Part shown: piece by piece, positions 1-64,000 of the stretch | Numbering within the stretch: position 1 is the stretch's first letter | Layout: each line of letters starts with the position of its first letter | Assembly: GCA_958009085.1 (NCBI GenBank) | Contig: OY253676.1 | Span: forward strand, 124,001 to 188,000 | Length of the DNA stretch: 64,000 nt | Source: Protoeuglena noctilucae | Lineage: Eukaryota | Direction of reading: 5' to 3' | Program-made: the position numbers and the translations under genes | Notes under the pieces: model-generated | What the model was told of the DNA's origin: nothing | Database searches by the model: none | What the model saw: only the letters and a program-made list of their open reading frames with translations

Positions 1-1258
1 CCGACGTTGCCGGAACCCGCCAGTCGCTGTGCAGGCTCGGAGGACAGCGCCTGCAGCACCCCGTCCCCCGTCAGCCGGCACATCACCTCGCCGTGCTCGT
101 CCCGCCACAGCTCAGCGCGCAGGGACCCTCCCTCGCGGAAAGACCCCGCGTGCTGCGCCTGTGGGTCCACACGTGGGCTAAGCATTGACTGCGAGTCGGC
201 CTTTCCGCTTGAGCGACGCTGAGCAGCGCGGGGCCTCACCGGGCTATCTTCATCGGCCCCCTCCTTCTCCTCCCGCCGGCATTTTCCGTTCCGCGACGCG
301 GAGCTCAGAAATATGTGACCGCAAGAGCACTTTTTCGAAGCGTTGCCGACCTGAGAGGGCAAAAAAGCATCGCATTCGCCTCAGCAGGGCAGCGTGGGCT
401 CCACGAGGGTTGGAGCCAGCGCGCGAGCGTATCGCGGGTTCCGCGATACGCACCGAGGCATCGCATGCGGGGCAACGCTTCGATGGGTTACTGCCTCGCT
501 TGCCCATCTGGCTGCTGTAGCAAAGGGCCGGCAAATGCTTGCGATGGGGCAATGCTCGTGCGTTGGTCCGTGCCTTGCAACGATCCCCGGCTTCGTTGCC
601 TTGGTGAAAGTGAGAAACTGGTGGTGCACTCTGGTTTAGATGGTGGCCTGGCTGTCGCTGCCTGCCACACGGTGCCAGGCACAGAAACGCAGTCGAAGTG
701 TAAATACAAGAGAGGCCCGCAAGGCAAGATATTGATGCGAGTCCTGGGAATGGCCTCAGCCATGGCGCTGGACTGGGCCGTCCGGATGCGCTGAATGAAA
801 TGAACGCAAGCGCAGGGCGTGCTCCACTGATGGGGAGGCAGGGCAGGAATGGTAGGGATGGGGCAATGGAATGGAAGTTGCGGGAGCATGGGGCAGAGAC
901 TACTACTCGGCGCATGCAGTGCTGCTGCGCCGATTTTGATGCGTGGGTGAGCGCGGCACATCTACTGGGGCCAGCCGTGCGCCTACGCCTCTTGAGGGCG
1001 GGGCCCGCCCTTGCCGCCGCCCGCCCTCATCGTGATGGCCGGGGGCGACCCCCCGGGCTCCTGCCCGCGCGCGTTGCTCCGTGGCGCAGGCCGCTCGTCC
1101 CTCGCCTCCTCAATGTTCTCCGGCAGAGGGTGGTACGACGGCAACCCAAGCGTGGGCTGCGGGCAGGACACATGGGGCGGCGCTGAGGCAGCTGCCCTGC
1201 TCGACACTCGAGTCCTCGAGTAGTGGCCGGTAACAGAATAGATGCAACACAAGGCGCA

Positions 1259-2277
1259 TCACCGCACCGACCCTTGACTCTCCGCAAGGATGCCTGATGC
1301 TATGAGCGGCCTCACCTCCAGGCCCTCCTCCCTGGCCATCCACGTGGCGAGGAAAGACGCATGCGGCACGGTCCCAGATGCGTCTCGCATGGCCCCCGCC
1401 ACCGAATCCCAGGGCACCGGGAAGTACATGCGATAGGCCATGAGCGAGACGACGAGGCCCAGGAAGAACCCGGCAGCCACGTCCGTGGGGTGGTGCCAGT
1501 CGTCCTCGATGCGCGTGAAGCCGACCCAGCCGGCCAGGAAGGTGGGCAGCAGCGAGAGGAGTGCGCGGCCGGCGCGGCCCTCGGGGGAGCTCACGGGGGA
1601 GAACTGCGGGGGCGAGGAGAAGCGGGCAGTTGCTAAACATAGCAGGGCTGGGTGGGCAGGTATGTGCAGTGAGGCAGTGAGGGGTGTGGCGAGCGCAGGC
1701 ACTGAGACGTCACAACAGCTGTTGGCCTCACCACGCCGAACCAGCCGAACATGTACCACGTGAGGTAGACGAGGCCGGCGGCGGCGTGGGCGGCGTGGCC
1801 GGACGGGAACGACGTGCGCGCGAGTTGCTCTCGCATGCGCCCGCCCGTGCACTTGGGAACCCCGTTGGCTTCGTCCGCCCACCGCGGCTCCGTGTAGGGC
1901 CAGCAGAGGTGCACGATGTTGGGCCTCAGGCGCCCGACGCAGACCCGGGTGACGTTCGCAATGGCCATGGTGAAGGCCACGGAGGCAGCCAGTCCGAGGA
2001 AGGACGCGTGAAGGTCGCGACGGTACCTGGGGTCGCGCCGCCAGGGCTGCGTGAAAACGGCGAGGATGAGGAAGACCCCGACGACGGCGAAGAGAGGAAT
2101 GGTCCAGGCCGGGATGGTGTTGCGGCGCACGGGGGCGCGGAGGTGCAGGAGCGCAAAGTCCTCCGGAAAGACCGGCCGCCTGTAGGCCGGGAGGAACCCC
2201 GCGCCGTACGACAGGCCATATAGGACCACCAGCAAGATCCACTCCACCACATGGGCGAGCGTGCCGGCGACGCTCAT
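1259..2277 (-). CDS. PAP2-family lipid phosphate phosphatase (2 exons; intron 1604-1731)
   Basis: Three PAP2 motifs: RVCVGRLRP (K replaced by R), SFPSGH and TRIEDDWHHPTD. Several hydrophobic helices. A GT-AG intron joins ORFs 1633..2277 and 1259..2332 in frame. Confidence 0.9.
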
Positions 2278-2976
2278 CGTCGCGCGGGACGCCGCTGCGG
2301 AGGGAAGGTGCGGGTTGGGCGTGGGCGCGCATGGATGACGGACGCGTGCATCGACCGAATAGACGTTATCATTGTTTCATCGATGTGTCCAATAAGCGTC
2401 CCGCAAGTTCCATAAGTCCATGCGGAGCGCGGAGCGGTGCCCGAGCACGCATCGTACCTGCACCTGTGGGGACGCCCGCTCTCGCAGTAAGGCTGGCACT
2501 GGGCACTCCCAGGGTGAGTCGACGCTCAAATCGATCGGATGCACGGGACTGGGAACGCGTTTCTGCGGCCGAGGAGCGGGAATGGCCCGTAACGGTTGGG
2601 ACCCCCGCCAAAGCCGCTCTCTTCTCTCCGTCGCCCGCGATGGCCACAGCGAGAGCCAGCTGCCTTGCACGATGCCATATGTGGCTTGGGCTTCAAAGGC
2701 CGTGCGCGGCGCGACGGGCCAGATCCGGCGACCCCGGCACTCGTTCCGGGTAATCACTTATGAGCGACAGTCACCTGACTACGCGCCCGGTGCCCAATCC
2801 ACGTTCAAATCTCGCATTTGCATCGAGTCGGCCGCCTTGAATCGAGAAACCCGCGATGGCTGGCAGTTGCGCCAGCCCATCTCTGAGGGCACCCCTGCGC
2901 TCGCTGTGTGCTTTGTCACGTTGCATCGGTTTGCGCGTGGAGGCGGTGCGACCTTCCAGGGTGGAATTCGAAGAGA

Positions 2977-4353
2977 ATGGGCGAGCATGCGGGGGGCGCC
3001 GATGCAGAAAGAAATGCGCAGCTGATGGCGGCCGCAGGGGCGGGGGATGTGGAGCGAGTGCGACAACTCGTAGATGAAGGGGCAGGCGAGACTCTCCGGG
3101 CTGCCGCTGCTGCGGCAGGACGGAGCCGTCGCCGGTGCTGCTCGTTCCAGAGGGCATGCTGGCGCGCACACCCGTACCCTTGCCGTCATCATCGCTCTCT
3201 CGTGACGACTGCAGATCCATGTTTCCAGGACGAGAGCGACGGGGCGTCCGTGCTGATGCGCGCGGCAGGCGCAGGGAGCATGGAGGCCGTCGAGTTTCTG
3301 CTCGCCCGCGGGGCGCCGTGGAACGCGCTGGACCGGGCAGGGATGTGCGCCGGAGAGTATGCAATGCATGCAGGGCACCAGGTGGGCGGCGCTGCGACAG
3401 AGCTCCACCGTTTTGCGCCGCCGAGCCGCTCTCTAAGCAGCCCCTACGCCCTCGCCCCAGGAGGTTGCGGAGGCGCTACTGGAGGCGGGCTGCCGCGCGG
3501 AGCTCATCCTGAGCGCGGCGCAGCGCAGGATGGGCGGGGCTGAAGCGTGCGTGGGGCCCCACGAGGCCGGTGAGGGTTACCTGGCGCGCCAGGTGTGTTA
3601 CGACGATGCGGAGGGGCGCCTGATGGACGCGGATGGGGAGGCGGTGATGATGGAGTGGGAGAGGCCGCTGATGGTGGCGCACGCGCACGCCATATGCCAG
3701 ACGCATGGCGATGTGCTGAACGTTGGGTTCGGCCTCGGCTTGGTCGACCAGGCCATCCAGGAGTGCGGGCCCCGGTCGCATACCATCATCGAGGCCCATC
3801 CGGATGTTCACGCTCGCATGCTGCGGGACGGGTGGGACAAGCGCCCGGGGGTCAAGGTAGGACCGGGGCAGCCACTGCGCCTTCAGCAACCGCCCACGGG
3901 CCCATCAGCTGCCGTCAGCACACCTGCCGTGACACTCGATACCACACCGCCGCGCAGGTGGTGTTTGGGCGGTGGCAGGACGTGCTGGAGGGCCTGGGTC
4001 AGTTCGATGGAATATTCTTTGACACTTACGGGGAGCACTACGAGGACATGCGGGAGTTCCACATGCACCTGCCCGCCGTCCTCCGCCCCGGCGGCGTGTA
4101 CTCCTTCTTCAACGGCCTCGCTCCGGACAACGCGTTCTTCCACGCGGTGTATGCCGAGATCGTGACGCGCGAGATGGCGGCCATGGGTCTCGAGGCGCAG
4201 TTCGTGACTCTGCCCATCGGGGCGCTGCGGGACAAGACGTGGGACGGCGTCAGAAACAGGTACTGGTGGAGCGACGTGTACTACCTGCCTGTCTGCCAGA
4301 GGTTGGAGGGGGTAGACCAGGACAAGCCACCGACGGCGCAGGAGGGGGCTTGA
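2977..4353 (+). CDS. RMT2: Ankyrin-repeat protein arginine N-methyltransferase 2 (RMT2 type), 4 exons
   Basis: N-terminal ankyrin-like repeats (LMRAAGAGSMEAVEFLLARGAPWNALD), then AVMMEWERPLM, VLNVGFGLGLVD, HTIIEAHPDV, FDGIFFDTY and YSFFNGL. Confidence 0.92.
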
Positions 4354-4398
4354 CACTAGTAGTGTGACTATGGTATACTTGCTTGAGTACGATTGCAT

Positions 4399-5377
4399 TC
4401 AAGAGTGCGGCGACTGCTGCGGCACTGCAGCCTCGGCCCTGTGGGCGACCCGCTCGTTCAGCAAGCAGGCCCGGGCTTTGCTGGTGAGGGCGCGAATCTC
4501 GGCCCCGACCCTGTCAGGGACGGGGAGCGATGCGCCGACGAGGAGGGCGTGGCCTTGTGCCATCGCCACGGCACGGGAAGCGTAGCTGTGGCTCTGGAGG
4601 CTGTCAGCGCCCGCTGCATGCGCCCCTACCGCAGCCCATGCTTGGATGGCCGCCTGGAGAGCTGCAATCGACGCCTGGCGCTCGCGCCAAGTCCCGGTTG
4701 TGGTGTCTGCGAAGTCATCCAGTGAATCGAGGAGCTGCTCAGTCAAGAGCTCGTACTCTGCAGGGAGCGCAGGGTATGAAGAAGGTCGCATGCAAAACTC
4801 GACGCTTTCCCGCGCAGGCTGGGCTCGGCAGTAGCCCCACCTTCGAATCCGGACTTCTCGATGTCGACCGGGGCATCGCCGACGGCCTGATTTACGACCT
4901 GCGGTCTCGATGACGCGGATTCACGGTCGGCGACAGTTGGCGCGATATCTTCGTCGACTAAGCATACGGCCCTTCGCTGCACATACCAGCGCTGCGAGAA
5001 GCTCTCGGAGCCGTCGTCGGTCTTCGTCGCGGGCCGAGGACAGCTGCTTCTCGCGGCCAACGGCACTGTGCTGTTGCGCGTGCTGTGCGTGCTGTAGAGC
5101 TGCAGACGCAAGAGCCTTCGCCGCTCATCAGCGCCTTCCTCACATCCACCTCGCTTTTCCGAAACTTCAGGGCCCGCTCGCCTGCCGAGTGGAAGCGCGA
5201 CGGCCACGGCAGCGGCTGGAACGTGAGCTGGGCGAACATCGCTGGCTGATCATTCAAGACATCATCATCGTCATCGAGCTCGTCTGCCTTGTTCAAACAG
5301 GATATTGCGGAAGCGCCGGAGCTGCAGGGGCCTCAAGCCCGAAGCAGTTCGTCTGACGCGCCTCCGCTTGCGTCCAT
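4399..5377 (-). CDS. Hypothetical protein, probably spliced; 5' end uncertain
   Basis: Three overlapping minus-strand ORFs with protein-like composition. A plausible intron at about 4759-4841 joins KSGFE to EYELLTEQ. No recognised family. Confidence 0.35.
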
Positions 5378-5402
5378 CTGCGCCAGTACTACGCCAGTAG
5401 TG

Positions 5403-7697
5403 CTACAGGCGGACCTGGTACTCCCCCGACTCGGCGATCTTGCGCACCCACTTCTCCGCCTTCATGCCGCTGCGCTCCCAGATCTTGAGGTAGGCCAGCT
5501 TGAGGTTCGAGGCGCTGAGGGCCATGACCGTGAAGGTCACCGACAGCGGCGGCTTGGCCCACTGCTTCTTGGCGTCGAGCGTCGCGATGAGCATGACGTC
5601 CGCAAACAGCAGAACCTCGGTGCCACTGCAGTCACACCGTTGGGTGAGGCAATTCCTGCCACCGCCACGCCTGCTTGCATGCGTCATCTGCACTAATGCA
5701 TGTCGTGACATTACAACTCAGTCACACTCGCATCTCACAGCATCTCACCCCTGGAACTTGCGCATCTTCCACGTGATGCAGTCCTTCCCCGTCTCCCACT
5801 TGGCCTTGCCCAGCTGCGCGTTGCACACCACCTTGGAAGTGTACTTGGAAAGCGGCACCGTCACCACCACGTTCGTCGCCGTCAGCTGCGGGGCAGCGAA
5901 AGAAGCGGGGGGGGTGACGAGGAGGTCATATCATGCGACTTATGTCTCATATCCCATATCTCCCGAGCGAGACGGCCACCCCACCCAGCGTGGAGGTAAC
6001 GCAGACGCAACCCGCCAACCCGTCGCTAACCCACATCACCAAGTACAAACACACACCTTGGGGTCGAAGTCCCCCTTGAGCTTGATCATGATTTCCATCC
6101 GGCTGCCCCCGACCTCCTTAATGGTCGGCACGGCCACGAAGGGCGGCGTGATGCCCTCGGAGCATCGGTAGGTCATCAGCGTGAACTCCCCATCCGGGGG
6201 TGTGAAGGCGATCTCCTGCGACGCGAGAAAGTGAAAGGCGATGCGAGGCGGGCGTGAGGATGGTGGCTTATGACGGTGCACCTTGCCTGGGTGCAAAGAG
6301 ACGGCCGCGTGTGCGCATGGCAACCCATACAACAGGCCCCGTTCGCTTGCAGTCACCTGCTCGGTGTGGTATCGGCCCAGGTTGACGCACTGGTGGAACT
6401 TGACGTCGTCGAGGCGGCTGTTGGCCAGGCCCGCCACGATGTCGGGCATTCCCGACAGGTAGCACTTGATGACGATCCGCCCCCGCACCTCCGCCTGCAG
6501 CACCTGCCCCTTGTTGTTCATCAAAACGTTCACATTCTCGATGATGTCCATGAAGAGGGCGTTTGCGTTGTACTTGATCCCCTCCCGCCTGCGAGGGTAA
6601 CGCACAGCACAGGGCGCCATCGGTGGGGCAGTCCGGCACGACTGCTGCGACAACAACACCGCTCGACGGACACAGTTAAGCATGCAAAAAGAGAAACACT
6701 TACAACCTCTCAGAACGTGCCGCCCGTGTACCGCACCTGTATCCCACCGCCCCCGTGACCTGCAGCCGTGCGTGGGCTGCCTTCTCCTGCTGCTCGCGCT
6801 CCTGCCGCTTGGTCATAAGCAGCGACCGCAGCCCGGACTTCTGCATGATGTACTCCTTCAGGATGTCGTGGTCCAGGACCTGCAGGCGGGGCCTGGGGGC
6901 GCAGCTGAGTCACGCGCATTGACGTGCAGGTGAAGCCGGGAGCGCCTGTCGCGCCCGCGCCTGGGGAAAGCCGAAGTCCATGACCTCGTCCAGGAGCTCA
7001 AAGATGAGGACGAAGTTCTCCTGCAGCGACTGCTGGTTGAACTTGTCGCCAAAGTAGGCGCGAAGGACCCGGGTCAGGTCATGGAGGAACTTGAAGGCCA
7101 GCATGGCGTTGGCGTTGTTGCTGAAAGCAAGGGGAAAGTCACGAGACGTTGCTAAGAGGCGGCGCGGGCGCGGCGGGGGGCGGGCCGGGCGCCCGCGGCC
7201 CACACAGCGCTTGCCTGCAGACCGCGACAAAGAACACGTCGTTGTAGCGCGTGTGCATGAAGGTGACGCGGTCGATGTTCTGTACTGGAGGCAAGCCGGT
7301 CTTCTTGCTGCGCAGCACCTCGCTCCTGAACGTCCCCGGGATGTCCTTGCTGCGCGCAGTCCGGGCGCAGAAGGTAGGGTTCCACGCGGCGCGGGAGAGC
7401 GAAAGCGGGGCCGGCACAAGTGAGCCATGACCAGTGGCGCTCAACTCAACGGGCGAAGCCACGGGGCAGCGAGCAGGGGTTGCGGAGCGGGCAAACGACC
7501 AGCCTCGCTTCCCACCCTGGGCGATCAAAAGCGCGGGCCCTGGAACGCGCGAGCAGGGACATGGGGACCACGGAGAGCAAATTGTAGTGATGTACGCCAC
7601 ATCGCTGCACTCACTCGATGTCATCGCGGTACGTCCGCGACATGAGGACCTCCCCCTTCGGGTTCAGGAGATACAAGGCGTGAAGGGCGCACGCCAT
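5403..7697 (-). CDS. AP2M: Adaptor protein complex medium (mu) subunit, most like AP-2 mu; about 8 exons
   Basis: Motifs LYLLNPKGEVLMSRTYRDD, ENFVLIFELLDEVMDFGFPQ, LQVTGAVG-RREGIKY, DDVKFHQCVNL, FTPPDGEFTLMTYR and LKIWERSG..KWVR. Confidence 0.88.
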
Positions 7698-8179
7698 GGC
7701 CCCCGTCCACCCCCTCGCCGCCAATCAGGCGCGTTACTGCCGGCGAGCGTCACGCAGGAGCGGCCAGATCCCGCAGGCGGGCTTGGCGCTCCGTCCCCGA
7801 CACGCGGACGAGACCAGCGGCCCTCGTCGGTGCCGCCGGGCCAACTACGCGGGCGTGCAAGTGCCTCCGCAAGTAGATAGACCTTCCTCTATGTCGCGGA
7901 GCCTCTATGGCTTGAGCTTTGGACTTTCACTCAAGGTTGACCCTCCAACGACCTTCGGATACAAATCCTAGCTTGCCAGCAGCGCTACACGACGCGATGC
8001 GGCTCAGAGACGGTAGAAGGCGCTGGTGGATGACCAACTGGCACACGCGGGGACAGCCCTTGTCTGCGTCAGCGGCTCAGCGAGCCCAGGAGAGCTGTCC
8101 GGGCCTCACCTATCGTCTTCTAAAGCACATGTACTCCATCGCTTGTAAAGAACAGACGCTGCATCGGCGCAAACCCAGC

Positions 8180-9511
8180 ATGGCGCCTCAGCCGCCTGCG
8201 CCGACGCTGTCGCTGGCCGTCCCGGCCTCCCTCGTTGCGGGACTCACGCATGAAGCCGGCACGATTGTGGCCGGAAGCATCGCCCGATGTGCCGCTGCGT
8301 GTAGGATGCAGGAGGTGGTCATCTATGACGACCCATCGAGCGTCCCGGGCGGCCGCATCAGCCGCGGCGCTGGCTTCCTCGCCCGGTGCGTCTTTCCCGT
8401 ACAGGAACTCCGCATACAACAATTTGCCATACTCGCATGCAACAGCGCCGCGTCAAACCCTCCAGCCGCCGCGACTCTCGCGGGCTCGGGGCAGGAGCCA
8501 CCAAGCCACCAGCTCCCCACTTGCTCGCAGGCTGCTGCAGTACCTGGAGGCGCCCCCGTGGATGCGCAAGTCCCTCTTCCCCGTCCACGAGGACCTGCGA
8601 ATGGTGGGGCTGGTCCCCGCCCTGGGATGCCCCCACCACGCAACAGGCGAGCCGTGTGCTGCAGAGTTGTCAATGCCGCGGGTGCAAAGTCGTATTTATC
8701 AGCAACTCCTGTCATCCTACGATGTCCCCGCAGATGCATCGGGCGCGTATCCCCGGGAGGGCGTCGTGGTGGGGCATGCCAAGGACGGCGCGGGGGTGCT
8801 GGTGAGGCTGGGAGAGGGCGAGGAGGTGACGGCGACCGGCACCGCGCAGGAGGGGACGCGGGTGACGGTGCGGGCCGGGGACGGCGGCGCGGGGGAGCGG
8901 GGCAAGGCAGGAAAGAAACGGCGGCGTGAGCAGGCGGGGCTGACGGTGGAACCGCGCGGGCTGGGGTTCGACCTGGGAGATTCGTATCGTGGATACGTGG
9001 TCCGGGTGACGAGAGGGCTGTCCGGGGTCCTCGCGGAGGGCCCTTTTGAGAACGGCTACGATTGGACGGTTGGGACGGTTGAGAGCAGGTCAGACATGCG
9101 CATGGGGGGTGGTCAACTGGTGAAGCCGCGGCTCTGCGAGGTGCGACAGATTGCTACCGCTTGCGGCTGCGTGCAGTGGGGATGGGTTGGCGTCGCTGTC
9201 GGTGCCTGCGGGTACGAGGCACGCGCTGATCGCCGTCGGTGGGCGGGGCGGGCTGGCAGGGTGTCTGGAGAGGGATGGGCGATTGGAGGCGGAGGAGCCC
9301 GGACATTTGCTCGACGCTTTGGCGGGCGTCTGCGCGAAACTGGTGAGAAGAAGAGCGCTCTCTTCTACTCACTGCATCGCTGCATTGATGTGGATGGCTG
9401 CACCTGCTGACGCGCATGTGGGCCTTCCGATCGCAGGGGACGTCGTCGTTGCAGGCGGAGGAGGTGGCGTGGGCCGTCGCCTCGCGCGTGGCTGCAGTCC
9501 TGGGTCGCTGA
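8180..9511 (+). CDS. SPOUT1: SPOUT-domain methyltransferase, C9orf114/SPOUT1-like
   Basis: TLSLAVPASLV..GSIARCAA...EVVIYDD, FLAR|LLQYLEAPPWMRKSLFP, YRGYVVR, GYDWTVGT, and a terminal GTSSLQAEE corresponding to the GSRTIRTEE motif. Confidence 0.8.
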
Positions 9512-9650
9512 CGCGCCAGCGATCGTTGCACAGCTTGTTCGCCTGTGTCTTACGTGCTTGGCTCAGTTCTCCATTGTCAAGAACAGCATCGTTGGAGCTT
9601 TGAACATTGCTTGCAAGCGTCGGGAGCTCGCTGCAGTACTCGGAGTGGGG

Positions 9651-11048
9651 ATGCCGGGGGGGCGCGGCGTTTGTTGCCACAACCACGACTGCGCCGAGGC
9701 GGACTGCGGCCCGCAGTATTCGCTGTACAAACACATCGATATCTCGAAGTGAGGGATGCTTTGGAGAGCCGTGTATATCGTTCCCAGGCGCTCCGAGGGC
9801 TTGCTTTGGGTGGTTGAGCCAGGAACTGGCCCTCGGTGCGGCTGAGAACGCCCGTGCCGTTCGCCGCCGTCCTGCAGGGTCATCTGCCTCAACGAAGCGC
9901 AAGAGGGGAGCTGCCGGCGCGTCTTCAAGCCGTGGCATCAGGTGAGAATAGGCACCCCGCACTCGGATTGCTGGGCGCGTCGCGCTCGGCCAAAAACCGC
10001 GCTCGTTTCCGACCTCGCGGGTGCATTTTTAGTTCTGCCACGGTAACATGCGCAAGATGGCCACAACGGGCGTGTCATGCGCACGAGAAACGGCCCCCTG
10101 TGCCCTCCCGGCTTTCAGAGGACCGAATGGGTGGAGGGCGAGATCCTCGAATCGCACGACGATGACCCGGAGCTGCTTCTCCACATCCCCTTCGACGGCG
10201 CGGTGAAGCTGAAGGCCGTCTGCGTCGTGGGAGGCACTGGTGTGTACACTTCCAATGCTGGCTAAGCTGCGCTCGTCTCTGCTTGTATTTGGAAGTCGTG
10301 CAATGATTGTGACACGTGCTCTTTATCTTCGCAACCCCCTCAGACGGCACCTCTCCCGGCAAGATGCGCCTTTTCATCAACCGCGAGGACCTCGACTTTG
10401 CGACGGTGGGGGAGATGCCCGCCGTGCAGGAATTCGACCTCGTGGAGAACGACGCGGGGGAGATTGAGTACCAGACGCACGTGGTCAAGTTCCAGGTGAC
10501 CTGAGTGTGGGTGTCACGAGGGGTGTTCGTGTGAAGGGGGCTTGAGCGCACGTGGGAATCGAACCTGTTACCTACCTGTTACCTACCTGTTCATCGACGG
10601 TCGGTCCCCTGACTTCTGACCTTTGACATTGTCCAACGTGGTTCCACTCCCTGTTCTCAACACTCTGTTTCACTCCACAGGGAGTGCACCACTTGTGCAT
10701 CCACTTCCCCGAGAGCCTCGGTGCTGACCAGACGCGCATCTCCTTTGTGGGGCTGAAGGGGGAGCACGTGGAGGTGAGGCGTAATTGTGTGCTTGTGTGT
10801 AGTGGGCATTTGTAGAGATGGCATGTTCAGAGTAATGATGGTTAGAAAGAGAGGCTGGTGCGAATGCTGAGCGTGGGACTGGTGAGGATGCATCCCCACT
10901 TTCCTTTCTCTCGCTCACCTCCCCTGTCGCCCCCTCGCAGCGCAAGAGGGAGGCGGTGGAGGCGGTGTACGAATCCAAGCCCATACCCAAGGGCACCGAC
11001 GTGCCGCAGCCGCACGGCAACTTGTGGGGGCAGGAGTCGGGGAGATGA
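9651..11048 (+). CDS. PITHD1: PITH domain-containing protein 1 (6 exons)
   Basis: Spliced product reads CCHNHDC..YSLYKHIDISK|VICLNE..RVFKPW, DDDPELLLHIPFDGAVKLK, MRLFINREDLDF, FVGLKGE and AVYESKP. Confidence 0.92.
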
Positions 11049-11325
11049 GCAAGAGTGGCGGGGGTTGCATGCGACAGTGTTGGGAGAGACATGCCGGCAC
11101 TGCAACCTCTTTGCCATAGCTCCGTCACCACCTTTGTTGCCCAACTCTCTCCCTCTCTTAGTCCCCCTCTTTCAACCCAAAAAGCTCTCAACAAATACAC
11201 AAAGCTCTCTCTCAATCGTCATCTTTCAGCTGTCCCCACCCCAGTACCCAGCGCTCCCCTCTTTCAATCCTCCCCATTCAGCCCAAAGGGCATTCACAAA
11301 TATACACAATCCCTTCTCTCCTCAT

Positions 11326-14300
11326 TCAATCCTCGTCTTTCAGCTCCTTTGCCAGCGACCAGAAGTGCTCGCACCCCGCCCCCCTCAGCACCCCCACCGC
11401 GCTTGCCTCCGAGTCCACCTCCAGGGTTCGGAACCCTTTAAATGCAGGCTCCAGTGCCGACCCCTGCCACACGAAACGGCAGCCGTTGCCCTCAGCGGCC
11501 TTCTGGGGGGGTATGGGGGGGGGTGGAGGGCATGTGTGAGACGCGTACACGACGAGACCGATAGGTCGGCACAGTGGAGATGGCCATGCATGGGAGTATA
11601 ACCCTGTCGCATCTGTTGTCGAAGCCATCCAAACATTTGTCATCCAACGCACCATCATTCTTGCCCTCTATGTCCACCACCCTCAACCACCCCCATCCAC
11701 TATCCACCGCGCACGCAATCATCCTGACTCTCTCCCCCTCGTCCGCGTCCTCGCTCTTCACCACTCTCATCATCTCATATAGCCACACTTACCCACTCAT
11801 GTAACCACTCTCATCCACCATGCACTCACTCACCCTGACCCTCTCCCCCTCGTCGGCATCCTCGCTCTCCAGCACCTCCCCCCAGTCAATGCGCTGCTCC
11901 ATGAGCTTGGTGTAGCGGCGGATGCTCTTCATGCAGCCCTCCACCACCACTGCGGCAAGTGACAGGACGATTAGATGAAAGATGGGTGAATGCGAACGGC
12001 ACCACCATGCCACCCCACCCCACCCCTCATCCTCTCATCCAATGCGACATCACATGTACACCACCCACCCCTCATCCCCTCACCCAATGCGAACGGCACC
12101 CCCACCCCATCCCATCCCACACCAACCCATCCCCCCCATCCCATCCCACACCAACCCATCCCACTCCTCACCCAATGCGAACGGCAGCCCCCGTCCTATC
12201 CCAATGCGACATCACATGTACACACCCACCCATCACTACTCACCCAATGCGAACGGCACCCCCATCCCGTCCGGCCCCGCGATGGCCCTCCCCGTGAGAT
12301 GGTTCTGCTCCGCGTTGATCTCCACCTTGAAACGATTGCGCTTGTTGACCAGATTGCCGATCTTGAACTGCAAAGGCAAGGGGGAGGATGGGGAGTGGGT
12401 GTTATGCGCCGAGCCAAAGGGTCTGGTACCGCATGGGGCATTCAAATGCGAACGATGAGTGATGATTCCTAGTAAATGACGTCACAGTGCAATCAAACAC
12501 AGCCCTGCATCCTCACATCCCCACCCCACACTCCACCCCCCTCACCACGGCCACCACCGTCTCGGGCGTCTCGTCGAACATCTTGCGGATCTTCTTCTCC
12601 CTCTTCTGCGATCAGAGATCGGAAAATGAGGACAATAGACTTCATTCACACTTCACTCTCACAGCCCCACAATCCCCATCGCACCCCCACCCGATGCCAC
12701 CCTCGCAGCCCACCCATCCCACCCCTCTCACCACCCACCACCCCTCCCCCCAGCACCCCCCACCCAACCCCACCCACACCCACCCCCCACCCCACAGTCA
12801 CCCCCCCTACCCCACAGTCACCCACCCTATCCCCCCACCCAACCCCCCTCACCTCCGCGGGCGTCAGCATCCTGGCCAGGTTCCTGTCGTTGTGCGCCTG
12901 CTGCCTCTCCGCCATCTGCCGCCGCACTTCGCGCTCCACGGCTGTAGGGTCCGCCGCCGCCTCCGCCCCCAGCACCCGGTGCAGGTTGGAGATCTTAACC
13001 TTGGGCTTGGGGGGCTCCAGGAGGCCCTGCTTGACCAGCTCCTGGGGGAGGGAAGAGGGGTGGGGGGTTGCAAAGCGATTGACCAGGTGCTGAGGGGGGG
13101 AGGGGGGGGGGGAGAGGAGAGGGTTGGGTCCCATCCACCATTCATCCACCCACCATCTCTCACCTGCCTCTCCCTCTCCCTCACCATTCATTCCTCCACC
13201 ATCTCTCACCTGCCTCTCCTTCTCCCTGGCCAGTCTCCTCTGCGTCCTCAGCTTCTTCATCTCCCGCTGCGTCAGCTTCAGTGGCTGGGGGGGGGGCAGG
13301 GGGGCCTCCGCGGGGGGCTCCAGGGGGACTTGGGGGGAGGGTAAAGAGGGAAGGGGGGGGGGGGGGGGTTACTTATCACGGGGAGGGCAGAGAGTGGGGG
13401 GCTACTAGTATGGGGAGGGCGAAAAGATGGGGGCTATTACTATGGGCAGGGAGGGAGGGGTCAAACAGGGCTGATCAAAGCACTGGAATCACCACGCTGC
13501 CACCGCCACGCTACCAGTGTTGCTGTCACCCCCATCCCCATCACCATCACCCGTCTCTCACCCGGGTGCTCCACGTATGCCGTGATTCGCGCCTCGTTGA
13601 TCGCCGCGTCCCCCATTGGCCCAGCCGCGTCGTCGTAGCCGCGCCCCTCCGCCAGAATGCGCGCGTCCCACCACTCCACGTCGGGCACCTCCATGCGCTG
13701 CTGGCTGCGGGGGAGGGAGGGGGTGATGAGGGCGATGGGGGTAGTGAGGGTGATGGGGGTGATGAGGGTGATGAGAGACATGCGTAGTGATGAAAAGGAT
13801 AGCTGGGCAGGCGGGGGCGAGTGGTGTGAGACGACTTTTACCAACCCCACCTCATCCTCACCATCACTCCCCACTCATCTACTATGCCCCATGCACACAT
13901 CCCACCCCTCACCGTATCCTCCTCTCCATCTCCGCCCTCTTCTCCGCCTCCTTCCCCGCCACCTCCGTCTTCTCCGCCTCGTCCTCACGTCTCCTCTCCT
14001 CCTCCAATGCCATCTTGATCGCCTCTTTGTTCTCCAATCGCTCCTGCTTGCGGATCTGACCGCGCAGGGCCTTCACGGACTCCATCGCAGCCTCCTCCGT
14101 CTCGCCTCTGTTGTGAGAAGTGGGGGTGAGGGTGGGGGTGAAGGTGAGGGTGGGGGTGGCAGCGGGGGTGGCAGTGAGGGTGGGGGTGAGGGTGGGGGTG
14201 AAGGTGAGGGTGGGGGTGGCAGCGGGGGTGGCAGTGAGGCTGGGGGTGAGGGTGGGGGTGAAGGTGAGGGTGGGGGTGAGGGTGGGGGTGAAGGTGAGGG

Positions 14301-15205
14301 TGGGGGTGGCAGCGGGGGTGGCAGTGAGGGTGGGGGTGAGGGTGGGGGTGGGGGTGGGGGTGCATGGGGACGTGGCGCATCTTCATGCACGCCCATGATT
14401 GTCGCGTCCCTCATCGGCTCTCACCTGGCCACGGCCCTGTTGAACTCGGCCTGCAGTTGGTATTTGCCACGGTCCACGAACTCGAGCGCCCTCGGCCGGG
14501 AGTGCCGCGCCGCGCGACGCGCCAGGTACCATTCCTCGTCGGCGCTCGGTTGCGGGAGGGCATCCTGAACTGGCGCGGGCTTGGCGCCGGGGGGAGCGGC
14601 CTTGGGGATCTTTTTGAGACGCTCTGCAGCGGGCGGGCGAGGAACGAGATGCTGCGCCGCGGGTGCGGGTCTCGGGGCCAGTACACGAGCGCGGGTGATA
14701 GATAAGAGTAAAATGGTCGATGTTTTGAACCAAGCTGCGGTCCGGCGACGCGGCGCGGGCGGCGACGCACCTGCCAGCTGCTTCTGCAGCTCCAGCGCCT
14801 TCTTGGCCTTCGCGATGGCATCCAGGTCAACGGCGGGCTTCGGTGGAGGTGCTCCGGAACCTCCCGGGGCACTCGACGAGGCGCCGGGCACTGCGGCGGG
14901 GGAGGGGCAGGGAGCGTTGCGCAGCCCGGTCCCACGCGCACCCCGGGTGACGCTTGCAAGCGCGCCTCGCACGTCTAGTAGCGTTTTTGGACGAGATGCC
15001 GACCATCGAGCGCATGCAAGAGCCACGCCGTCCTCCTGGCTTGTCCCGGCAGGGAAAGCATGGCCGGGGCGCCCAGCTACCGGCAGGTGCTCCCCCGCAG
15101 CGCTTCACCTTGCGTGATCACTGGCGCCGTCGCAGGCCCCGATCCCGCTCCAGGCGCGTCCCATCGCGCCCTCTTGCGCCGGGTCCCCTCGGCGGGATCG
15201 GCCAT
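11326..15205 (-). CDS. PRP3: U4/U6 snRNP protein Prp3, multi-exon
   Basis: [95 protein letters not shown] and CRFVWQG. The start at 15205 is inferred. Confidence 0.92.
11989..12265. repeat. Interleaved intronic repeats containing copies of a PRP3 exon-end/donor junction
   Basis: CTCACCCAATGCGAACGGCA at 12079, 12167 and 12239 (the real junction), partial at 11989. CCAATGCGACATCACATGTACAC at 12039 and 12201. Confidence 0.9.
14121..14362. repeat. Intronic minisatellite with a 60-bp unit built from GGGGGT/GAGGGT-type hexamers
   Basis: Unit TGGGGGTGAGGGTGGGGGTGAAGGTGAGGGTGGGGGTGGCAGCGGGGGTGGCAGTGAGGG at 14121, 14181 and 14271, with a half unit at 14241. It lies inside PRP3 intron 14109-14424. 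Confidence 0.95.
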
Positions 15206-15590
15206 CGATGCCCTGAGCGTGCGGCCGCTGGCCCCGCGGCACGGCACAGAGCGCCAGGCCCGTCTCCCCTTGGCCTACCAAACTCAGTCTCCCCGCCAAT
15301 CAGCCAAAGTCGCTTCTGTGGCGACTAGCCCCTCGTGGCACCAAGAAAGCAAATGCGTGGGAATTCCTGCGACTGGAGAGCCTCACAGAAGCGCGGCCGA
15401 ACGCAGGGGCATGCAGAGTCCTTGTGGTCACCCATCTGTGCCCGAGAGGTCGCGTAAAACGCAGAAAGGGCCGAATGGTCCTGCCAGTCCCCAGTGTCGC
15501 CGACACGAGGTGCTTCCGCCGCGCCCCGGGCTCTCCTTCTCCAGTCCCTCCCCGTCCTTTCCGCCTCAAGTGTAGGAAGAGCGTGGGAGG

Positions 15591-16630
15591 ATGGCGAGCC
15601 TTTGCGCGTCGTTCGCTCGCCTCTCGGTGGGCGGCCCAAGGGTGAGGAGGCCTGCGAAACGGTGGCTGAGTTGCCTTATCTGTGTCCTTGAGGCCGGCAC
15701 GGTCTCAGGGACTGCCTGGGCCTGGGGAGACGGCGGACACGCGCCGACGCGCCCTCCCCAGGGCTAGAGCGCCACCGCGACGCGCGCCTGTAGCTCATGC
15801 ACTTCTCACACATGTCTTGCTTGCGCGCGCGACTCCGAGTCTCGGGCTCTTGGCCACACCATTGGCCAGCCTCGTTTATCTGACTCCGCGAGGCCTCCCC
15901 AGCGTCGCGAGGGGGGTGTTTTGCACGCATTCGTCTCCTTACCACCGAATACAACGCGGGAGCAGCCGGGATGCGCGCCTTTCCGCCCCCTTGTCCGGGA
16001 AGACGAGGCAGTCCACCGGACGCGTCGCGTGCCTCTCTCGCAGGCCCTCGCCTCCTCTCGCAACGGCATCGTGGCGTCCGTGCGCGTCGCGGCGGCGCCG
16101 AAGGCCGTGCGCATCGCGCGCGCTGCGGTGGTGGAGGTGGTGGACGGGTACAAGCTGAAGACGCGCAAGGCGGCAGCCAAGGTGCCGTGGCGGCCCGCGC
16201 GTGGCCTTCCGCGAGTCGCTCTCGGCGGAAACACCTTTTGTTCAGTATTACTCATGTCCTGTCTATGCGCGGCATCGATGCGCGCCCGCGCGGCTTTGTA
16301 ACACACGACAGACCGCGTGCCGCCCCACTCGCAGCGCTTCAAGGTCACTGCGACGGGCAAGATCATGCGCCGCAAGCCGGGGAAGCAGCACATCAACGAG
16401 AAGAAGGGGCGGAACAGGCGAGGGCGCGGGATAGGGCCCCCAAGCGGGGCGCGGTGGCTCGTATGCTGCGAGCGGGAATGGCGGTGCTCAGTTTGGTGTT
16501 TATGTAACCGCCCCTGCCCCTCCGCAGGCTCCGGAAGCTGTCGGGCGAGGACCCCGTCTCTCATTCGGACTACAACAACGTCATCTCGTGCCTCCCCTAC
16601 GCGGGCATCAGCAAGCGCGCCCTCAACTGA
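15591..16630 (+). CDS. RPL35: Plastid 50S ribosomal protein L35 precursor (4 exons)
   Basis: Ser/Ala/Arg-rich transit-like N-terminus, then GYKLKTRKAAAK|RFKVTATGKIMRRKPGKQHINEKK..|LRKLS..DYNNVISCLPY. Confidence 0.93.
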
Positions 16631-17099
16631 GGGGTAGGTCACCCTCCTTGCCGGAAACCGCTTTGAATAGAACACGATGTTGTGTGGGGTGTGTTCCGGG
16701 TGGGTTGCGGAGGTGGAGATGTGGCAGTGTGTGGGGCACTCGTCGCTGTAATTGAAAGGCGACTTGTGACGGTGATCACATAGGGGAACTGCGTTCAAAC
16801 ACGGCCGGCCTTGATGAGCGCGGCGTCGATCAAAGTAAGTCCGGGAGAGCAACAAAACGCCCTAACCCCATCTGCCCACTCCACCCGTCACGCTCTCGTC
16901 CCTTCGCCCCCATCACTCCTTTCACCTATTCCAATCCTCTCCCCATCCTCCACACCGCTGGCACTTGGCATCTTTCCACCAACAGCCGCCTCACTGCTGC
17001 CTCACTGGTCCTTCTGCGCTCACTCAGGGCAATGGGAGCGTCACATGACAACCGCCTAACACAGCCGAACCAGCCTTTGCATGCCAGCACGTTCGGCAG

Positions 17100-23653
<6,554 letters not shown>

Positions 23654-24482
23654 GGCAACGACTGATTTGCGCACCTACAAGCGGAGAATCTGAATTATAG
23701 CAAGCCGGCGCGCGTTGGCGGACGCTGCCGCGACGCGATGCCGCGGTACTTCCGGCAACGCATGCGCACTGTCCAGCCAACTCGCGAACGCACCTGCAGC
23801 GTCAGCGCCCAGGCGGCGATGTTCTCCGCGACCACCGCATGGCGGCTGCCTGCGTCCCTCCGCCTGCTACTCCTGCGCGAGGGAGAGGGCACGCGATGAC
23901 AACGTCGTGACATTCCCCTCCCCGCTGGAGCTGCTGGGGCTCTTGCGCCGCGACACCCAGCGGTCCCCGACTTTGAAACCTCTTGCCCTCTCACGAACAG
24001 CCAATCCCCACGCCACAGCTCCCGGCTGGGTGCCCACGCGCCCATCTGCCACACCCCGGAACCCTCCAGCAACATTTCTCCTGCCATAAAAACCGAGGAA
24101 AGATAATGGTGGTAGTAAACCTCTCCGGCCTGCGCATCGGGCCCCGCCTCCTCGAAAAGGACGCAGAAAAGCCCAGCAGAGCCCCGGGGCCCGCTTTAAA
24201 GCAGCGCATACGAGTTCCATGAACGAAAACCTGCCATCGCGGCGCAGAAAAGGGACGCAGAATACCCCGCGGGCCGCAAAGGGCCTCACATTGATGCCTG
24301 GCCCCGATCCGCCGCAAATCGCCTCTCTCCTGCGCTGGCAACCACGGCCCGACCAAAGTGTGCCCCCGAACTCCGCGCAGTTACGCGGGAACTGCGCTTG
24401 CGCCAGACACATGCCCCGAAGTCGGGCGTCAGACCGACACGGTGTTCAACATTGCGCAAGAGAGCCTGGCCATCGCTCGGCT

Positions 24483-26485
24483 CTAACCCACGGTCAGGCT
24501 GCCCCCCAGCTGCGGGGTCAGGGCGAGGTCGCTGGGCGGGGCCGCACCGTCGGCGCGCCCAGAAGTGGCGTAGCGCAGGGGCGCCCCCACGCGCTTGAGC
24601 TGGTCGCGCAGGTGCGCCCAGTCGCTCATCGTGAACGTCCGGAACGTCCAGCGCTTGCACACCACCTCCTCCCGGACCTGGTCGAGTTTGGCGTCCAGCA
24701 GGCCAGCCCCCACCACCTGCAGATGGCGTAAAACATGGGCCATTAAGGAGAGCTCACGTCAGGACTCGCAAGGCTCTGGGACACAGAGATGAGACCCGGG
24801 GCTCCCAGCAAGAGAGCCGTGCAACCAGGTGAGTGCCCGCACGCACTCGCACCTCGACCACAACCCTCTCCAACTCCGGAGCCTCGACCTGCAGGGCCTC
24901 CGTGAGCTTCTTGTACGGGATGGGGCTCCCGTCCGCCTCCTGCGCCGTGGCCAGCAGCGCCATGACGCGCCCCTTGCGCAACACCAGGTCCTTGGTCGTC
25001 TTGCACGACTCCAGCACCCCCGGGTGCTGGTTCAGCAGCGAGACCAGGTCTGCGGGGACGACGCAAACAGCGGGGCGCTTGCAGCGGCAGCAGACGCGGC
25101 GCTGCGGCTCCCCCTGCATGCCGCACGGCACGCCCGGCGCTTGCCTTTCATGTTGCCCGACACGAGCGCGTTGAGCGTGGCCACCTCCGGCGACGAGCGG
25201 AGGAGCTGCTGCACGGCGGAGGACCCCAGGAGGTCGCACTCGAACACCGTGGGGCTGCTGAGGAACAGCCGGGCCGCCTCGTTGGCCGCACGCGACACCT
25301 CCGACCCGGTCGTCGTCTGCCCGTCGAGCGCCCACATGGCGGCGTTGTACAGTGGCATCAGGTCCTCCGCCCCCGCCCCGGACGCGGACACGACGCGGGC
25401 CGTGGCCAGGTACAGCCCCGCGCTGTCCGCCGGGCCCAAGCCCCACTCGCGCGCCCACTTCTCGGCGTTGGGGCGGATCATCGTCGCCACCGACGCTGCG
25501 GCGAGAGGTGGAGTTAATAGCGGTCAGGTTGAGGCACCGGGGGAGTCGAGGGAATGGAGTTGCCAGACCAGGCGCTCCCCCGTGCTCACCGGACAGCGTG
25601 GGTTCGCTGACCCCGACCGACAGGATCGCACGGACCACGGGATAGCGGAACGGCCCGTGCGTGAAGTTGAACAGGTCCACGAGCGTCGCGAGGCGGTCCT
25701 CGGGGGGCAGCTGCTCGGCTGCCCGCACGAGCATCTCCACCACGCGGGTCGCCTGCGGGTCGGGGACCTTGCTCGCGACGGCCATGAGCATCGTCGCCGC
25801 CACCCGCCGCTCCTCTTCGGGAGCCCCCACGATCAGCGGCATCTGCAGGGCGCGGAGAGGGGCGGCGGCTGCGGGTGCCAAGCTGACGCGTCATCCGGGC
25901 TGCTCGCCCCGCAAGCCCCCGCGCGGGCGCGCCGCGGTCCGCAAAGAGCGCGACGTCCACGAACGCGGAGCGACGCTCCTTCGCTCCGCACCTGCCCGCA
26001 CAGGATGCCCGCCGCGCCCTCCTGATCCCCTTGAGCCAGCAACGACTCGCACTGCGCCACCAGCTGCCCCTGCGGACCACGCGGAGTGCTGAACTCAGCG
26101 ACACTAGCCACGCAAACGACCGGACACGTGGACACTGTCGCCAGCCAGCGCGAGCGGCTGGCGGGAGCGCTCGATGCGACGCGAGTGCTGCCGGGCGCAG
26201 CGCGCATACATAGCCGCGAATCGCAGCGCCCGATTCACCAATGCCAACCAACAAAGCATAGCAAGCAACTGGCATGCACTGCTGTCCAAACGACCCTTTC
26301 ACGCGCCGGGGATGGCGCCCGCAGCAGCCCGTGCGTCTGCTGGGCCCCCTGCATCCCCGCTGGCCCCTCCGCTATTCCGCCGATGCAGCGCCGACACCCA
26401 CCTGCTGCGCCCCCAGCTTGTTGGCGACAAAACGCGCCAAGGCCAGCGTGGAGTCCTCCACGGACTCCATCAGGAACGCAGTCAT
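24483..26485 (-). CDS. EIF3M: Eukaryotic translation initiation factor 3 subunit M (PCI domain)
   Basis: N-terminus MTAFLMESVEDSTLALARFV, then LVDLFN..RYPVV, PTVFECDLL, RKGRVMALL..IPYKKLTEALQV and GLLDAKLDQV..FTMSDWAHLRDQL. Confidence 0.8.
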
Positions 26486-27039
26486 GCGTTCCCCCCACCC
26501 CAGGCACACGCGGGACACCGCAAGCTCTTAGACAGGGCCAACGGATACTGCGACAGGGAGCCTTGTCCCGCCTGTTTGCGAGGCGGCTGAGGACTGGGCC
26601 GCTGAGATCGCGCGTGAGGGGAACTAGCAGCGGACGTCAATGCACAGACGGAAAGGCCGATGGCAGAAGCACACCCGAGATCTGAGCGTCGCGAGCCGTG
26701 ACACCTCGTTCGGGTCTTTTCTGACGCTTTTTCATTCTCCCGGGGTCTCCTGCGGGGCTAGCTGGGCTCGTGCGACACACAGCTGCGATTTACACGCAAG
26801 CACGGGGTAGCATCACTGTGCAGGGGGCAGCAGGCGTGGCGCAGGGATGGACATGCAGGCGAGGGCCGCGCCACGCCTGCCGACTCGGACAGCATATGCA
26901 ATGATACGCTAGTTCGGGCCCATGCGCATTGCCGGAAAGCCCATCACGCGTAGAAATGGGCGCGGGGAAGTTTTCCCAGAAAAAGACTTGCCCGGAGCCC
27001 GGGTTCCAGATCCGCGGACGCCCGCGCGCTCTTTGTTGG

Positions 27040-29881
27040 ATGGTTATTCCGATTATGCGTCCCACCGATCGCCATCTGTCGCACCTGCCTTGAGCGCCCT
27101 GCCCCCTTATTTTGGGAGCGCGGGGTCCACGCGCCAGGCCGTCCGCCGGGGCCGCGAGACGCACTTTCGCCGACACCATCCGCAGATTGGAGGACCCCGG
27201 GTCCTCGATGAGGGGGCCCAGCAGGAGACGGGGGAGAATGCGCGCCTGGTGAGCGTCCGCGCTTTCCGCACGACGTGCTTGCGCCTGGTCCCACGCCGTG
27301 TCCCTGGCCCCGCCCGCCAACGATGATACTATCAGCGTCATGCACTTTCTCGCGTCGGATCCCCGCGTCGTCCAGCGAGCGCTCGTCGGACGGGGCTCGC
27401 AAGGGCGCACTGCCCGCTGGGCTCTGGCCGGCGCCGCTCCTCTTCCCGCGCTGCCCCCGACCCTTCGCGAGAGTTACGCTACACCCCCGCCTTTCCATGC
27501 AGTCGTCGTTCGTCGGGGCCATCGCCATCGCGGACCTGGTGAAGACCACGCTGGGTCCCAAGGGCATGGACAAGATCCTGCAGTCCGTCACCGGGGGCTC
27601 GGTCTCTGTGACGAACGACGGCGCGACGATCCTGAAGGTGCGCGCCCGGGAGCGGCCCGGATGCGGCGAGAATGGTCGGTCGCCGCTGCTGCCGCATGCG
27701 TTTCACGCTTGCGGCCCCCGCAGTCCGTCTACATCGACAACCCCGCCGCCAAGGTCATGGTGGACATCAGCAAGGTGCAGGACGACGAGGTGCGGACGCC
27801 TTTGCCGCGCTTTGCTTGCTCCTCTCCGTCTTCGCACCGCAGCGCGACCCGATGGCGCTTCCCCACGCCCACCCCGCCGCCCTTGCCCTTCGTCCCAGGT
27901 GGGAGACGGCACGACGTCGGTGGTGGTCCTCTCGGGGGAGCTCCTGCGTCAGGCGGAGCAGCTGGTCAACCAGCGCATCCACCCCATGACCATCATCGGG
28001 GGCTTCCGCCAGGCATGCACCGTCGCCCGGGAGCGACTGGAGGCGTGCGCGTGGGACAACAAGGCCGACGCCCCCAAGTTCCGCGAGGACCTCCTTAACG
28101 TCGCACGCACGACCCTCTCCTCCAAGATCCTCACGCAGGCGAGACGCAGGCATGGCTTTGGTCTCCGGTCGCTGTGGCGGGTGTCACAGCCTTCCTGATG
28201 CCCTCTGGTGTCCTCTGGAATGCTTGTGACCGGCCACCGAGGCCGCCTCCACCCCCGCACCCACTGTGTGACCTCTGCCTTACTCAACTTCCACTTCACG
28301 CCTCTCCACAGGACAAGGATCACTTCGCGGAGCTTGCCGTGCGTGCCATCCTGCGCCTCAAGGGCCAGCCTAACCTAGACATGATCCACATCATCAAGAA
28401 GACGGGGGGCACGCTGGCGGACTCGTTCCTGGACGAGGGGTTCATCCTGGGCAAGTCGATCGGGGTCGGGCAGCCCAAGCGCATGACGGGGGCCAAGATC
28501 CTCGTGGCCAACACCCCCATGGACACGGACAAGATCAAGATCTACGGGGCCAAGGTCAAGGCGGACTCGATGCTCAAGGCGAGAGCCAGGGCTAGCGGGG
28601 CGGCCACAGTGCCCAGCGCGGGGTCGTAGGGCGATGTGCGCTGTGCGAAGCGTGGGGAGCAGTATTGGAACGTTGGAGAGATGAGCACTGCTTGTGGCAT
28701 AAGTGATGCGTTTGTTGCTGTCAGTGACGCTGTTTGGACTGAGCTGAGGGTGGCTGAGCTGAGGTGGCTGAGGTGAGGGTGGCAGCGTGCTTCGTGGTCG
28801 CAGGTGGCGGAGGTGGAGGCGGCCGAGAAAGCCAAGATGAAGGCCAAGGTGGATGCGATCCTGGCACACGGGTGCAACGTGTTCGTGAACCGGCAGCTCA
28901 TCTACGACTGGCCCCAGCAGCTGCTGGCGGACGCGCAGTGCATGGGCATCGAGCACGCCGACTTTGACGGGGTCGAGCGGCTGGCGCTCGTGACCGGGGG
29001 CGACATCGTGTCCACGTTTGACACCCCGGGGCAGGTGCAGCTGGGGTCGGCGGAGGTCGTGGAGGAGATGATGATCGGGGAGGTGAGGAGGGAGGGCATT
29101 GCGAGCGCGGCGGACCTGGGCGGGTGGGTTGGGATGGCTCTGACCCGCGGTCGCTCGCCCTGCCTGGCTCCAGGACCGGTGCGTGCACTTCAAGGGCGTC
29201 AGCAAGGGCGAGGCGTGCACGATCGTGCTGCGGGGCGCCTCGACGCACGTGCTGGATGAGGCGGAGAGGTCCCTGCACGACGCCCTGTGCGTGCTGCAGC
29301 AGGCGGTGCAGGACGCCAGGGTGGTGCCGGGGGGCGGGTACCCGGAGATCCAAATGGCGCAGGCGATCGAGGTGAGCGGGCGAGGACGGCGTCGCGAGCG
29401 GCGGGGCAGGCGCAGGGGGTGGGCGTACCAACGTGCCCCGCCGTGCACCCACCCAGGACGCCGCGCGCAAGACGGCTGGGAAGCAGTCCCTGGCGATGGA
29501 GGCGTTCGCGTCCGCCCTGCGCAACATCCCCGCGATCATCTGCGACAACGCGGGCATGGACAGCGCCGACGTGGTGGCCGAGATGCGGGCCGAGCACGCC
29601 CGGGCGGAGACCGAGGGCCGCAAGGTCTACCACGGCGTCGACGTGGTCCGGTGAGCGACATTGGGAGCTTGCGGGCTGCGGGGCAGGCTGAGCGACCTGG
29701 GCTGTGCGCTGACGCTGCCAATGGAGTCGCACGCAGGGGCACAACGGGGAACATGATGGAGCTGGGGGTGTTCGAGTCGTTCAAGGTCAAGCAGCAGGTG
29801 CTGCTGTCGGCTACGGAGGCTGCTGAGATGATCCTGCGCGTGGACGACATCATCAAGGCCGCCCCACGCCAGCGGCAATAG
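27040..29881 (+). CDS. CCT2: T-complex protein 1 subunit beta (CCT2); first exon uncertain
   Basis: [81 protein letters not shown] and [16 protein letters not shown]. Confidence 0.97.
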
Positions 29882-30329
29882 CGAGACTGACGCGCCTCTG
29901 GCGGCCTTGTGAATTCCTGCGCCTGACCGCCGCGTCATCGGCGTGCGACGAAGAGCTTTTGCCACCAGCGTCACCTCGCGTTCCTCGCTTCCCCGCGACG
30001 CCGTGCCCGAGAGACGGCAGCTAGGCCGTGAAGAGCAGATCCGCTTGCGCAACACAAGTGGCGCTGATCGCAACGGTTGGGGAAGATGAAGAGCCTGGCG
30101 TCGGCGAAGCAGTTCCAGCAGGGGACGGCGGTCCGGAGCAGGGGTCCCGCCAGGTGGGCGGAATCCCAGGGCGATGGGCAAGCGTAGGCCCGCAATGGTG
30201 GAATTCGACGACGAGCAACGCGACGCGACCGTTGGCTCTCGTCGCCTCGGGCCCAGTCCCGGGCTTGGCGCCATCGTTTGATGTGGGCCGCGAAGTGCCC
30301 AATCTCGATCTGTTTCTCTTCTTCGGCCG

Positions 30330-33300
30330 ATGTCCTCTTACTCTTTTCCGTCGTTTGTTGGAGCTGTCCGGCAGGCTGCCCCGCGGACGCGCTCTGCGGG
30401 AGGCCGTGCTGGACGGCTCTCGGCCCCCACCTTCATCGCTGCCCTGCTCCCGATGCCGTCGAATGCGCCCCCTGCCCTCACTGCTGCAAGAAGCGGCAGG
30501 CCAACGGAGCGCAGATATGGTCCCCCGCCTCGCTCAAGGCCCCTGGGGCGGTCGGCAGCAGCGTGCGGCCTTGGCGTTGTCCGCAGCCCCCACCGCGGCC
30601 CCAGCTCGCTCTCCCGTCGGGCTTCGGGCATTCCCTGCATGTATGTTGCGTTAGTATGTCGCGCTTGATGGATCTCGGCCCGCAGTCCCTCTCCGCACCA
30701 CCGGGGCGCCCCGTGCATCTGAGGTGTCCCACACGGCGCCCCGCGCCCCGGCCAGGGGCTCCGGCCCCTGCGGAATCTTTTAGAGACCTCCAGACTGCAG
30801 TCCTGAGCTTGTCCAGAGACAGAGTCGCTCCATCGTCCCCCCGCAGGGTGGCGGGGCGTGGGTCGGTCTGCGTGCGGGCGCTGCACTCGACCGACCCGAA
30901 GAAGCGCGTGGTCGTGACGGGCATGGGCGTGTGCTCCGTGTTCGGCAATGATCCGGAGGTGTACTACGACAAGCTGCTCGCCGGTGTCTCGGGTGCGCGC
31001 CTCGGCATATCGCGCCGCTCGCGTCCTGCAGCTCGCGTCTCCGCGGCGTGTCGCATCCCCTTTGCTCTCCGCTGTTGCCAGGTATCTCTCTGATCGAGGG
31101 CTTCGATGCCTCCGAGTACCCAACGCGCTTCGCGGGCGAGATCAAGAACTTTGACACAGAGGACCTCATTCCGCCCAAGGAGGCCCGCCGCCTGGACACG
31201 TGCTGGAAGTACACGCTGGTCTCCGGTGAGCGTCGACTGGTCTGCGGACTCGCCGATCGTAACTGACCACGAAGAAAGAATGGTAGCGGACTGGGGCATG
31301 GGCGGCATGGGCGGCATGGCACAAGCACCTGAGCTGCTGTGCTGCGTTCTCTTGCAGGCAACAAGGCGATGATGATGGCCGGCTTCCACCCCAAGAAGGA
31401 CCAGGAGGCCTTTGAGAAGCTGGACCGCTCTCGCGTGGGTGTTCTCGTGGGCACGGGCATCGGCGGCATGTCCGTCTTCGCCAACAACGTCGAGACCCAG
31501 GCAAGGGGCAGTGATGATGACAGGCACTGTCCTGTCACTGTCTTGTCATAACAAGATGGGAAGGTATGAAGAACGATTGTTGCAGTCGTGTTGGCTTACC
31601 AAACACAACCAGCACTTGCGAGATGATGCACGAGCTCCCCAGCAATGGTTCGCCACAGCGTCGACATCCACAGCCCTTGCTTACCTCGTCTCCCCCTGCA
31701 GGTGACCAAGGGCTTTAAGCGCATCTCCCCCTTCTTCATCCCCTACGCCATCACCAACATGGGGTCGGGCCTCCTGGCCATGGAGCACGGGTTTATGGGG
31801 CCCAACTACTCGGTGTCCACGGGTGAGGGAGATTGAATAACAGGGGAGATTGTTGATTAGCAGATGTAAATTTATGGACTCATGAGCCCCAATGTTCTTG
31901 ACGACATCCCACCATTCTCGTTCACATTTGCCGCCCCTCCACCACTGCCCACCACTGCCACTGCCCCCTGCCCACCACTGCCCAGCATTACACTCCTACT
32001 TCCCGCAGCCTGCGCCACCGCCAACTACGCCTTCCACCTCGCCGCGTCCCACATCCGCGCGGGCGAGGCCGACGTGATGATCTGCGGCGGGGCGGAGGCC
32101 CCCGTGAACGCCACCGGCCTGGGCGGCTTCGTGGCCTGCCGCGCGCTGTCGTCTCGCAACGAGGATCCCACGAAGGCGTCGAGGCCCTGGGACAACGGCC
32201 GGGATGGGTTCGTGCTGGGGGAGGGCGCGGGAGTGCTGGTGTTTGAGTCGATGGAGCACGCCATGAAGGTGAGAGAGACTGGAAATGGGTTGGTGGCATT
32301 GCAAGTGTGGGGGTGCTGCTCACGGTACAGTCCCTTGCTCTCTCACGTCCCCGTAACTTTTGTAACTAGCAAGCGGCACTCTGACTTGCCACCACCATCT
32401 GCGATCACATCGACATCACATATGCTATCACACGAATTCCTACCCCTCCCTCGGCTGCCCCCCCGCCCGCAGCGTGGCGCCAACATCCTGTGTGAGTACC
32501 TGGGGGGTGCCTTCACGTGCGACGCCTACAACATCACGGACCCGCACCCGGAGGGGCTGGGCGTGGCCACGTGCATTGAGCTGGCGCTCAAGGTGAGGCG
32601 ATGAGATGGGTGGGGTGGGTGGGGGACGGTACGGGATGGTGTGGTGATGATGGATGAGTAGCACTGCTGCTATGTGGTGCACTGCAGTGCGATGCGCGAA
32701 TGGGGCATGTCACTCGTCTTCTTGCATGACTGTGCCCATCCCATAACTGCGCCCCGTCTCGATTGCATCACCGCTCACTCCAATTATGTCTCTCTCCCTT
32801 AACAGGACGCCAAGATCGACCGCGACATGGTCAACTACATCAACTGCCACGCCACCTCGACCATCGTGGGCGACAAGGCGGAGATCAAGGCCGTCAAGTG
32901 AGCCTGACAGGGAATGGGGGGGTGACATGAGACGGAACCAACCCACGTTGGTTTGTTGCCATTTATCCTCTCATGGTGGAAGCGCATCGGGTGGCATTGT
33001 GGACATGCTTGCTTACCCCACTGCTACCTCTGACAGCACCCCACTGCAACGCAACCCCACCGCACCACAACCCCACCGCTACCCCGCCGCTACCCCACCG
33101 CTACCCCGGACCCCACCCCAGCATCCCCATCCACGCTCTCCTCTCCCCCCAGGCGCGTCTTCACGGACACCAAGAACCTCCACGTCAACGCCACCAAGTC
33201 GATGATCGGCCACGGCCTGGGCGCGGCCGCTGGTCTCGAGGCCATTGCCGCCATCCAGGCCATCCGCCGGGGCAAGCTGCACCCCACGCTCAACCAGGAG

Positions 33301-33435
33301 GATTTGATCGAGGAGGTGGCGGGGATCGATACCTGCCCCGAGGCGCGCACCGTCGAGGTGACGGCCGCGATGAGCAACTCGTTCGGATTCGGTGGCCACA
33401 ACTCCTCGTGCATCTTCGCGCCCTTCAAGGCGTGA
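30330..33435 (+). CDS. KASI: Plastid 3-oxoacyl-ACP synthase I (KAS I); start uncertain
   Basis: [27 protein letters not shown] (KAS I-type rather than the KAS II MNPFCVPFATT), catalytic TAC, NCH and GHGLG, and [10 protein letters not shown]. Transit-like N-terminus. Confidence 0.92.
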
Positions 33436-34107
33436 GGCGCGGGTGTGGCGGGCAGCACTGCCGCGCGGGATTGAAAAGTTCAAAGGGTCGCAGTGTCACA
33501 CTAATGTTATTGTTATGGCACTCCAGTGTCATCGCTAGCGCTGGCGAAAAGGGTGGACGCTTTCGGTGACGCGAACCGTCACCCGTCACGCGGTGGGAAC
33601 CCTTTTCGTGATAGGAAAGGGAAAAGGGATCGGAGAGGGCGATAGGAATGGGGAGGGCTCGCCAGCTCGTGGCAGGGAGGGGGGCGCTGGGGGGTGTGGG
33701 GATCACGCCAAAAGCACAGCTGGCAGCTTGCAGTTGTGGGGGTCATGCCAAAAAGCACAGAGGTGGTAGCGTACCGCAGTGCATGGATCACAGTGGGGAG
33801 GGGAGGGAGGATGCGGGGCGCATCTGGGTGCTATGGGGCTGCGTGGGCAAAAGCGAAGCAAAGGAGAAGAGAAGGGGCATGCATGTCGGGGCCGCGCAAG
33901 CGGTGGCAGTGCCGGGCTAGGGCCGCTAGTGGCACGAGGAGTGCACGACATGCGGAGCTGACTAGGGGGCGTGTGCCAAGTGGCGTCTCTACAGGCCACC
34001 TGCCCGGTTGAGCAGTCTGAGCAGGGCGCCGGGCTCAGGCAGCGATGCACAATGCGCGATGCATGTCACCATAAGCCAGGGCAGCTATGGGGTGGGCAGT
34101 CTCGGCG

Positions 34108-37100
34108 TCACGCATCGCTGGCCAGCATGCTCTCGAGGTCTGCGATCACGGCTTCGATCCCCGGGCGCGCCTTGGGGTCCGTGGCGGTGCACTTTGCGAT
34201 GAGGGCCGCGAGGGGGGCGGGGCAGCCGGGAGGGGCGGCCAGGGGGGTGGCGACGTTGGGGTCCTTGAGTTTCATGACCTGCGGTGGTTTTGAGGGAAGG
34301 GGCAGTTGAGGGTCGGGACATGCAACTGCGATGGGGCGACGGCACCGACGTGCGACGTGGCAGCGCATGCCGGCATGTTATGCAGATGCGATGGTGCCAC
34401 CCCTCATGCCACCCCTCCTGCCACCCCTCACACCACCCCTTACGCCATCCCTCGCCTGCTGCAGCGTCAGTTCTGCGTGGGGCGCCTTGCCCTCCACCAG
34501 GTGCGAGGCCAGGTGAGCCAGGGCGTAGACGTCAGCGGCGGGGCTCAGGCGACTGGCAAAGAGGACCTCGGGGGGGAGGTGGGAGATGGTGCCGATCTTG
34601 TCTGCGAGTGAGGGGGGAGATGGTAGGGGAGTAAGGTGGGAGATGGCGTCAATCTTGTCCGCGAGTGGCAGTGAGAGAGACTGAGTGGCCCCGTATCACT
34701 CTTTGCATGCACGCTCCCCTTACCCCTCCCTTCACCCCTCTCCCTCAACCCCCCCCCCCCCCCCCCCCCTCTCCACCCCTCACCCGCCGTGGTGCTGGTC
34801 AAGTCCGGGCTGAGCACCCGTGACACACTGAAGTCTGCCACCTTGGCCAGGAAACCCTTGTCCACCGGCGCACCGGCCAACAGCACGTTCTTGGCCTCGA
34901 CGTCCCCGTGGACCACCTTGTTTGAATGCAGGTGCTGCAAGCCACGCGAGGTGTCCAGGAGCACCTGCGTGGGGTGACAGGAACACAATACGTTCAGAAC
35001 TGAGCATTGAGTTCGCCTTGCTCCACAGGTACTGGATGATCTCTTTAATTCCATCTATTCATTTCACCACTGCATTTGTCCCCTCACCTCCCCTGCTTGA
35101 TTACATCGCACACCCCCTCACCTCCACCACCCTGCGCACGTCCACGTGTGCCGCCGGCTCCGTCAGAGTCTTCGGGGACCTCCCGTAGTGCCAGTACCCC
35201 TCCTGAAGGGCGTCCTCCACATCGCCGAGGTCACTGGACAGAGGGGCACAGAGAGACGAGCGAAGGTGACATGAGGCGAGGACGCCGAGTGCCAGTGCAA
35301 GTACCACAGACACAGTGAGAACAACTTAGTAACTGATCCAAGAGAGAGGATTCAAGGGTTTGACATTGGCCACTCACCTCCTCCGTTGCCTCTCCCCTTC
35401 CCACTCACCAGTGCTCCATCACCACCCAGACCTCGTACATACCCGCGCCGTCGCCCACCCCCGCAGAGCCCACGCCCGACCCCGCCGGCTCCTCCCGGCT
35501 GCTCCCCGCCGCCGTGGCACCCGACCCCGCCTCCGCCACAACCGTCGACGAGGTCGACCTCTTACGCAGGGACCCAGCTGCCCCACTGCCACTGCCACTG
35601 CCACCACTGCCATCGCTGCCCATTCCCAGACCCTCCGCCGCCTTCCCATCGGGTGCTGCCCCGGTATTATTGTCCCAGTGATTGGTCGCGTCCACGACGC
35701 TCGCCGCTGTAAGTACCGGCCCCTGCCCCTTTGCAGGCCGCGCCAGGCATGTGTGCGCTCGTACCAGATTAGGGTGGTGCAGCCAGGCCTCGACCATGGG
35801 ACCGTCGCGGGAGGCGGGGTCCGGGGGCAACGCGGCACGCGCCACGATGGCACGGGCCTGGGGGCCGGTGACGAGCTCACCAAAGATCTTCACGGCCACT
35901 GCGGGTGAGGATGGGGCAGGGAGGGTCAGAAATGGACATCTGCATGCAGGCCATCGCGATAATAGTACTAGCGGTGCCTGCACCTGGTCGGGGGGGCGCA
36001 GCAGGTGCAACCCGCAGTAACTGCTGAGGCCGGCAGTGGTTGTTTGGAGGGCTTAACACAGGCAGCTACAGGTCCCTGACGTACCCTGACCCGTCTGGGG
36101 TTCAACCCGGACCGCACCGCACCTTCCTGTCCCTTCCAGGTGCCCCGGTACACCGCCCCGTGCGTGCCGCTGCTGATGTACGCCTCGAGTACGACGTCGG
36201 CGACGGCGGGGAGGGCGCCGCGTCTCTGGAGCCACCGCAGGGCGCGGCGGAAGGTCTCGCCGGCCGCGATGGCGCAGAGGGCGAAGGCAAGGAGGCCGAG
36301 GGGGCCCTGCGTAGTATCGGGTATGTTGCGGGTTAGGCACCGTGGGTTAGGGTGGCGTGGTGCGAGGGCAGCCGACACTGGCAGTGCAAATGCGATTTCT
36401 CATACCATGACCGGTGCAAGAGCGATCAAAGAGTGTTGGGCTCCCCTGATGCCGCAGCCAGTCAGGCAGCGCACCTACACAGTCGCACGCTCACAAGCTC
36501 ATATACCCATGTTGCTCCTGCGCTCACCGCAGCCAGGACGCTCGCGATGAATCGCAGGAGCACCTCCCGCCCCGGTCGCTCCTCGGCCTCATCAGTGACA
36601 CCCTCGCCAGGAGCCCAGGGCACCTCGAGCGTACCCTGCCACTGCAGCGCCATGTCCCGCACCTGCCTCCTGCGCGCGCATCGAGACCGGCGAGATGTCG
36701 GAATGTCGCAACGGGGACTGGCAGAGTTGCCAGGCGTCAATTTGCAAGACGTCGATGTGTCCGGACTGCGCCCTCTTACCCTAGCGCATGGCAGGAGAGC
36801 AGTCACCGCTTACGGGCAAACGTTGGCCAGAACATCCTCACATCATCTGCATTTGACACTACCGAGCTCTCACCGGTAGGCCATGTCGAGCACCGGCGGC
36901 CCCAGTTCTCTCGCGGGGCTCCCTGGGCCGACAGATGGGACGCAGCCGAAGGTGACGTTGACGTACCGAATGGCCACGAACGAGGACCTCTGGACGCCCC
37001 AGTCGAGCACCGTGTAGGACTTCACGCCGGTGCCTAGGTTGTCCAGGCCCTCTGCGGTGGCAACGGGGTGGGGGCAAGGGTGGAGGGTGCGAGTGGGGCA

Positions 37101-38665
37101 GCGGGACGTGCGAGGGGTGTGTGACATGCGGAAAGAGGGTGACATGGTGAGCATATGGCGCAAGAGGTGGAAAGGTTGGTGACACGGAGCCTATGAAAAG
37201 AGGGTTGGGTCGGTTTCACAAGCGTGGGGGTAGAAGGCGTCTGTGTGGGTTTACAATCGCCCTCGCACCTACGCCGCCCTTGTTGACTCCCTTGAAGAGG
37301 ACGGCGAAGTTCAGGAGACCCTGGTGATCCTCGATTCGCTTACACACCTCGCTGGGAGCCGGAAGGGAGGCCACGGTGGGTCATCGAGACGATAGGTGCG
37401 GGCGAGTGTAAGCGCACGCGTCGGCCGGGCTGTGCTGTGCCGCACGGTGCCACGTTGCAACTCAAGAAGCGTGTCGTGAAGTACATGAACATGACCATGG
37501 TCACCTGAATCGCACGTTGACGTAGAGGACCTTGCCATTGACGTAAGGCTTGTTAGTGCCGGCCATAAAGGGGTAGTAGGGAGCCATGTTGTTGACGAAG
37601 TGGGCGTTGTAAACCAACAAACTCGTGTCCTTGCTGATGCTCCAGAGGTCGAAGCGGTGCCCGCCGTCTCTGCGGAGCGCAGGGAGGCGAAAGTGTTGTC
37701 GAACGTGCTCGGCGGAGATAGCCGTGCTGACGCCGCGCCGCGCGGATCGGAGCCGCATGCGGACTCACATAATCGTGTTCGTGCACGCCGTGCCGACCGC
37801 GATGTGCCTCCCGACCGGCGCCACGAGCGCTTCTTTGCGGGAGACCTCGGGTGCCCGAAAGTCGACATCTTTCGCGAAGACGACGTCCGATATCGCCTTG
37901 TTCGGCGCAGCGGCAGGCAACGCGAGCACGCCTCCGTAATGGAGCTCCCTGCGGACGCGCGCGCGCGGTGCGGGAGCCGTTCCAGCGCTAAAGCTCTGCA
38001 TCATGCTCAACACAGCTTCCACGGGGCAGCGCATGCGGACCTTTGGCTCCCATCCGCCTGCGGCATGTCCGCGACCAGCACCTGCGGGGAAGGGGACAGG
38101 CCAGGCGTGAAGCTCGCGTTGAACCCTTGCGTGTGGCAAGGTCTCTTGAAAGCTGTGCGGATCCGGGCGCCCCTTCGATGCGCCGACTGCGCCGACAGGA
38201 TGAGTCAACGAAATCCTCTCGCCTGGTCCTCGTGCTTGTCGAAAGTCACGGTGCGCGTGGTCAAGGCGACGACCTCGGGGGGAACGTCGATGGGATCCCG
38301 GCAGTCGGGAAACGCGTTCCTGAAAATCCGATCTGCTGGCCCCGATTCCCACGCATCTGGGTATCCTGCGGAGCGCTCGCGGGAGACGCGACTTTGCATG
38401 GGCCCCAGGCATGCACACGTTGTTGGGCTTCACGTGCATGCGATGAGGGACACAAGTGCTCTCGCGCAAACCTTAACGAGACAGGACCCAGCTGAGGTGC
38501 GCAGTGGCCCCATCCCCCGAGCCGCTTGTCCTGACCTGCGCTCTCCACGGCGTGCATGTGGGCGACTGCGCCTGGGGGCGATATTGATGCACGCGCAGCA
38601 TGACCAAAGAAGATCAGGAGGAGAGAGGCTAGGACCAAATGCGCAGGAGGGCAGGGAAGCGGCAT
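34108..38665 (-). CDS. Receptor-like protein kinase: signal peptide, unrecognised ectodomain, TM segment and TKL-type kinase domain with degenerate motifs
   Basis: Signal peptide MPLPCPPAHLVLASLLLIFFGHAARA and TM segment FIASVLAA|GPLGLLAFALCAIAA. Kinase motifs: ISSGTHGAVYRG, VAVK, LHHPNLV, WVVMEH, HGDVEAKNVLL, VADFS, GTISHLPPE, ADVYA and DPKARP. Confidence 0.82.
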
Positions 38666-39126
38666 CCTCCAGGTTGCAGTGGCATGCGTGGCTTCCGATC
38701 GCGCCCGTACGACCTTCGCCAGCGTTGTGGCAGAAATCTGAAACGAGTTGAGATCGGGTCGCACTTCTACGGTGGCACGGCCCGCCGCTGGAGCTGCCTC
38801 CTGACGCTTCGAACATGTCAGGTTGGCTAATGCTGCCTTCCTTTCCATCTGCCTCGCTGGTCGTCATTCAAAAACATGAAACAATGCACACAAAGTCTGG
38901 TCACGAGTCGCAAGAGCTTAAGGCAAAGTGATGGGAGGGGGGGGGAAGGGGCAACACTGATGGACCGTGACTGGTGGACCGCGAGATGGAAAGTTTGCTG
39001 CGAGCTTACTGTCCTCTCGCAGCACTGACCATCACGCGGGAGCCAAACACGGGCCATCGTGTGTCCGCATCACGTCCGCAGCTGTGTGATCCGGTCGATA
39101 CAAGCGCGCTGCTCGTCGTCAATTGT

Positions 39127-41292
39127 CTACACCTGGTCCCCGGGGATCTGCCCGTCGATGACGTACTCGACCTCCGCGGTGACCTGCTTCTGCTTCGCGG
39201 AGTGCTCGTCGATGACCTTGCCGCTGGGGACCTGGGGCGCACGCCTGGCCCTCTTGCACGCGCGGACGGCCAGCACGATGCCGATGGCCACCAGGATGCC
39301 CCCGACGCCCTGCAAGGTGCGAGAGCGAGCGAGGGCGGAGTGAGAGATGAAAGACAAAGCGGTGGCACGCATCGACAACCCACCGCACCGTCGTGAGAGC
39401 GGGAGCAGACCTTGCCGCCTGGGCAAAGGAGCCGTGCGAGAGCAGAGAGAGCTACCCAGCCGCTCACCCCGACGAGGACGGCGATGACGGGCACCTCCCA
39501 TCGCTTGATGCTGGCGGAGCTCTCCCGCGTCCACTGCACGTCCACGTCCAGGTTGCCCTGCCACTGCATGGCTGCAGCCTGCACGGCCGCCCTGCAGCCA
39601 GGCGCGAGGTCCGGAAACCATGGGCGACAATGCCGGGTGCGTCGCTACCCCTGCACCATGCCTGGCTGCGATGTGTCCTTATCACAGGTCGTCCCGCCAG
39701 CGATACGATGGCTGAGAGTCGTGAACCAAACAGGACCGGCTCACCTGTACGCCTTGTCGAGCACGGGGGGCCCGAGCGCGCGGTCGGCGCTCCCCGCGTC
39801 GAGGGACGCCACGCATCCGAACGTGACATTAACCATGCGCATGGTGACGAAGCCCGTGTTGAGCGCCACGGTGTCCCGCACGAGGTAGGACTTGACATCC
39901 AGGCCGTTGTCGAGCCCCGCTGCGGAACAAGGGAAGGTGAAGGCGGAGTTAGCCGGCTGGTGGGAGGGGCGGTGCGCTGCAGGGTACTTGCGCGGGTGGC
40001 ATGGGCACGCACCCACATCGCTCCTCGTCATGTTCTTGAAGTACGCCCCCAGGTCCCGCAGGCCCGTGTGGTTCACCACGGAATCGCACACCTCACTGCG
40101 ACACTCGAGAGACCATCGTTTCATCCTTTGACAATGAGACTCGATAACCCACCCCCTCGTCCCGTCGCAGCATCATCCGGAAATGGCACTGTGCACGGCA
40201 GAGAAAAGGGCGGAGATCTCACACCTGAAGCGCACGTTGACGTAGAGGACCTTGCCGTTGACGTAGGGCTTGTTGGTGCCGGCCATGAAGGGCGGGTACG
40301 TGATGACGTTGTTGATGAAGTGCGAGTTGTAGATGAACATGCTGAGGTCGCTGCTGGCGTTCCACAGGTCGAGGCGGTGCGCTCCGTCGCTGCAGCAGGA
40401 AGAGGTGGGACCTGGCTTGGTTGCACAAGGGAGGCCACGCCATGGGCGTCGCGTGTGTGCAAGCACGCAAGCCGCGATCATGCATCAAGCGACGTCTCAC
40501 ATGACTGTGTTGGTGCACGCGGTCCCGATGGCCATCTGCCGGCCCGTGGGCGTCACCAGGGCGTACGGCTGCGACTCCCCGCCGGTGCCAAAGTCGACGT
40601 CTTCAGCGAAAACGATGTCCGACACCGCAGCGTCCGGCGCCGCTGCGCCCAACGCCATCGCACCTCCATAGTAGAGCTCCCTGAGCGACCCGGAGATTCC
40701 CGAAGCGTCCGCGATCGCCACCTGTCGGAAAAGGGCGTGACCGTTGAAAAGGGCGGGGGGCGTGGGGCGTTTGAATCAGGGGCGCCCATCGCCGCGCCTG
40801 AGGTCCGTTTAGCGCTAAAATGCATCTTGCCTTGTCCGTGTAGCTGCCGGACGAAACGGTGCGCAGGGAGTAGGTCAGGGCAGTGCCGTTCAGAACCGTC
40901 GGGACCGGCGCAGCATTGTCGCACGTCTTGAACACCTTCCCGAAGACTTGGGAGGACGACAAGGCTGTGGAAGAAGAACCGAGCTCTGCGCACGAGGAGG
41001 AGGGCGCAAGGTCGTCCCGGAGGCTCACTTTTTGCATGTCACATGACTGGTCGGGTTCGCGCCCACCTCGGCGTCGAGCAGCCGCCGCAGCGTCACAGAT
41101 TAGACGATCGCACGCATAAGTAGCCAAACTGGGCCATTCCGGCGACTGGGGGGCGCGGGGTGAGCAGGACGGCCGCCCTTGTCCTGCTCAAGCGTGCGGT
41201 GCGCATCCCGCCTCACCTGTTCCGCCCACCGAGGTCACCATTAATAAGATGGCTAATGCGCCACCCAGCCAGGCGCGGCGAGCGGGCGGCAT
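39127..41292 (-). CDS. Type I membrane protein; kinase-less tandem paralog of the adjacent receptor kinase ectodomain
   Basis: Signal peptide MPPARRAWLGGALAILLMVTSVGG. Shares PFMAGTNKPYVNGKVLYVNVRF, GTACTNT, VNVTFGCV, LGPPVLD.AYR and QWQG with the neighbour. TM segment VIAVLV|GVGGILVAIGIVLAV, then a short tail. Confidence 0.8.
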
Positions 41293-41436
41293 TCTGTTAC
41301 ACGTTGTTGACACACCCCTCCAAGAGAGGGCGAAGGACCTCCGCCGATCCGAGCCCTTTGTGTGATCAAGAACTGCCGGCACGCGCGTGAGTATGCAACC
41401 ACACGCGCCGTGCTTGCATCGCATGAAACATGCGTT

Positions 41437-43508
41437 TCAAGTGCCCCCGTGAGATGGAACTTTTAGAACGCGTGCTCGCACCGCCTTGACCGCCGCTTCC
41501 ACCATCTCCGTCCGGCTGCCCTGCACGGTGACCAGCTGCACCCTGCATGCGCAGGTGCACGACATTCTGCAAACATGTCCTTCATTTTCACCGAGAAGGG
41601 TGCGGCACATTTGCTTGCTCACCCCGCCAGCTCCGCCACCAGCGCTCGGAGGGCGTTCCCCGCGAGGGGCGCCCCGCCCAAGTCGTTCAACGGCCGGTGG
41701 ATGGGCCCGTCCACCTCCACGAGCATCTCGACCAGCCCTCCGCGCGATAGGTCGATCACGGCGATATCAAACGACATAATTCCTCTTACCGTGTCGCTGG
41801 CTGCGAGACCCTCCCGCAGCTCGCGCTGCCCGGCGCGCAGGGGCCATTCCAGCACTGCGGCCCGACAGTCCCCCACAGCATCGCGCACTCCCGCAAATAC
41901 CGCTTCTTGAGCCCGCGAGACCGTCGGCGGCTGACCCTGCAAACGTCCCTGGAGCCGCGCGAGGGCACCGGCGTCCACAGGTGGTGCGCCGACCTCGCTC
42001 GCCAGGCCTGCGCAACAGCGGGCGCAGGGGTGGTATAACCACGCGCCGGCTGTGGGACTGTCACACTCGGCAAGAGATCGCAGCTGTGCGCCGAAAAGAA
42101 CTCACCGGACTTGATGTAGATTTGAAGGGAGACGAGCAAATGGCGGAGTGTCGCTTGCGATCTGGGGCTCATGGCAGGAAACTGGACCAAGTGCCCCAGG
42201 TGGGGAATCACGGGCCGCAGGATCGCCACCATGGCGCGCATCAAAGCCTCTTGGCTTTCCGCCTTCACTCGCGAGGGGCCAGGGTGATCCACTGCGACAG
42301 AAAGCGCTCCCGCCTGTGTTGTGCAGTCGCAAGGCTGGCTGGCTGCACAACTCCACCAGCCGCAACCAACCGCAATTGCACTCACGCGTGATGGCTCCGC
42401 ACGCCACTGCCAGGGCCCAGCTCGCGCCGCTGGCTCCCCGCACGGCCCTCCACAGCGCCTCGCTGTCCTCGTTGCACCCGTTGACCCACGCTGGGCCGGT
42501 GGCTGTCGTGGCTGCTCTCGCCAGCGCCAACACGTCCGCCACCCAGCCCACCATGCCGTCGACCACGGCCGCAGGGCAATCTCCACCTCCATCCTCGCTC
42601 TTGCTTCCCACACCTGCACTCGCAACTGTCGCCTCATACTCCCCCAAAGACGCAAAGGCGTTCATGGCAGCGAGCGCCTGCAGCGTCGCTCCGGCAGCCA
42701 TCGCGAGAGCCTGGTTCCCGGCCTCCCCAGTCCCCGACTCGCCCGCCCCGCGCACGCACCGCGCCGCCTCCGCCAGCATCGCTCTCCGTGCCCACGGCTG
42801 CAGCCGGTGCCGGAGGTCGCGGCACGCCCCCGACACGGCCGCAATGCGCTGCAGGGCCTCGCGGGCGCGAGCCCTGTCGTCGAAGGCCCCTTTTTGCGAC
42901 GTCCCCAAAGCCCGTGCCGCTGCGCTCGTGGGCAGCAACAACGGCACAAGCGCCAACTCCGCCAATAAATCCACGGACCGAAGAGCGTCCTCAGCGGTCC
43001 AGACACTCCGGTCCCCGTCTCCGCTCTCCTGGCCCGCCCCCTGCCTCCACGCCAGGCCCAGTAACGCGTCGATCGCCTTCACATCACGGACTGGTTTCGA
43101 GCCCCTTGTGCGGAAGATCCGGACGGCTTCCACCGACGCCGCCTCGGTGGCTTCTGGCTCCTCCTCCGCCACTCCCAGGTATCTGCGCTCGTATTCCCCT
43201 TGGCTGCATGCAGGGGAAGGAAGGCATCTTTGCATGCTTCGGGCGACCAACACGACGGCGCAGCATGTGAGCGGCCATGGCAGCTGCTTGTTGGCAGCAT
43301 TTCTCACCTCTTCGCAGGCGTCATCCTGGCCCCGTCGCAAGCCGTCTCCCGCTCCCGCTTCGCCTGCTCTCGCCCAGGAACCCTGCGCCGCTTGGACCGT
43401 CGAACTTCTTGGAACGGCAGGGCTTCTTTGCCTTGCTCGGCCCGACAGCAGATGAGGCGGAAGCCACGAACGTGAACTGTCGTCTGGGCGGGCGCGGAGA
43501 TTGGACAT
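41437..43508 (-). CDS. Probable organelle-targeted RAP-domain protein
   Basis: C-terminal SFDIAV..MLVEVDGPIH..GNALR..L.G.QLVTV resembles the RAP EVDGPxH motif. Ala-rich helical body and a basic N-terminus. Confidence 0.55.
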
Positions 43509-43984
43509 TTACAGGCGAGGAGACGAGCGATGCACGGACGAGCGATTCGGGCACAGGCAGCGACTCGCCTGCTCAACCCAATGGCTCCCATATGCAGGAG
43601 ACAACCGACAGCACGCGCTGTGAGGGTTACGCATGGCGAACGTGACCCAGCGGGTCATCAGCAGGGCACCGTCCCGTGCACCCCCGGCAGGGGCAGCACA
43701 GGCAGCGCAGCCATGCATCCGCGCGTCACGTGCTGTGAAAAAGGGCCCGCTAGGTACACTGGAGAACGCAATCGGCGTGCAGGACTGCAAATAGGCGACT
43801 TGCAGCGAACTCGCCAGCCTCGCGCAACGACGGCCCAGCCAGAAGCCTAAACGTCTACATTGAGCTATCTGCGGCTAATGGTGGAGAAATTCGTGTCGTC
43901 TGCTCCTCCTACATTCAACACTCAGGCTCTCAGGCCTCGAGACGGATAGACGGCGCGCCGAACGCAACCGAAGCTGCTTTTGCC

Positions 43985-45238
43985 ATGACCGGAGCACTAT
44001 CTTGCCCTGCTAAACCGCCCATACGGCGACTTGCAACATCGTTATGCAATCGCGCCGTTCCACACGCGCATCGGGGGACGCATGGGCGAGTGAGGCAGGG
44101 CCATGATGTCGGATGCTGCAGCGCAAAGGAGGGGTCCTTTGGCGGCGCGGACTCTTTGGATTGGGAGACGATGGGAAGGTGACATCCGGCTGGTCGTGGC
44201 ATCGGCGCGGAGGACGTATGGCAGGTGCACCGCTGCACTCTCGCCAACCCGAAACGGTCTTCCGCACAGGCTTGCCAGGAGGACGGTTCTGCTAGCTTCG
44301 GCGCTGTCGTTCGCACGGCCATGCGCAGCGTCAGGAACCGCCACTGAGAGAATCGCGGGCCAGTACGACAAGTACAGGCGAGGCAAAGACGGCGTGATGG
44401 CTGACACCTTGAGAGCTAGCCCAAGAGAGAATGCGTTCACAAGACCCGCCTGTGCAGCGCGATGTATGATGCTCTGGACGGCGGCGCGGCGGCGGAGGCC
44501 CTGGGATTCCCAGAGCTGCGGTCGGCGCTGCTGTCGCGGGCTCGGGGACGCACGCTGGAGACGGCGGTGGGCACTGGGCTCAACTTGCCGCTGTACCCGG
44601 GAAACGAGGGGAGCGTGTCGTCGCTGACGGCGGTGGACGTGTCGCGGGGCATGCTGGAGCGAGCGAGGGCGCGTGCAGCGGGGGTGGGGACCGCGGTGGC
44701 GCAGCAGGCGACGTTTGTGGAAGGAGACGTGGCCCGTCTGCCCTTCGAAAGCGACAGCTTTGATACGGGTGAGAGAATGGCTTTGGTCTTGCTTGTTTTC
44801 TTCCTTTCCATGCACACCCGGGGTCATCCTTCGCTCTTGCGCGCCGCTCCTTACTATGAGACGGCACCCAGCACGCTCCAGGCACCCTCGTGCCCTGCCC
44901 CATCCCATGACCCACTCTCGCCGCTCTCGGCCCCCGCAGTCCTGGACACCTTCTCCCTGTGCGTATTCCCGGACCCCTCAGCCGCCCTCCGTGAGATGGG
45001 CCGCGTTCTGCAGCCCTTCGGGTCCCTCCTCCTCCTCGAGCATTCCCGCAGCGACAACCCGCTTCTGGCGTCGTACCAGGACCTGACTTCAGGGGCGGTG
45101 GCGGCCACGGCCAAGGGGTGCGTGTGGAACCAAGACGTGGAGGGGATGGTGCGGGCGGCGGGGATGGAGGTGGTAAACGCCCGGCGGGCCGCGGCAGGGA
45201 CCGTCGTCCTGCTCGAGGCGCGCAAGAGGCCCGCGTAG
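43985..45238 (+). CDS. Class I SAM-dependent methyltransferase (Methyltransf_11/UbiE-like), probably plastid-targeted
   Basis: YD.YS.MYDALD, TLETAVGTGLNL, AVDVSRGML, GDVARLPFESDSFDT|VLDTFSLCVF and LLLEHSRS. Confidence 0.88.
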
Positions 45239-45320
45239 CCCACATTGCCGGTTCAAGATTCGTTACGGTCATCGCGTCTTTGCTGACAAAAGATTACTGA
45301 CAAAGCCACAAGTCCATGTG

Positions 45321-47264
45321 TCAAGGCACCTTCCCGCGCACCCCACCGCCGTCTCCCTCCTGTTCCCCATTCCCCACCCCGTCCCCCACACCCCTTGCAG
45401 CCCCCTCTTCACCGCTCCCATCCGCTCCTCCCTCCTCATCGCCCCCCAGCTCCCCGTTCCCTTCGCTCGCACTCCCCGGCCCCTCACCCGCTCCCCCATC
45501 CCCATCATCCCCATCATCCCCACCTTCATCCCCATCCCCCGCACTCCCCGCCTCCGAGCCCCCGTTGCGCTTCCGCTGTGGCAGCGCAGCCGCGATCGCC
45601 TCCCGCGCAGACCCCCGCGACAGCATGCCATCCAGAATGGACACCACCTGGTTGACTGTGAGCACGTGCGACCCACTCATGCTCACGAGCTCCCGGATGG
45701 GCAGCTTGGCCGCCCGACACCCCATCTCACGCGCCTTGGCCAGGCAGACCCCCTTGTGGTGATTGCGGTCGATCAGGCCACCAATCACGTACACCTTGCC
45801 ACGCTCGATCGTCTGCGGGAATGAGGAGAGGACTGCAGGCGCTTGGATGGCCCACACACCCATGTCGCATCCCGCAAAGCGAGCAAAGACTGCGAACCGT
45901 GTCAGCTGCAGCTGCCCTGCATGCTTGGGATGCAACCAAGTGGTCCGCACCTCAAGCACCTCGTCTCCGTCCGCCGTCAGGTACACCACATCACCGATGC
46001 GGTCGCGGAACGCCTCCGCCACATCCTCCTTGTGTTTGGAGCTGCGGCGGGCGTGCCCACGACATCAGAAACGTGCTATGAAGAGTCGCAACCAGGGACA
46101 ACTGCATGCAACATCGCGATGTCGGCATGGCAGTGTGACTGAGAACCCCTCACCACAGCCACCGCTCGAATCCCGATATGCCGACCACTTCTTTCGCCAA
46201 AGGTGACTCGTCGCTCAATCCAGTCAGGTGCAAGTGGAAGGGGTCGGGCGAACGGCACACGATGCCGTAGCAGTGGGCCACTTGCTGCTTGAGGGACTTG
46301 TACTGCCGGGCGTTCATCAAATGCGCCCACGCCAAGTCAATCACGACATCCACCCCGGCACCCGCCACCGCACTGCGGGGGTGGCGGGCAGGATCCTACG
46401 CCGGGGAAAGCTCGCGCGGACGGACAGGAATGATCCGAAGAAGCAGTCCAGGCAGCCCGTCAGACCTTTTACCAAAACAATCCTCATATGGCCACGCCAC
46501 TTGCGGAGCCCACACGCGTTGCGCAGGCGGGCATGGTGATCGGGAGGGGTAAATTCATGTTTGCGTCATTCGGGGCCCGTGACTGCCTTACCGGGAACAT
46601 CGCGGCAATATACACCCAGCTGGGCCGTGCAAATGGCGCGCCCCTCACCGCTCCATGCGTGCCCGGCTCTCCACTTTCGCATGCGAGCGCTCTCTCCGCG
46701 CCTCCGCGCTCCGCTTCCGCACCAATTCAAGCATTGCGGCCTTAGCCTCCTCATCGTCCCTGCAAGCAGAAGCGGGGCTTGATATTGGCAAACTTGTCCC
46801 CACTGCACTGCAGCGCCCAACAGATTCGGGAAACGGGCGCGCCGAAGCTACATCGCAACCGCGCACACCTGCTACATCAATGCGGGCTGTTTCGTGCTCA
46901 TATCGACGTCGCTGAGAGCTGCCTAGACGCACCCGAGGGCTTGCAGGCGTGCCTCCAGCTGCTGTTGCCGCTGCTCCCGCGCCTCCTGCTGCTTCGCTTT
47001 CTTGCGGGCCTTCTCGTATTGCCTCGCAGCCTTGCTCATCTCCTGGCGCCTGCAGTATGGTCGCGCATCGCGTCGGCAGACACCCTGCCACCCCCGGGCC
47101 AGTTGCCGCCCAGAAAACCTGAACGATGCGACAGTCCGGGCGCCAACCACCCACCTCAGCCTCTTCAGTTGATTCTTGGACATCTTCTGCACATCCCCGT
47201 CCGCTTCGTTCTCCGCCTGCTCGGCTGGCTCGGCCGGCTCGGCCGGCTCGCCCGATGGCTCCAT
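45321..47264 (-). CDS. TRM10: tRNA (guanine9-N1)-methyltransferase
   Basis: MSKNQLKR, VVIDL..LM, SLKQQVAHCYG, VVYLTAD, VYVIGGLIDRNHHKG, AKLPI, VLTVNQV and ALPQRK. Confidence 0.93.
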
Positions 47265-47561
47265 CGCAGCCCACCCGAGCGATGGGTGGCTCTGGTGCAA
47301 AATCCTTCAGTTCACACGTCGCGCTGTCAATGAAATCGGGAGGGGACGGGCAGGGAGAATGCGTTTTGGCGAAGCTGCAGCCATGCAAGTACACTGACGC
47401 CACAAAACATCGGAGTCAGGCAGCTTGGGCGGACATCCTCACTCCCCGCAAGCTCCCATAGCTAGAAGCTGCACGACCGTAAGCCTCAGTGCTGTGCCAT
47501 AAGGTCAAAAGGAGGCACAGAACTCGAGTCTCGCCGAGTCCCTCGCACCCGTGCCGCGTCG

Positions 47562-49076
47562 ATGGCAGACGCCGCGCCCTTGCCTCCCGAGAGGATGGGA
47601 GTCGATGAGGGTGCCGCCGGGCCCTCGACGAGCCGGCGGGACAAGCCCATTTGCGTCATCGTCATCGGTGCGCGCCGCCACGCTGCCTGAGCTGCCCCGG
47701 GGTGCGTCGCTGGACCTGCGCAAGCCCGGATGCTGCTCACTTCCTCTGCGCAGGGATGGCTGGGTCGGGGAAGACGACGCTGATGCAGCGGATCAACAGC
47801 CACGTGCACGAGCGAACGCTCGCGTCGTACATGATCAACCTCGACCCCGCCGTGACGCACGTCCCGTTCGGCGTCAACGTGGACATCCGGGACACGGTCA
47901 ACTACAAGAACGTCATGAAGGAGTACGTGAGTGGCCGGGATTCTTGGCGGCCAGCTTAAGCTTCCTGCTTCCTGCCATCGACGCCCCGCGATGCGCTTGG
48001 TGGCCGCAGAACCTGGGTCCGAACGGTGCCATCCTCACGTCGCTAAACCTCTTCGCCACGCGCTTCGACCAGGTCATGACCCTCCTGACCAAGGAGCGCT
48101 CCCCACCGCTGAAGGTGCGCGTGCCGCACGCAGCGCAGTTGGCGGGGTACACGGGTGCAGCACGGTTAGACTTTTGCGTCCAGAGCAGGGCTTGGTCTTC
48201 GTTCCGGCCGCCTCTTGCGGGACTTGCAGCATTTCTCTACTCCCCGCCCTGCAGTACGTCTTTGCGGACACCCCGGGCCAGATTGAGATATTCACGTGGT
48301 CGGCATCCGGCTCCATCGTCACGGAAGCTCTGGCCACGGAGTTCCCGACGGTCGTGCTGTTCGTCGTGGACACGCCACGCTGTGCTGCGCCCCAGACCTT
48401 CATGAGCAACATGCTGCAGGCCTGCTCCATCCTCTACAAGACGCGGCTCCCCCTCGTGGTCGCCTTCAACAAGGTCGACGCCGCCCGGCACGAACCATGC
48501 GTCGCGTGGATGCAGGTGCCTGCCACCGCCTGCTTTTGAGTGCAAACCACGAACCAGCGAAGCGCAATCCTCCAACTGACGGTCCTGTTCGAAACCCAAG
48601 CGCAGGATTATGAGGATTTCCACGCGGCGCTGGACGAGGACCCGTCGTACGCGTCGACGCTCTCCCGGTCGCTCTCGCTCGCGCTGGAGGACTTTTACTC
48701 GGGCCTCGCCCACGTCGGGGTATCGGCCTTGACCGGCGAGGGCATGGACGACCTCTTTGCTGCCTTCCAGGTGCGTGCGCGAGCCTCTCCTGCCACAAAC
48801 GCGAAGTGCATTCGGTGTTGCTGCTCCATGTCGCTGGATGGGTGCCGCCCGCCGTCGCCCGGGGCCGCCATGTGGGCCCCGCGTTGTCATTCAATGCAGA
48901 AGGCCGCTGACGAGTACTGGGCGGAGTACGTCCCCGACCAGGAGCGCCGGCGGAGGGACAAGGCCGAAGCGGAGAGGCGGCGGGTCGAGGCGCAGGTGGA
49001 GAAGCTCCGAGCGGACATCCAGCAGGCCAAGTTGCAGGGCGTTCCCATCACCGTGCATCGGGCAGGAAATACGTAA
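47562..49076 (+). CDS. GPN1: GPN-loop GTPase 1
   Basis: [68 protein letters not shown] and FNKVD. Confidence 0.96.
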
Positions 49077-49326
49077 AAAAGGAAGTGCCGGGGGTCGAAG
49101 CCCTTGAAACGCCTTCGCTGGCGCATGGCCAGCGCCGTTTTCGCGCCGAATCTCGCGATGCCCGGGCGTCAGGACATCAGTTCGGCATCTTGTCGTTGTT
49201 GATTGCGCGTGTGAAGGATGAACTGCCCCTCCAGGAGTGCTGGACGGTGAAAACTGCTTTGCGGCGCTCGCTGCCGTTGTCAATCGAGCGTGAGACCCAC
49301 CCACCTCGCCTGACTTGAGTTACAAA

Positions 49327-52300
49327 ATGGCCGATCGTGGGCGAAAGGCCATGCCTTCGGCCAACCACATCTTGACGCAGCGGGAGGTCGAGCACAACAT
49401 GGCGCTGCATCACGAGAGGCTCGCGAAGATTGGACCGACACCTAAGCGTTGCGAGACAAGTGCGTGCGCCCGCCGACGCCCCCGGCTATGCCATGAAAGG
49501 CGTGGGGTGCCCGCGAGTCGCTGTCGCTCGCCTCCTGCGCTGATGTCGCTGCGCGCACGAGCGTCCCTCCGTCCCCGCAATCTCGTTGACACAAAGAGTG
49601 CGCACGTCACGTGCCATGACGCCCTGTCCCGTCTGTGGCACGCAGTGACGCACGACATGCCGCTGACCATGACCCTCACGCATGTCAAGACGCGCGCCAA
49701 GCAGCGGCAGCAAGAGGCCGAGTGGCGCGCGACAGTGCACGCGGACAACCTGCGGCTGCTCAAGAAGATGGAAAGGATCGGGACGCGCAAGATCACGGAC
49801 CTCACTAAGCCCGCGAGCTACCGTACCTCCATGCAATCGGTCGCGGCAGCGAAGGGGTGAGTCCGGCACGCTTCGTTCTGACTGCGATCGTGTGCGTGTC
49901 GCGGCTCTTGCGCCTCGGAAGCCAGGGGCGTTCACAGGTAGCCCTGAGCTGCGTACATGAGCGCGTAAACACACCCAACATCTTCCCTCCCTCAGCGTCG
50001 CCATGGACGCCACGACGTACCCTTACATCGACTGCCGCTTGGACAAACCCAACACTCCCGTGCTCGAGGGCCGGCAGAAGGAGCGGCTGCTGGAGGCGCA
50101 CCGCGTGTGGCGGGAGAACCAGGCCATCCTTGAGCGCATCACGAACGCACGCGCGACGAGGGAGCTCACGGTGGTGCGGGCCGGCGCTTGCGGGCGCCAG
50201 GGGTTGTACCATGTTTACCATGTGTACCATGCGTACCATGTATACCATGCGCAGGGTCGCAGAGGCATCAGAGCGTGTCGGGTCTGATCTCGAGCGTCGC
50301 CTCTCTCTTGCCCTGCAGCACCACCTGCGCAACGCGCAAGAGAGCCAGGAGAAGTACGCCAAGATCGCGCGCAACCCGTACGTCTCGACGCTGGAGCGCA
50401 ACCTGTTTGCGACGGCCCGGCCAGGGAGCTCCCGGCCGCAGAGCCCGCCGACCGGGGCGCGCCTTTCCTCCACGGCGCCCACGGCAGCGCTGCAGAGCCT
50501 GCGCCCGAGCACCGCACGGCCTGCCCGGACGCCGCTCGCCGCGCGGCCCGCTTGGGATAGCTCGACAGGTGCGTGGGAGATGCGTTGGGAGATGGCCTGG
50601 GGGATGCGGGTGCCCGTGAGCGAGGGCGGCATGCATGTCTGCAGTCTGCAGGGTTCCGCAGCCGCTGCAACTCACGCAGGGGTGGATCACAACATATAAT
50701 AGGAAATCCTCCTCGTCTGCAGATCCCCTCGCGCGGCCAGTCACGGCCAACGCCGCGGAGGAGGCTCCGTGGCGGCAGCCCATGCCTCTGTACGACCCCA
50801 GCCCATTCAACAGCGGCCGCTTCGAGGGAGGGGCGTTCACGGCACGCGCCGTGGCCAAGCAGGAACGCAGGCACAGGTCAGACTTATTCTAGAGTGCACG
50901 TGTCTAGCGACCATGCATTGGTTGGCACCCGTGCCATCGCTGTCTCCCCTGCCCGGTTGCGATGCCAGCCTCTTGGTCCCCACAGGGACGCCATCCGGGC
51001 CATGACGACGGGGCGCAACCCCATCAACTTCGCCCCCGAGGCCTACGCCGCTCCCACCCGGCCCCTGTCCCGCAACATCACGGAGGGTCCTCCCGAGCCC
51101 GCACCCACACCCTTGGGCTGGCGGCCACCCTCCGGCGCGCCCACCTCCCCGCAGCGCCGCTGGGTCCTGCCGCAAGCCCCGAGAGCGCCGCCGGCGTCGG
51201 CACCTGGGTACTCCCGCCCCTCCGCCCCCTCGGGCCCGCCCCCGGCAAGGGTGTCGGCCTGGCCGCAGACTGCGCGGCAGGTGCCCGTCGAGCGCCTCGT
51301 CACCCGGGACGCCAGCGAGGAGTTCCGGCCCCTGCAGGTGAGCAAAGACGTGACACGGCACACAGCCCTCTGCCCTCACCGCCATGCGACCTCCGCCTCC
51401 CGCACCCCTGCACATGCACTCCTGCCTCATGAACTGCGTGACGAGTGCTCGGCACAAGCGAATCCCTTGAGCCTCTCACTCCCCACGCGTGCTCCTGCGT
51501 CCTCTCTGCAGCGAAGCGGCACGGAGCAGAGTCGGTCGAGCAGCGGGACCCCGTCTGGGGGTCAACCCCCGGAAGCTGAGGACTCGGTGCACATCGTGGT
51601 GACCGCGGGAGGCAAAGAGATCGGGGACTTCACGCTCGGGTGAGTGATGAGTTGGGTCTGCGGCAGCAATAGGCGTGGTTCTCTTGTGATCGGGTGTGAG
51701 CACGATCAGGCTCACCAAGCTGTAGGGCTGACTGCGGCAAAGCGCCTATTCGCATCGTGTTTATTGTCCCTCTTGGTTGCCGATGCAGGAAGTCGTCGTC
51801 GCACTCCCATGACGCCCCCCCTGCCACACCCGCCACACCCGCCGCACCCGCCACGCGTGCCCCGGAGGTCGAGGCGACGCCCGAGGCTGCAGCGTCGACG
51901 GAGCCGCGCAGGGATGACGCGAGCATGCCCGACTCGCACCAAAGGGAGACGGTGACACCGTTTACGGAGGTGGAGCCACAGGCGCAAGTGCCCGAGAGCC
52001 GTGATGCGCCGGTCCCTGCACTTGTGAAGGAGGAGGAGGAGGAGGAGGAGTATGGTGGCGAGAGGTTCGAGGAGCACTCCGAGGGGCAGCGCGTTGCCGG
52101 GGGCGCGGAGGGAGCTGAGGCGGGTTCGGCGGCGGGTGCGGATGGGGAGGGGGCGGAGAAAGGGGCTGAGGCAGGGAGCGGTGGGGACGACTATGAGGAC
52201 GATTTCGAGGGTGCGGGGGGTCATGGGGAGGCGGAGGATGCCAAGCGTCGGCAAGAGATGGCGGCGGTGAAGATCCAATCGCTCGCCAGGGGCCGGCAGG

Positions 52301-54302
52301 GGCGCAAGCGGGCGGCCGCTCGCCGGCATGAGGTGGTCGCACGCAAGCGGGAGGTGGCGGCGGTGAAGATCCAGTCGCTGGCGCGGGGGCGGCAGGGGCG
52401 CAAGCGGGCAGCGCGTCGTCAGCAGGAGTTGCTAGATGCCAGGGCGGCAACGGCGGTGCAGGCGGCGGCTGCGGGGCACCTCGTCCGCAAGAAGACGGAG
52501 GCCCAGCGGTCTGCCAAGGCCGTGGATGCGGTAGATGATGCGGTGGGTGAGGATGGGCCCATGGGCGGTGGGGTCGAGGCGATTGGCATGAGTAGTGCGG
52601 TCATCGGCGATGCTGCGGTGAAGGAGCTGCTGAGCGAGGGAGCCGAGGCGGTTGACGTCGAGGGCTTTGGGGACCCGAGCGCGGGGGAGTTAGGGGATGT
52701 GGCGGAGGTGGGGGATGTGGTGGAGGCAGGGGATGTGGGTACATTGCCGAGCAGGGATGGGAGCGGAGTGGACGGAGGGGCGTCGGACGAGTACGCAGAG
52801 GATTTTGAGGAGCACGGGGAGACTGGGGGAGAGGGGCCTGAGGAATCGGGGGGGGCGCAGGGTGGGGAGGGCGAGGGAGGGGTGTCGAGGCAAGAGATGG
52901 CGGCGGTTAAGATCCAGTCGCTCGCAAGGGGGCGGCAGGGGCGCAAGCGGGTGGCCCGGCTGAGGGAGGAGCGGGCGAAGGCGACAGGCGCTTCGTCGGC
53001 GGTGGGGCAGGCAGGGCCTGGCGAGGTTGGGCAGGAGGCGACTGAGGCGACGGGCGGCGCAGAGGACGATGCGCCTGCCGCACCTGCCGCACAGGCCGGG
53101 GCTGACGGGGACGCCCTGCCGGCGACGGTGTCGGAGGCGCGGGCGTGGATGAAGCGCGCGCAGGGGACGCTGCTGTCCGGGGACCTTCCGATCGCCCTGC
53201 GTGACGCGAGCGCATGCGTGCGGGGGGCAGCGGCCATGGGCGGGGAGGACGACGAGGCTCTGGACGTGATGGTGGAGGCGATGAATGCGATGCGGGACTG
53301 GGTGTTGTCGGCATTCGACGAGGGCGGGGCCTCGCACGCCGCGCTGCTGTGCCACCGGGCGGGCATCACGGCCCCGGCGGAGCTGCTGGCCGAGAGCGGC
53401 GGCGCGGATGGCCTCATCGGGCGCGTCGTGGTCACCGGGGGCGTGCGGCTTCCTGCGGAGGAGGACCTGTCGCTCACTTCCACCATCGTCATTGGGGAGG
53501 AGCCGCCCGTGGCCCTCCCAGGGGGTTTGCCCCACGAACTCAACGTCGTGGAGATCCCGGTGAGCGTCAATTAGCTATACTAGCTATGCCAGTGGTCCTT
53601 GTCTTGAGTGGTCGGCAGGTCGGCAGCGCAGAGGAGTACACGCGTGCTATGCTGTGCATGGGCGGACGCAGAGTCGGGTTGCTTCGAGAGCTCCCTCACT
53701 CCGCTCGACCTCTCCTCGTCTCCTCGGAGTGGTATTCAACTGACTCAAGTGACGCTGATCAATGTGTCGGTCAAGGTGCCCCAGGGTTGTTTTGGAGAGG
53801 TGGGCCTGGAGTACTGCACGGTCCACCAGCCGCCTCCCAACCTCCCCGCGCTCTTCCTGCAAGGTGAGAGAGACTCTCACACTTGGCCCCCAAAACTGGT
53901 CGGGAGCAGCATCTACTTACCTCTCTGCAACGGTCAGCGTGCCTCATGCTTGCTTCTTACCTAGCTTCCTACTTATCTTCACCCTCGCGTCGTGCTGCAG
54001 GGTCCGGGCCAATCCTGCTGGAGAAGTCGTCCATTACGGGGGTGCAGGGCGGGAGCTGGCCCGCGGTGCTGGTGACTGCGGGGGCGGTGGAGATGGCGGA
54101 CGTGACGGTGCAGGGCTGCAGCGGCGCGGTGCGGGTGGCCGAGTCGGGGAGTGTCACAGTAAGGGGCGGCCACGTGACGGGCTGCGGGGCAAAGACAGAG
54201 GCGCTGACGGTGATCGGGGGGCGGATGGCGCTTGAGAACGTGCGCTTCACGGACGGCGGGGAGGAAGCCGTCCTGACCGAGACGATCCTGGCGCCCGCCT
54301 GA
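49327..54302 (+). CDS. Multi-domain protein: N-terminal CFAP97/KIAA1430-like region, Pro-rich linker, acidic region with IQ motifs, and a C-terminal beta-helix-like segment
   Basis: AKQRQQEAEWRATVHADNLRLLKKMERI and RVWRENQAILERI. Phase-consistent GT-AG introns link through to three AAVKIQSLARGRQGRKR repeats. The tail reads AVLVTAGAVEMADVTVQGCSGAVRV. Confidence 0.65.
50205..50249. repeat. Intronic 9-bp tandem repeat (NNTACCATG)x5
   Basis: TGTACCATG TTTACCATG TGTACCATG CGTACCATG TATACCATG. Confidence 0.9.
52253..52950 (+). repeat. Three coding copies of an IQ-motif repeat
   Basis: GCGGCGGT.AAGATCCA.TCGCT.GC..GGGG.CGGCAGGGGCGCAAGCGG at about 52261, 52357 and 52900. Confidence 0.9.
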
Positions 54303-54795
54303 CGTGGGCTTGCCGGTGTCTGGCGTTTCACGCGACAGCCCGGCGGGGACCGACCCTCCCTCTGTCGTGGCCTGATCACCACATGCTGTGGGAGGGAATG
54401 GTCGGCCAGCAGCTCTCTCTGCGCCACACGGAATGCAGCAAAGCAGTGCGTGTCCCAGTTGCCTGCACCGCACACACATGCCGACAGCATTTCCATGCGA
54501 TGTCTGCGGCTGGGCACTGCCCGAGCCCCACCACCTTGTTAGCACTAGCACTAGCGCATGCATTCTCGCACGCCCTCTTTGCTTTTTCCTAAACCTAACT
54601 GTCACGTGCGCGTCGCTTTAAGCGAGATTCGACCCATCGCTCCAAGCGCCTGATTCGAGCGATGGCTAGCCGACTACGGGGCATCGACGCGCGACGACCC
54701 TCGTCGAGAGTAACTACGAGTGATGCTGGACTAAAAGCTAAGCATCTCATAAGCAACCCAGGATGCACTGGGTAAGCCCAGGGTTCGCCTTTGCC

Positions 54796-57700
54796 CTACT
54801 TGGGGGGGTCCAGGATTCCCTCCATCTGCTGCCGCATCTGCGCCATGGCCGTGACGATCAGATAAGGGTTCTCCAGAAGCTTTTCGTCCCCACGCTCCTG
54901 GGCCGTCTTGACCACCTTGCGGAGGGCCTCACGGTACTGAGGGAAAGGAAAGCGGAGGACGCGTGTAAAAAAGTATTCACTGGACCGTTGACTTCTTCAC
55001 GAGGCATAATGTTGAAGAACAGCCTGCAACCGTTGGATTCGCAAGCGCAGGGTTGGCACCGGGCATCCCCATGCTGCACCCGCACCTGCTCTCCGTACGT
55101 GCGGCGGATGTACCGCTGCAGGAAGTCTGCTGCGTAGAAGCGAACCCGCGCATCTGCGGACACAAAAGCACCCACGCCGTCGTCCCACTGACACGGCACA
55201 GGCCGTCAGCCTCGGACTCTTGAAACCCCTCCCTCTGGCAGACAATCGACGCATCCATGACATCCCCGCGCATGGTTTCCATTTAAAAGCCCCGTCCGCC
55301 CTCGCGCTCGCTTACCCGGGTCCTGCAGGAAGCCCTGGGCGGCATGAACCGCAGACGCGCCACCTTCTGCGCCAGCCCCGGCCCTCATGGGCAGCCCCGA
55401 GCCCCACTTGGCGAGCAGCAAGACGACGAGCAGCAGTCGGGCGTCCTCCGCGGCCGATGCCCACGGCGACCAGGCCACGCTCCCCACGTCACGCTCCACC
55501 CGCGGGCAGGCCAGCAGCCCGCCCAGCGCCGCCTGGTGCGTCGCAAACTGCGCGGGCGACAGTGAATACGTGAGACTCAGTGCGGCGGCGACTGCGGAGG
55601 AAGCGCGGGCCGTCTGCGGGGCCTGAATTCGCTCGCAACTCGCGAATTGCACGCCTTCCCCCGCCGCGCCGCCTCCCCGCGCGCTCACCAGGGAGCACTC
55701 GCCCTGCAGAAAATCGATGATTTCCTGCACCAGACCTGCGTCCACGTCCCGGGCCACCGCGCCCCACAGCTCGGGGGACACCTCGACGAGCTCGCCCGCC
55801 ACGAGCGACCCCCAGCCGCCGGGGTACTCCGGCGCCTCGAGGAAATAGTTGACGGGAGCTGTATTGGGGTCCGCGACGTCGCTGAGCGAGTCGCGGCCCG
55901 CCGCGGAGGCCGGCGCGAGCATCCCGGCCCGGGACGACACGTGGCGTGATGGCGCAGCGTTGGCCGCGTCTGCGCCCGACTGCGGCGTGTCCGGGGCGCC
56001 GGAAGTCGACATGGCGCGCGCGGAGGCGGACGCGGAGGGCGTCGCGGGCGTCTCGGCCAGGAAGGGCAGCTCCTCGCTGTCGTCTGCGTTTTTGTCGACC
56101 AGCGCCGAGAGCAGCACCCTGGACGGGGGGCAAGGGGTGTACCGATGATGCGCATTGCGATAACACGTGACGCTTGGAATCGCGCACGTGGCATTGGGAG
56201 CGCTGTGGCCGCTGCTAACGGTGTCGGGCGAGCGACGGGCGTGGCGGAAGCCGGGTGCATCGAATAGATAGCAACGCGGAGGGTCACACCTGACGCTCCG
56301 CAGGATGGCGGGGAGCGCCCCGTTCACGTGCTTGTACTCCAGCAGCCACCGCGCGCCATGCACCAGCACCTGCATTGATCGAGAGCGCGGGGGCATGGGT
56401 CGGGTGGCAAGGCGATCACGGCACTGCCTATCAAGCTTGCACACGATGGCCCAAACCCGCACTCGCACCAGCCTGTTCAGCACTGCACGCCATGGCATGC
56501 ACCCGCTCCCCCCACAGCCTACCCCCATCCCCGCCTCACCTGCACCCCCTCCCTGCGGCTTTCCGCGGACATGACGTCGCCGGGGAGCGGCACCCGCGCC
56601 TTGCCGTGGCCTACGGGTAACCACGCCCGGACATACACCTCCAGACCTGCAAAGGGAGAAAGCGAGGACGGCAGGGGTGGGCGGACCGCAGAGGGGGTTG
56701 CAAAGCGTGCTGATTACCACGCATGATGTGACTCGGATACGCTGACCAGCGCACGGGCAACGACGGCAGTCAAGGCAAAAAGACAATACATCATTTGGAC
56801 TACCCACCATGTTCTGACGGTGCCCCCGTTCCCCTCCACTTCGCCAAACCAACTGCACCCATCCACTTGCCTTCGACGAGCGTCTGCAGCGCCATGGGCC
56901 CGATGACGCCGCACCGCTGCAGGAGCGGCACGAGCACGCACGCCCGCAGCCGCGTGTCGCAGTCGTCGCGCACGCGGGGAACGTCCAGCCCCGCCGGCCC
57001 GCCGCCCTCGTGCGCGATCGGCACGGGGAGCACCCCGTTGCGCAGCGTGCGCTCCAGCCGCCCGATCTCGTCCCCGCCCAGCGTGCCCCCGAAGCCCGAC
57101 AGGATGGGGACCAGCTTGCGGTCCGCTGCCGCCTCGAACAGCGCCCGCACCCAGACGAGGATTGTGGGGAATGCCCTGCTCAGGTCCTCGGAGCACCGCA
57201 GGAAGAGATCGTCCAGTGCGTCCCATGCTTCGACGGTGGCGCCGTGAGCGCCGCGGGGCTCCTTGAGGGATGAGACTGGGGGGTTTGAGAGGGGGGTGGT
57301 GGTGAGGGGGGAGGGGGGGGGGGGGGGGGGGGTGAGTGAGCAAGGGCGGAGAGCAGCTGTAATTTCTAACCCTATCCTCCACACGGGAAGATTTCGTTAC
57401 ACAGAACATAGATAGAACATAGAACAATGACATCCTGTTACCCCCCACTCTGCTCACCCGTGACTTGCAGGTGGTGTGCGGTGGATTCCGGCTCTGTGGG
57501 CGGCAGCTGCACCAACGCACGCGCGGCCACCTGCATCTCTTGCAAGACCGTCTGCGGGTAGGAGTGGGGCATACGATGACTCGAAATGCAAGATGACGAC
57601 CACATTTGACGAGCGGAGTGCTCGCATCGCTCTGCTTGTTGGTTGCTTCTAAACAATACTTACACCCGCCAACAGCATCATCCTCTTGATCCCCCCTATC

Positions 57701-60700
57701 CATCCATACCAATTAAACTGCACATATCCCCACCACTCACCTCCAGCATCATCCTCTTGGCCCTCGCCAGCGCCGCCGACGCCTCCTCCCCGCCCCCCAC
57801 CCCCCTTGCCGCCTCCTGAGCCACGATCCGCGCGCACTGCCCCACCAGTGTGCCTGGATCGTCCTCCAAAGGGGGAAGCACGCCTGGCAGAGGGGGGCGC
57901 CAGTGGGCGCCGCGGCGGGACGTGGGGTGCGCGGTGGTGCCAAAGAGCATGGTGCTGCGGGGAGGTGGGGTGGGTGGTAGCTGTGGAGCTGGGGCGGGCG
58001 TGTTTGGGCGTGTGGGGGTCGGCAGTGCGGGGTTTGAGAGTCGGGTTGGAAGGGACAGCACAGGATGGGCTAGCTGGGTTGCATAGTAGTGGAGCGAAGG
58101 TCACCTGATGGCCAGCGCGAACCCCTCCTGCGCCATCACGAAGTAGGGCCGCAGCAGCCCCGGGAAATCGTCATCCGACTCAAAGAGCGCCGCCGCCACC
58201 CAGCGGTGCAGGGCCGGGCGAGGCACGCCGCCCACGTCTGTGAGGGAGAGCACGGGGGTGGCGCTGTGGTATGCGATGCTTGGGGCGACTGAAGTGAGGG
58301 AGGTAGCGCTGTGGCATGCGATGGATGGGGTAAGCGGCGTGCGTTGTAGCATGCATTGTTCGATAGGGAACCGGGCGCATGTCAGATCCCGTGCCAGCAT
58401 CGCGTGTCGCGCGCACCTGACGGGTGCTCCAGCCCCTCCCGCATGGCCCGTATCTCGACCCGCTTCAGCACCGCCTCCAATGCCACAGTGAAGAGAGACT
58501 GGCGGACGTCCGCGGACAGCTCCCACCTGGGGGGTGGGGGAGGGGTGGTAAGCGTGAGGGTGGCAGTGAGGGTGGCAGTGAGTACGGTCGTGCATATCTG
58601 CAGTCCCGACCTCCTCTGCTGTCTAATGCTCATCCAGTTAACCCCATTACCCTACCGTGACCCGCAATCACCTGAATCGCTCGGCAATGGCGGGGAGTCC
58701 CCCGAACGCCTGCAGCTTCGCCACGTCCAGCTCCACGTCCCTCCAGTCGCTGGCCAGGGAGGTGGTCCGCGAGGATCGATCCTTGAACAGCAGGTACTGG
58801 GGGGAAGGGGGGTTGGGGGCATGAGGGCGGTTGTGGACAACGCTCGTGCAGACAGTTACAGACCATAAGTGTGGGGGCAACGCAGTTAAGAGTACATATG
58901 CATGATAGACACCAAAGATGTGCATTCGTCGCCTCTGTTGCCCCTCCTCACCAGCGAAAGCCTCATCAGGTCATCGCCTGATCACTATCAGGCACCTCCA
59001 TTCGTCTGCATTGCCCCCTCCTCTCCGGTCTCACCAGTGACAGCCTCATCAGGTCGTCCCTGAGCGCCGGGCTCCACCCCTGCCGGTCGCAGAACCGCAG
59101 GAGGATGGCCAGGGCCGCCATGGGGGCACCCTCACACTTGCTCCGTTGGAACGCCCCGCCCGCAGAGCACAGCGTCACCATGCACCCCAGGGCGCTGGCC
59201 CAGACCTCGGAACTGCGCTCGTCCGTCTGGGGGCGGGGGAAGCGTTATGGGGTTGAGCATATAATGACTGGTTGGGTGTGACTGGTGGCTGGGGTGAGGG
59301 AAGGCCATGCAAGGCTAGGTGGGGTGACAGGGAAGTCCAGCATGGTTGATGCGAGGCAACAGACCACTGGCCTTGCCTCAGTCACCCCACCCTCACACCC
59401 TCACACCCCAACCAAAGCCCCGACCCCCGCCCCGCTCGCCTTGGCAAGCACCGCCATGGCCTCCCACATGAGCGGCCGCAGCCAGTCATGGAAGAGCCCC
59501 GTGAGCCACCCCGCGTGAGCCGCGCCTCCCGCGTTGCCCACAAACAGCGAAGCGGTGGACCCCACCCCCTTCCCCGCCCCGCCCCCGCCCTCCCCGCTCA
59601 CGGCCGACCCGGGGCCCCTCGGGCTGCCCACGCCGCCCATCACGTAGCTGGTGCGCGCCAGCCTGTGCTGCGTGTGCTGGTCGGAGGTGGTGGAGGGCGA
59701 CTGGGCGGTGCGGGCTGCTGGGGCTTGCGGTGATGGCTCCGACCCCCAGGGGGCTTCGATCAAAAGGGCGTGGATGGCGAGGTTGACGATGATGTCGAAG
59801 GCACGCGCGCGCATCTTGTCCTGGGCGCTCGCCAGGCAACGGCTGGGGGGGTAGGGGGTGCGGGGTGGTGGGGGATGGGGTGCGATGGTATGGTGGGTGA
59901 ACAGAGCGGGGGCAGGGAAACACAGGACGCAGAGGTGGGGGGGAGGGGACATGTAAGAATGCAAGTGAGGAACGAGGGGGCGCGGGCCATTTGTAAAAAA
60001 CGTGCGGCATCGACCACGGCGGGAATCGATCGCGGGACCTCACCGGATGATGACGAGGCCGAGGGGCAGGGAGGGCGCGGGTCCTAGCTTGAGCCACATG
60101 TCGATCAGGAGCTTGGAGAGCAGCGACATGGGCACCTGCAGGTTGCCCTCGGGCACGTCGCCCTCGGTGCGGCCCTTGCGACCCACGGCCTGGCAGGGAG
60201 GAGCGGGGGTGGATGGGTGGGTGGGGGTGGTGAGAGAGGGGGGAGCGGGGGTGGCGGGGTGGGTTGGTCACACACAAGAGAGAGCAGAACAGGAGGGTAG
60301 ATGGTCTCAGACAGGAGAGAGTGGGAACAACGAGGTGGGTGGTCAGAGAGCGGTGGTTGCTGACCGCGCCCCACACAACACCACTCTCCACCATCTTCCC
60401 CCATCCAAACACCACCACTCACCTCCGCCCCGCACACCGACTCGACGATGGCCCAGACCTCGGCTGCCGTGGGGATGTCTAAGGGGTCCTGCTCCACATA
60501 GGGCACGTGCGCAAACATGGCGCGCGAGCGCTTGTGCAGCTTTGCCTCGGAAGCGCCCGCCCACGCGTCCCGCCGCTGCTTGTGCACGATGCCGCGGACG
60601 TGAGACGCGAACTCCGCCGCCTCCGCCGTGTGCATCGAGCCTGCAGAGGCGAAGGACGCGAGTGCAATGCATTGAATGCGATGCGCTAGTCGAGCAATGT

Positions 60701-62782
60701 GGCCGACTTGCAACAATTGATTGAGTACACATATGAACCGATGCGAACCATTTGCAAGATCCGCAGTGAGGCATTCGACACGGCCACGCGAGTCCTCATC
60801 GCAGCTCCAGCTGCAGCGTCCAGGCCCTTCCTCAAACCTACCCCACCCCCATCCTCTGCCTCACCCGGCCCGCCGCGCCCCACCCGCCCGCTCCCGCCCC
60901 CGTCCCTCCCGAACGCCCCCATTGACACGCCAGACACCGCCGGAGTCAGGGCGGGCGGTCGGTCCGTGGACCCCATGCGACCGGGGAAGCCCCTCGCAGC
61001 CGCCGCTAAGAACGCAGGCCCCCCGCTCTGGCTCTGCCGGACCAGACCCGACGCCTGGCTGCCCAGCGGCGGCACGGCCATGCTCGATGCCGGGGAGTGG
61101 GTGGCGGTGGGGTACCAGTCACCCGGCGCGGAGGACGGTGCGGTGGCGGGGCCCGGGCGGACCTCGAAGCCCCACCGCCAGCGGAGGAGGTCTGCGGGGA
61201 CATTGTCCAATGGGTCTAAGACCTGCAGAGGGGGGATGGGGTGAGTTGTATTGAGGGGTCCAACATAGACCTGCAACGAGGCGATGGGGTGGGTGTGTTG
61301 GTGTAAGTGTGTTGAGGGCTTTAAGACCTCCAGAGGGGCGCTAAGGGCCGCGGTTGTGGGAGCCATGGCGGGTTGAGCCACTGCGAGAGCGCATGCGTGT
61401 GTGGGTGACTGGCAAGACTGGCCAAACACTGCAAGAACGCCGCTGCCGCCATTCACCTGGCGCCTGCCTCCCCATCCGTTGCTGCGCATCGATGCGGTCC
61501 AGTCCGGCTGTGAGAGGGAGTGAGGGGTGGGAGAACCCCTGGCCCCGCCCGCCAGCCCCGCCGCTCCGTCGGACATTGCCGCGTGGTGGCGAGCGGGGGG
61601 CGGGCCGGGCGCCGGGGCGGCGGCGGCGTCGGGGGCGACGCTCGCGGGGGCACTTGCGGGGATCTGGGCGGACAAAGCGGTGGGCAACAGGGAGGGCATG
61701 GAGGTGAGGGTCACGTCGTGGGCGGTAGCGGCGCGGTCTAAGGGCCCGGAGGCACTCGCGGTGCCCCCCGTGCTGCCTGCCGCCTCTTGCAGGGACTGCC
61801 GGGGTGGAGAGGAGACGCGGGAGGTGCCCCCGAACGAAGGCCTGCGTCGCAGAGGCAGAGCGGACTGGCAGGGTCAGGCCACAGCGCAGCGAGAGGCACC
61901 ATGAGTGATGGTGATGAGCGTGGCGGGCATAGCAATCGTGGTGAGCGTGGCGGGCATAGCGATCGTGGTGAGCGTGGGGGGCACGTGTGATGAGCGTGGG
62001 CATTCAAAGTCACCTGCCCTGCGGCGAGGCCTTGCCGTCGGGCTTGACGACCACCTCGCTCTGATCGACGCCCATCGCGTCCCAGAACGCCAGGAACTTG
62101 TCACTCCTCTGCGGGCGTCAGAGAAGTCAACGCGTGTCAACTGGGGCTGTTGGGCAGGCCGAGCAGAGCTGCCACAGGGGGTGTTGGGCAGGGCTGCTGG
62201 CCGCAGCGACCGGACGGCCAATGCGGATGTTGCGGATATTGTGTCACTGCGACTGCTGCTGATGCCTTGAAAGACAAACTACCGCTGTGACCCACCCACC
62301 CCTGCCACCGCTCGCCTGCAGGGTGGTGAGGACTTGGCGCAGGTACAGCAGGGCGGGGACGCTGCCGGGCGACTCCTTGGGCGCCTCGGAGAGTCCCCAG
62401 GAGACCAGCGATAGAAGCTCACGGAGCAGCGTCACGGAGGGGAAGTGGGCGTGGACCGACCGACGCAGGAGCGCAACGCAGCGGTCCACCACGGCCCAGT
62501 TGCGCGGCTCGTCGCGGGCGCGCCTGCAACAACCCGGAACGGATTGCGATGCGAGCGGTTTCCGTGACTTTCCGGCGGCATTGAAGCGTTCGATTCGCAC
62601 GAAGGGCCAGCGGACCTGATGATCGTTTCGTACGTGGCATCCGTGGTCCTCAGATCGGAGAGGAAGTCGAGAAGGTCCTTCGCCCGCCCTGGCTGCAGCG
62701 ATAAGGGCTCGGGGCTGAACGGCTCCGTGGCCTCGGCGACCGCATGCCGAAGGCGCGGGGGCGGCGTGCCGCGGACCGGCAT
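54796..62782 (-). CDS. CLoG1: CLoG1-like (At3g12590-like) large plant-conserved protein, about 15 exons
   Basis: Recalled similarity at PPPRLRHAVAE..LLDFLS..TTDATY..AVVDRCVALLRR, YVEQDPL..AEVWAIV, LSKLLIDM..RARAFDIIVNLAIHA.LIE, and C-terminal DARVRFYAA.FL..AQERGDEKLLENPYL. Confidence 0.75.
61911..62002. repeat. Intronic 27-bp tandem repeat, about 3 copies
   Basis: GTGRTGAGCGTGGCGGGCATAGCRATC at 61911 and 61938, with degenerate copies at 61965 and 61987. Confidence 0.88.
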
Positions 62783-64000
62783 GCGCGCGGTGAGCCGGGG
62801 AAAGCCCTGCGCGGAAGAGCGATAGCCGACATCTCGAAGACGGGATCAAATGCTTCTGCCAAAGGCTGGCGTCGCGGAGCAGGGGAGCGCGTGGATGCGA
62901 AGGGCGGGCACCAGGCGGCTACGCGCGATGCGACGCGGGGACGCACCAAGGAGGGCGCGACGATTTAGCAGTCCACCACGCACGGGTCTGGGGAATCGGC
63001 TCTAACAGGGCACAGATCGGGCTCGGGATCCTCGTGCGCAGGGTGCAACCGGCATCGACCCCCCCAGCCCCCAGAGCCGCATGTGTCGATTGTCAGGGCC
63101 GTCTCTCGAGTCCTGGCTACATGAACGAGCTAATGCCGAAACCACCGAGCGAGAGACTCGCCGCGCTGCCCGATGCGACACGCAGGGCTCGGTTGAGCTC
63201 CGCTGACCCGGCCAGACGCCCAAGTCGCCAACCCGATGCCCTTCTGGCCCAGGCGACGGAATGGAGTCCTGACGAAGGCCACGGGGGCTCTTTCCCCGCA
63301 GTCTTGCGCCAGGTTTCTGTGCCAGCGCGAATTTTGAGCTGAGAAATCCGTGATTGTCCGCTTCGCCGCGACGATTCCAATATCGAACCATAACCGCCAG
63401 GCGTCGCAATCATCGCAGCTGTCTGCATCGCCCGGGGTCGTCAAATCCACCGGACTGCCTTCGTCGACACGGTAGGTGAGGGCTTCGGCCCATCGGCATG
63501 GCTCCTTGTGACAAATCATGCGCGCGTGGTTGTGTTCGGGACCTCGCCGAGGGTGCGCGACCGTGGAACCACGTGCCTACCCTCTGCAGGTTGGTTGGGG
63601 CCGCCATGGCCGCGCAAGCGGGCGTCTTGGGACGCCTGGTGTGTCTCCTGACTCCTGCGGCCTGTACGGTTTCCTCCACCTCGCCTGAGTCCCTGGCACG
63701 GCTGGCGCCGGCGCTCCAGTCCCTCGCGCGGATCGGCGCACGGATGTACAACTCCCGGGCCGGGAACGACGCGAGCGAGAAGCCGTCGAGCGAGGTTCGT
63801 TTGCACGATGGGCTGGCCGGGGCTCGCAATCCTCGGCAGCCGCCCAGCCCGCGGCAGCCGCTGCATCCGTTCCGATGCCCGCAGGCCCCGGGCGTGAGCA
63901 CCGCGCGCCTGGCGCCGGGCCTGGTCTGGCCTCCGCAGCCCGCACCGCACTCGACTCTGGGCCCTGCGGTTGACTACGAGAAGCCGATTCGTAAGCCGAC

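What the first reader, a model, noticed from the sequence alone, without database searches (positions are those of the whole stretch)
3086..62315. Unusually frequent GC-AG introns
Seen: restoring the proteins requires GC donors at 3086 (RMT2), 6960 and 7214 (AP2M), 8647 (SPOUT1), 16418 (RPL35), 25144 (eIF3m), 28139 and 28579 (CCT2), 31501 (KAS I), 34455 and 38222 (kinase), 40830 (paralog), 44378 and probably 44085 (methyltransferase), and 62315 (CLoG1). Most are CAG/AAG|GCRAG. That is roughly one intron in ten by my rough count, against about 1% in typical plants and animals (established). It suggests relaxed +2 recognition by U1/U6 in this lineage.
Basis: partly seen in the sequence, partly recalled or inferred. 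Interest (0 to 1): 0.7.

Follow-up and report, generated by a model that had tools for sequence, protein, structure and literature searches.

The report
Frequent GC-AG introns in green alga
In this small marine green alga about one intron in six starts with GC instead of the usual GT, roughly ten times the rate in plants; some other algae do this too, but here the second base looks almost free to vary whenever the rest of the splice signal is strong, which makes the alga a handy natural test case for how cells check intron starts.

Summary
Confirmed and underestimated. 14 of 15 listed donors hold up; 44085 is better read as a GT donor at 44090. Three more were found (26859, 59439, 56870): 17 of about 135 coding introns in the window. 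RNA contigs splice 3 of 15 shown junctions at GC and bound a fourth. A self-trained gene finder on 834 kb (3% of the genome) of 1472 donors GC (16%; decoy floor 1-2.5%). The alga is a pedinophyte (Marsupiomonadales mitochondrial code). U1, U2, U5 and U6 recognition sequences are canonical, and the introns are not repeats. In MAG|GYRAG, C fills +2 in 179 of 321 donors (56%), the intron background; with a non-A at -2 it is 3%. Best reading: +2 acts as one more U1 base pair and drifts T/C in strong sites, because later checks are lax. PRP8 is unusually diverged, including P1912N beside a known yeast +2 suppressor (candidate only). GC-rich splicing is known (Emiliania 56%; green-algal annotations up to 8.5%), and this scan noted a similar case in another alga.

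The parts
3086..3214 (+). GC-AG intron, RMT2-like gene (CAG|GCGAG)
   Evidence: Restores an ankyrin-like repeat spacing from ATG 2977 (inference); gene finder chose a GT at 3135 instead; not RNA-tested
7121..7214 (-). GC-AG intron, AP2M (CAG|GCAAG)
   Evidence: Gap-free alignment to homologs P0136/P0138; gene finder
6880..6960 (-). GC-AG intron, AP2M (CAG|GCGCG, weak type)
   Evidence: Gap-free alignment to homologs; gene finder
8647..8733 (+). GC-AG intron, SPOUT methyltransferase (PF02598)
   Evidence: Frame, gene finder, Pfam on upstream exon (97)
16418..16527 (+). GC-AG intron, chloroplast ribosomal bL35
   Evidence: Frame, gene finder, PF01632 on upstream exon (97)
25050..25144 (-). GC-AG intron, eIF3m-like gene (AAG|GCAAG, phase 1)
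   Evidence: RNA contig pieces in X2, X3, X4 stop exactly at 25145
26859..27185 (+).
   Evidence: Spliced model equals transcript-derived P0001
28139..28311 (+). GC-AG intron, CCT2; same position has a GT-type read-through in two other organisms
   Evidence: RNA joint in 4 of 4 runs; P0002 and P0065 continue with Val (GTN) at this position (85)
28579..28803 (+). GC-AG intron, CCT2
   Evidence: RNA joint in 4 of 4 runs
31501..31701 (+). GC-AG intron, KAS I-like ketoacyl synthase
   Evidence: RNA joint in 4 of 4 runs
34279..34455 (-). GC-AG intron, protein kinase gene
   Evidence: Frame, gene finder
38082..38222 (-). GC-AG intron, kinase gene N-terminal domain
   Evidence: Same position and phase as 40830 in the 49%-identical paralog
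40722..40830 (-). GC-AG intron, paralog of the kinase N-terminal domain
   Evidence: Same position as 38222 (67); gene finder
44378..44457 (+). GC-AG intron, SAM methyltransferase gene
   Evidence: Open frame from ATG 44082 (107); not called by gene finder; not RNA-tested
44090..44269 (+).
   Evidence: Only this reading keeps the frame
62109..62315 (-).
   Evidence: Frame, gene finder
59227..59439 (-). GC-AG intron, same gene, new
   Evidence: Gene finder in both trainings, AAG|GCGAG
56647..56870 (-). GC-AG intron, same gene, new
   Evidence: Gene finder in both trainings, AAG|GCAAGT

Best explanation
These are ordinary major-spliceosome (U2-type) introns whose +2 T has changed to C by point mutation. 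A canonical U1 still selects the donor by pairing. The +2 base costs one base pair and little else, so wherever -3..-1 (MAG), +4A and +5G already pair with U1, T and C at +2 are nearly interchangeable and sit at the mutational equilibrium of this 65%-GC genome; in weaker donors C is purged. Shown: the frequency, the context rule, canonical snRNA motifs, no repeat origin. Inferred: near neutrality, origin by T-to-C change at old introns (one site with outside evidence), and that the checks after U1 (U6/PRP8 at activation and catalysis) are laxer here than in plants and animals. Speculative: which protein change causes this.
For: Gene finder started with equal 3% priors for GA, GC and GG converged on GC 190, GG 32, GA 29 of 1166, with a tight MAG|GCRAG matrix for GC only; GC-blind seed without the window gave 175 of 1019, and 11 of 1024 after the called GC donors were written as GT in silico; held-out DNA 48 of 309; all 834 kb 238 of 1472, 95% CI 14.3-18.2%. 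Allowing GC adds 2184 log-likelihood units, the same matrix on GA 6, on GG 78. C share at +2: MAG|GYRAG 179 of 321; GAG|GYRAG 26 of 121; MAG|GYRCG 12 of 121; non-A at -2, 9 of 328; non-G at +5, 0 of 55. Intron interior C/(C+T) 0.58; neighbour-matched backgrounds G-Y-G 0.52-0.57 and G-Y-A 0.80-0.83 in introns against observed 113 of 246 and 28 of 31. Computed U1 duplex energy of GC donors (median -6.7 kcal/mol) equals the weak quartile of GT donors. No effect of intron rank, gene GC3 or intron GC, no clustering in genes (p 0.42), same length and acceptor as GT introns. Predicted U1C, spliced through a GC donor, is identical to library protein P0347 on a 2136-nt contig; PRP8 consensus runs straight across its 2 GC of 14 junctions. 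Kondo 2015 (PMC4383343, passages): +2C binds U1 better than +2A. Churbanov 2008 (PMC2490688, part 1 of 2): neutral fixation of GC in strong contexts proposed for mammals.
Against: Genome-wide numbers come from my own ab initio models on 3% of the genome at fixed, non-random coordinates, coding introns only; RNA backs only 5 GC donors, all from one study. The neutral baseline depends on the DNA chosen (G-Y-G is 0.70 in intergenic DNA, 45). With +6T, C reaches 38 of 44, above neutral, and strong GT donors avoid +6T (13 of 242 against 14-17% background), so pure neutrality is too simple; an upper limit on U1 pairing strength may also act. No control genome was run through the same pipeline; that strong-context donors are mostly GT in plants and animals is recalled, not tested. 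No causal spliceosome change is shown.
Confidence: 0.6

Rival explanations
1. A standard spliceosome plus strong GC pressure (mutation bias or biased gene conversion) is enough; nothing in the machinery has changed.
For: Genome 64-68% GC; snRNA motifs canonical; Feldmesser 2014 (PMC4028052, passages) proposed this for Emiliania (65% GC, 56% GC-AG); annotations of Micractinium (7.0%) and Chlorella sorokiniana (5.7%) are also raised.
Against: Other GC-rich green algae are annotated low: Chlorella variabilis 67% GC, 484 of 70,983; Micromonas commoda 64% GC, 36 of 5,375 (annotation pipelines may bar GC). Within this genome GC-donor share does not follow gene GC3 or intron GC.
Confidence: 0.2
2. 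Selection keeps U1 pairing inside a strength window, so C at +2 is favoured where the rest of the donor is near perfect.
For: AG|GTRAG donors have +6T in 13 of 242, AG|GCRAG in 54 of 207, background 14-17% (p 5e-8 to 1e-3); AG|GTAAG is nearly absent (3 T against 28 C in MAG|GYAAG).
Against: Excess shrinks against the intergenic baseline (0.74); CpG decay (intron CpG o/e 0.82, 88) distorts baselines; compatible with, not exclusive of, the best explanation.
Confidence: 0.1
3. GC donors are weak sites kept for regulated or alternative splicing.
For: Link to alternative splicing reported in mammals, worm and Arabidopsis (PMC2490688, PMC3488318 passages).
Against: Present in 115 of 216 intron-bearing models at random-like spread, in housekeeping genes; printed RNA joints show one form each (contigs drop rare variants).
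Confidence: 0.05
4. A second, variant U1 or U6 that pairs with C at +2 exists and was missed.
For: Searches score only the best candidates (41 of 427 for U1); assembly may be incomplete.
Against: One U1 by model and by DNA search, one U6 (12); GC donors need more, not fewer, other U1 matches (5.2 against 4.1), as expected with an unpaired +2.
Confidence: 0.03
5. The GC introns are introner transposon copies, as in pelagophytes.
For: Pelagomonas introners carry GT and GC donors (bioRxiv 2021.10.25.465678, passages); this alga has more introns than an unnamed relative (AP2M 7 against apparently 1).
Against: Only 4 of 190 GC introns (19 of 915 GT) have any blastn partner, short low-identity matches; same length spread as GT; the 28139 position is shared with other organisms.
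Confidence: 0.02

Closest known systems
GC-AG-dominated splicing of Emiliania huxleyi (Feldmesser 2014, PMC4028052; passages read)
   Same: 65% GC marine alga, frequent GC donors, canonical AG acceptors
   Different: Haptophyte; 135 of 241 curated junctions GC (56%) and 4% GA; here 16% GC, GA not above decoy level, green lineage; no context rule in the passages I read
Ordinary GC-AG introns of plants and mammals (Pucker and Brockington 2018, PMC6310983; Churbanov 2008, PMC2490688)
   Same: U2-type, arise by GT-to-GC change, need a stronger U1 match elsewhere
   Different: 1.2% on average in plants against about 16% here; here +3 is mostly G and +6 is T in only about a quarter
Green algae with raised major non-canonical counts in annotations (PMC6310983 supplementary table 6: Ostreococcus tauri 173 of 2044, Micractinium 8057 of 114,347, Chlorella sorokiniana 7090 of 124,435, Micromonas pusilla 496 of 8831)
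   Same: Chlorophyta with several-fold excess
   Different: 5.6-8.5%, annotation-based and pooled with AT-AC; this alga is about twice the highest of the 121 species listed
Dinoflagellate GC/GA donors (PMC12584245, passages) and pelagophyte introners (bioRxiv 2021.10.25.465678, passages)
   Same: GC donors tolerated at scale
   Different: GA also used in dinoflagellates; introners are repeats with inverted ends, not seen here

Membership tests
U2-type GC-AG intron | Spliced out with GC..AG ends | tested here: met
   3 RNA joints in 4 runs, plus P0001 and P0347
U2-type GC-AG intron | Closer U1 match outside +2 than GT donors | tested here: met
   5.2 against 4.1 matches; matrix
U2-type GC-AG intron | Acceptor like that of GT introns (YAG) | tested here: met
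   -3C 100% against 98%, -4G 82% against 76% (40)
U2-type GC-AG intron | Lariat with branch adenosine | not testable with these tools
   Only a weak CTCAC enrichment near 3' ends
U12-type intron | Extended ATCCT donor consensus (motif recalled) | tested here: not met
   GC donors read GCRAG; U11/U12 genes not searched
Introner elements | Introns form repeat families | tested here: not met
   4 of 190 GC introns with any hit
Introner elements | Narrow length class | tested here: not met
   Quartiles 94/136/180 against 94/131/184 nt (40)
Introner elements | Terminal inverted repeats and target duplications | not tested
   Not scanned intron by intron
Emiliania-type GC-dominated splicing | GC donors are the majority | tested here: not met
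   238 of 1472 (88)
Emiliania-type GC-dominated splicing | GA donors also used | tested here: inconclusive
   33 GA calls, diffuse, level with the GG decoy
Marsupiomonadales (Pedinophyceae) | Mitochondrial AGA/AGG read as Ala (PMC12574857 abstract) | tested here: met
   cox1 has Arg codons at conserved Ala sites
Marsupiomonadales (Pedinophyceae) | UUA/UUG absent inside mitochondrial genes (PMC12574857 section 11) | tested here: met
   0-1 per long frame for cox1, nad5, nad1, cox3 (83)
Marsupiomonadales (Pedinophyceae) | Groups with named pedinophytes in a tree | tested here: inconclusive
   Quick CCT2 tree: own clade with three unnamed sequences (support 93), no named pedinophyte in the set

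The most novel reading that the evidence does not exclude
This lineage carries a natural '+2 suppressor' spliceosome: PRP8 changes, among them P1912N (yeast 1984, two residues from T1982 whose Ala mutant suppresses the yeast 5' splice-site U2A mutation), perhaps with a LUC7 whose second zinc finger has lost two ligands, have removed the check on +2 after U1 binding, so that +2 evolves neutrally under a pure U1-strength window.
Probability: 0.2. Interest if true: 0.78.

Novelty: new member of a known kind. Interest (0 to 1): 0.5.

Why it matters
Why GT is almost invariant at intron starts, when GC can work, is an open question. Here thousands of GC-AG introns (about 7,000 if the sample scales; my extrapolation) sit in a compact green-algal genome with canonical snRNAs and a sharp, countable context rule, in the same phylum as Chlamydomonas, whose PRP8 has a solved structure (8xi2). 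That gives candidate residues to test in yeast or Chlamydomonas and a genome in which to separate U1 pairing from later proofreading. Practically, gene finders that demand GT would misplace a junction in about half of the intron-bearing genes (115 of 216 models hold a GC intron).

Tried and rejected
First training run had a wrong seed junction and an empty length table; its counts (high GA/GG) are discarded. 'Trained model on negative set' (0 GC) is circular and not used. Gene-finder GC call at 23986 rejected: it sits upstream of the likely start of the SERCA-type ATPase; 2 GA and 1 GG window calls also dropped as errors. U1C as cause: T11S and Y12F are common (Phe12 in 15 of 47, Ser11 in 3 of 47 hits, tallied in 83; hits are biased toward the query), yeast has Ser11 (59), and Ala changes there do not affect yeast growth (PMC4383343 passage); only S19V is rare. 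Loss of METTL16 or SNRNP27: both present. Metagenome scan with a CCT2 alignment gave 80 loci, none a close intron-rich relative, so no same-pipeline control genome. AP2M search found 6 homologs, not the alga's own transcript. ESM Atlas on LUC7 (104) only returned the family. The careful CCT2 tree did not finish; the quick tree is shown.

Full report
Observation. The window is G000:C9:124001-188000 of a 26.3 Mb, 27-contig assembly, 65% GC. Fourteen of the 15 listed positions are the G of a GC after AG; 13 read AG|GCRAG and 6960 reads CAG|GCGCG. Position 44085 is GG; the GC one base on gives a stop, whereas ATG 44082 with a GT donor at 44090 opens the methyltransferase frame. Marine metatranscriptome contigs (4 runs, 3 samples, 1 study) were laid on 24600-44599; 15 of 52 joints were printed, 12 GT-AG and 3 GC-AG (28139, 28579, 31501), each in all four runs. 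Contig pieces end exactly beside the eIF3m donor 25144 in three runs. The CCT2 protein from the same RNA contig (P0001) equals my spliced model and reveals a further GC donor at 26859. AP2M homologs align gap-free over both AP2M GC junctions. With 59439 and 56870 from the gene finder, my hand tally is 17 GC of about 132-136 coding introns in the window.

Genome sample. I wrote a generalised HMM gene finder and let it train itself on the window plus twelve 50-kb blocks from twelve contigs. GA, GC and GG donors began with the same 3% prior and the same matrix. It settled on GT 915, GC 190, GG 32, GA 29; only GC acquired a tight matrix (-2A 95%, -1G 98%, +3G 83%/A 17%, +4A 93%, +5G 98%). Every block gave 10-26% GC. 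Held-out DNA gave 48 of 309. A GC-blind seed without the window gave 175 of 1019 and recovered 14 of 15 RNA introns in the window (the starting parameters came from those two genes); writing the called GC donors as GT and retraining left 11 of 1024. Allowing GC gains 2184 log-likelihood units; the same matrix on GA gains 6 and on GG 78. Over all 834 kb: 238 of 1472, 16.2% (CI 14.3-18.2), 186 of 1117 in the better-supported subset. After a false-call floor of 1-2.5% the estimate is about 14-16%. Two checks outside the window: the predicted U1C, spliced through a GC donor, is identical to library protein P0347, and the PRP8 consensus runs straight across both GC junctions (no deletions; 43 inserted residues in total among 117 homologs near one junction, not examined). 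Limits: model-based, fixed coordinates, 3% of the genome, coding introns only.

Organism. CCT2 places it in Chlorophyta in a clade with unnamed sequences, apart from the named trebouxiophytes, chlorophyceans and Tetraselmis (quick tree). Mitochondrial cox1 has Arg codons at conserved Ala sites and long mitochondrial frames lack TTA/TTG, the traits given for Marsupiomonadales, Pedinophyceae (PMC12574857, abstract and section 11).

What the GC introns are. They match GT introns in length, acceptor and GC content, are not clustered in genes (p 0.42), not biased to first introns (41 of 246 against 197 of 1156) or to GC3 class, and are not repeats (4 of 190 with any blastn partner). At CCT2 position 170 two other organisms read on into Val, which implies a GT donor at the same site, and a third reads Gly; so at least this intron is old and has switched. 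The kinase and its paralog share intron positions and both have GC at one of them; given the odds below this is weak evidence of conservation.

The rule. C at +2 depends sharply on context: MAG|GYRAG 179 of 321 (56%), GAG|GYRAG 26 of 121, MAG|GYRCG 12 of 121, non-A at -2 9 of 328, non-G at +5 0 of 55. Intron interiors have C/(C+T) 0.58. The share even follows the neighbour: 113 of 246 before G (background 0.52-0.57 in introns, 0.70 intergenic) and 28 of 31 before A (0.80-0.86). GC donors make 5.2 other U1 matches against 4.1, so total pairs are about equal, and their computed duplex energy (median -6.7 kcal/mol; no pseudouridine or C-A wobble terms) equals the weak quartile of GT donors. So +2 behaves like one more U1 pair. 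One result goes beyond neutrality: strong GT donors avoid +6T (13 of 242) and GC donors gain it (54 of 207; background 14-17%), which hints at an upper limit on duplex strength.

Machinery. One U1 with the canonical 5' end, one U6 with ACAGAGA (12, 14, 20), canonical U5 loop 1 and U2 branch-pairing stretch. METTL16 and SNRNP27 are present. U1C differs from human at contact residues 11, 12 and 19 (contacts from PMC4383343 passages), but the first two changes are common. PRP8 departs from the consensus at 67 of 1084 near-invariant columns (6.2%; 6 of 120 homologs depart more), CCT2 at 3 of 190 (Fisher p 0.009). This is one control gene, with different homolog panels, and no pedinophyte was knowingly in either. 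Among the changes is P1912N, yeast 1984, beside T1982, whose Ala allele suppresses the 5' splice-site U2A mutant (PMC11092753 passage). One LUC7 locus was found; its second zinc finger reads CxxS and ends in Tyr where yeast has CxxC (99, 102, 105); I recall similar fingers in other protists, untested. These are candidates, not causes.

Mechanism, committed. Canonical U1 selects donors by pairing strength; checks on +2 after U1 are weak enough that T and C drift to mutational equilibrium in strong donors (0.6). GC pressure with unchanged machinery is the main rival (0.2).

What is known. Plants average 1.2% GC-AG (PMC6310983 passages). In its supplementary table 6 (GC-AG pooled with AT-AC, from annotations) the highest of 121 species are green algae at 5.6-8.5%, while GC-rich Chlorella variabilis has 0.7%. 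Emiliania has 56% (PMC4028052 passages; lead from earlier finding e1-7379173, which reports a like case in another alga); dinoflagellates use GC and GA (PMC12584245 passages); pelagophyte introners use GC. Neutral fixation in strong contexts was proposed for mammals (PMC2490688, first half). LUC7 classes: bioRxiv 2022.12.07.519539, passages. PMC10639083 and PMC3488318: passages only.

Verdict. Real, stronger than reported, a new and well-quantified member of a known kind, apparently the highest in the green lineage among the data I could see, with a clean context rule and testable protein candidates. Interest 0.5.

Noticed in passing
window 27897-33484: One RNA contig in X1 and X2 runs from CCT2 through its stop (29881) into the KAS I-like gene (ATG 30086) and all its exons; overlapping UTRs or read-through. 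A contig does not show a single transcript.
   Followed up: no
L167:1182-2622 (G000:C1): The only LUC7 found has a degenerate second zinc finger (CxxS, last His replaced by Tyr); no second LUC7 subfamily gene was found in two searches.
   Followed up: partly
G000:C14:434255-444970: PRP8 departs from near-invariant residues at 67 of 1084 columns, 14 of 201 in the RNase H-like region, including P1912N, V1863A, G1867T.
   Followed up: partly
G000:C26 (L166, L177, L178): Mitochondrial contig uses AGA/AGG at Ala sites and lacks in-frame TTA/TTG; cox1 is followed in frame by long intron-like ORFs.
   Followed up: partly
window and all blocks: Introns are G-rich at the 5' end and C-rich at the 3' end, with CTCAC rather than CTRAC enriched near the acceptor; GT donors have G at +3 in 92%.
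   Followed up: partly
window 34108-38557 and 39127-41241: A kinase and a neighbouring membrane protein share a 320-residue N-terminal domain (49% identical, same intron positions) with no Pfam match in the two exons tried.
   Followed up: partly
P0136, P0171 (unnamed relative): AP2M and CCT2 homologs both list a longest contig of 52,318 nt, perhaps the same one, and appear to have only their first introns, so intron density differs strongly between these relatives.
   Followed up: no
window 49327-54302: Long low-complexity gene with repeated IQ-like motifs (name recalled), not identified.
   Followed up: no

Follow-up and report, generated by a model that had tools for sequence, protein, structure and literature searches.

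The window analysed here, a 64,000-nt stretch of contig OY253676.1 from the marine, green-alga-like genome of Protoeuglena noctilucae, includes four minus-strand genes, encoding PRP3, a SERCA-type Ca-ATPase, a protein kinase and an unnamed product, whose introns carry copies of their own exon-intron boundaries, hereafter called echoes. The unnamed gene, previously labelled CLoG1, matched no Pfam family in the 20 exons scanned. A preliminary description had listed 15 coordinate pairs at 12 junctions; alignment revealed the similarity in every pair, and all 12 junctions are exon boundaries in an independent gene model. Local alignments were informative for 11 of the 15 pairs (starts of junction and copy), covering 74 nt for 11834/11723, about 50-64 columns for 12239/12167 and 12239/12079, 56 for 18131/18007, 49 for 19131/19041, 61 for 19884/19987, 50 for 20339/20441, 35 for 20339/20536, 27 for 18268/18413, 35 for 59030/58947 and just 17 nt for 61217/61322. 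The remaining four appeared otherwise, as a pure 46-nt tandem (13210/13164), a 72-nt period (18281/18353), 33/33 identity (22650/22590) and a 34-nt core (34601/34658).

Three donors of PRP3 are echoed (minus strand, as are all features below). For donor 11834 (11702..11875), the real copy at 11813-11875 recurs at 11702-11764, at an offset of 111, with an exon-derived part of 42 nt and a dead echo donor (GT to AT). Donor 12244 (11989..12272) belongs to a tandem array of 3-4 units of 72, 88 and 97 nt, with echoes at 12162-12191 (offset 72), 12078-12112 (offset 160) and 11989-12008 (offset 257), two of which keep the GTGAG donor; internal windows of this intron match one another, with offsets of 88/89, 97 and 161. 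Donor 13210 (13136..13227) lies in a pure 46-nt tandem, 13136-13181 followed by 13182-13227 (TRF: period 46, 2.0 copies, 91% matches), and its echo donor site is the same as the real one. Furthermore, the end of the gene is itself copied (11212..11345): the last ~20 nt of coding sequence plus TGA (11326-11345) recur in the 3'UTR at 11212-11231 (offset 114) and, more degraded, at about 11254-11282 (offset 62), a region spanned gap-free by RNA contig X10 10939-11372.

Seven of the 13 Ca-ATPase introns in our gene model carry such copies. Among its donors, 18136 (18006..18157) has an echo at 18006-18033 (offset 124, exon part 22 nt) and 19137 (19033..19149) one at 19033-19060 (offset 89-90, spacer similarity p=0.003), both with GTGAG kept. 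Donor 19669 (19533..19679) is echoed at 19533-19554 (offset 125) with an identical donor site and a spacer score of 22 against a control maximum of 17.5. At donor 22650 (22582..22674), the echo at 22582-22614 equals the real copy at 22642-22674 over 33/33 nt, a block of 25 exon and 8 intron nt, and the 27-nt spacer resembles the sequence after the echo only loosely (p=0.013). Acceptor 18281 (18268..18427) lies in a tandem array of period 72 and 2.2 copies (TRF), with echoes starting at 18340 (AG kept) and 18413 (AG lost) and spacer similarity at p<0.002. Acceptor 19907 (19884..20016) is echoed at 19987-20016 (offset 103, AG kept, exon part 24 nt), and acceptor 20362 (20339..20570) at 20441-20477 (offset 102) and 20536-20555 (offset 191), with AG kept in both and a weak site in the latter.

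The kinase gene contributes acceptor 34601 (34577..34667), whose echo at 34634-34667 (offset 57) has lost its AG to GG and shows no spacer similarity (p=0.69). Three junctions belong to the unnamed gene. Donor 57741 (57673..57759) is a weak case: an exact 16-nt copy of exon sequence 57744-57759 lies at 57673-57688, and the donor itself is uncopied. Donor 59035 (58947..59055) has an echo at 58947-58972 (offset 83) that keeps GTGAG. Acceptor 61222 (61217..61338), with a 17-nt echo at 61322-61338 (offset 105), is the weakest of the cases listed previously, scoring 14.5 against a heterologous maximum of 9.5.

The SERCA junctions are backed by full-length alignment to the homolog P0005, and an unaligned stretch adjoins acceptor 18281 at residue 961.7. 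At the echoed junctions of residues 219.7, 667, 717.7 and 797.3, and also at donor 18136 (1010.3), the model runs through the P0005 alignment without gaps; the outer site yields the conserved protein. The PRP3 and kinase junctions are backed by exon-to-exon continuity of Pfam profile positions, including Prp3_C at 11834, PRP3 positions 122-160 then 162-220 across 13210, and Pkinase positions 106-152 then 158-198 across 34601. Junctions 57741, 59035 and 61222 were placed by our own predictor alone. Judged from sequence, the outer splice site is presumably the one used. Protein homology agrees with this in SERCA; among the RNA joints listed, none falls at any echoed junction.

Each echoed junction 40-mer scores at least 14 in its own intron, above the 99th percentile of the scores that it reaches in introns of other genes and above the highest of them; across all 247 junctions, the top score in another gene's intron was 16.5. 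The 125 introns came from our own gene predictor trained on this window, and 15 of them are RNA-confirmed, a third of these having GC donors; the SERCA model probably retains at least two unspliced stretches. Fourteen of the 247 junctions tested in the 64-kb window were echoed. About one splice junction in 18 (~6%) therefore has a decaying self-copy in its own intron, mostly one or two diverged copies each. Two of these junctions, the donors 19669 and 57741, are new relative to the preliminary description. Echoes lie 46-125 nt from their own junction in introns of 168-399 nt. Five of the 14 junctions are acceptors, and four of these five have offsets divisible by 3. All 14 are in minus-strand genes (14/166 vs 0/84 junctions, p=0.003), although the events, clustered in four genes, are not independent. 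The similarity exceeds chance, and local duplication is widespread in the window: 102 ungapped segments scored at least 14 at near offsets (20-400) compared to 15, 5, 1 and 3 at four far-offset controls, and TRF returned 51 rows, many of them in introns and away from junctions.

Both copies of 11834/11723, 18136/18012, 19137/19047, 19907/20010 and 20362/20464 are covered by contigs of X5, a marine metagenome DNA run whose sample and study label differ from those of the best-matching data sets. The two copies of 11834 fall within one contig, contig 17701-18297 shows no difference around 18136, and contig 19643-20478 holds both copies of 19907 and extends to 20478 at 20362. At the five pairs, X5 is identical to the window except for an extra G behind 19141 and two letters in the contig covering 18905-19528; the 19137 echo has the extra base, which is present in the X5 allele and missing from the real copy in the window. 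Copy number at these pairs is the same in this one other DNA data set as in the window. Because both copies are reproduced, the five pairs are not assembly artefacts, a possibility that the preliminary description had raised. The 22650 pair lies outside the X5 pieces listed, of which the neighbouring contig begins at 22645. A search of metagenome contigs for a close relative found none.

We consider that the echoes are probably ordinary short tandem or near-tandem duplications that overlapped an exon edge and were tolerated, with no special junction-copying process. Such duplications, as minisatellite births and expansions, would arise throughout the repeat-rich, G/C-tract non-coding DNA, presumably by replication slippage, unequal exchange or repair. 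When a unit overlaps an exon edge, the intronic copy would be harmless while the outermost splice site stays in use, and the event would survive; duplications that are wholly exonic or include much exon sequence would be removed by selection, a filter that we infer. Free of coding constraint, the intronic copy would then decay, its low-complexity intron-derived part fastest, through indels and secondary micro-repeats, and for this reason the best-kept remnant would appear junction-centred.

Several results are consistent with tolerated duplication. The preliminary description had proposed a junction-centred duplication process, and had named as evidence against it junction copies being no more frequent than other intronic ones. 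This is what we found within this window: own-intron copies exist for 13/247 junction 40-mers (5.3%) and 36/708 intron-internal ones (5.1%; Fisher p=0.87), leaving such a process unsupported. The same comparison counts against tolerated duplication when echo-family windows are dropped from the control (13/247, 5.3%, vs 20/708, 2.8%, p=0.10). If tandem units with the observed offsets are placed at random on the gene models, 41-60% of tolerated events are expected to span one junction, and 14 of 21 observed events do so (p=0.19 with pooled offsets); the null model set out in that description, tandem duplications that span a junction and are merely tolerated, is thus the better reading. Furthermore, the spacer resembled the sequence beyond the echo significantly in 7 of 13 events, with three more at p=0.08-0.09 (combined p=1e-8), the pure tandem at 13210 being set apart. 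The absence of spacer similarity at 34601, 57741 and 61222 counts against the same reading. Real and echo copies differ by 24 mismatches over 354 sites, 9, 5 and 10 of them at codon positions 1, 2 and 3, as expected from a freely drifting echo and not from synonymous change confined to the exon. The PRP3 3'UTR copy of the coding end and stop codon is a duplicate of the same kind where splicing plays no part.

The size of the exon-derived part fits tolerated duplication less well. It ranges from 6 to 42 nt, with a median of about 21, and its share of the period is below 0.42 in every case; under uniform placement, the expected median would be 42-47 nt (KS p=4e-5; probability that all are at most 42 nt, 3e-5). 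Exon 40-mers located 26-65 nt from the junction were copied in the adjacent intron in 0/237 cases compared to 13/247 for junction 40-mers (p=2e-4). The short exon part therefore calls for a further premise: that long exon-like inserts were selected against, or that units were originally short and their spacers grew later. The combination of exact core and loosely matching spacer at 22650 indicates that one simple recent tandem event is insufficient there. As for whether similarity is centred on the junction or covers the whole period, it mostly extends, degraded, over the whole period; what survives of the junction-centred idea is that the exon-derived part is always a short, minor share of that period.

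This residue would be explained by a junction-anchored mutational process, which we regard as unlikely. Placement would then be non-random: breaks or replication stalls, preferentially at the sharp composition step between exon and G/C-tract intron where the G/C tracts start, or short-tract gene conversion from the live junction, may repeatedly make or refresh copies that always hold a module of fixed geometry, ~20-25 nt of exon together with the splice signal, within the intron. Besides the consistently minor share of the period and the lack of exon-internal copies, this process would account for the clustering of exon parts (9/14 within 18-25 nt), for the poor match of the spacer adjoining the identical core at 22650, and for the echo of 12244 at offset 160 being more similar to the real site than the nearer echo. 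However, the counts agree with random placement, most events show whole-period similarity, the stop-codon echo has the same short coding part (~20 nt) without any splice junction, and the sample amounts to 14 events in four genes. If such a process did operate, junction echoes would systematically drive intron growth in this lineage and keep it constantly supplied with decoy sites.

Patchwork repair, in which intronic double-strand breaks are mended by insertions templated nearby through template switching in end joining, would leave non-tandem copies with filler, and we find it quite doubtful. It would suit the nested partial copies, such as the 8-nt exon tail of 12244 that recurs about six times in its own intron, the spacers of 22650 and 34601, which are composed of sub-motifs of the copied core, and the three events in which spacer similarity is absent. 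Exon-internal templates would be expected under this mechanism, yet none of the 237 tested was copied; moreover, nearly every echo contains the junction with both sides contiguous, and most spacers are homologous to the flank beyond the echo.

The preliminary description was correct that donors and acceptors alike are copied, many keeping GT or AG, and its descriptive part holds: introns gain length through the copies, which also leave behind spare splice sites. Eight of 11 donor echoes keep GT and score within the range of real donors (18th-99th percentile), while among seven acceptor echoes three are normal (31st-40th percentile of real acceptors), one is weak and three are dead. Run at a low intron penalty, our predictor called four SERCA echoes as short extra exons, one of which (57 nt) is a whole number of codons. 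Together with the acceptor offsets that are multiples of 3 in four of five cases, these properties would be compatible with selection keeping the echoes as decoy or back-up splice sites, splicing enhancers or alternative micro-exons. We nevertheless judge this very improbable, given that mismatches fall on all codon positions, that the site is lost or weakened in 7/18 echo copies, and that the homolog alignment leaves no room for extra segments at four of five SERCA sites (667, 717.7, 797.3 and 883.7), the exception being donor 18136 (1010.3), where the model already has unaligned residues. In addition, the 19047 echo donor, if used, would read into a stop codon, and the RNA joints listed include none at an echo site. 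Least credible of all is that the echoes are assembly artefacts or target-site duplications of an introner-like mobile element: the exact 33-nt repeat at 22650 does escape the X5 pieces listed, but five pairs are reproduced in that run, which differs in sample and study label, the genes share no intron family (0/708 intron 40-mers of entropy at least 1.5 score at least 24 in another gene's intron in the 64 kb), and the echoes sit 46-125 nt from their own junction and not at the far intron end.

By analogy, tolerated duplications of this type belong to a known class, the boundary-spanning intronic minisatellite, of which the closest precedent is found in intron 7 (IVS7) of human F7. As described for that locus, a 37-bp VNTR has a first unit that spans the exon 7 boundary, so that several pseudo 5' splice sites with the sequence of the authentic donor lie downstream of it; the most upstream site is used and the others are silent (Borensztajn et al. 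2006, PMC1557585). The donor echoes 13210, 12244, 22650, 18136, 19137, 19669 and 59035 share this layout. As in F7, the terminal unit overlaps the exon and the splice site is repeated in the intron (14 junctions, exon part 6-42 nt), and copies lie head to tail with a period equal to the spacing, clearly at 13210, 18281 and 12244, in degraded form in the seven events with significant spacers, and not at all in three. Pseudo-site consensus is likewise as good as the authentic one in the 8/11 donor and 3/7 acceptor echoes, the other seven being weak or dead. In contrast, the F7 report concerns one locus, at which units are identical and polymorphic in copy number, whereas here about 6% of junctions in 64 kb carry copies, mostly one or two diverged ones, acceptors are echoed too, and the spacing is 46-125 nt.

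Other systems described in the literature resemble the echoes in part. De Grassi and Ciccarelli (2009, PMC2812944) described human genes in segmental duplications whose exon-intron boundaries contain internal tandem repeats; there as here, boundary-overlapping repeats alter the structure of introns and can supply alternative splice sites. The cases in that report are differences between paralogs, often with new introns or repeats retained in transcripts, whereas the repeats described here lie inside existing introns and leave the SERCA product unchanged by protein-level alignment. In the intron-gain model of Hellsten et al. (2011, PMC3265369) and Lehmann et al. (2010, PMC2891723), where an exonic AGGT proto-splice site is duplicated in tandem, splice signals are likewise doubled by a local event, with one copy ending up inside the intron. 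Under that model, the whole of the new intron is a duplicated exon segment, whereas here the unit combines exon and intron and an existing intron is lengthened; echoes positioned 46-125 nt inside introns of 168-399 nt fit lengthening and not the birth of a new intron. Introner elements, reported from Micromonas and other algae (Simmons et al. 2015, PMC4540971), offer another example of marine algae with introns shaped by repeated sequence. As characterised in that report, introners form near-identical intron families over many genes; no inter-gene family of this type was seen among our 125 introns, and the inter-gene matches that occur are low-complexity tracts.

The echoes show one concrete route by which introns lengthen. 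A compact algal genome with echoes of this type would hold many natural equivalents of the F7 experiment, with near-identical pseudo-sites placed 46-125 nt after or before authentic donors and acceptors, and could provide a test set for splice-site choice. Given RNA data from this organism, such rules could be read directly, acceptors included, in a genome where a third of confirmed introns have GC donors. The echoes also represent an annotation hazard, as illustrated by the permissive predictor, which turned four of them into false micro-exons.

Degenerate copies of exon-intron junctions within their own adjacent introns, referred to here as echoes, are real and well above chance. A diagonal scan of the window at offsets of 20-400 nt between real site and copy returned 102 ungapped segments scoring at least 14, compared with 15, 5, 1 and 3 in four far-offset controls. 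All 15 real/echo pairs listed in the preliminary description proved to be as similar as claimed, the shortest (61217/61322) being just 17 nt long, and all 12 of its real junctions were exon boundaries in our gene model. Furthermore, a search of each intron with the 40-mer of its own junction (25 exon and 15 intron bases) gave a score of at least 14 for 14 of 247 junctions, every one of which exceeded the 99th percentile, and also the highest, of the scores that this 40-mer obtained in other genes' introns. These comprised the 12 junctions already described and two additional donors, 19669 and 57741. As had been stated, both kinds of site are copied: nine of the echoed junctions are donors and five are acceptors, distributed among PRP3 (3), the Ca-ATPase gene (in 7 of its 13 modeled introns), an unnamed gene at 54.8-62.8 kb (3) and the kinase gene (1). 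Five pairs were also recovered, each with both its copies, in contigs from X5, a marine metagenome DNA run whose sample and study labels differ from those of the runs that best match the sequence; a single additional G and two further letters were the only differences from the window. Therefore, at least these five pairs are not assembly artefacts.

Junctions were taken from a purpose-written Viterbi gene predictor trained on RNA-confirmed introns, Ca-ATPase tblastn segments and Pfam-supported frames. Exact ends could be assigned to 15 introns with the RNA contigs of three metatranscriptome runs; 5 of the 15 are GC-AG introns with GCGAG or GCAAG donors (intron 5' ends at 16418, 25144, 26859, 28139 and 28579), a share far exceeding the figure usually quoted for plants and animals. 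Repeated self-training gave 891 introns and was dropped in favor of one careful retraining at an intron penalty of -12, which predicted 21 genes and 134 introns and recovered all 15 confirmed introns, every one of which was part of the training set. Once antisense overlaps were taken out, the final model held 19 genes and 125 introns with a median length of 159 nt. The model of the Ca-ATPase gene (SERCA) aligned with its protein homolog P0005 across residues 8-1093; two extra stretches in it are probably missed introns, both located away from echoes. Its intron at 21259-21431 was the one that we could confirm from RNA, on the basis of pieces of a single RNA contig. Pfam profile positions follow on across successive exons of PRP3 (74-120, 122-160 and 162-220, then Prp3_C 3-35, 40-67 and 90-138) and of the kinase gene (106-152 and 158-198).

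The window (64 kb, about 65% G+C) is packed with short exons and introns, and its sequence is present in runs labeled as a single coded organism, as marine metagenomes and as marine metatranscriptomes. A Pfam search of 134 open frames matched PAP2, adaptor mu subunit, PITH, PRP3, P-type Ca-ATPase, TCP-1, ketoacyl synthase, protein kinase, methyltransferases, a GPN-type ATPase and an IQ protein, all of them ordinary eukaryotic genes. The gene previously labeled CLoG1, listed above as unnamed, had no Pfam match in any of its 20 scanned exons.

The preliminary description had proposed a duplication process centered on junctions, and had set against it the null that random tandem duplications are simply tolerated across them. 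The counts give no support to the former. Using a score of at least 16, and above every heterologous intron, as the criterion, an own-intron copy was found for 13 of 247 junction 40-mers (5.3%) and for 36 of 708 intron-internal 40-mers (5.1%; Fisher p=0.87). The 36 positive internal windows fall in 11 introns and 16 of them are members of echo families; without these families, 20 of 708 (2.8%) remained, in 7 introns (p=0.10 vs junctions). Counted as events, 14 duplications span a junction and 7 are purely internal. We also simulated random placement on the gene models of tandem units that had the observed offsets, counting a placement as tolerated if it lay inside one intron or if it crossed a single junction and took in 11 or more exon bases. 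The expected junction share was 0.55 with pooled offsets (range 0.41-0.60) vs 0.67 observed (p=0.19). Both the copy rates and the placement share thus match random duplication followed by a tolerance filter, and the null accounts for the counts. The mechanism is most likely an ordinary one, in which non-coding DNA prone to repeats undergoes tandem duplication and selection filters the outcome.

Whether similarity is confined to the junction or extends over the whole repeat period was assessed in the 13 events that have a spacer, by comparing the spacer with the sequence past the echo and scoring it against segments of other introns. Similarity was significant in 7 events (p<0.05) and reached p=0.08-0.09 in 3 others, with a combined p=1e-8; it was absent in the remaining 3 (34601, 57741 and 61222). 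The event at 13210 is purely a tandem of 46 nt, 18281 belongs to a 72-nt array of 2.2 copies, and the units of the array at 12244 measure 72, 88 and 97 nt. Together, these results indicate that most events are whole-period duplications in which the intron-derived part is more decayed than the exon-derived part. Furthermore, the final ~20 nt of PRP3 coding sequence, with the TGA stop codon, recur at two places in the 3'UTR (11212-11345, minus strand), at downstream distances of 62 and 114 nt, and a copy of the UTR start follows the second of them. An event of this kind away from any splice site speaks against a process specific to splicing.

Some features fit random duplication poorly. The exon-derived part measures 6-42 nt (median about 21; 18-25 nt in 9 of 14) and never reaches 0.42 of the period, shorter than uniform placement predicts (median 42-47 nt; KS p=4e-5). 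In agreement with this, none of 237 exon 40-mers located 26-65 nt from a junction was copied in the adjacent intron. The units may have been short at their origin, with spacers grown later through micro-repeats, as suggested by the spacer of 11834, much of which is a 22-nt repeat. Selection against long exon-like inserts could also account for the short exon part, as could a genuine junction-proximal bias. At 22650, the echo is identical over 33 nt, yet its 27-nt spacer matches only loosely, which points to a further event, for example conversion, or to insertion of a copy plus filler. Finally, echoed junctions were found in minus-strand genes (14 of 166) and not in plus-strand genes (0 of 84; p=0.003), a bias that involves just four genes in a window where 32 of the 41 introns of at least 200 nt lie in minus-strand genes.

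Exons and their echoes differ at 24 of 354 compared sites, with 9, 5 and 10 mismatches at codon positions 1, 2 and 3, respectively, as would be seen if the echo were free to change. The observation that many copies keep their splice site was borne out, as donor echoes score like real sites in 8 of 11 cases and acceptor echoes in 3 of 7; the site is lost or weakened in 7 of 18 copies. Candidate donor sites in the echoes have their exon-side base at 12172, 12084, 13164, 18012, 19047, 19544, 22590 and 58952, and candidate acceptor sites lie at 18353, 20010, 20464, 20553 and 61327. Among the RNA joints detected in the three metatranscriptome runs (10800-30799), 15 of 43 were listed and none of those listed lies at an echoed junction. 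At low intron penalty, the predictor made extra short exons from four Ca-ATPase echoes (18012-18044, 19012-19057, 19954-20010 and 20449-20464). These vanish at higher penalty, and three of the four could not be accommodated in the alignment with the homolog. Echoes called as extra exons are a hazard for automatic annotation.

The closest precedent is the human F7 intron-7 minisatellite, with a first 37-bp unit straddling the exon 7 boundary and identical pseudo-donors that come after the authentic donor and remain silent (PMC1557585). Tandem repeats at exon-intron boundaries are also cataloged for human duplicated genes (PMC2812944). In contrast, where introns are gained by tandem duplication of an exonic AGGT proto-splice site, as outlined in PMC3265369 and PMC2891723, the entire intron is new. 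Our searches of open-access papers yielded no genome described as having such copies at a sizeable share of its junctions. An introner-like element was rejected, since the window contains no introner-like intron family.

The best homologs of the Ca-ATPase are from green algae and plants, with 41-54% identity for the five best listed; the P. noctilucae protein itself was absent among the 32 homologs found. A search of metagenome contigs with a SERCA exon for presence/absence alleles in a close relative gave 80 loci, the best just 44% identical and none close, and these loci were left out of the analysis. At 19204, 19700, 20641 and 21264, RNA contigs that are at least 95% identical to Ca-ATPase exons depart from the window sequence; none of these four loose ends was found in the window, and they may represent a paralog or a related organism in the samples. 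Overall, 9 of 11 loose-end strings searched were absent from the window, 8 of these being RNA-contig strings at exon-internal places, and the search gave no exon links.

The real site at 19137-19149 lacks one base that is present in its echo (19041-19060) and in the X5 allele (an extra G behind 19141). With this base, the strong GTGAG donor at 19136/19137 falls in frame, giving the protein sequence KPPRR, as in the homolog; without it, the model is forced onto a poor GC donor at 19144 and three residues are lost. The difference reflects either an assembly error of one base or variation between strains. Between real site and echo, the otherwise G/C-rich Ca-ATPase introns contain short stretches that are AT-rich and partly palindromic (~19940-19967 and 19080-19100); these might be branch-site regions, small hairpins or other elements. 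The largest tandem array of the window, a 30-nt minisatellite of ~8 copies with a 12-nt sub-period, occupies 14119-14362 in a PRP3 intron, away from junctions. A 96-nt tandem repeat of 1.8 copies at 52255-52435 (plus strand) falls in the long exon of the IQ-motif gene and is thus a coding repeat.

Follow-up and report, generated by a model that had tools for sequence, protein, structure and literature searches.

Do two neighbouring genes on the minus strand of the Protoeuglena noctilucae genome encode a receptor kinase and a kinase-less partner built on the same ectodomain, and to which protein family does that ectodomain belong? We addressed this question in a window of 64,000 nucleotides, the whole stretch of DNA that was analysed. 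Exon models drawn from the sequence, with consistent exon phases and GT/GC-AG introns, place the ATG of gene A at 41292 and the stop codon of gene B at 34110-34108, and these ends agree with the interval 34108..41292 given in the initial annotation. Gene A, the kinase-less paralogue (39127..41292, minus strand), has eight exons (41292-41217, 40985-40831, 40721-40501, 40389-40225, 40095-40013, 39919-39745, 39591-39468, and 39309-39127, with the stop codon TAG at 39129-39127) and encodes 393 aa. It adjoins gene B on the upstream side and on the same strand. Gene B, the predicted receptor kinase (34108..38665, minus strand), encodes 778 aa in 14 exons (38665-38536, 38356-38223, 38081-38041, 37948-37769, 37669-37505, 37351-37269, 37051-36874, 36669-36528, 36306-36123, 35898-35409, 35233-35122, 34964-34784, 34601-34456, and 34278-34108). 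Both coding sequences combine the models with RNA contigs. Intron 2 of gene A (40722..40830) is of the GC-AG type according to both the model and an RNA joint, and GC donors also occur in intron 2 of gene B (38082-38222), which is homologous to intron 2 of gene A, and in intron 13 of gene B (34279-34455). An Rfam search of the 64-kb window gave no match.

The RNA evidence consists of marine metatranscriptome contigs from three runs of one study (X1, X2, and X4). All seven introns of gene A are spliced out in these contigs, a fully spliced contig confirms the 393-aa frame, and exon 2 is placed to start at 40985, not at 40964. At least 10 of the 13 introns of gene B are supported by RNA: seven appear as listed joints, abutting pieces of a single contig account for intron 12, and for introns 4 and 6 loose contig ends match the sequence of the adjacent exon; no joint for introns 1, 7, or 8 is among those listed. 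The last donor of gene B is set by RNA as a GC site at 34455. Since spliced contigs derive from both genes, each of them is expressed. A is thus no dead copy, which answers the concern of the initial annotation that the short gene might be silent. The runs were found via this stretch itself, so finding A and B together there is uninformative on co-regulation. A joint 35898/35984 in one X1 contig defines an alternative 5' splice site of gene B at 35984, within intron 9 (35984..36122, minus strand); however this splice form is read, the frame is shifted and translation stops after 431-465 aa, short of the VAVK lysine. A further run, X3, contains mostly unspliced pieces, and the B region 38267-38517 is without cover; neither observation carries evidential weight. 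Past the stop codon of gene A, the RNA continues as a 3' UTR (38859..39126, minus strand), in which contigs of X2 and X4 end at 38861 and 38859, respectively; this 3' end is a weak hint only, because contigs cannot prove the end of an RNA. The distance from the A stop codon to the B ATG is 461 bp, and from the apparent end of the A RNA to the B ATG about 195-200 bp.

Signal-like N-termini and transmembrane (TM) segments were called from hydropathy. The A protein starts with a signal-peptide-like sequence (MPPARRAWLGGALAILLMVTSVGGT, 41218..41292; hydropathy window >1.6 at aa 7-28), which is followed by the ectodomain at aa 26-324 (39495..40985, introns within the span) with five N-x-S/T sequons and cysteines at positions 47, 146, 209, and 269. 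A TM segment at aa 325-348 (39265..39494, interrupted by intron 7; hydropathy up to 2.76) leads into a cytoplasmic tail of 45 aa, which opens with the basic stretch RACKRARR (39127..39264, including the stop codon) and gave no significant family in Pfam. With the same type of ectodomain as the receptor-like kinase (RLK) B, one TM segment, this tail, and no kinase match, A has the architecture of a receptor-like protein (RLP). The B protein likewise carries a signal-peptide-like N-terminus by hydropathy (MPLPCPPAHLVLASLLLIFFGHAARA, 38588..38665; the exon 1/exon 2 junction is without RNA confirmation), an ectodomain at aa 27-339 (36564..38587, introns within the span) with one N-x-S/T sequon and cysteines at positions 62, 157, 220, and 281, and a TM segment at aa 340-367 (36259..36563, interrupted by intron 8; hydropathy up to 2.27). 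All of these features lie on the minus strand. As far as hydropathy and exon models can tell, B fits the definition of chlorophyte receptor-like kinases in passages of PMC12757656, namely a signal peptide, an ectodomain, a single TM helix, and an intracellular Ser/Thr/Tyr kinase. That definition, as worded there, requires a kinase, and kinase-less paralogues like A would therefore be left uncounted.

The ectodomains of A and B are identical at 165 of 337 aligned positions (49%), and tblastn of each protein against the other locus gave E = 8e-43 and 2e-49; a third copy sought by tblastn was not found in the 64 kb. The initial annotation had described same-strand neighbours that each encode a signal peptide, a homologous ectodomain, and one TM region, an RLK-like protein beside a TM-anchored kinase-less paralogue, and the exon models, hydropathy, and this level of identity bear it out. 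Its estimate of roughly 250 aa for the ectodomain has to be revised to ~295-310 aa, with a conserved core of ~245 aa. The identical 22-aa block that it reported, PFMAGTNKPYVNGKVLYVNVRF, is located at aa 184 in exon 4 of A (40227..40292, minus strand) and at aa 195 in exon 5 of B (37507..37572, minus strand). Four conserved cysteines are common to A and B, and the reported motifs GTACTNT, SEVC, and TFGCV are present with their cysteines in both. Most intron positions are shared, as had also been noted: five of the seven A introns fall at exactly aligned positions in B, and the remaining two, which fall in the loosely aligned signal-peptide and TM regions, have the same phase as in B; the B ectodomain has one intron more than that of A. 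Homologous introns of the two genes have no sequence in common. Introner elements were considered and ruled out, as the introns are not copies of each other.

Over 257 ectodomain codons, dS was ~0.99 (about 1) and dN/dS 0.39, with values of 0.24-0.38 in A exons 3-6, which marks an old duplicate under constraint. The 22-aa block differs between A and B by five synonymous and no non-synonymous changes; taken with the dS and dN/dS values, this shows that the similarity was kept by selection rather than by recent gene conversion. Exon 2, encoding the N-terminal part of the ectodomain, has a dN/dS of 0.91, a near-neutral evolution that counts against a shared function of the two proteins. The unequal numbers of sequons suggest that the two surfaces may differ.

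None of the ectodomain exons of A and B matched a Pfam or NCBIfam family. The initial annotation could not place the ectodomain among LRR, LysM, lectin, or malectin domains, and no such Pfam family was found at E up to 1 for the 12 ectodomain exon translations, an exon-by-exon search that is less sensitive to long domains, malectin among them. The four Pfam families listed on ectodomain exons (E 0.11-0.16) all fall far under the curated cut-offs, and the ectodomain exon profiles had no match to PDB sequences below E = 0.9. A search for homologous proteins with A exon 4 returned the window's own ORF only. A HMMER profile of A and B exon 4 yielded three matches among 1.84 billion protein representatives; two are ORF fragments of A and B themselves, and the third, with 11 weak stretches, comes from the translation of a tandem repeat and was rejected as false. 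In a protein search with the exon 5+6 alignment, none of the 1488 candidates scored. Related loci were not confirmed in any of 247 and 599 stretches of metagenome contigs, 140 of viral contigs, and 31 of genome contigs, and the ESM Atlas gave no usable match for the ectodomain. The search for family members that the initial annotation had proposed thus found none beyond A and B in the protein representatives, the three contig collections, or the ESM Atlas. By these comparisons, the ectodomain family appears to consist of two members, without relatives outside this organism.

We consider it about an even chance (probability roughly 0.5) that B is a receptor kinase and A an older kinase-less paralogue that shares its ligand-binding ectodomain and pairs or competes with it. 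B would then be a type-I single-pass receptor kinase, and A would have kept the ectodomain and the membrane anchor with its short tail. The shared ectodomain would represent a lineage-peculiar ligand-binding module, with the 22-aa block and the four conserved cysteines as its probable core. Binding would be relayed by B via an atypical non-RD kinase. At the cell surface, A may recognise the ligand of B or one related to it, pairing with B as a co-receptor or competing with it as a decoy, as do kinase-less paralogues of plant receptor kinases. In plants, the DUF26 proteins CRKs and PDLPs, the LysM-RLKs and LysM-RLPs, and SRK and SLG of Brassica are sets of kinase and kinase-less proteins with a shared ectodomain; the kinase-less PDLPs consist of an ectodomain, a TM segment, and a short tail, and the SRK and SLG genes are physically linked. 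The A/B pair resembles these sets in that one type of ectodomain occurs with a TM segment and a kinase and also without a kinase, A has the architecture of the PDLPs, and the genes are linked like SRK and SLG. It differs from them in that the ectodomain matches no family of these sets (DUF26, LysM, or SRK/SLG) in Pfam searches of the exons and that the family apparently has two members only. By analogy with the plant RLK/RLP pairs, a receptor/co-receptor or decoy relation between A and B is plausible. Indirect hints make the pair probably algal, as the initial annotation had supposed. On sequence comparison, the layout is familiar from plants, and the putative sensing domain matches no known protein family.

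A possible alternative, though one that we doubt, is that the ectodomain is a very divergent right-handed beta-helix, either pectin-lyase-like or Pmp-like. In-silico annotation has already reported this fold class for ectodomains of green-algal RLKs, and A and B would then be unremarkable additions to that set. Rung-like motifs can be made out by eye, including YGGA(M/L)...VFA.DVDF, (S/A)HF(I/V)NN, LYVNVRFSEVC, and VNVTFGCV. The portions of PMC12757656 that describe putative RLKs of Chlorophyta (736 in 34 species) report very diverse ectodomains, annotated with AlphaFold3, Foldseek, and pLM-BLAST, with many lyase-related, pectin-active motifs among the annotations; marine species have few RLKs (mean 6). 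RLPs are defined in its introduction passages for vascular plants only. However, no ectodomain exon matched the beta-helix, Pmp, and pectate-lyase models of Pfam and NCBIfam (E up to 1 or 10), and hhalign of the A and B ectodomains against themselves detected no internal repeat (best off-diagonal match, 9 columns at E = 0.25). The lack of PDB matches below E = 0.9 points the same way, and all of these profile, PDB, and self-repeat tests are weak because single exons or two sequences were used. An AlphaFold2 model of a 116-aa piece (A exon 5, intron 5, and exon 6, with the intron read through) had a mean pLDDT of 35.2 and was unusable. A beta-helix would concern the fold only, and it is thus compatible with B as a receptor kinase and A as its kinase-less partner.

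It is also conceivable, but again rather doubtful, that A and B no longer cooperate, and that A is an independent surface protein whose tandem position is a trace of the duplication. A would then function in adhesion or as part of a wall or matrix, or it would be a receptor with other signalling partners. The age of the duplication, seen in the dS of ~1 and in the unalignable introns, is consistent with such independence, and so are the lack of conservation in the TM and juxtamembrane segments and the five sequons of A against the one of B. The strongly conserved core and the synonymous-only 22-aa block speak against it and fit a shared ligand or interface, and the genes are still adjacent, with ~200 bp between the apparent end of the A RNA and the B ATG.

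Pfam kinase matches were confined to exons of gene B, the downstream gene to which the initial annotation had assigned the only kinase, and none was obtained on any A exon. The kinase domain of B covers about aa 390-778 (34111..36190, minus strand). Exon 12 alone matched PF07714 with 37.3 bits (cut-off 23.1) and PF00069 with 33.5 bits (cut-off 31.7), exons 13 and 14 gave weaker matches that are collinear in the profile, and exons 9-11 alone gave no Pfam kinase match. Judged by these profiles, B is a member of the eukaryotic protein kinase superfamily (PF07714/PF00069). With single-exon queries, the best PDB matches were NIK, ASK1, TNIK, Pto, and CERK1 for exon 12, bacterial STKs and MST3/STE20 for exon 13, and FAK, JAK, Src, and ZAK for exon 14; for exons 12 and 14, though not for exon 13, PF07714 outscored PF00069, and CERK1, FLS2, and Pto are among many equally weak single-exon matches. 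With matches spread over this many kinase groups, B is at most a candidate for the TKL group to which the initial annotation had assigned it. A homologue search with the kinase exon returned only the same locus in another assembly.

The motifs of this domain, all on the minus strand, are a mixture of conserved and degenerate elements. The Gly loop reads SSGTHGAV (36174-36151), the beta-3 lysine is found in VAVK (36123 and 35898-35888), and aa 459-565 form a low-complexity insert of ~105 aa. The catalytic loop HGDVEAKN (34887..34910, located in the spliced protein and by alignment with NIK) has no Arg before the Asp, has Glu at the position of the Ser/Thr-kinase Lys, and carries a Lys two residues later. 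DFS replaces DFG (34827..34835), and no clear alpha-C Glu precedes HPNLV. The degenerate Gly loop, the exchange of Lys for Glu, DFS, and the lack of a clear alpha-C Glu imply that the kinase may be weak or inactive. We regard it as unlikely that B is a pseudokinase or scaffold instead of an active kinase: these four features, the long insert, and the failure of exons 9-11 to match a Pfam kinase suit such a role, whereas B retains the residues with the most direct role in phosphotransfer, namely the VAVK Lys, the Asp and Asn of the catalytic loop, and the DFS Asp, and the best PDB match, NIK, has an HGD loop too. In tyrosine kinases, the basic residue stands four positions after the Asp (HRDLAARN). 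NIK (MAP3K14), an active HGD kinase, gives the best alignment of any solved structure to the catalytic-loop exon (E = 1.8e-4), with HGDVKADNVLL against HGDVEAKNVLL in B. The Arg of HRD is missing from both kinases. Compared with NIK, B has the Lys and the acidic residue in exchanged positions, and NIK, unlike B, is a soluble cytoplasmic kinase. Since other B exons match other kinase groups best, no orthology with NIK is implied.

That A and B are one transcription unit, by read-through or on a bicistronic RNA, is highly improbable. The short spacing of 461 bp (~195 bp from the apparent A RNA end), non-zero depth in bin 38518-38768 in X1 and X2, and the polycistronic mRNAs known in green algae would favour it. 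Against it, untranslated RNA continues for at least 266 nt past the A stop codon, contigs from two runs stop at points no more than 3 nt apart, B starts with an ATG and a signal-like peptide of its own, and the gap is unbridged among the contigs listed (which cannot define RNA ends), so that the initial annotation's worry that the two loci are one gene finds no support.

A more far-reaching version of the receptor reading seems to us improbable. It would make the ectodomain a new lineage-restricted ligand-binding fold, unrelated to known receptor modules, and A and B a two-gene sensing unit of a marine picoeukaryote paired via the 22-aa surface, an independent RLK/RLP-style invention in which the B splice variant would provide a second kinase-less form. 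Marine microalgae have few receptor kinases, and hardly any have been studied. A and B are a clean pair of expressed genes: the same ectodomain occurs with and without a kinase, and it has no detectable relative in very large protein collections. Should the fold turn out to be a divergent beta-helix, the pair would simply be one more entry among the catalogued algal receptor-like kinases. If the fold is new, or if the two proteins cooperate, the locus would offer a small and tractable model for the origin of receptor/co-receptor or decoy systems by tandem duplication outside land plants.

Reading the minus strand of 34000-41500 yielded consistent exon models for two neighbouring genes, in splice sites and phases as well as in start and stop codons. 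Gene A (41292-39127, minus strand; 8 exons, 393 aa) encodes a kinase-less paralogue with a signal-like peptide, an ectodomain, one transmembrane (TM) region, and a 45-aa tail, and gene B (38665-34108, minus strand; 14 exons, 778 aa) encodes a receptor kinase with a homologous ectodomain and one TM region. The outer coordinates of the initial annotation were exact, 41292 being the ATG of A and 34108 the final base of the B stop codon. GC content across the window is high (0.58-0.69 in 2-kb steps) and introns are abundant; the 20 introns of A and B carry an AG acceptor throughout and a GT donor in 17 cases. The three GC-AG introns, 40722-40830 (A intron 2), 38082-38222 (B intron 2), and 34279-34455 (B intron 13), all on the minus strand, were found as RNA joints. 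The GC donor is kept between the homologous second introns of A and B, the rest of whose sequence has diverged. Splice-site pattern, GC content, and a marine source are compatible with a green alga, though short of proof. RNA contigs place the beginning of A exon 2 at 40985 and the GC donor of the last B intron at 34455; the latter site leaves B four residues shorter. Pfam searches of long ORFs (1-33500 and 42000-64000) revealed ordinary eukaryotic housekeeping genes as neighbours, encoding PAP2 (1262-2365), an AP-complex medium subunit (6039-6812), an RNA methyltransferase (7916-9407), a P-type ATPase (20573-22512), a TCP-1/cpn60 chaperonin (27212-28195), a beta-ketoacyl synthase C-terminus (33034-33432), a class-I methyltransferase (44420-45235), and an IQ-motif protein (51700-53571). 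No Rfam family was detected in the window.

Expression was assessed with contigs from marine metatranscriptome runs of one study (X1-X4), which contain 23-46% of the window's sampled words; all contigs aligned to the window were at least 99% alike. The short copy, proposed initially as half of a receptor/co-receptor or decoy pair, is spliced and not silent: all seven A introns are joints in X1, X2, and X4, and one 1509-nt contig (X2 record 7) has five successive A junctions spliced, its pieces spanning exons 2-8, and extends to 38861. Among the contig matches listed, B introns 2, 3, 5, 9, 10, 11, and 13 are joints and introns 1, 7, and 8 have no support; intron 12 is supported by adjoining pieces of a single contig, and introns 4 and 6 by loose contig ends with letters of the neighbouring exon. 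The X3 contigs were mostly unspliced pieces. The spliced contigs over A and B thus indicate that both genes are transcribed and spliced as modelled; contig depth is unfit for ranking their expression. One X1 contig joins 35984, rather than 36123, to 35898 (minus strand, intron 9, 35984-36122). Under both partial-retention and small-cassette-exon readings this form shifts the frame, and the protein stops at 431-465 aa, ahead of the kinase VAVK lysine; it may represent a kinase-less B isoform or simply a non-productive splice.

We treat A and B as separate genes whose spacer is unusually short. The A frame closes with TAG, the RNA continues for at least 266 nt beyond it, and B has its own ATG at 38665 and a hydrophobic signal-like peptide. 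Read-through across both genes is possible; contigs 3' of A end at 38861 (X2) and 38859 (X4), positions that cannot define RNA ends, and none of the contig pieces listed bridges A and B.

The ectodomain, described initially as unrecognised, kept that status in exon-level searches. At E up to 1, none of the 12 exon translations covering the ectodomains of A and B had a credible Pfam match; four families appeared at E of 0.11-0.16, with scores far under curated cut-offs. NCBIfam gave nothing at E up to 10, and no PDB sequence matched profiles of exons 3, 4, and 6 below E = 0.9. The profile of the best-conserved exon, exon 4, searched against 1.84 billion representative proteins, recovered its signature in two clusters only, which are ORF fragments of A and B themselves; a further match was false, being a translated tandem repeat. 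Word-indexed protein searches, four scans of three contig collections, and the ESM Atlas likewise revealed no ectodomain relative. Since the queries were single exons or a two-sequence profile, distant relatives could escape. Close relatives are excluded from the collections searched. A 116-aa piece that reads through one intron without a stop gave a predicted model with a pLDDT of 35, and hhalign self-comparison detected no internal repeat in the ectodomain. A beta-helix fold seems doubtful: some segments resemble beta-helix rungs by eye, and PMC12757656 reports that lyase-type motifs are numerous in the ectodomains of chlorophyte RLKs, but no test applied to the ectodomain favours it.

The A and B proteins are identical at 165 of 337 aligned positions (49%), with tblastn E values of 8e-43 and 2e-49, and tblastn found no third copy in the 64-kb window. 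The conserved cysteines noted initially were borne out as four in the spliced proteins (A 47/146/209/269, B 62/157/220/281), and the identical 22-aa block, GTACTNT, SEVC, and TFGCV were recovered in both. Intron positions are shared as well, with 5/7 A introns at exactly aligned B positions and the remaining pair (signal-peptide and TM regions) in the same phase as their B counterparts; B has one additional intron, splitting the exon homologous to A exon 3. No alignment remains between homologous introns. By the Nei-Gojobori method, 257 ectodomain codons gave dS 0.99, dN 0.38, and dN/dS 0.39, exon 2 having a dN/dS of 0.91 and exons 3-6 values of 0.24-0.38, and the 22-aa block has five synonymous and no non-synonymous differences. 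The pair arose by an old duplication, and its ectodomain core is under purifying selection; it is neither a recent copy nor a conversion tract. An ORF fragment of B from another assembly (P0002) equals window 37507-37764, including the intron-encoded part, bar one residue (N to D in ...PYV(N/D)GKV...). This residue lies in the 22-aa block, invariant elsewhere, and its change reflects polymorphism or a sequencing error.

In the kinase region of B, exon 12 by itself scores above the Pfam thresholds of PF07714 and PF00069, and exons 13 and 14 show weaker kinase matches collinear with it. The spliced protein contains VAVK, HGDVEAKN, DFS, PPE, DVYALA, and a C-terminal RP motif. Its Gly loop is degenerate, and a low-complexity insert of 105 aa follows HPNLV. 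Among solved structures, NIK (HGDVKADN) matches the catalytic loop best, exon 13 best matches bacterial and STE20-type kinases, and the last exon best matches FAK, JAK, Src, and ZAK in the PDB. The TKL label given initially is not established, single exons best matching differing kinase groups; the kinase domain is of a mixed Tyr/Ser-Thr profile type and non-RD, and catalytic activity is plausible, not assured. The poly-G/GGA-rich tract of B intron 12 (34735-34784) differs in length in protein P0005, which represents the same locus in another assembly, and comparable G-rich stretches occur at ~13340, 20730-20765, 21950-22010, and 57300-57340. At its end (34602-34660), intron 12 repeats in degenerate form the first ~30 nt of the next exon (gacaagattgacgccatctcccacct... 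before ...acaagatcggcaccatctcccacct), which looks like a small tandem duplication spanning the acceptor site.

Plants contain paralogue sets of receptor-like kinases and kinase-less receptor-like proteins, such as CRK/PDLP, LysM-RLK/RLP, and SRK/SLG, and the A/B pair has a like layout. B also fits the definition of an RLK applied to Chlorophyta in PMC12757656. We infer every step past this architecture. The most likely reading, to which we assign a probability of about 0.5, is that the A and B proteins bind the same ligand class through the conserved ectodomain core; A would partner B or titrate its ligand. The layout of the pair is familiar, and its ectodomain is an orphan.
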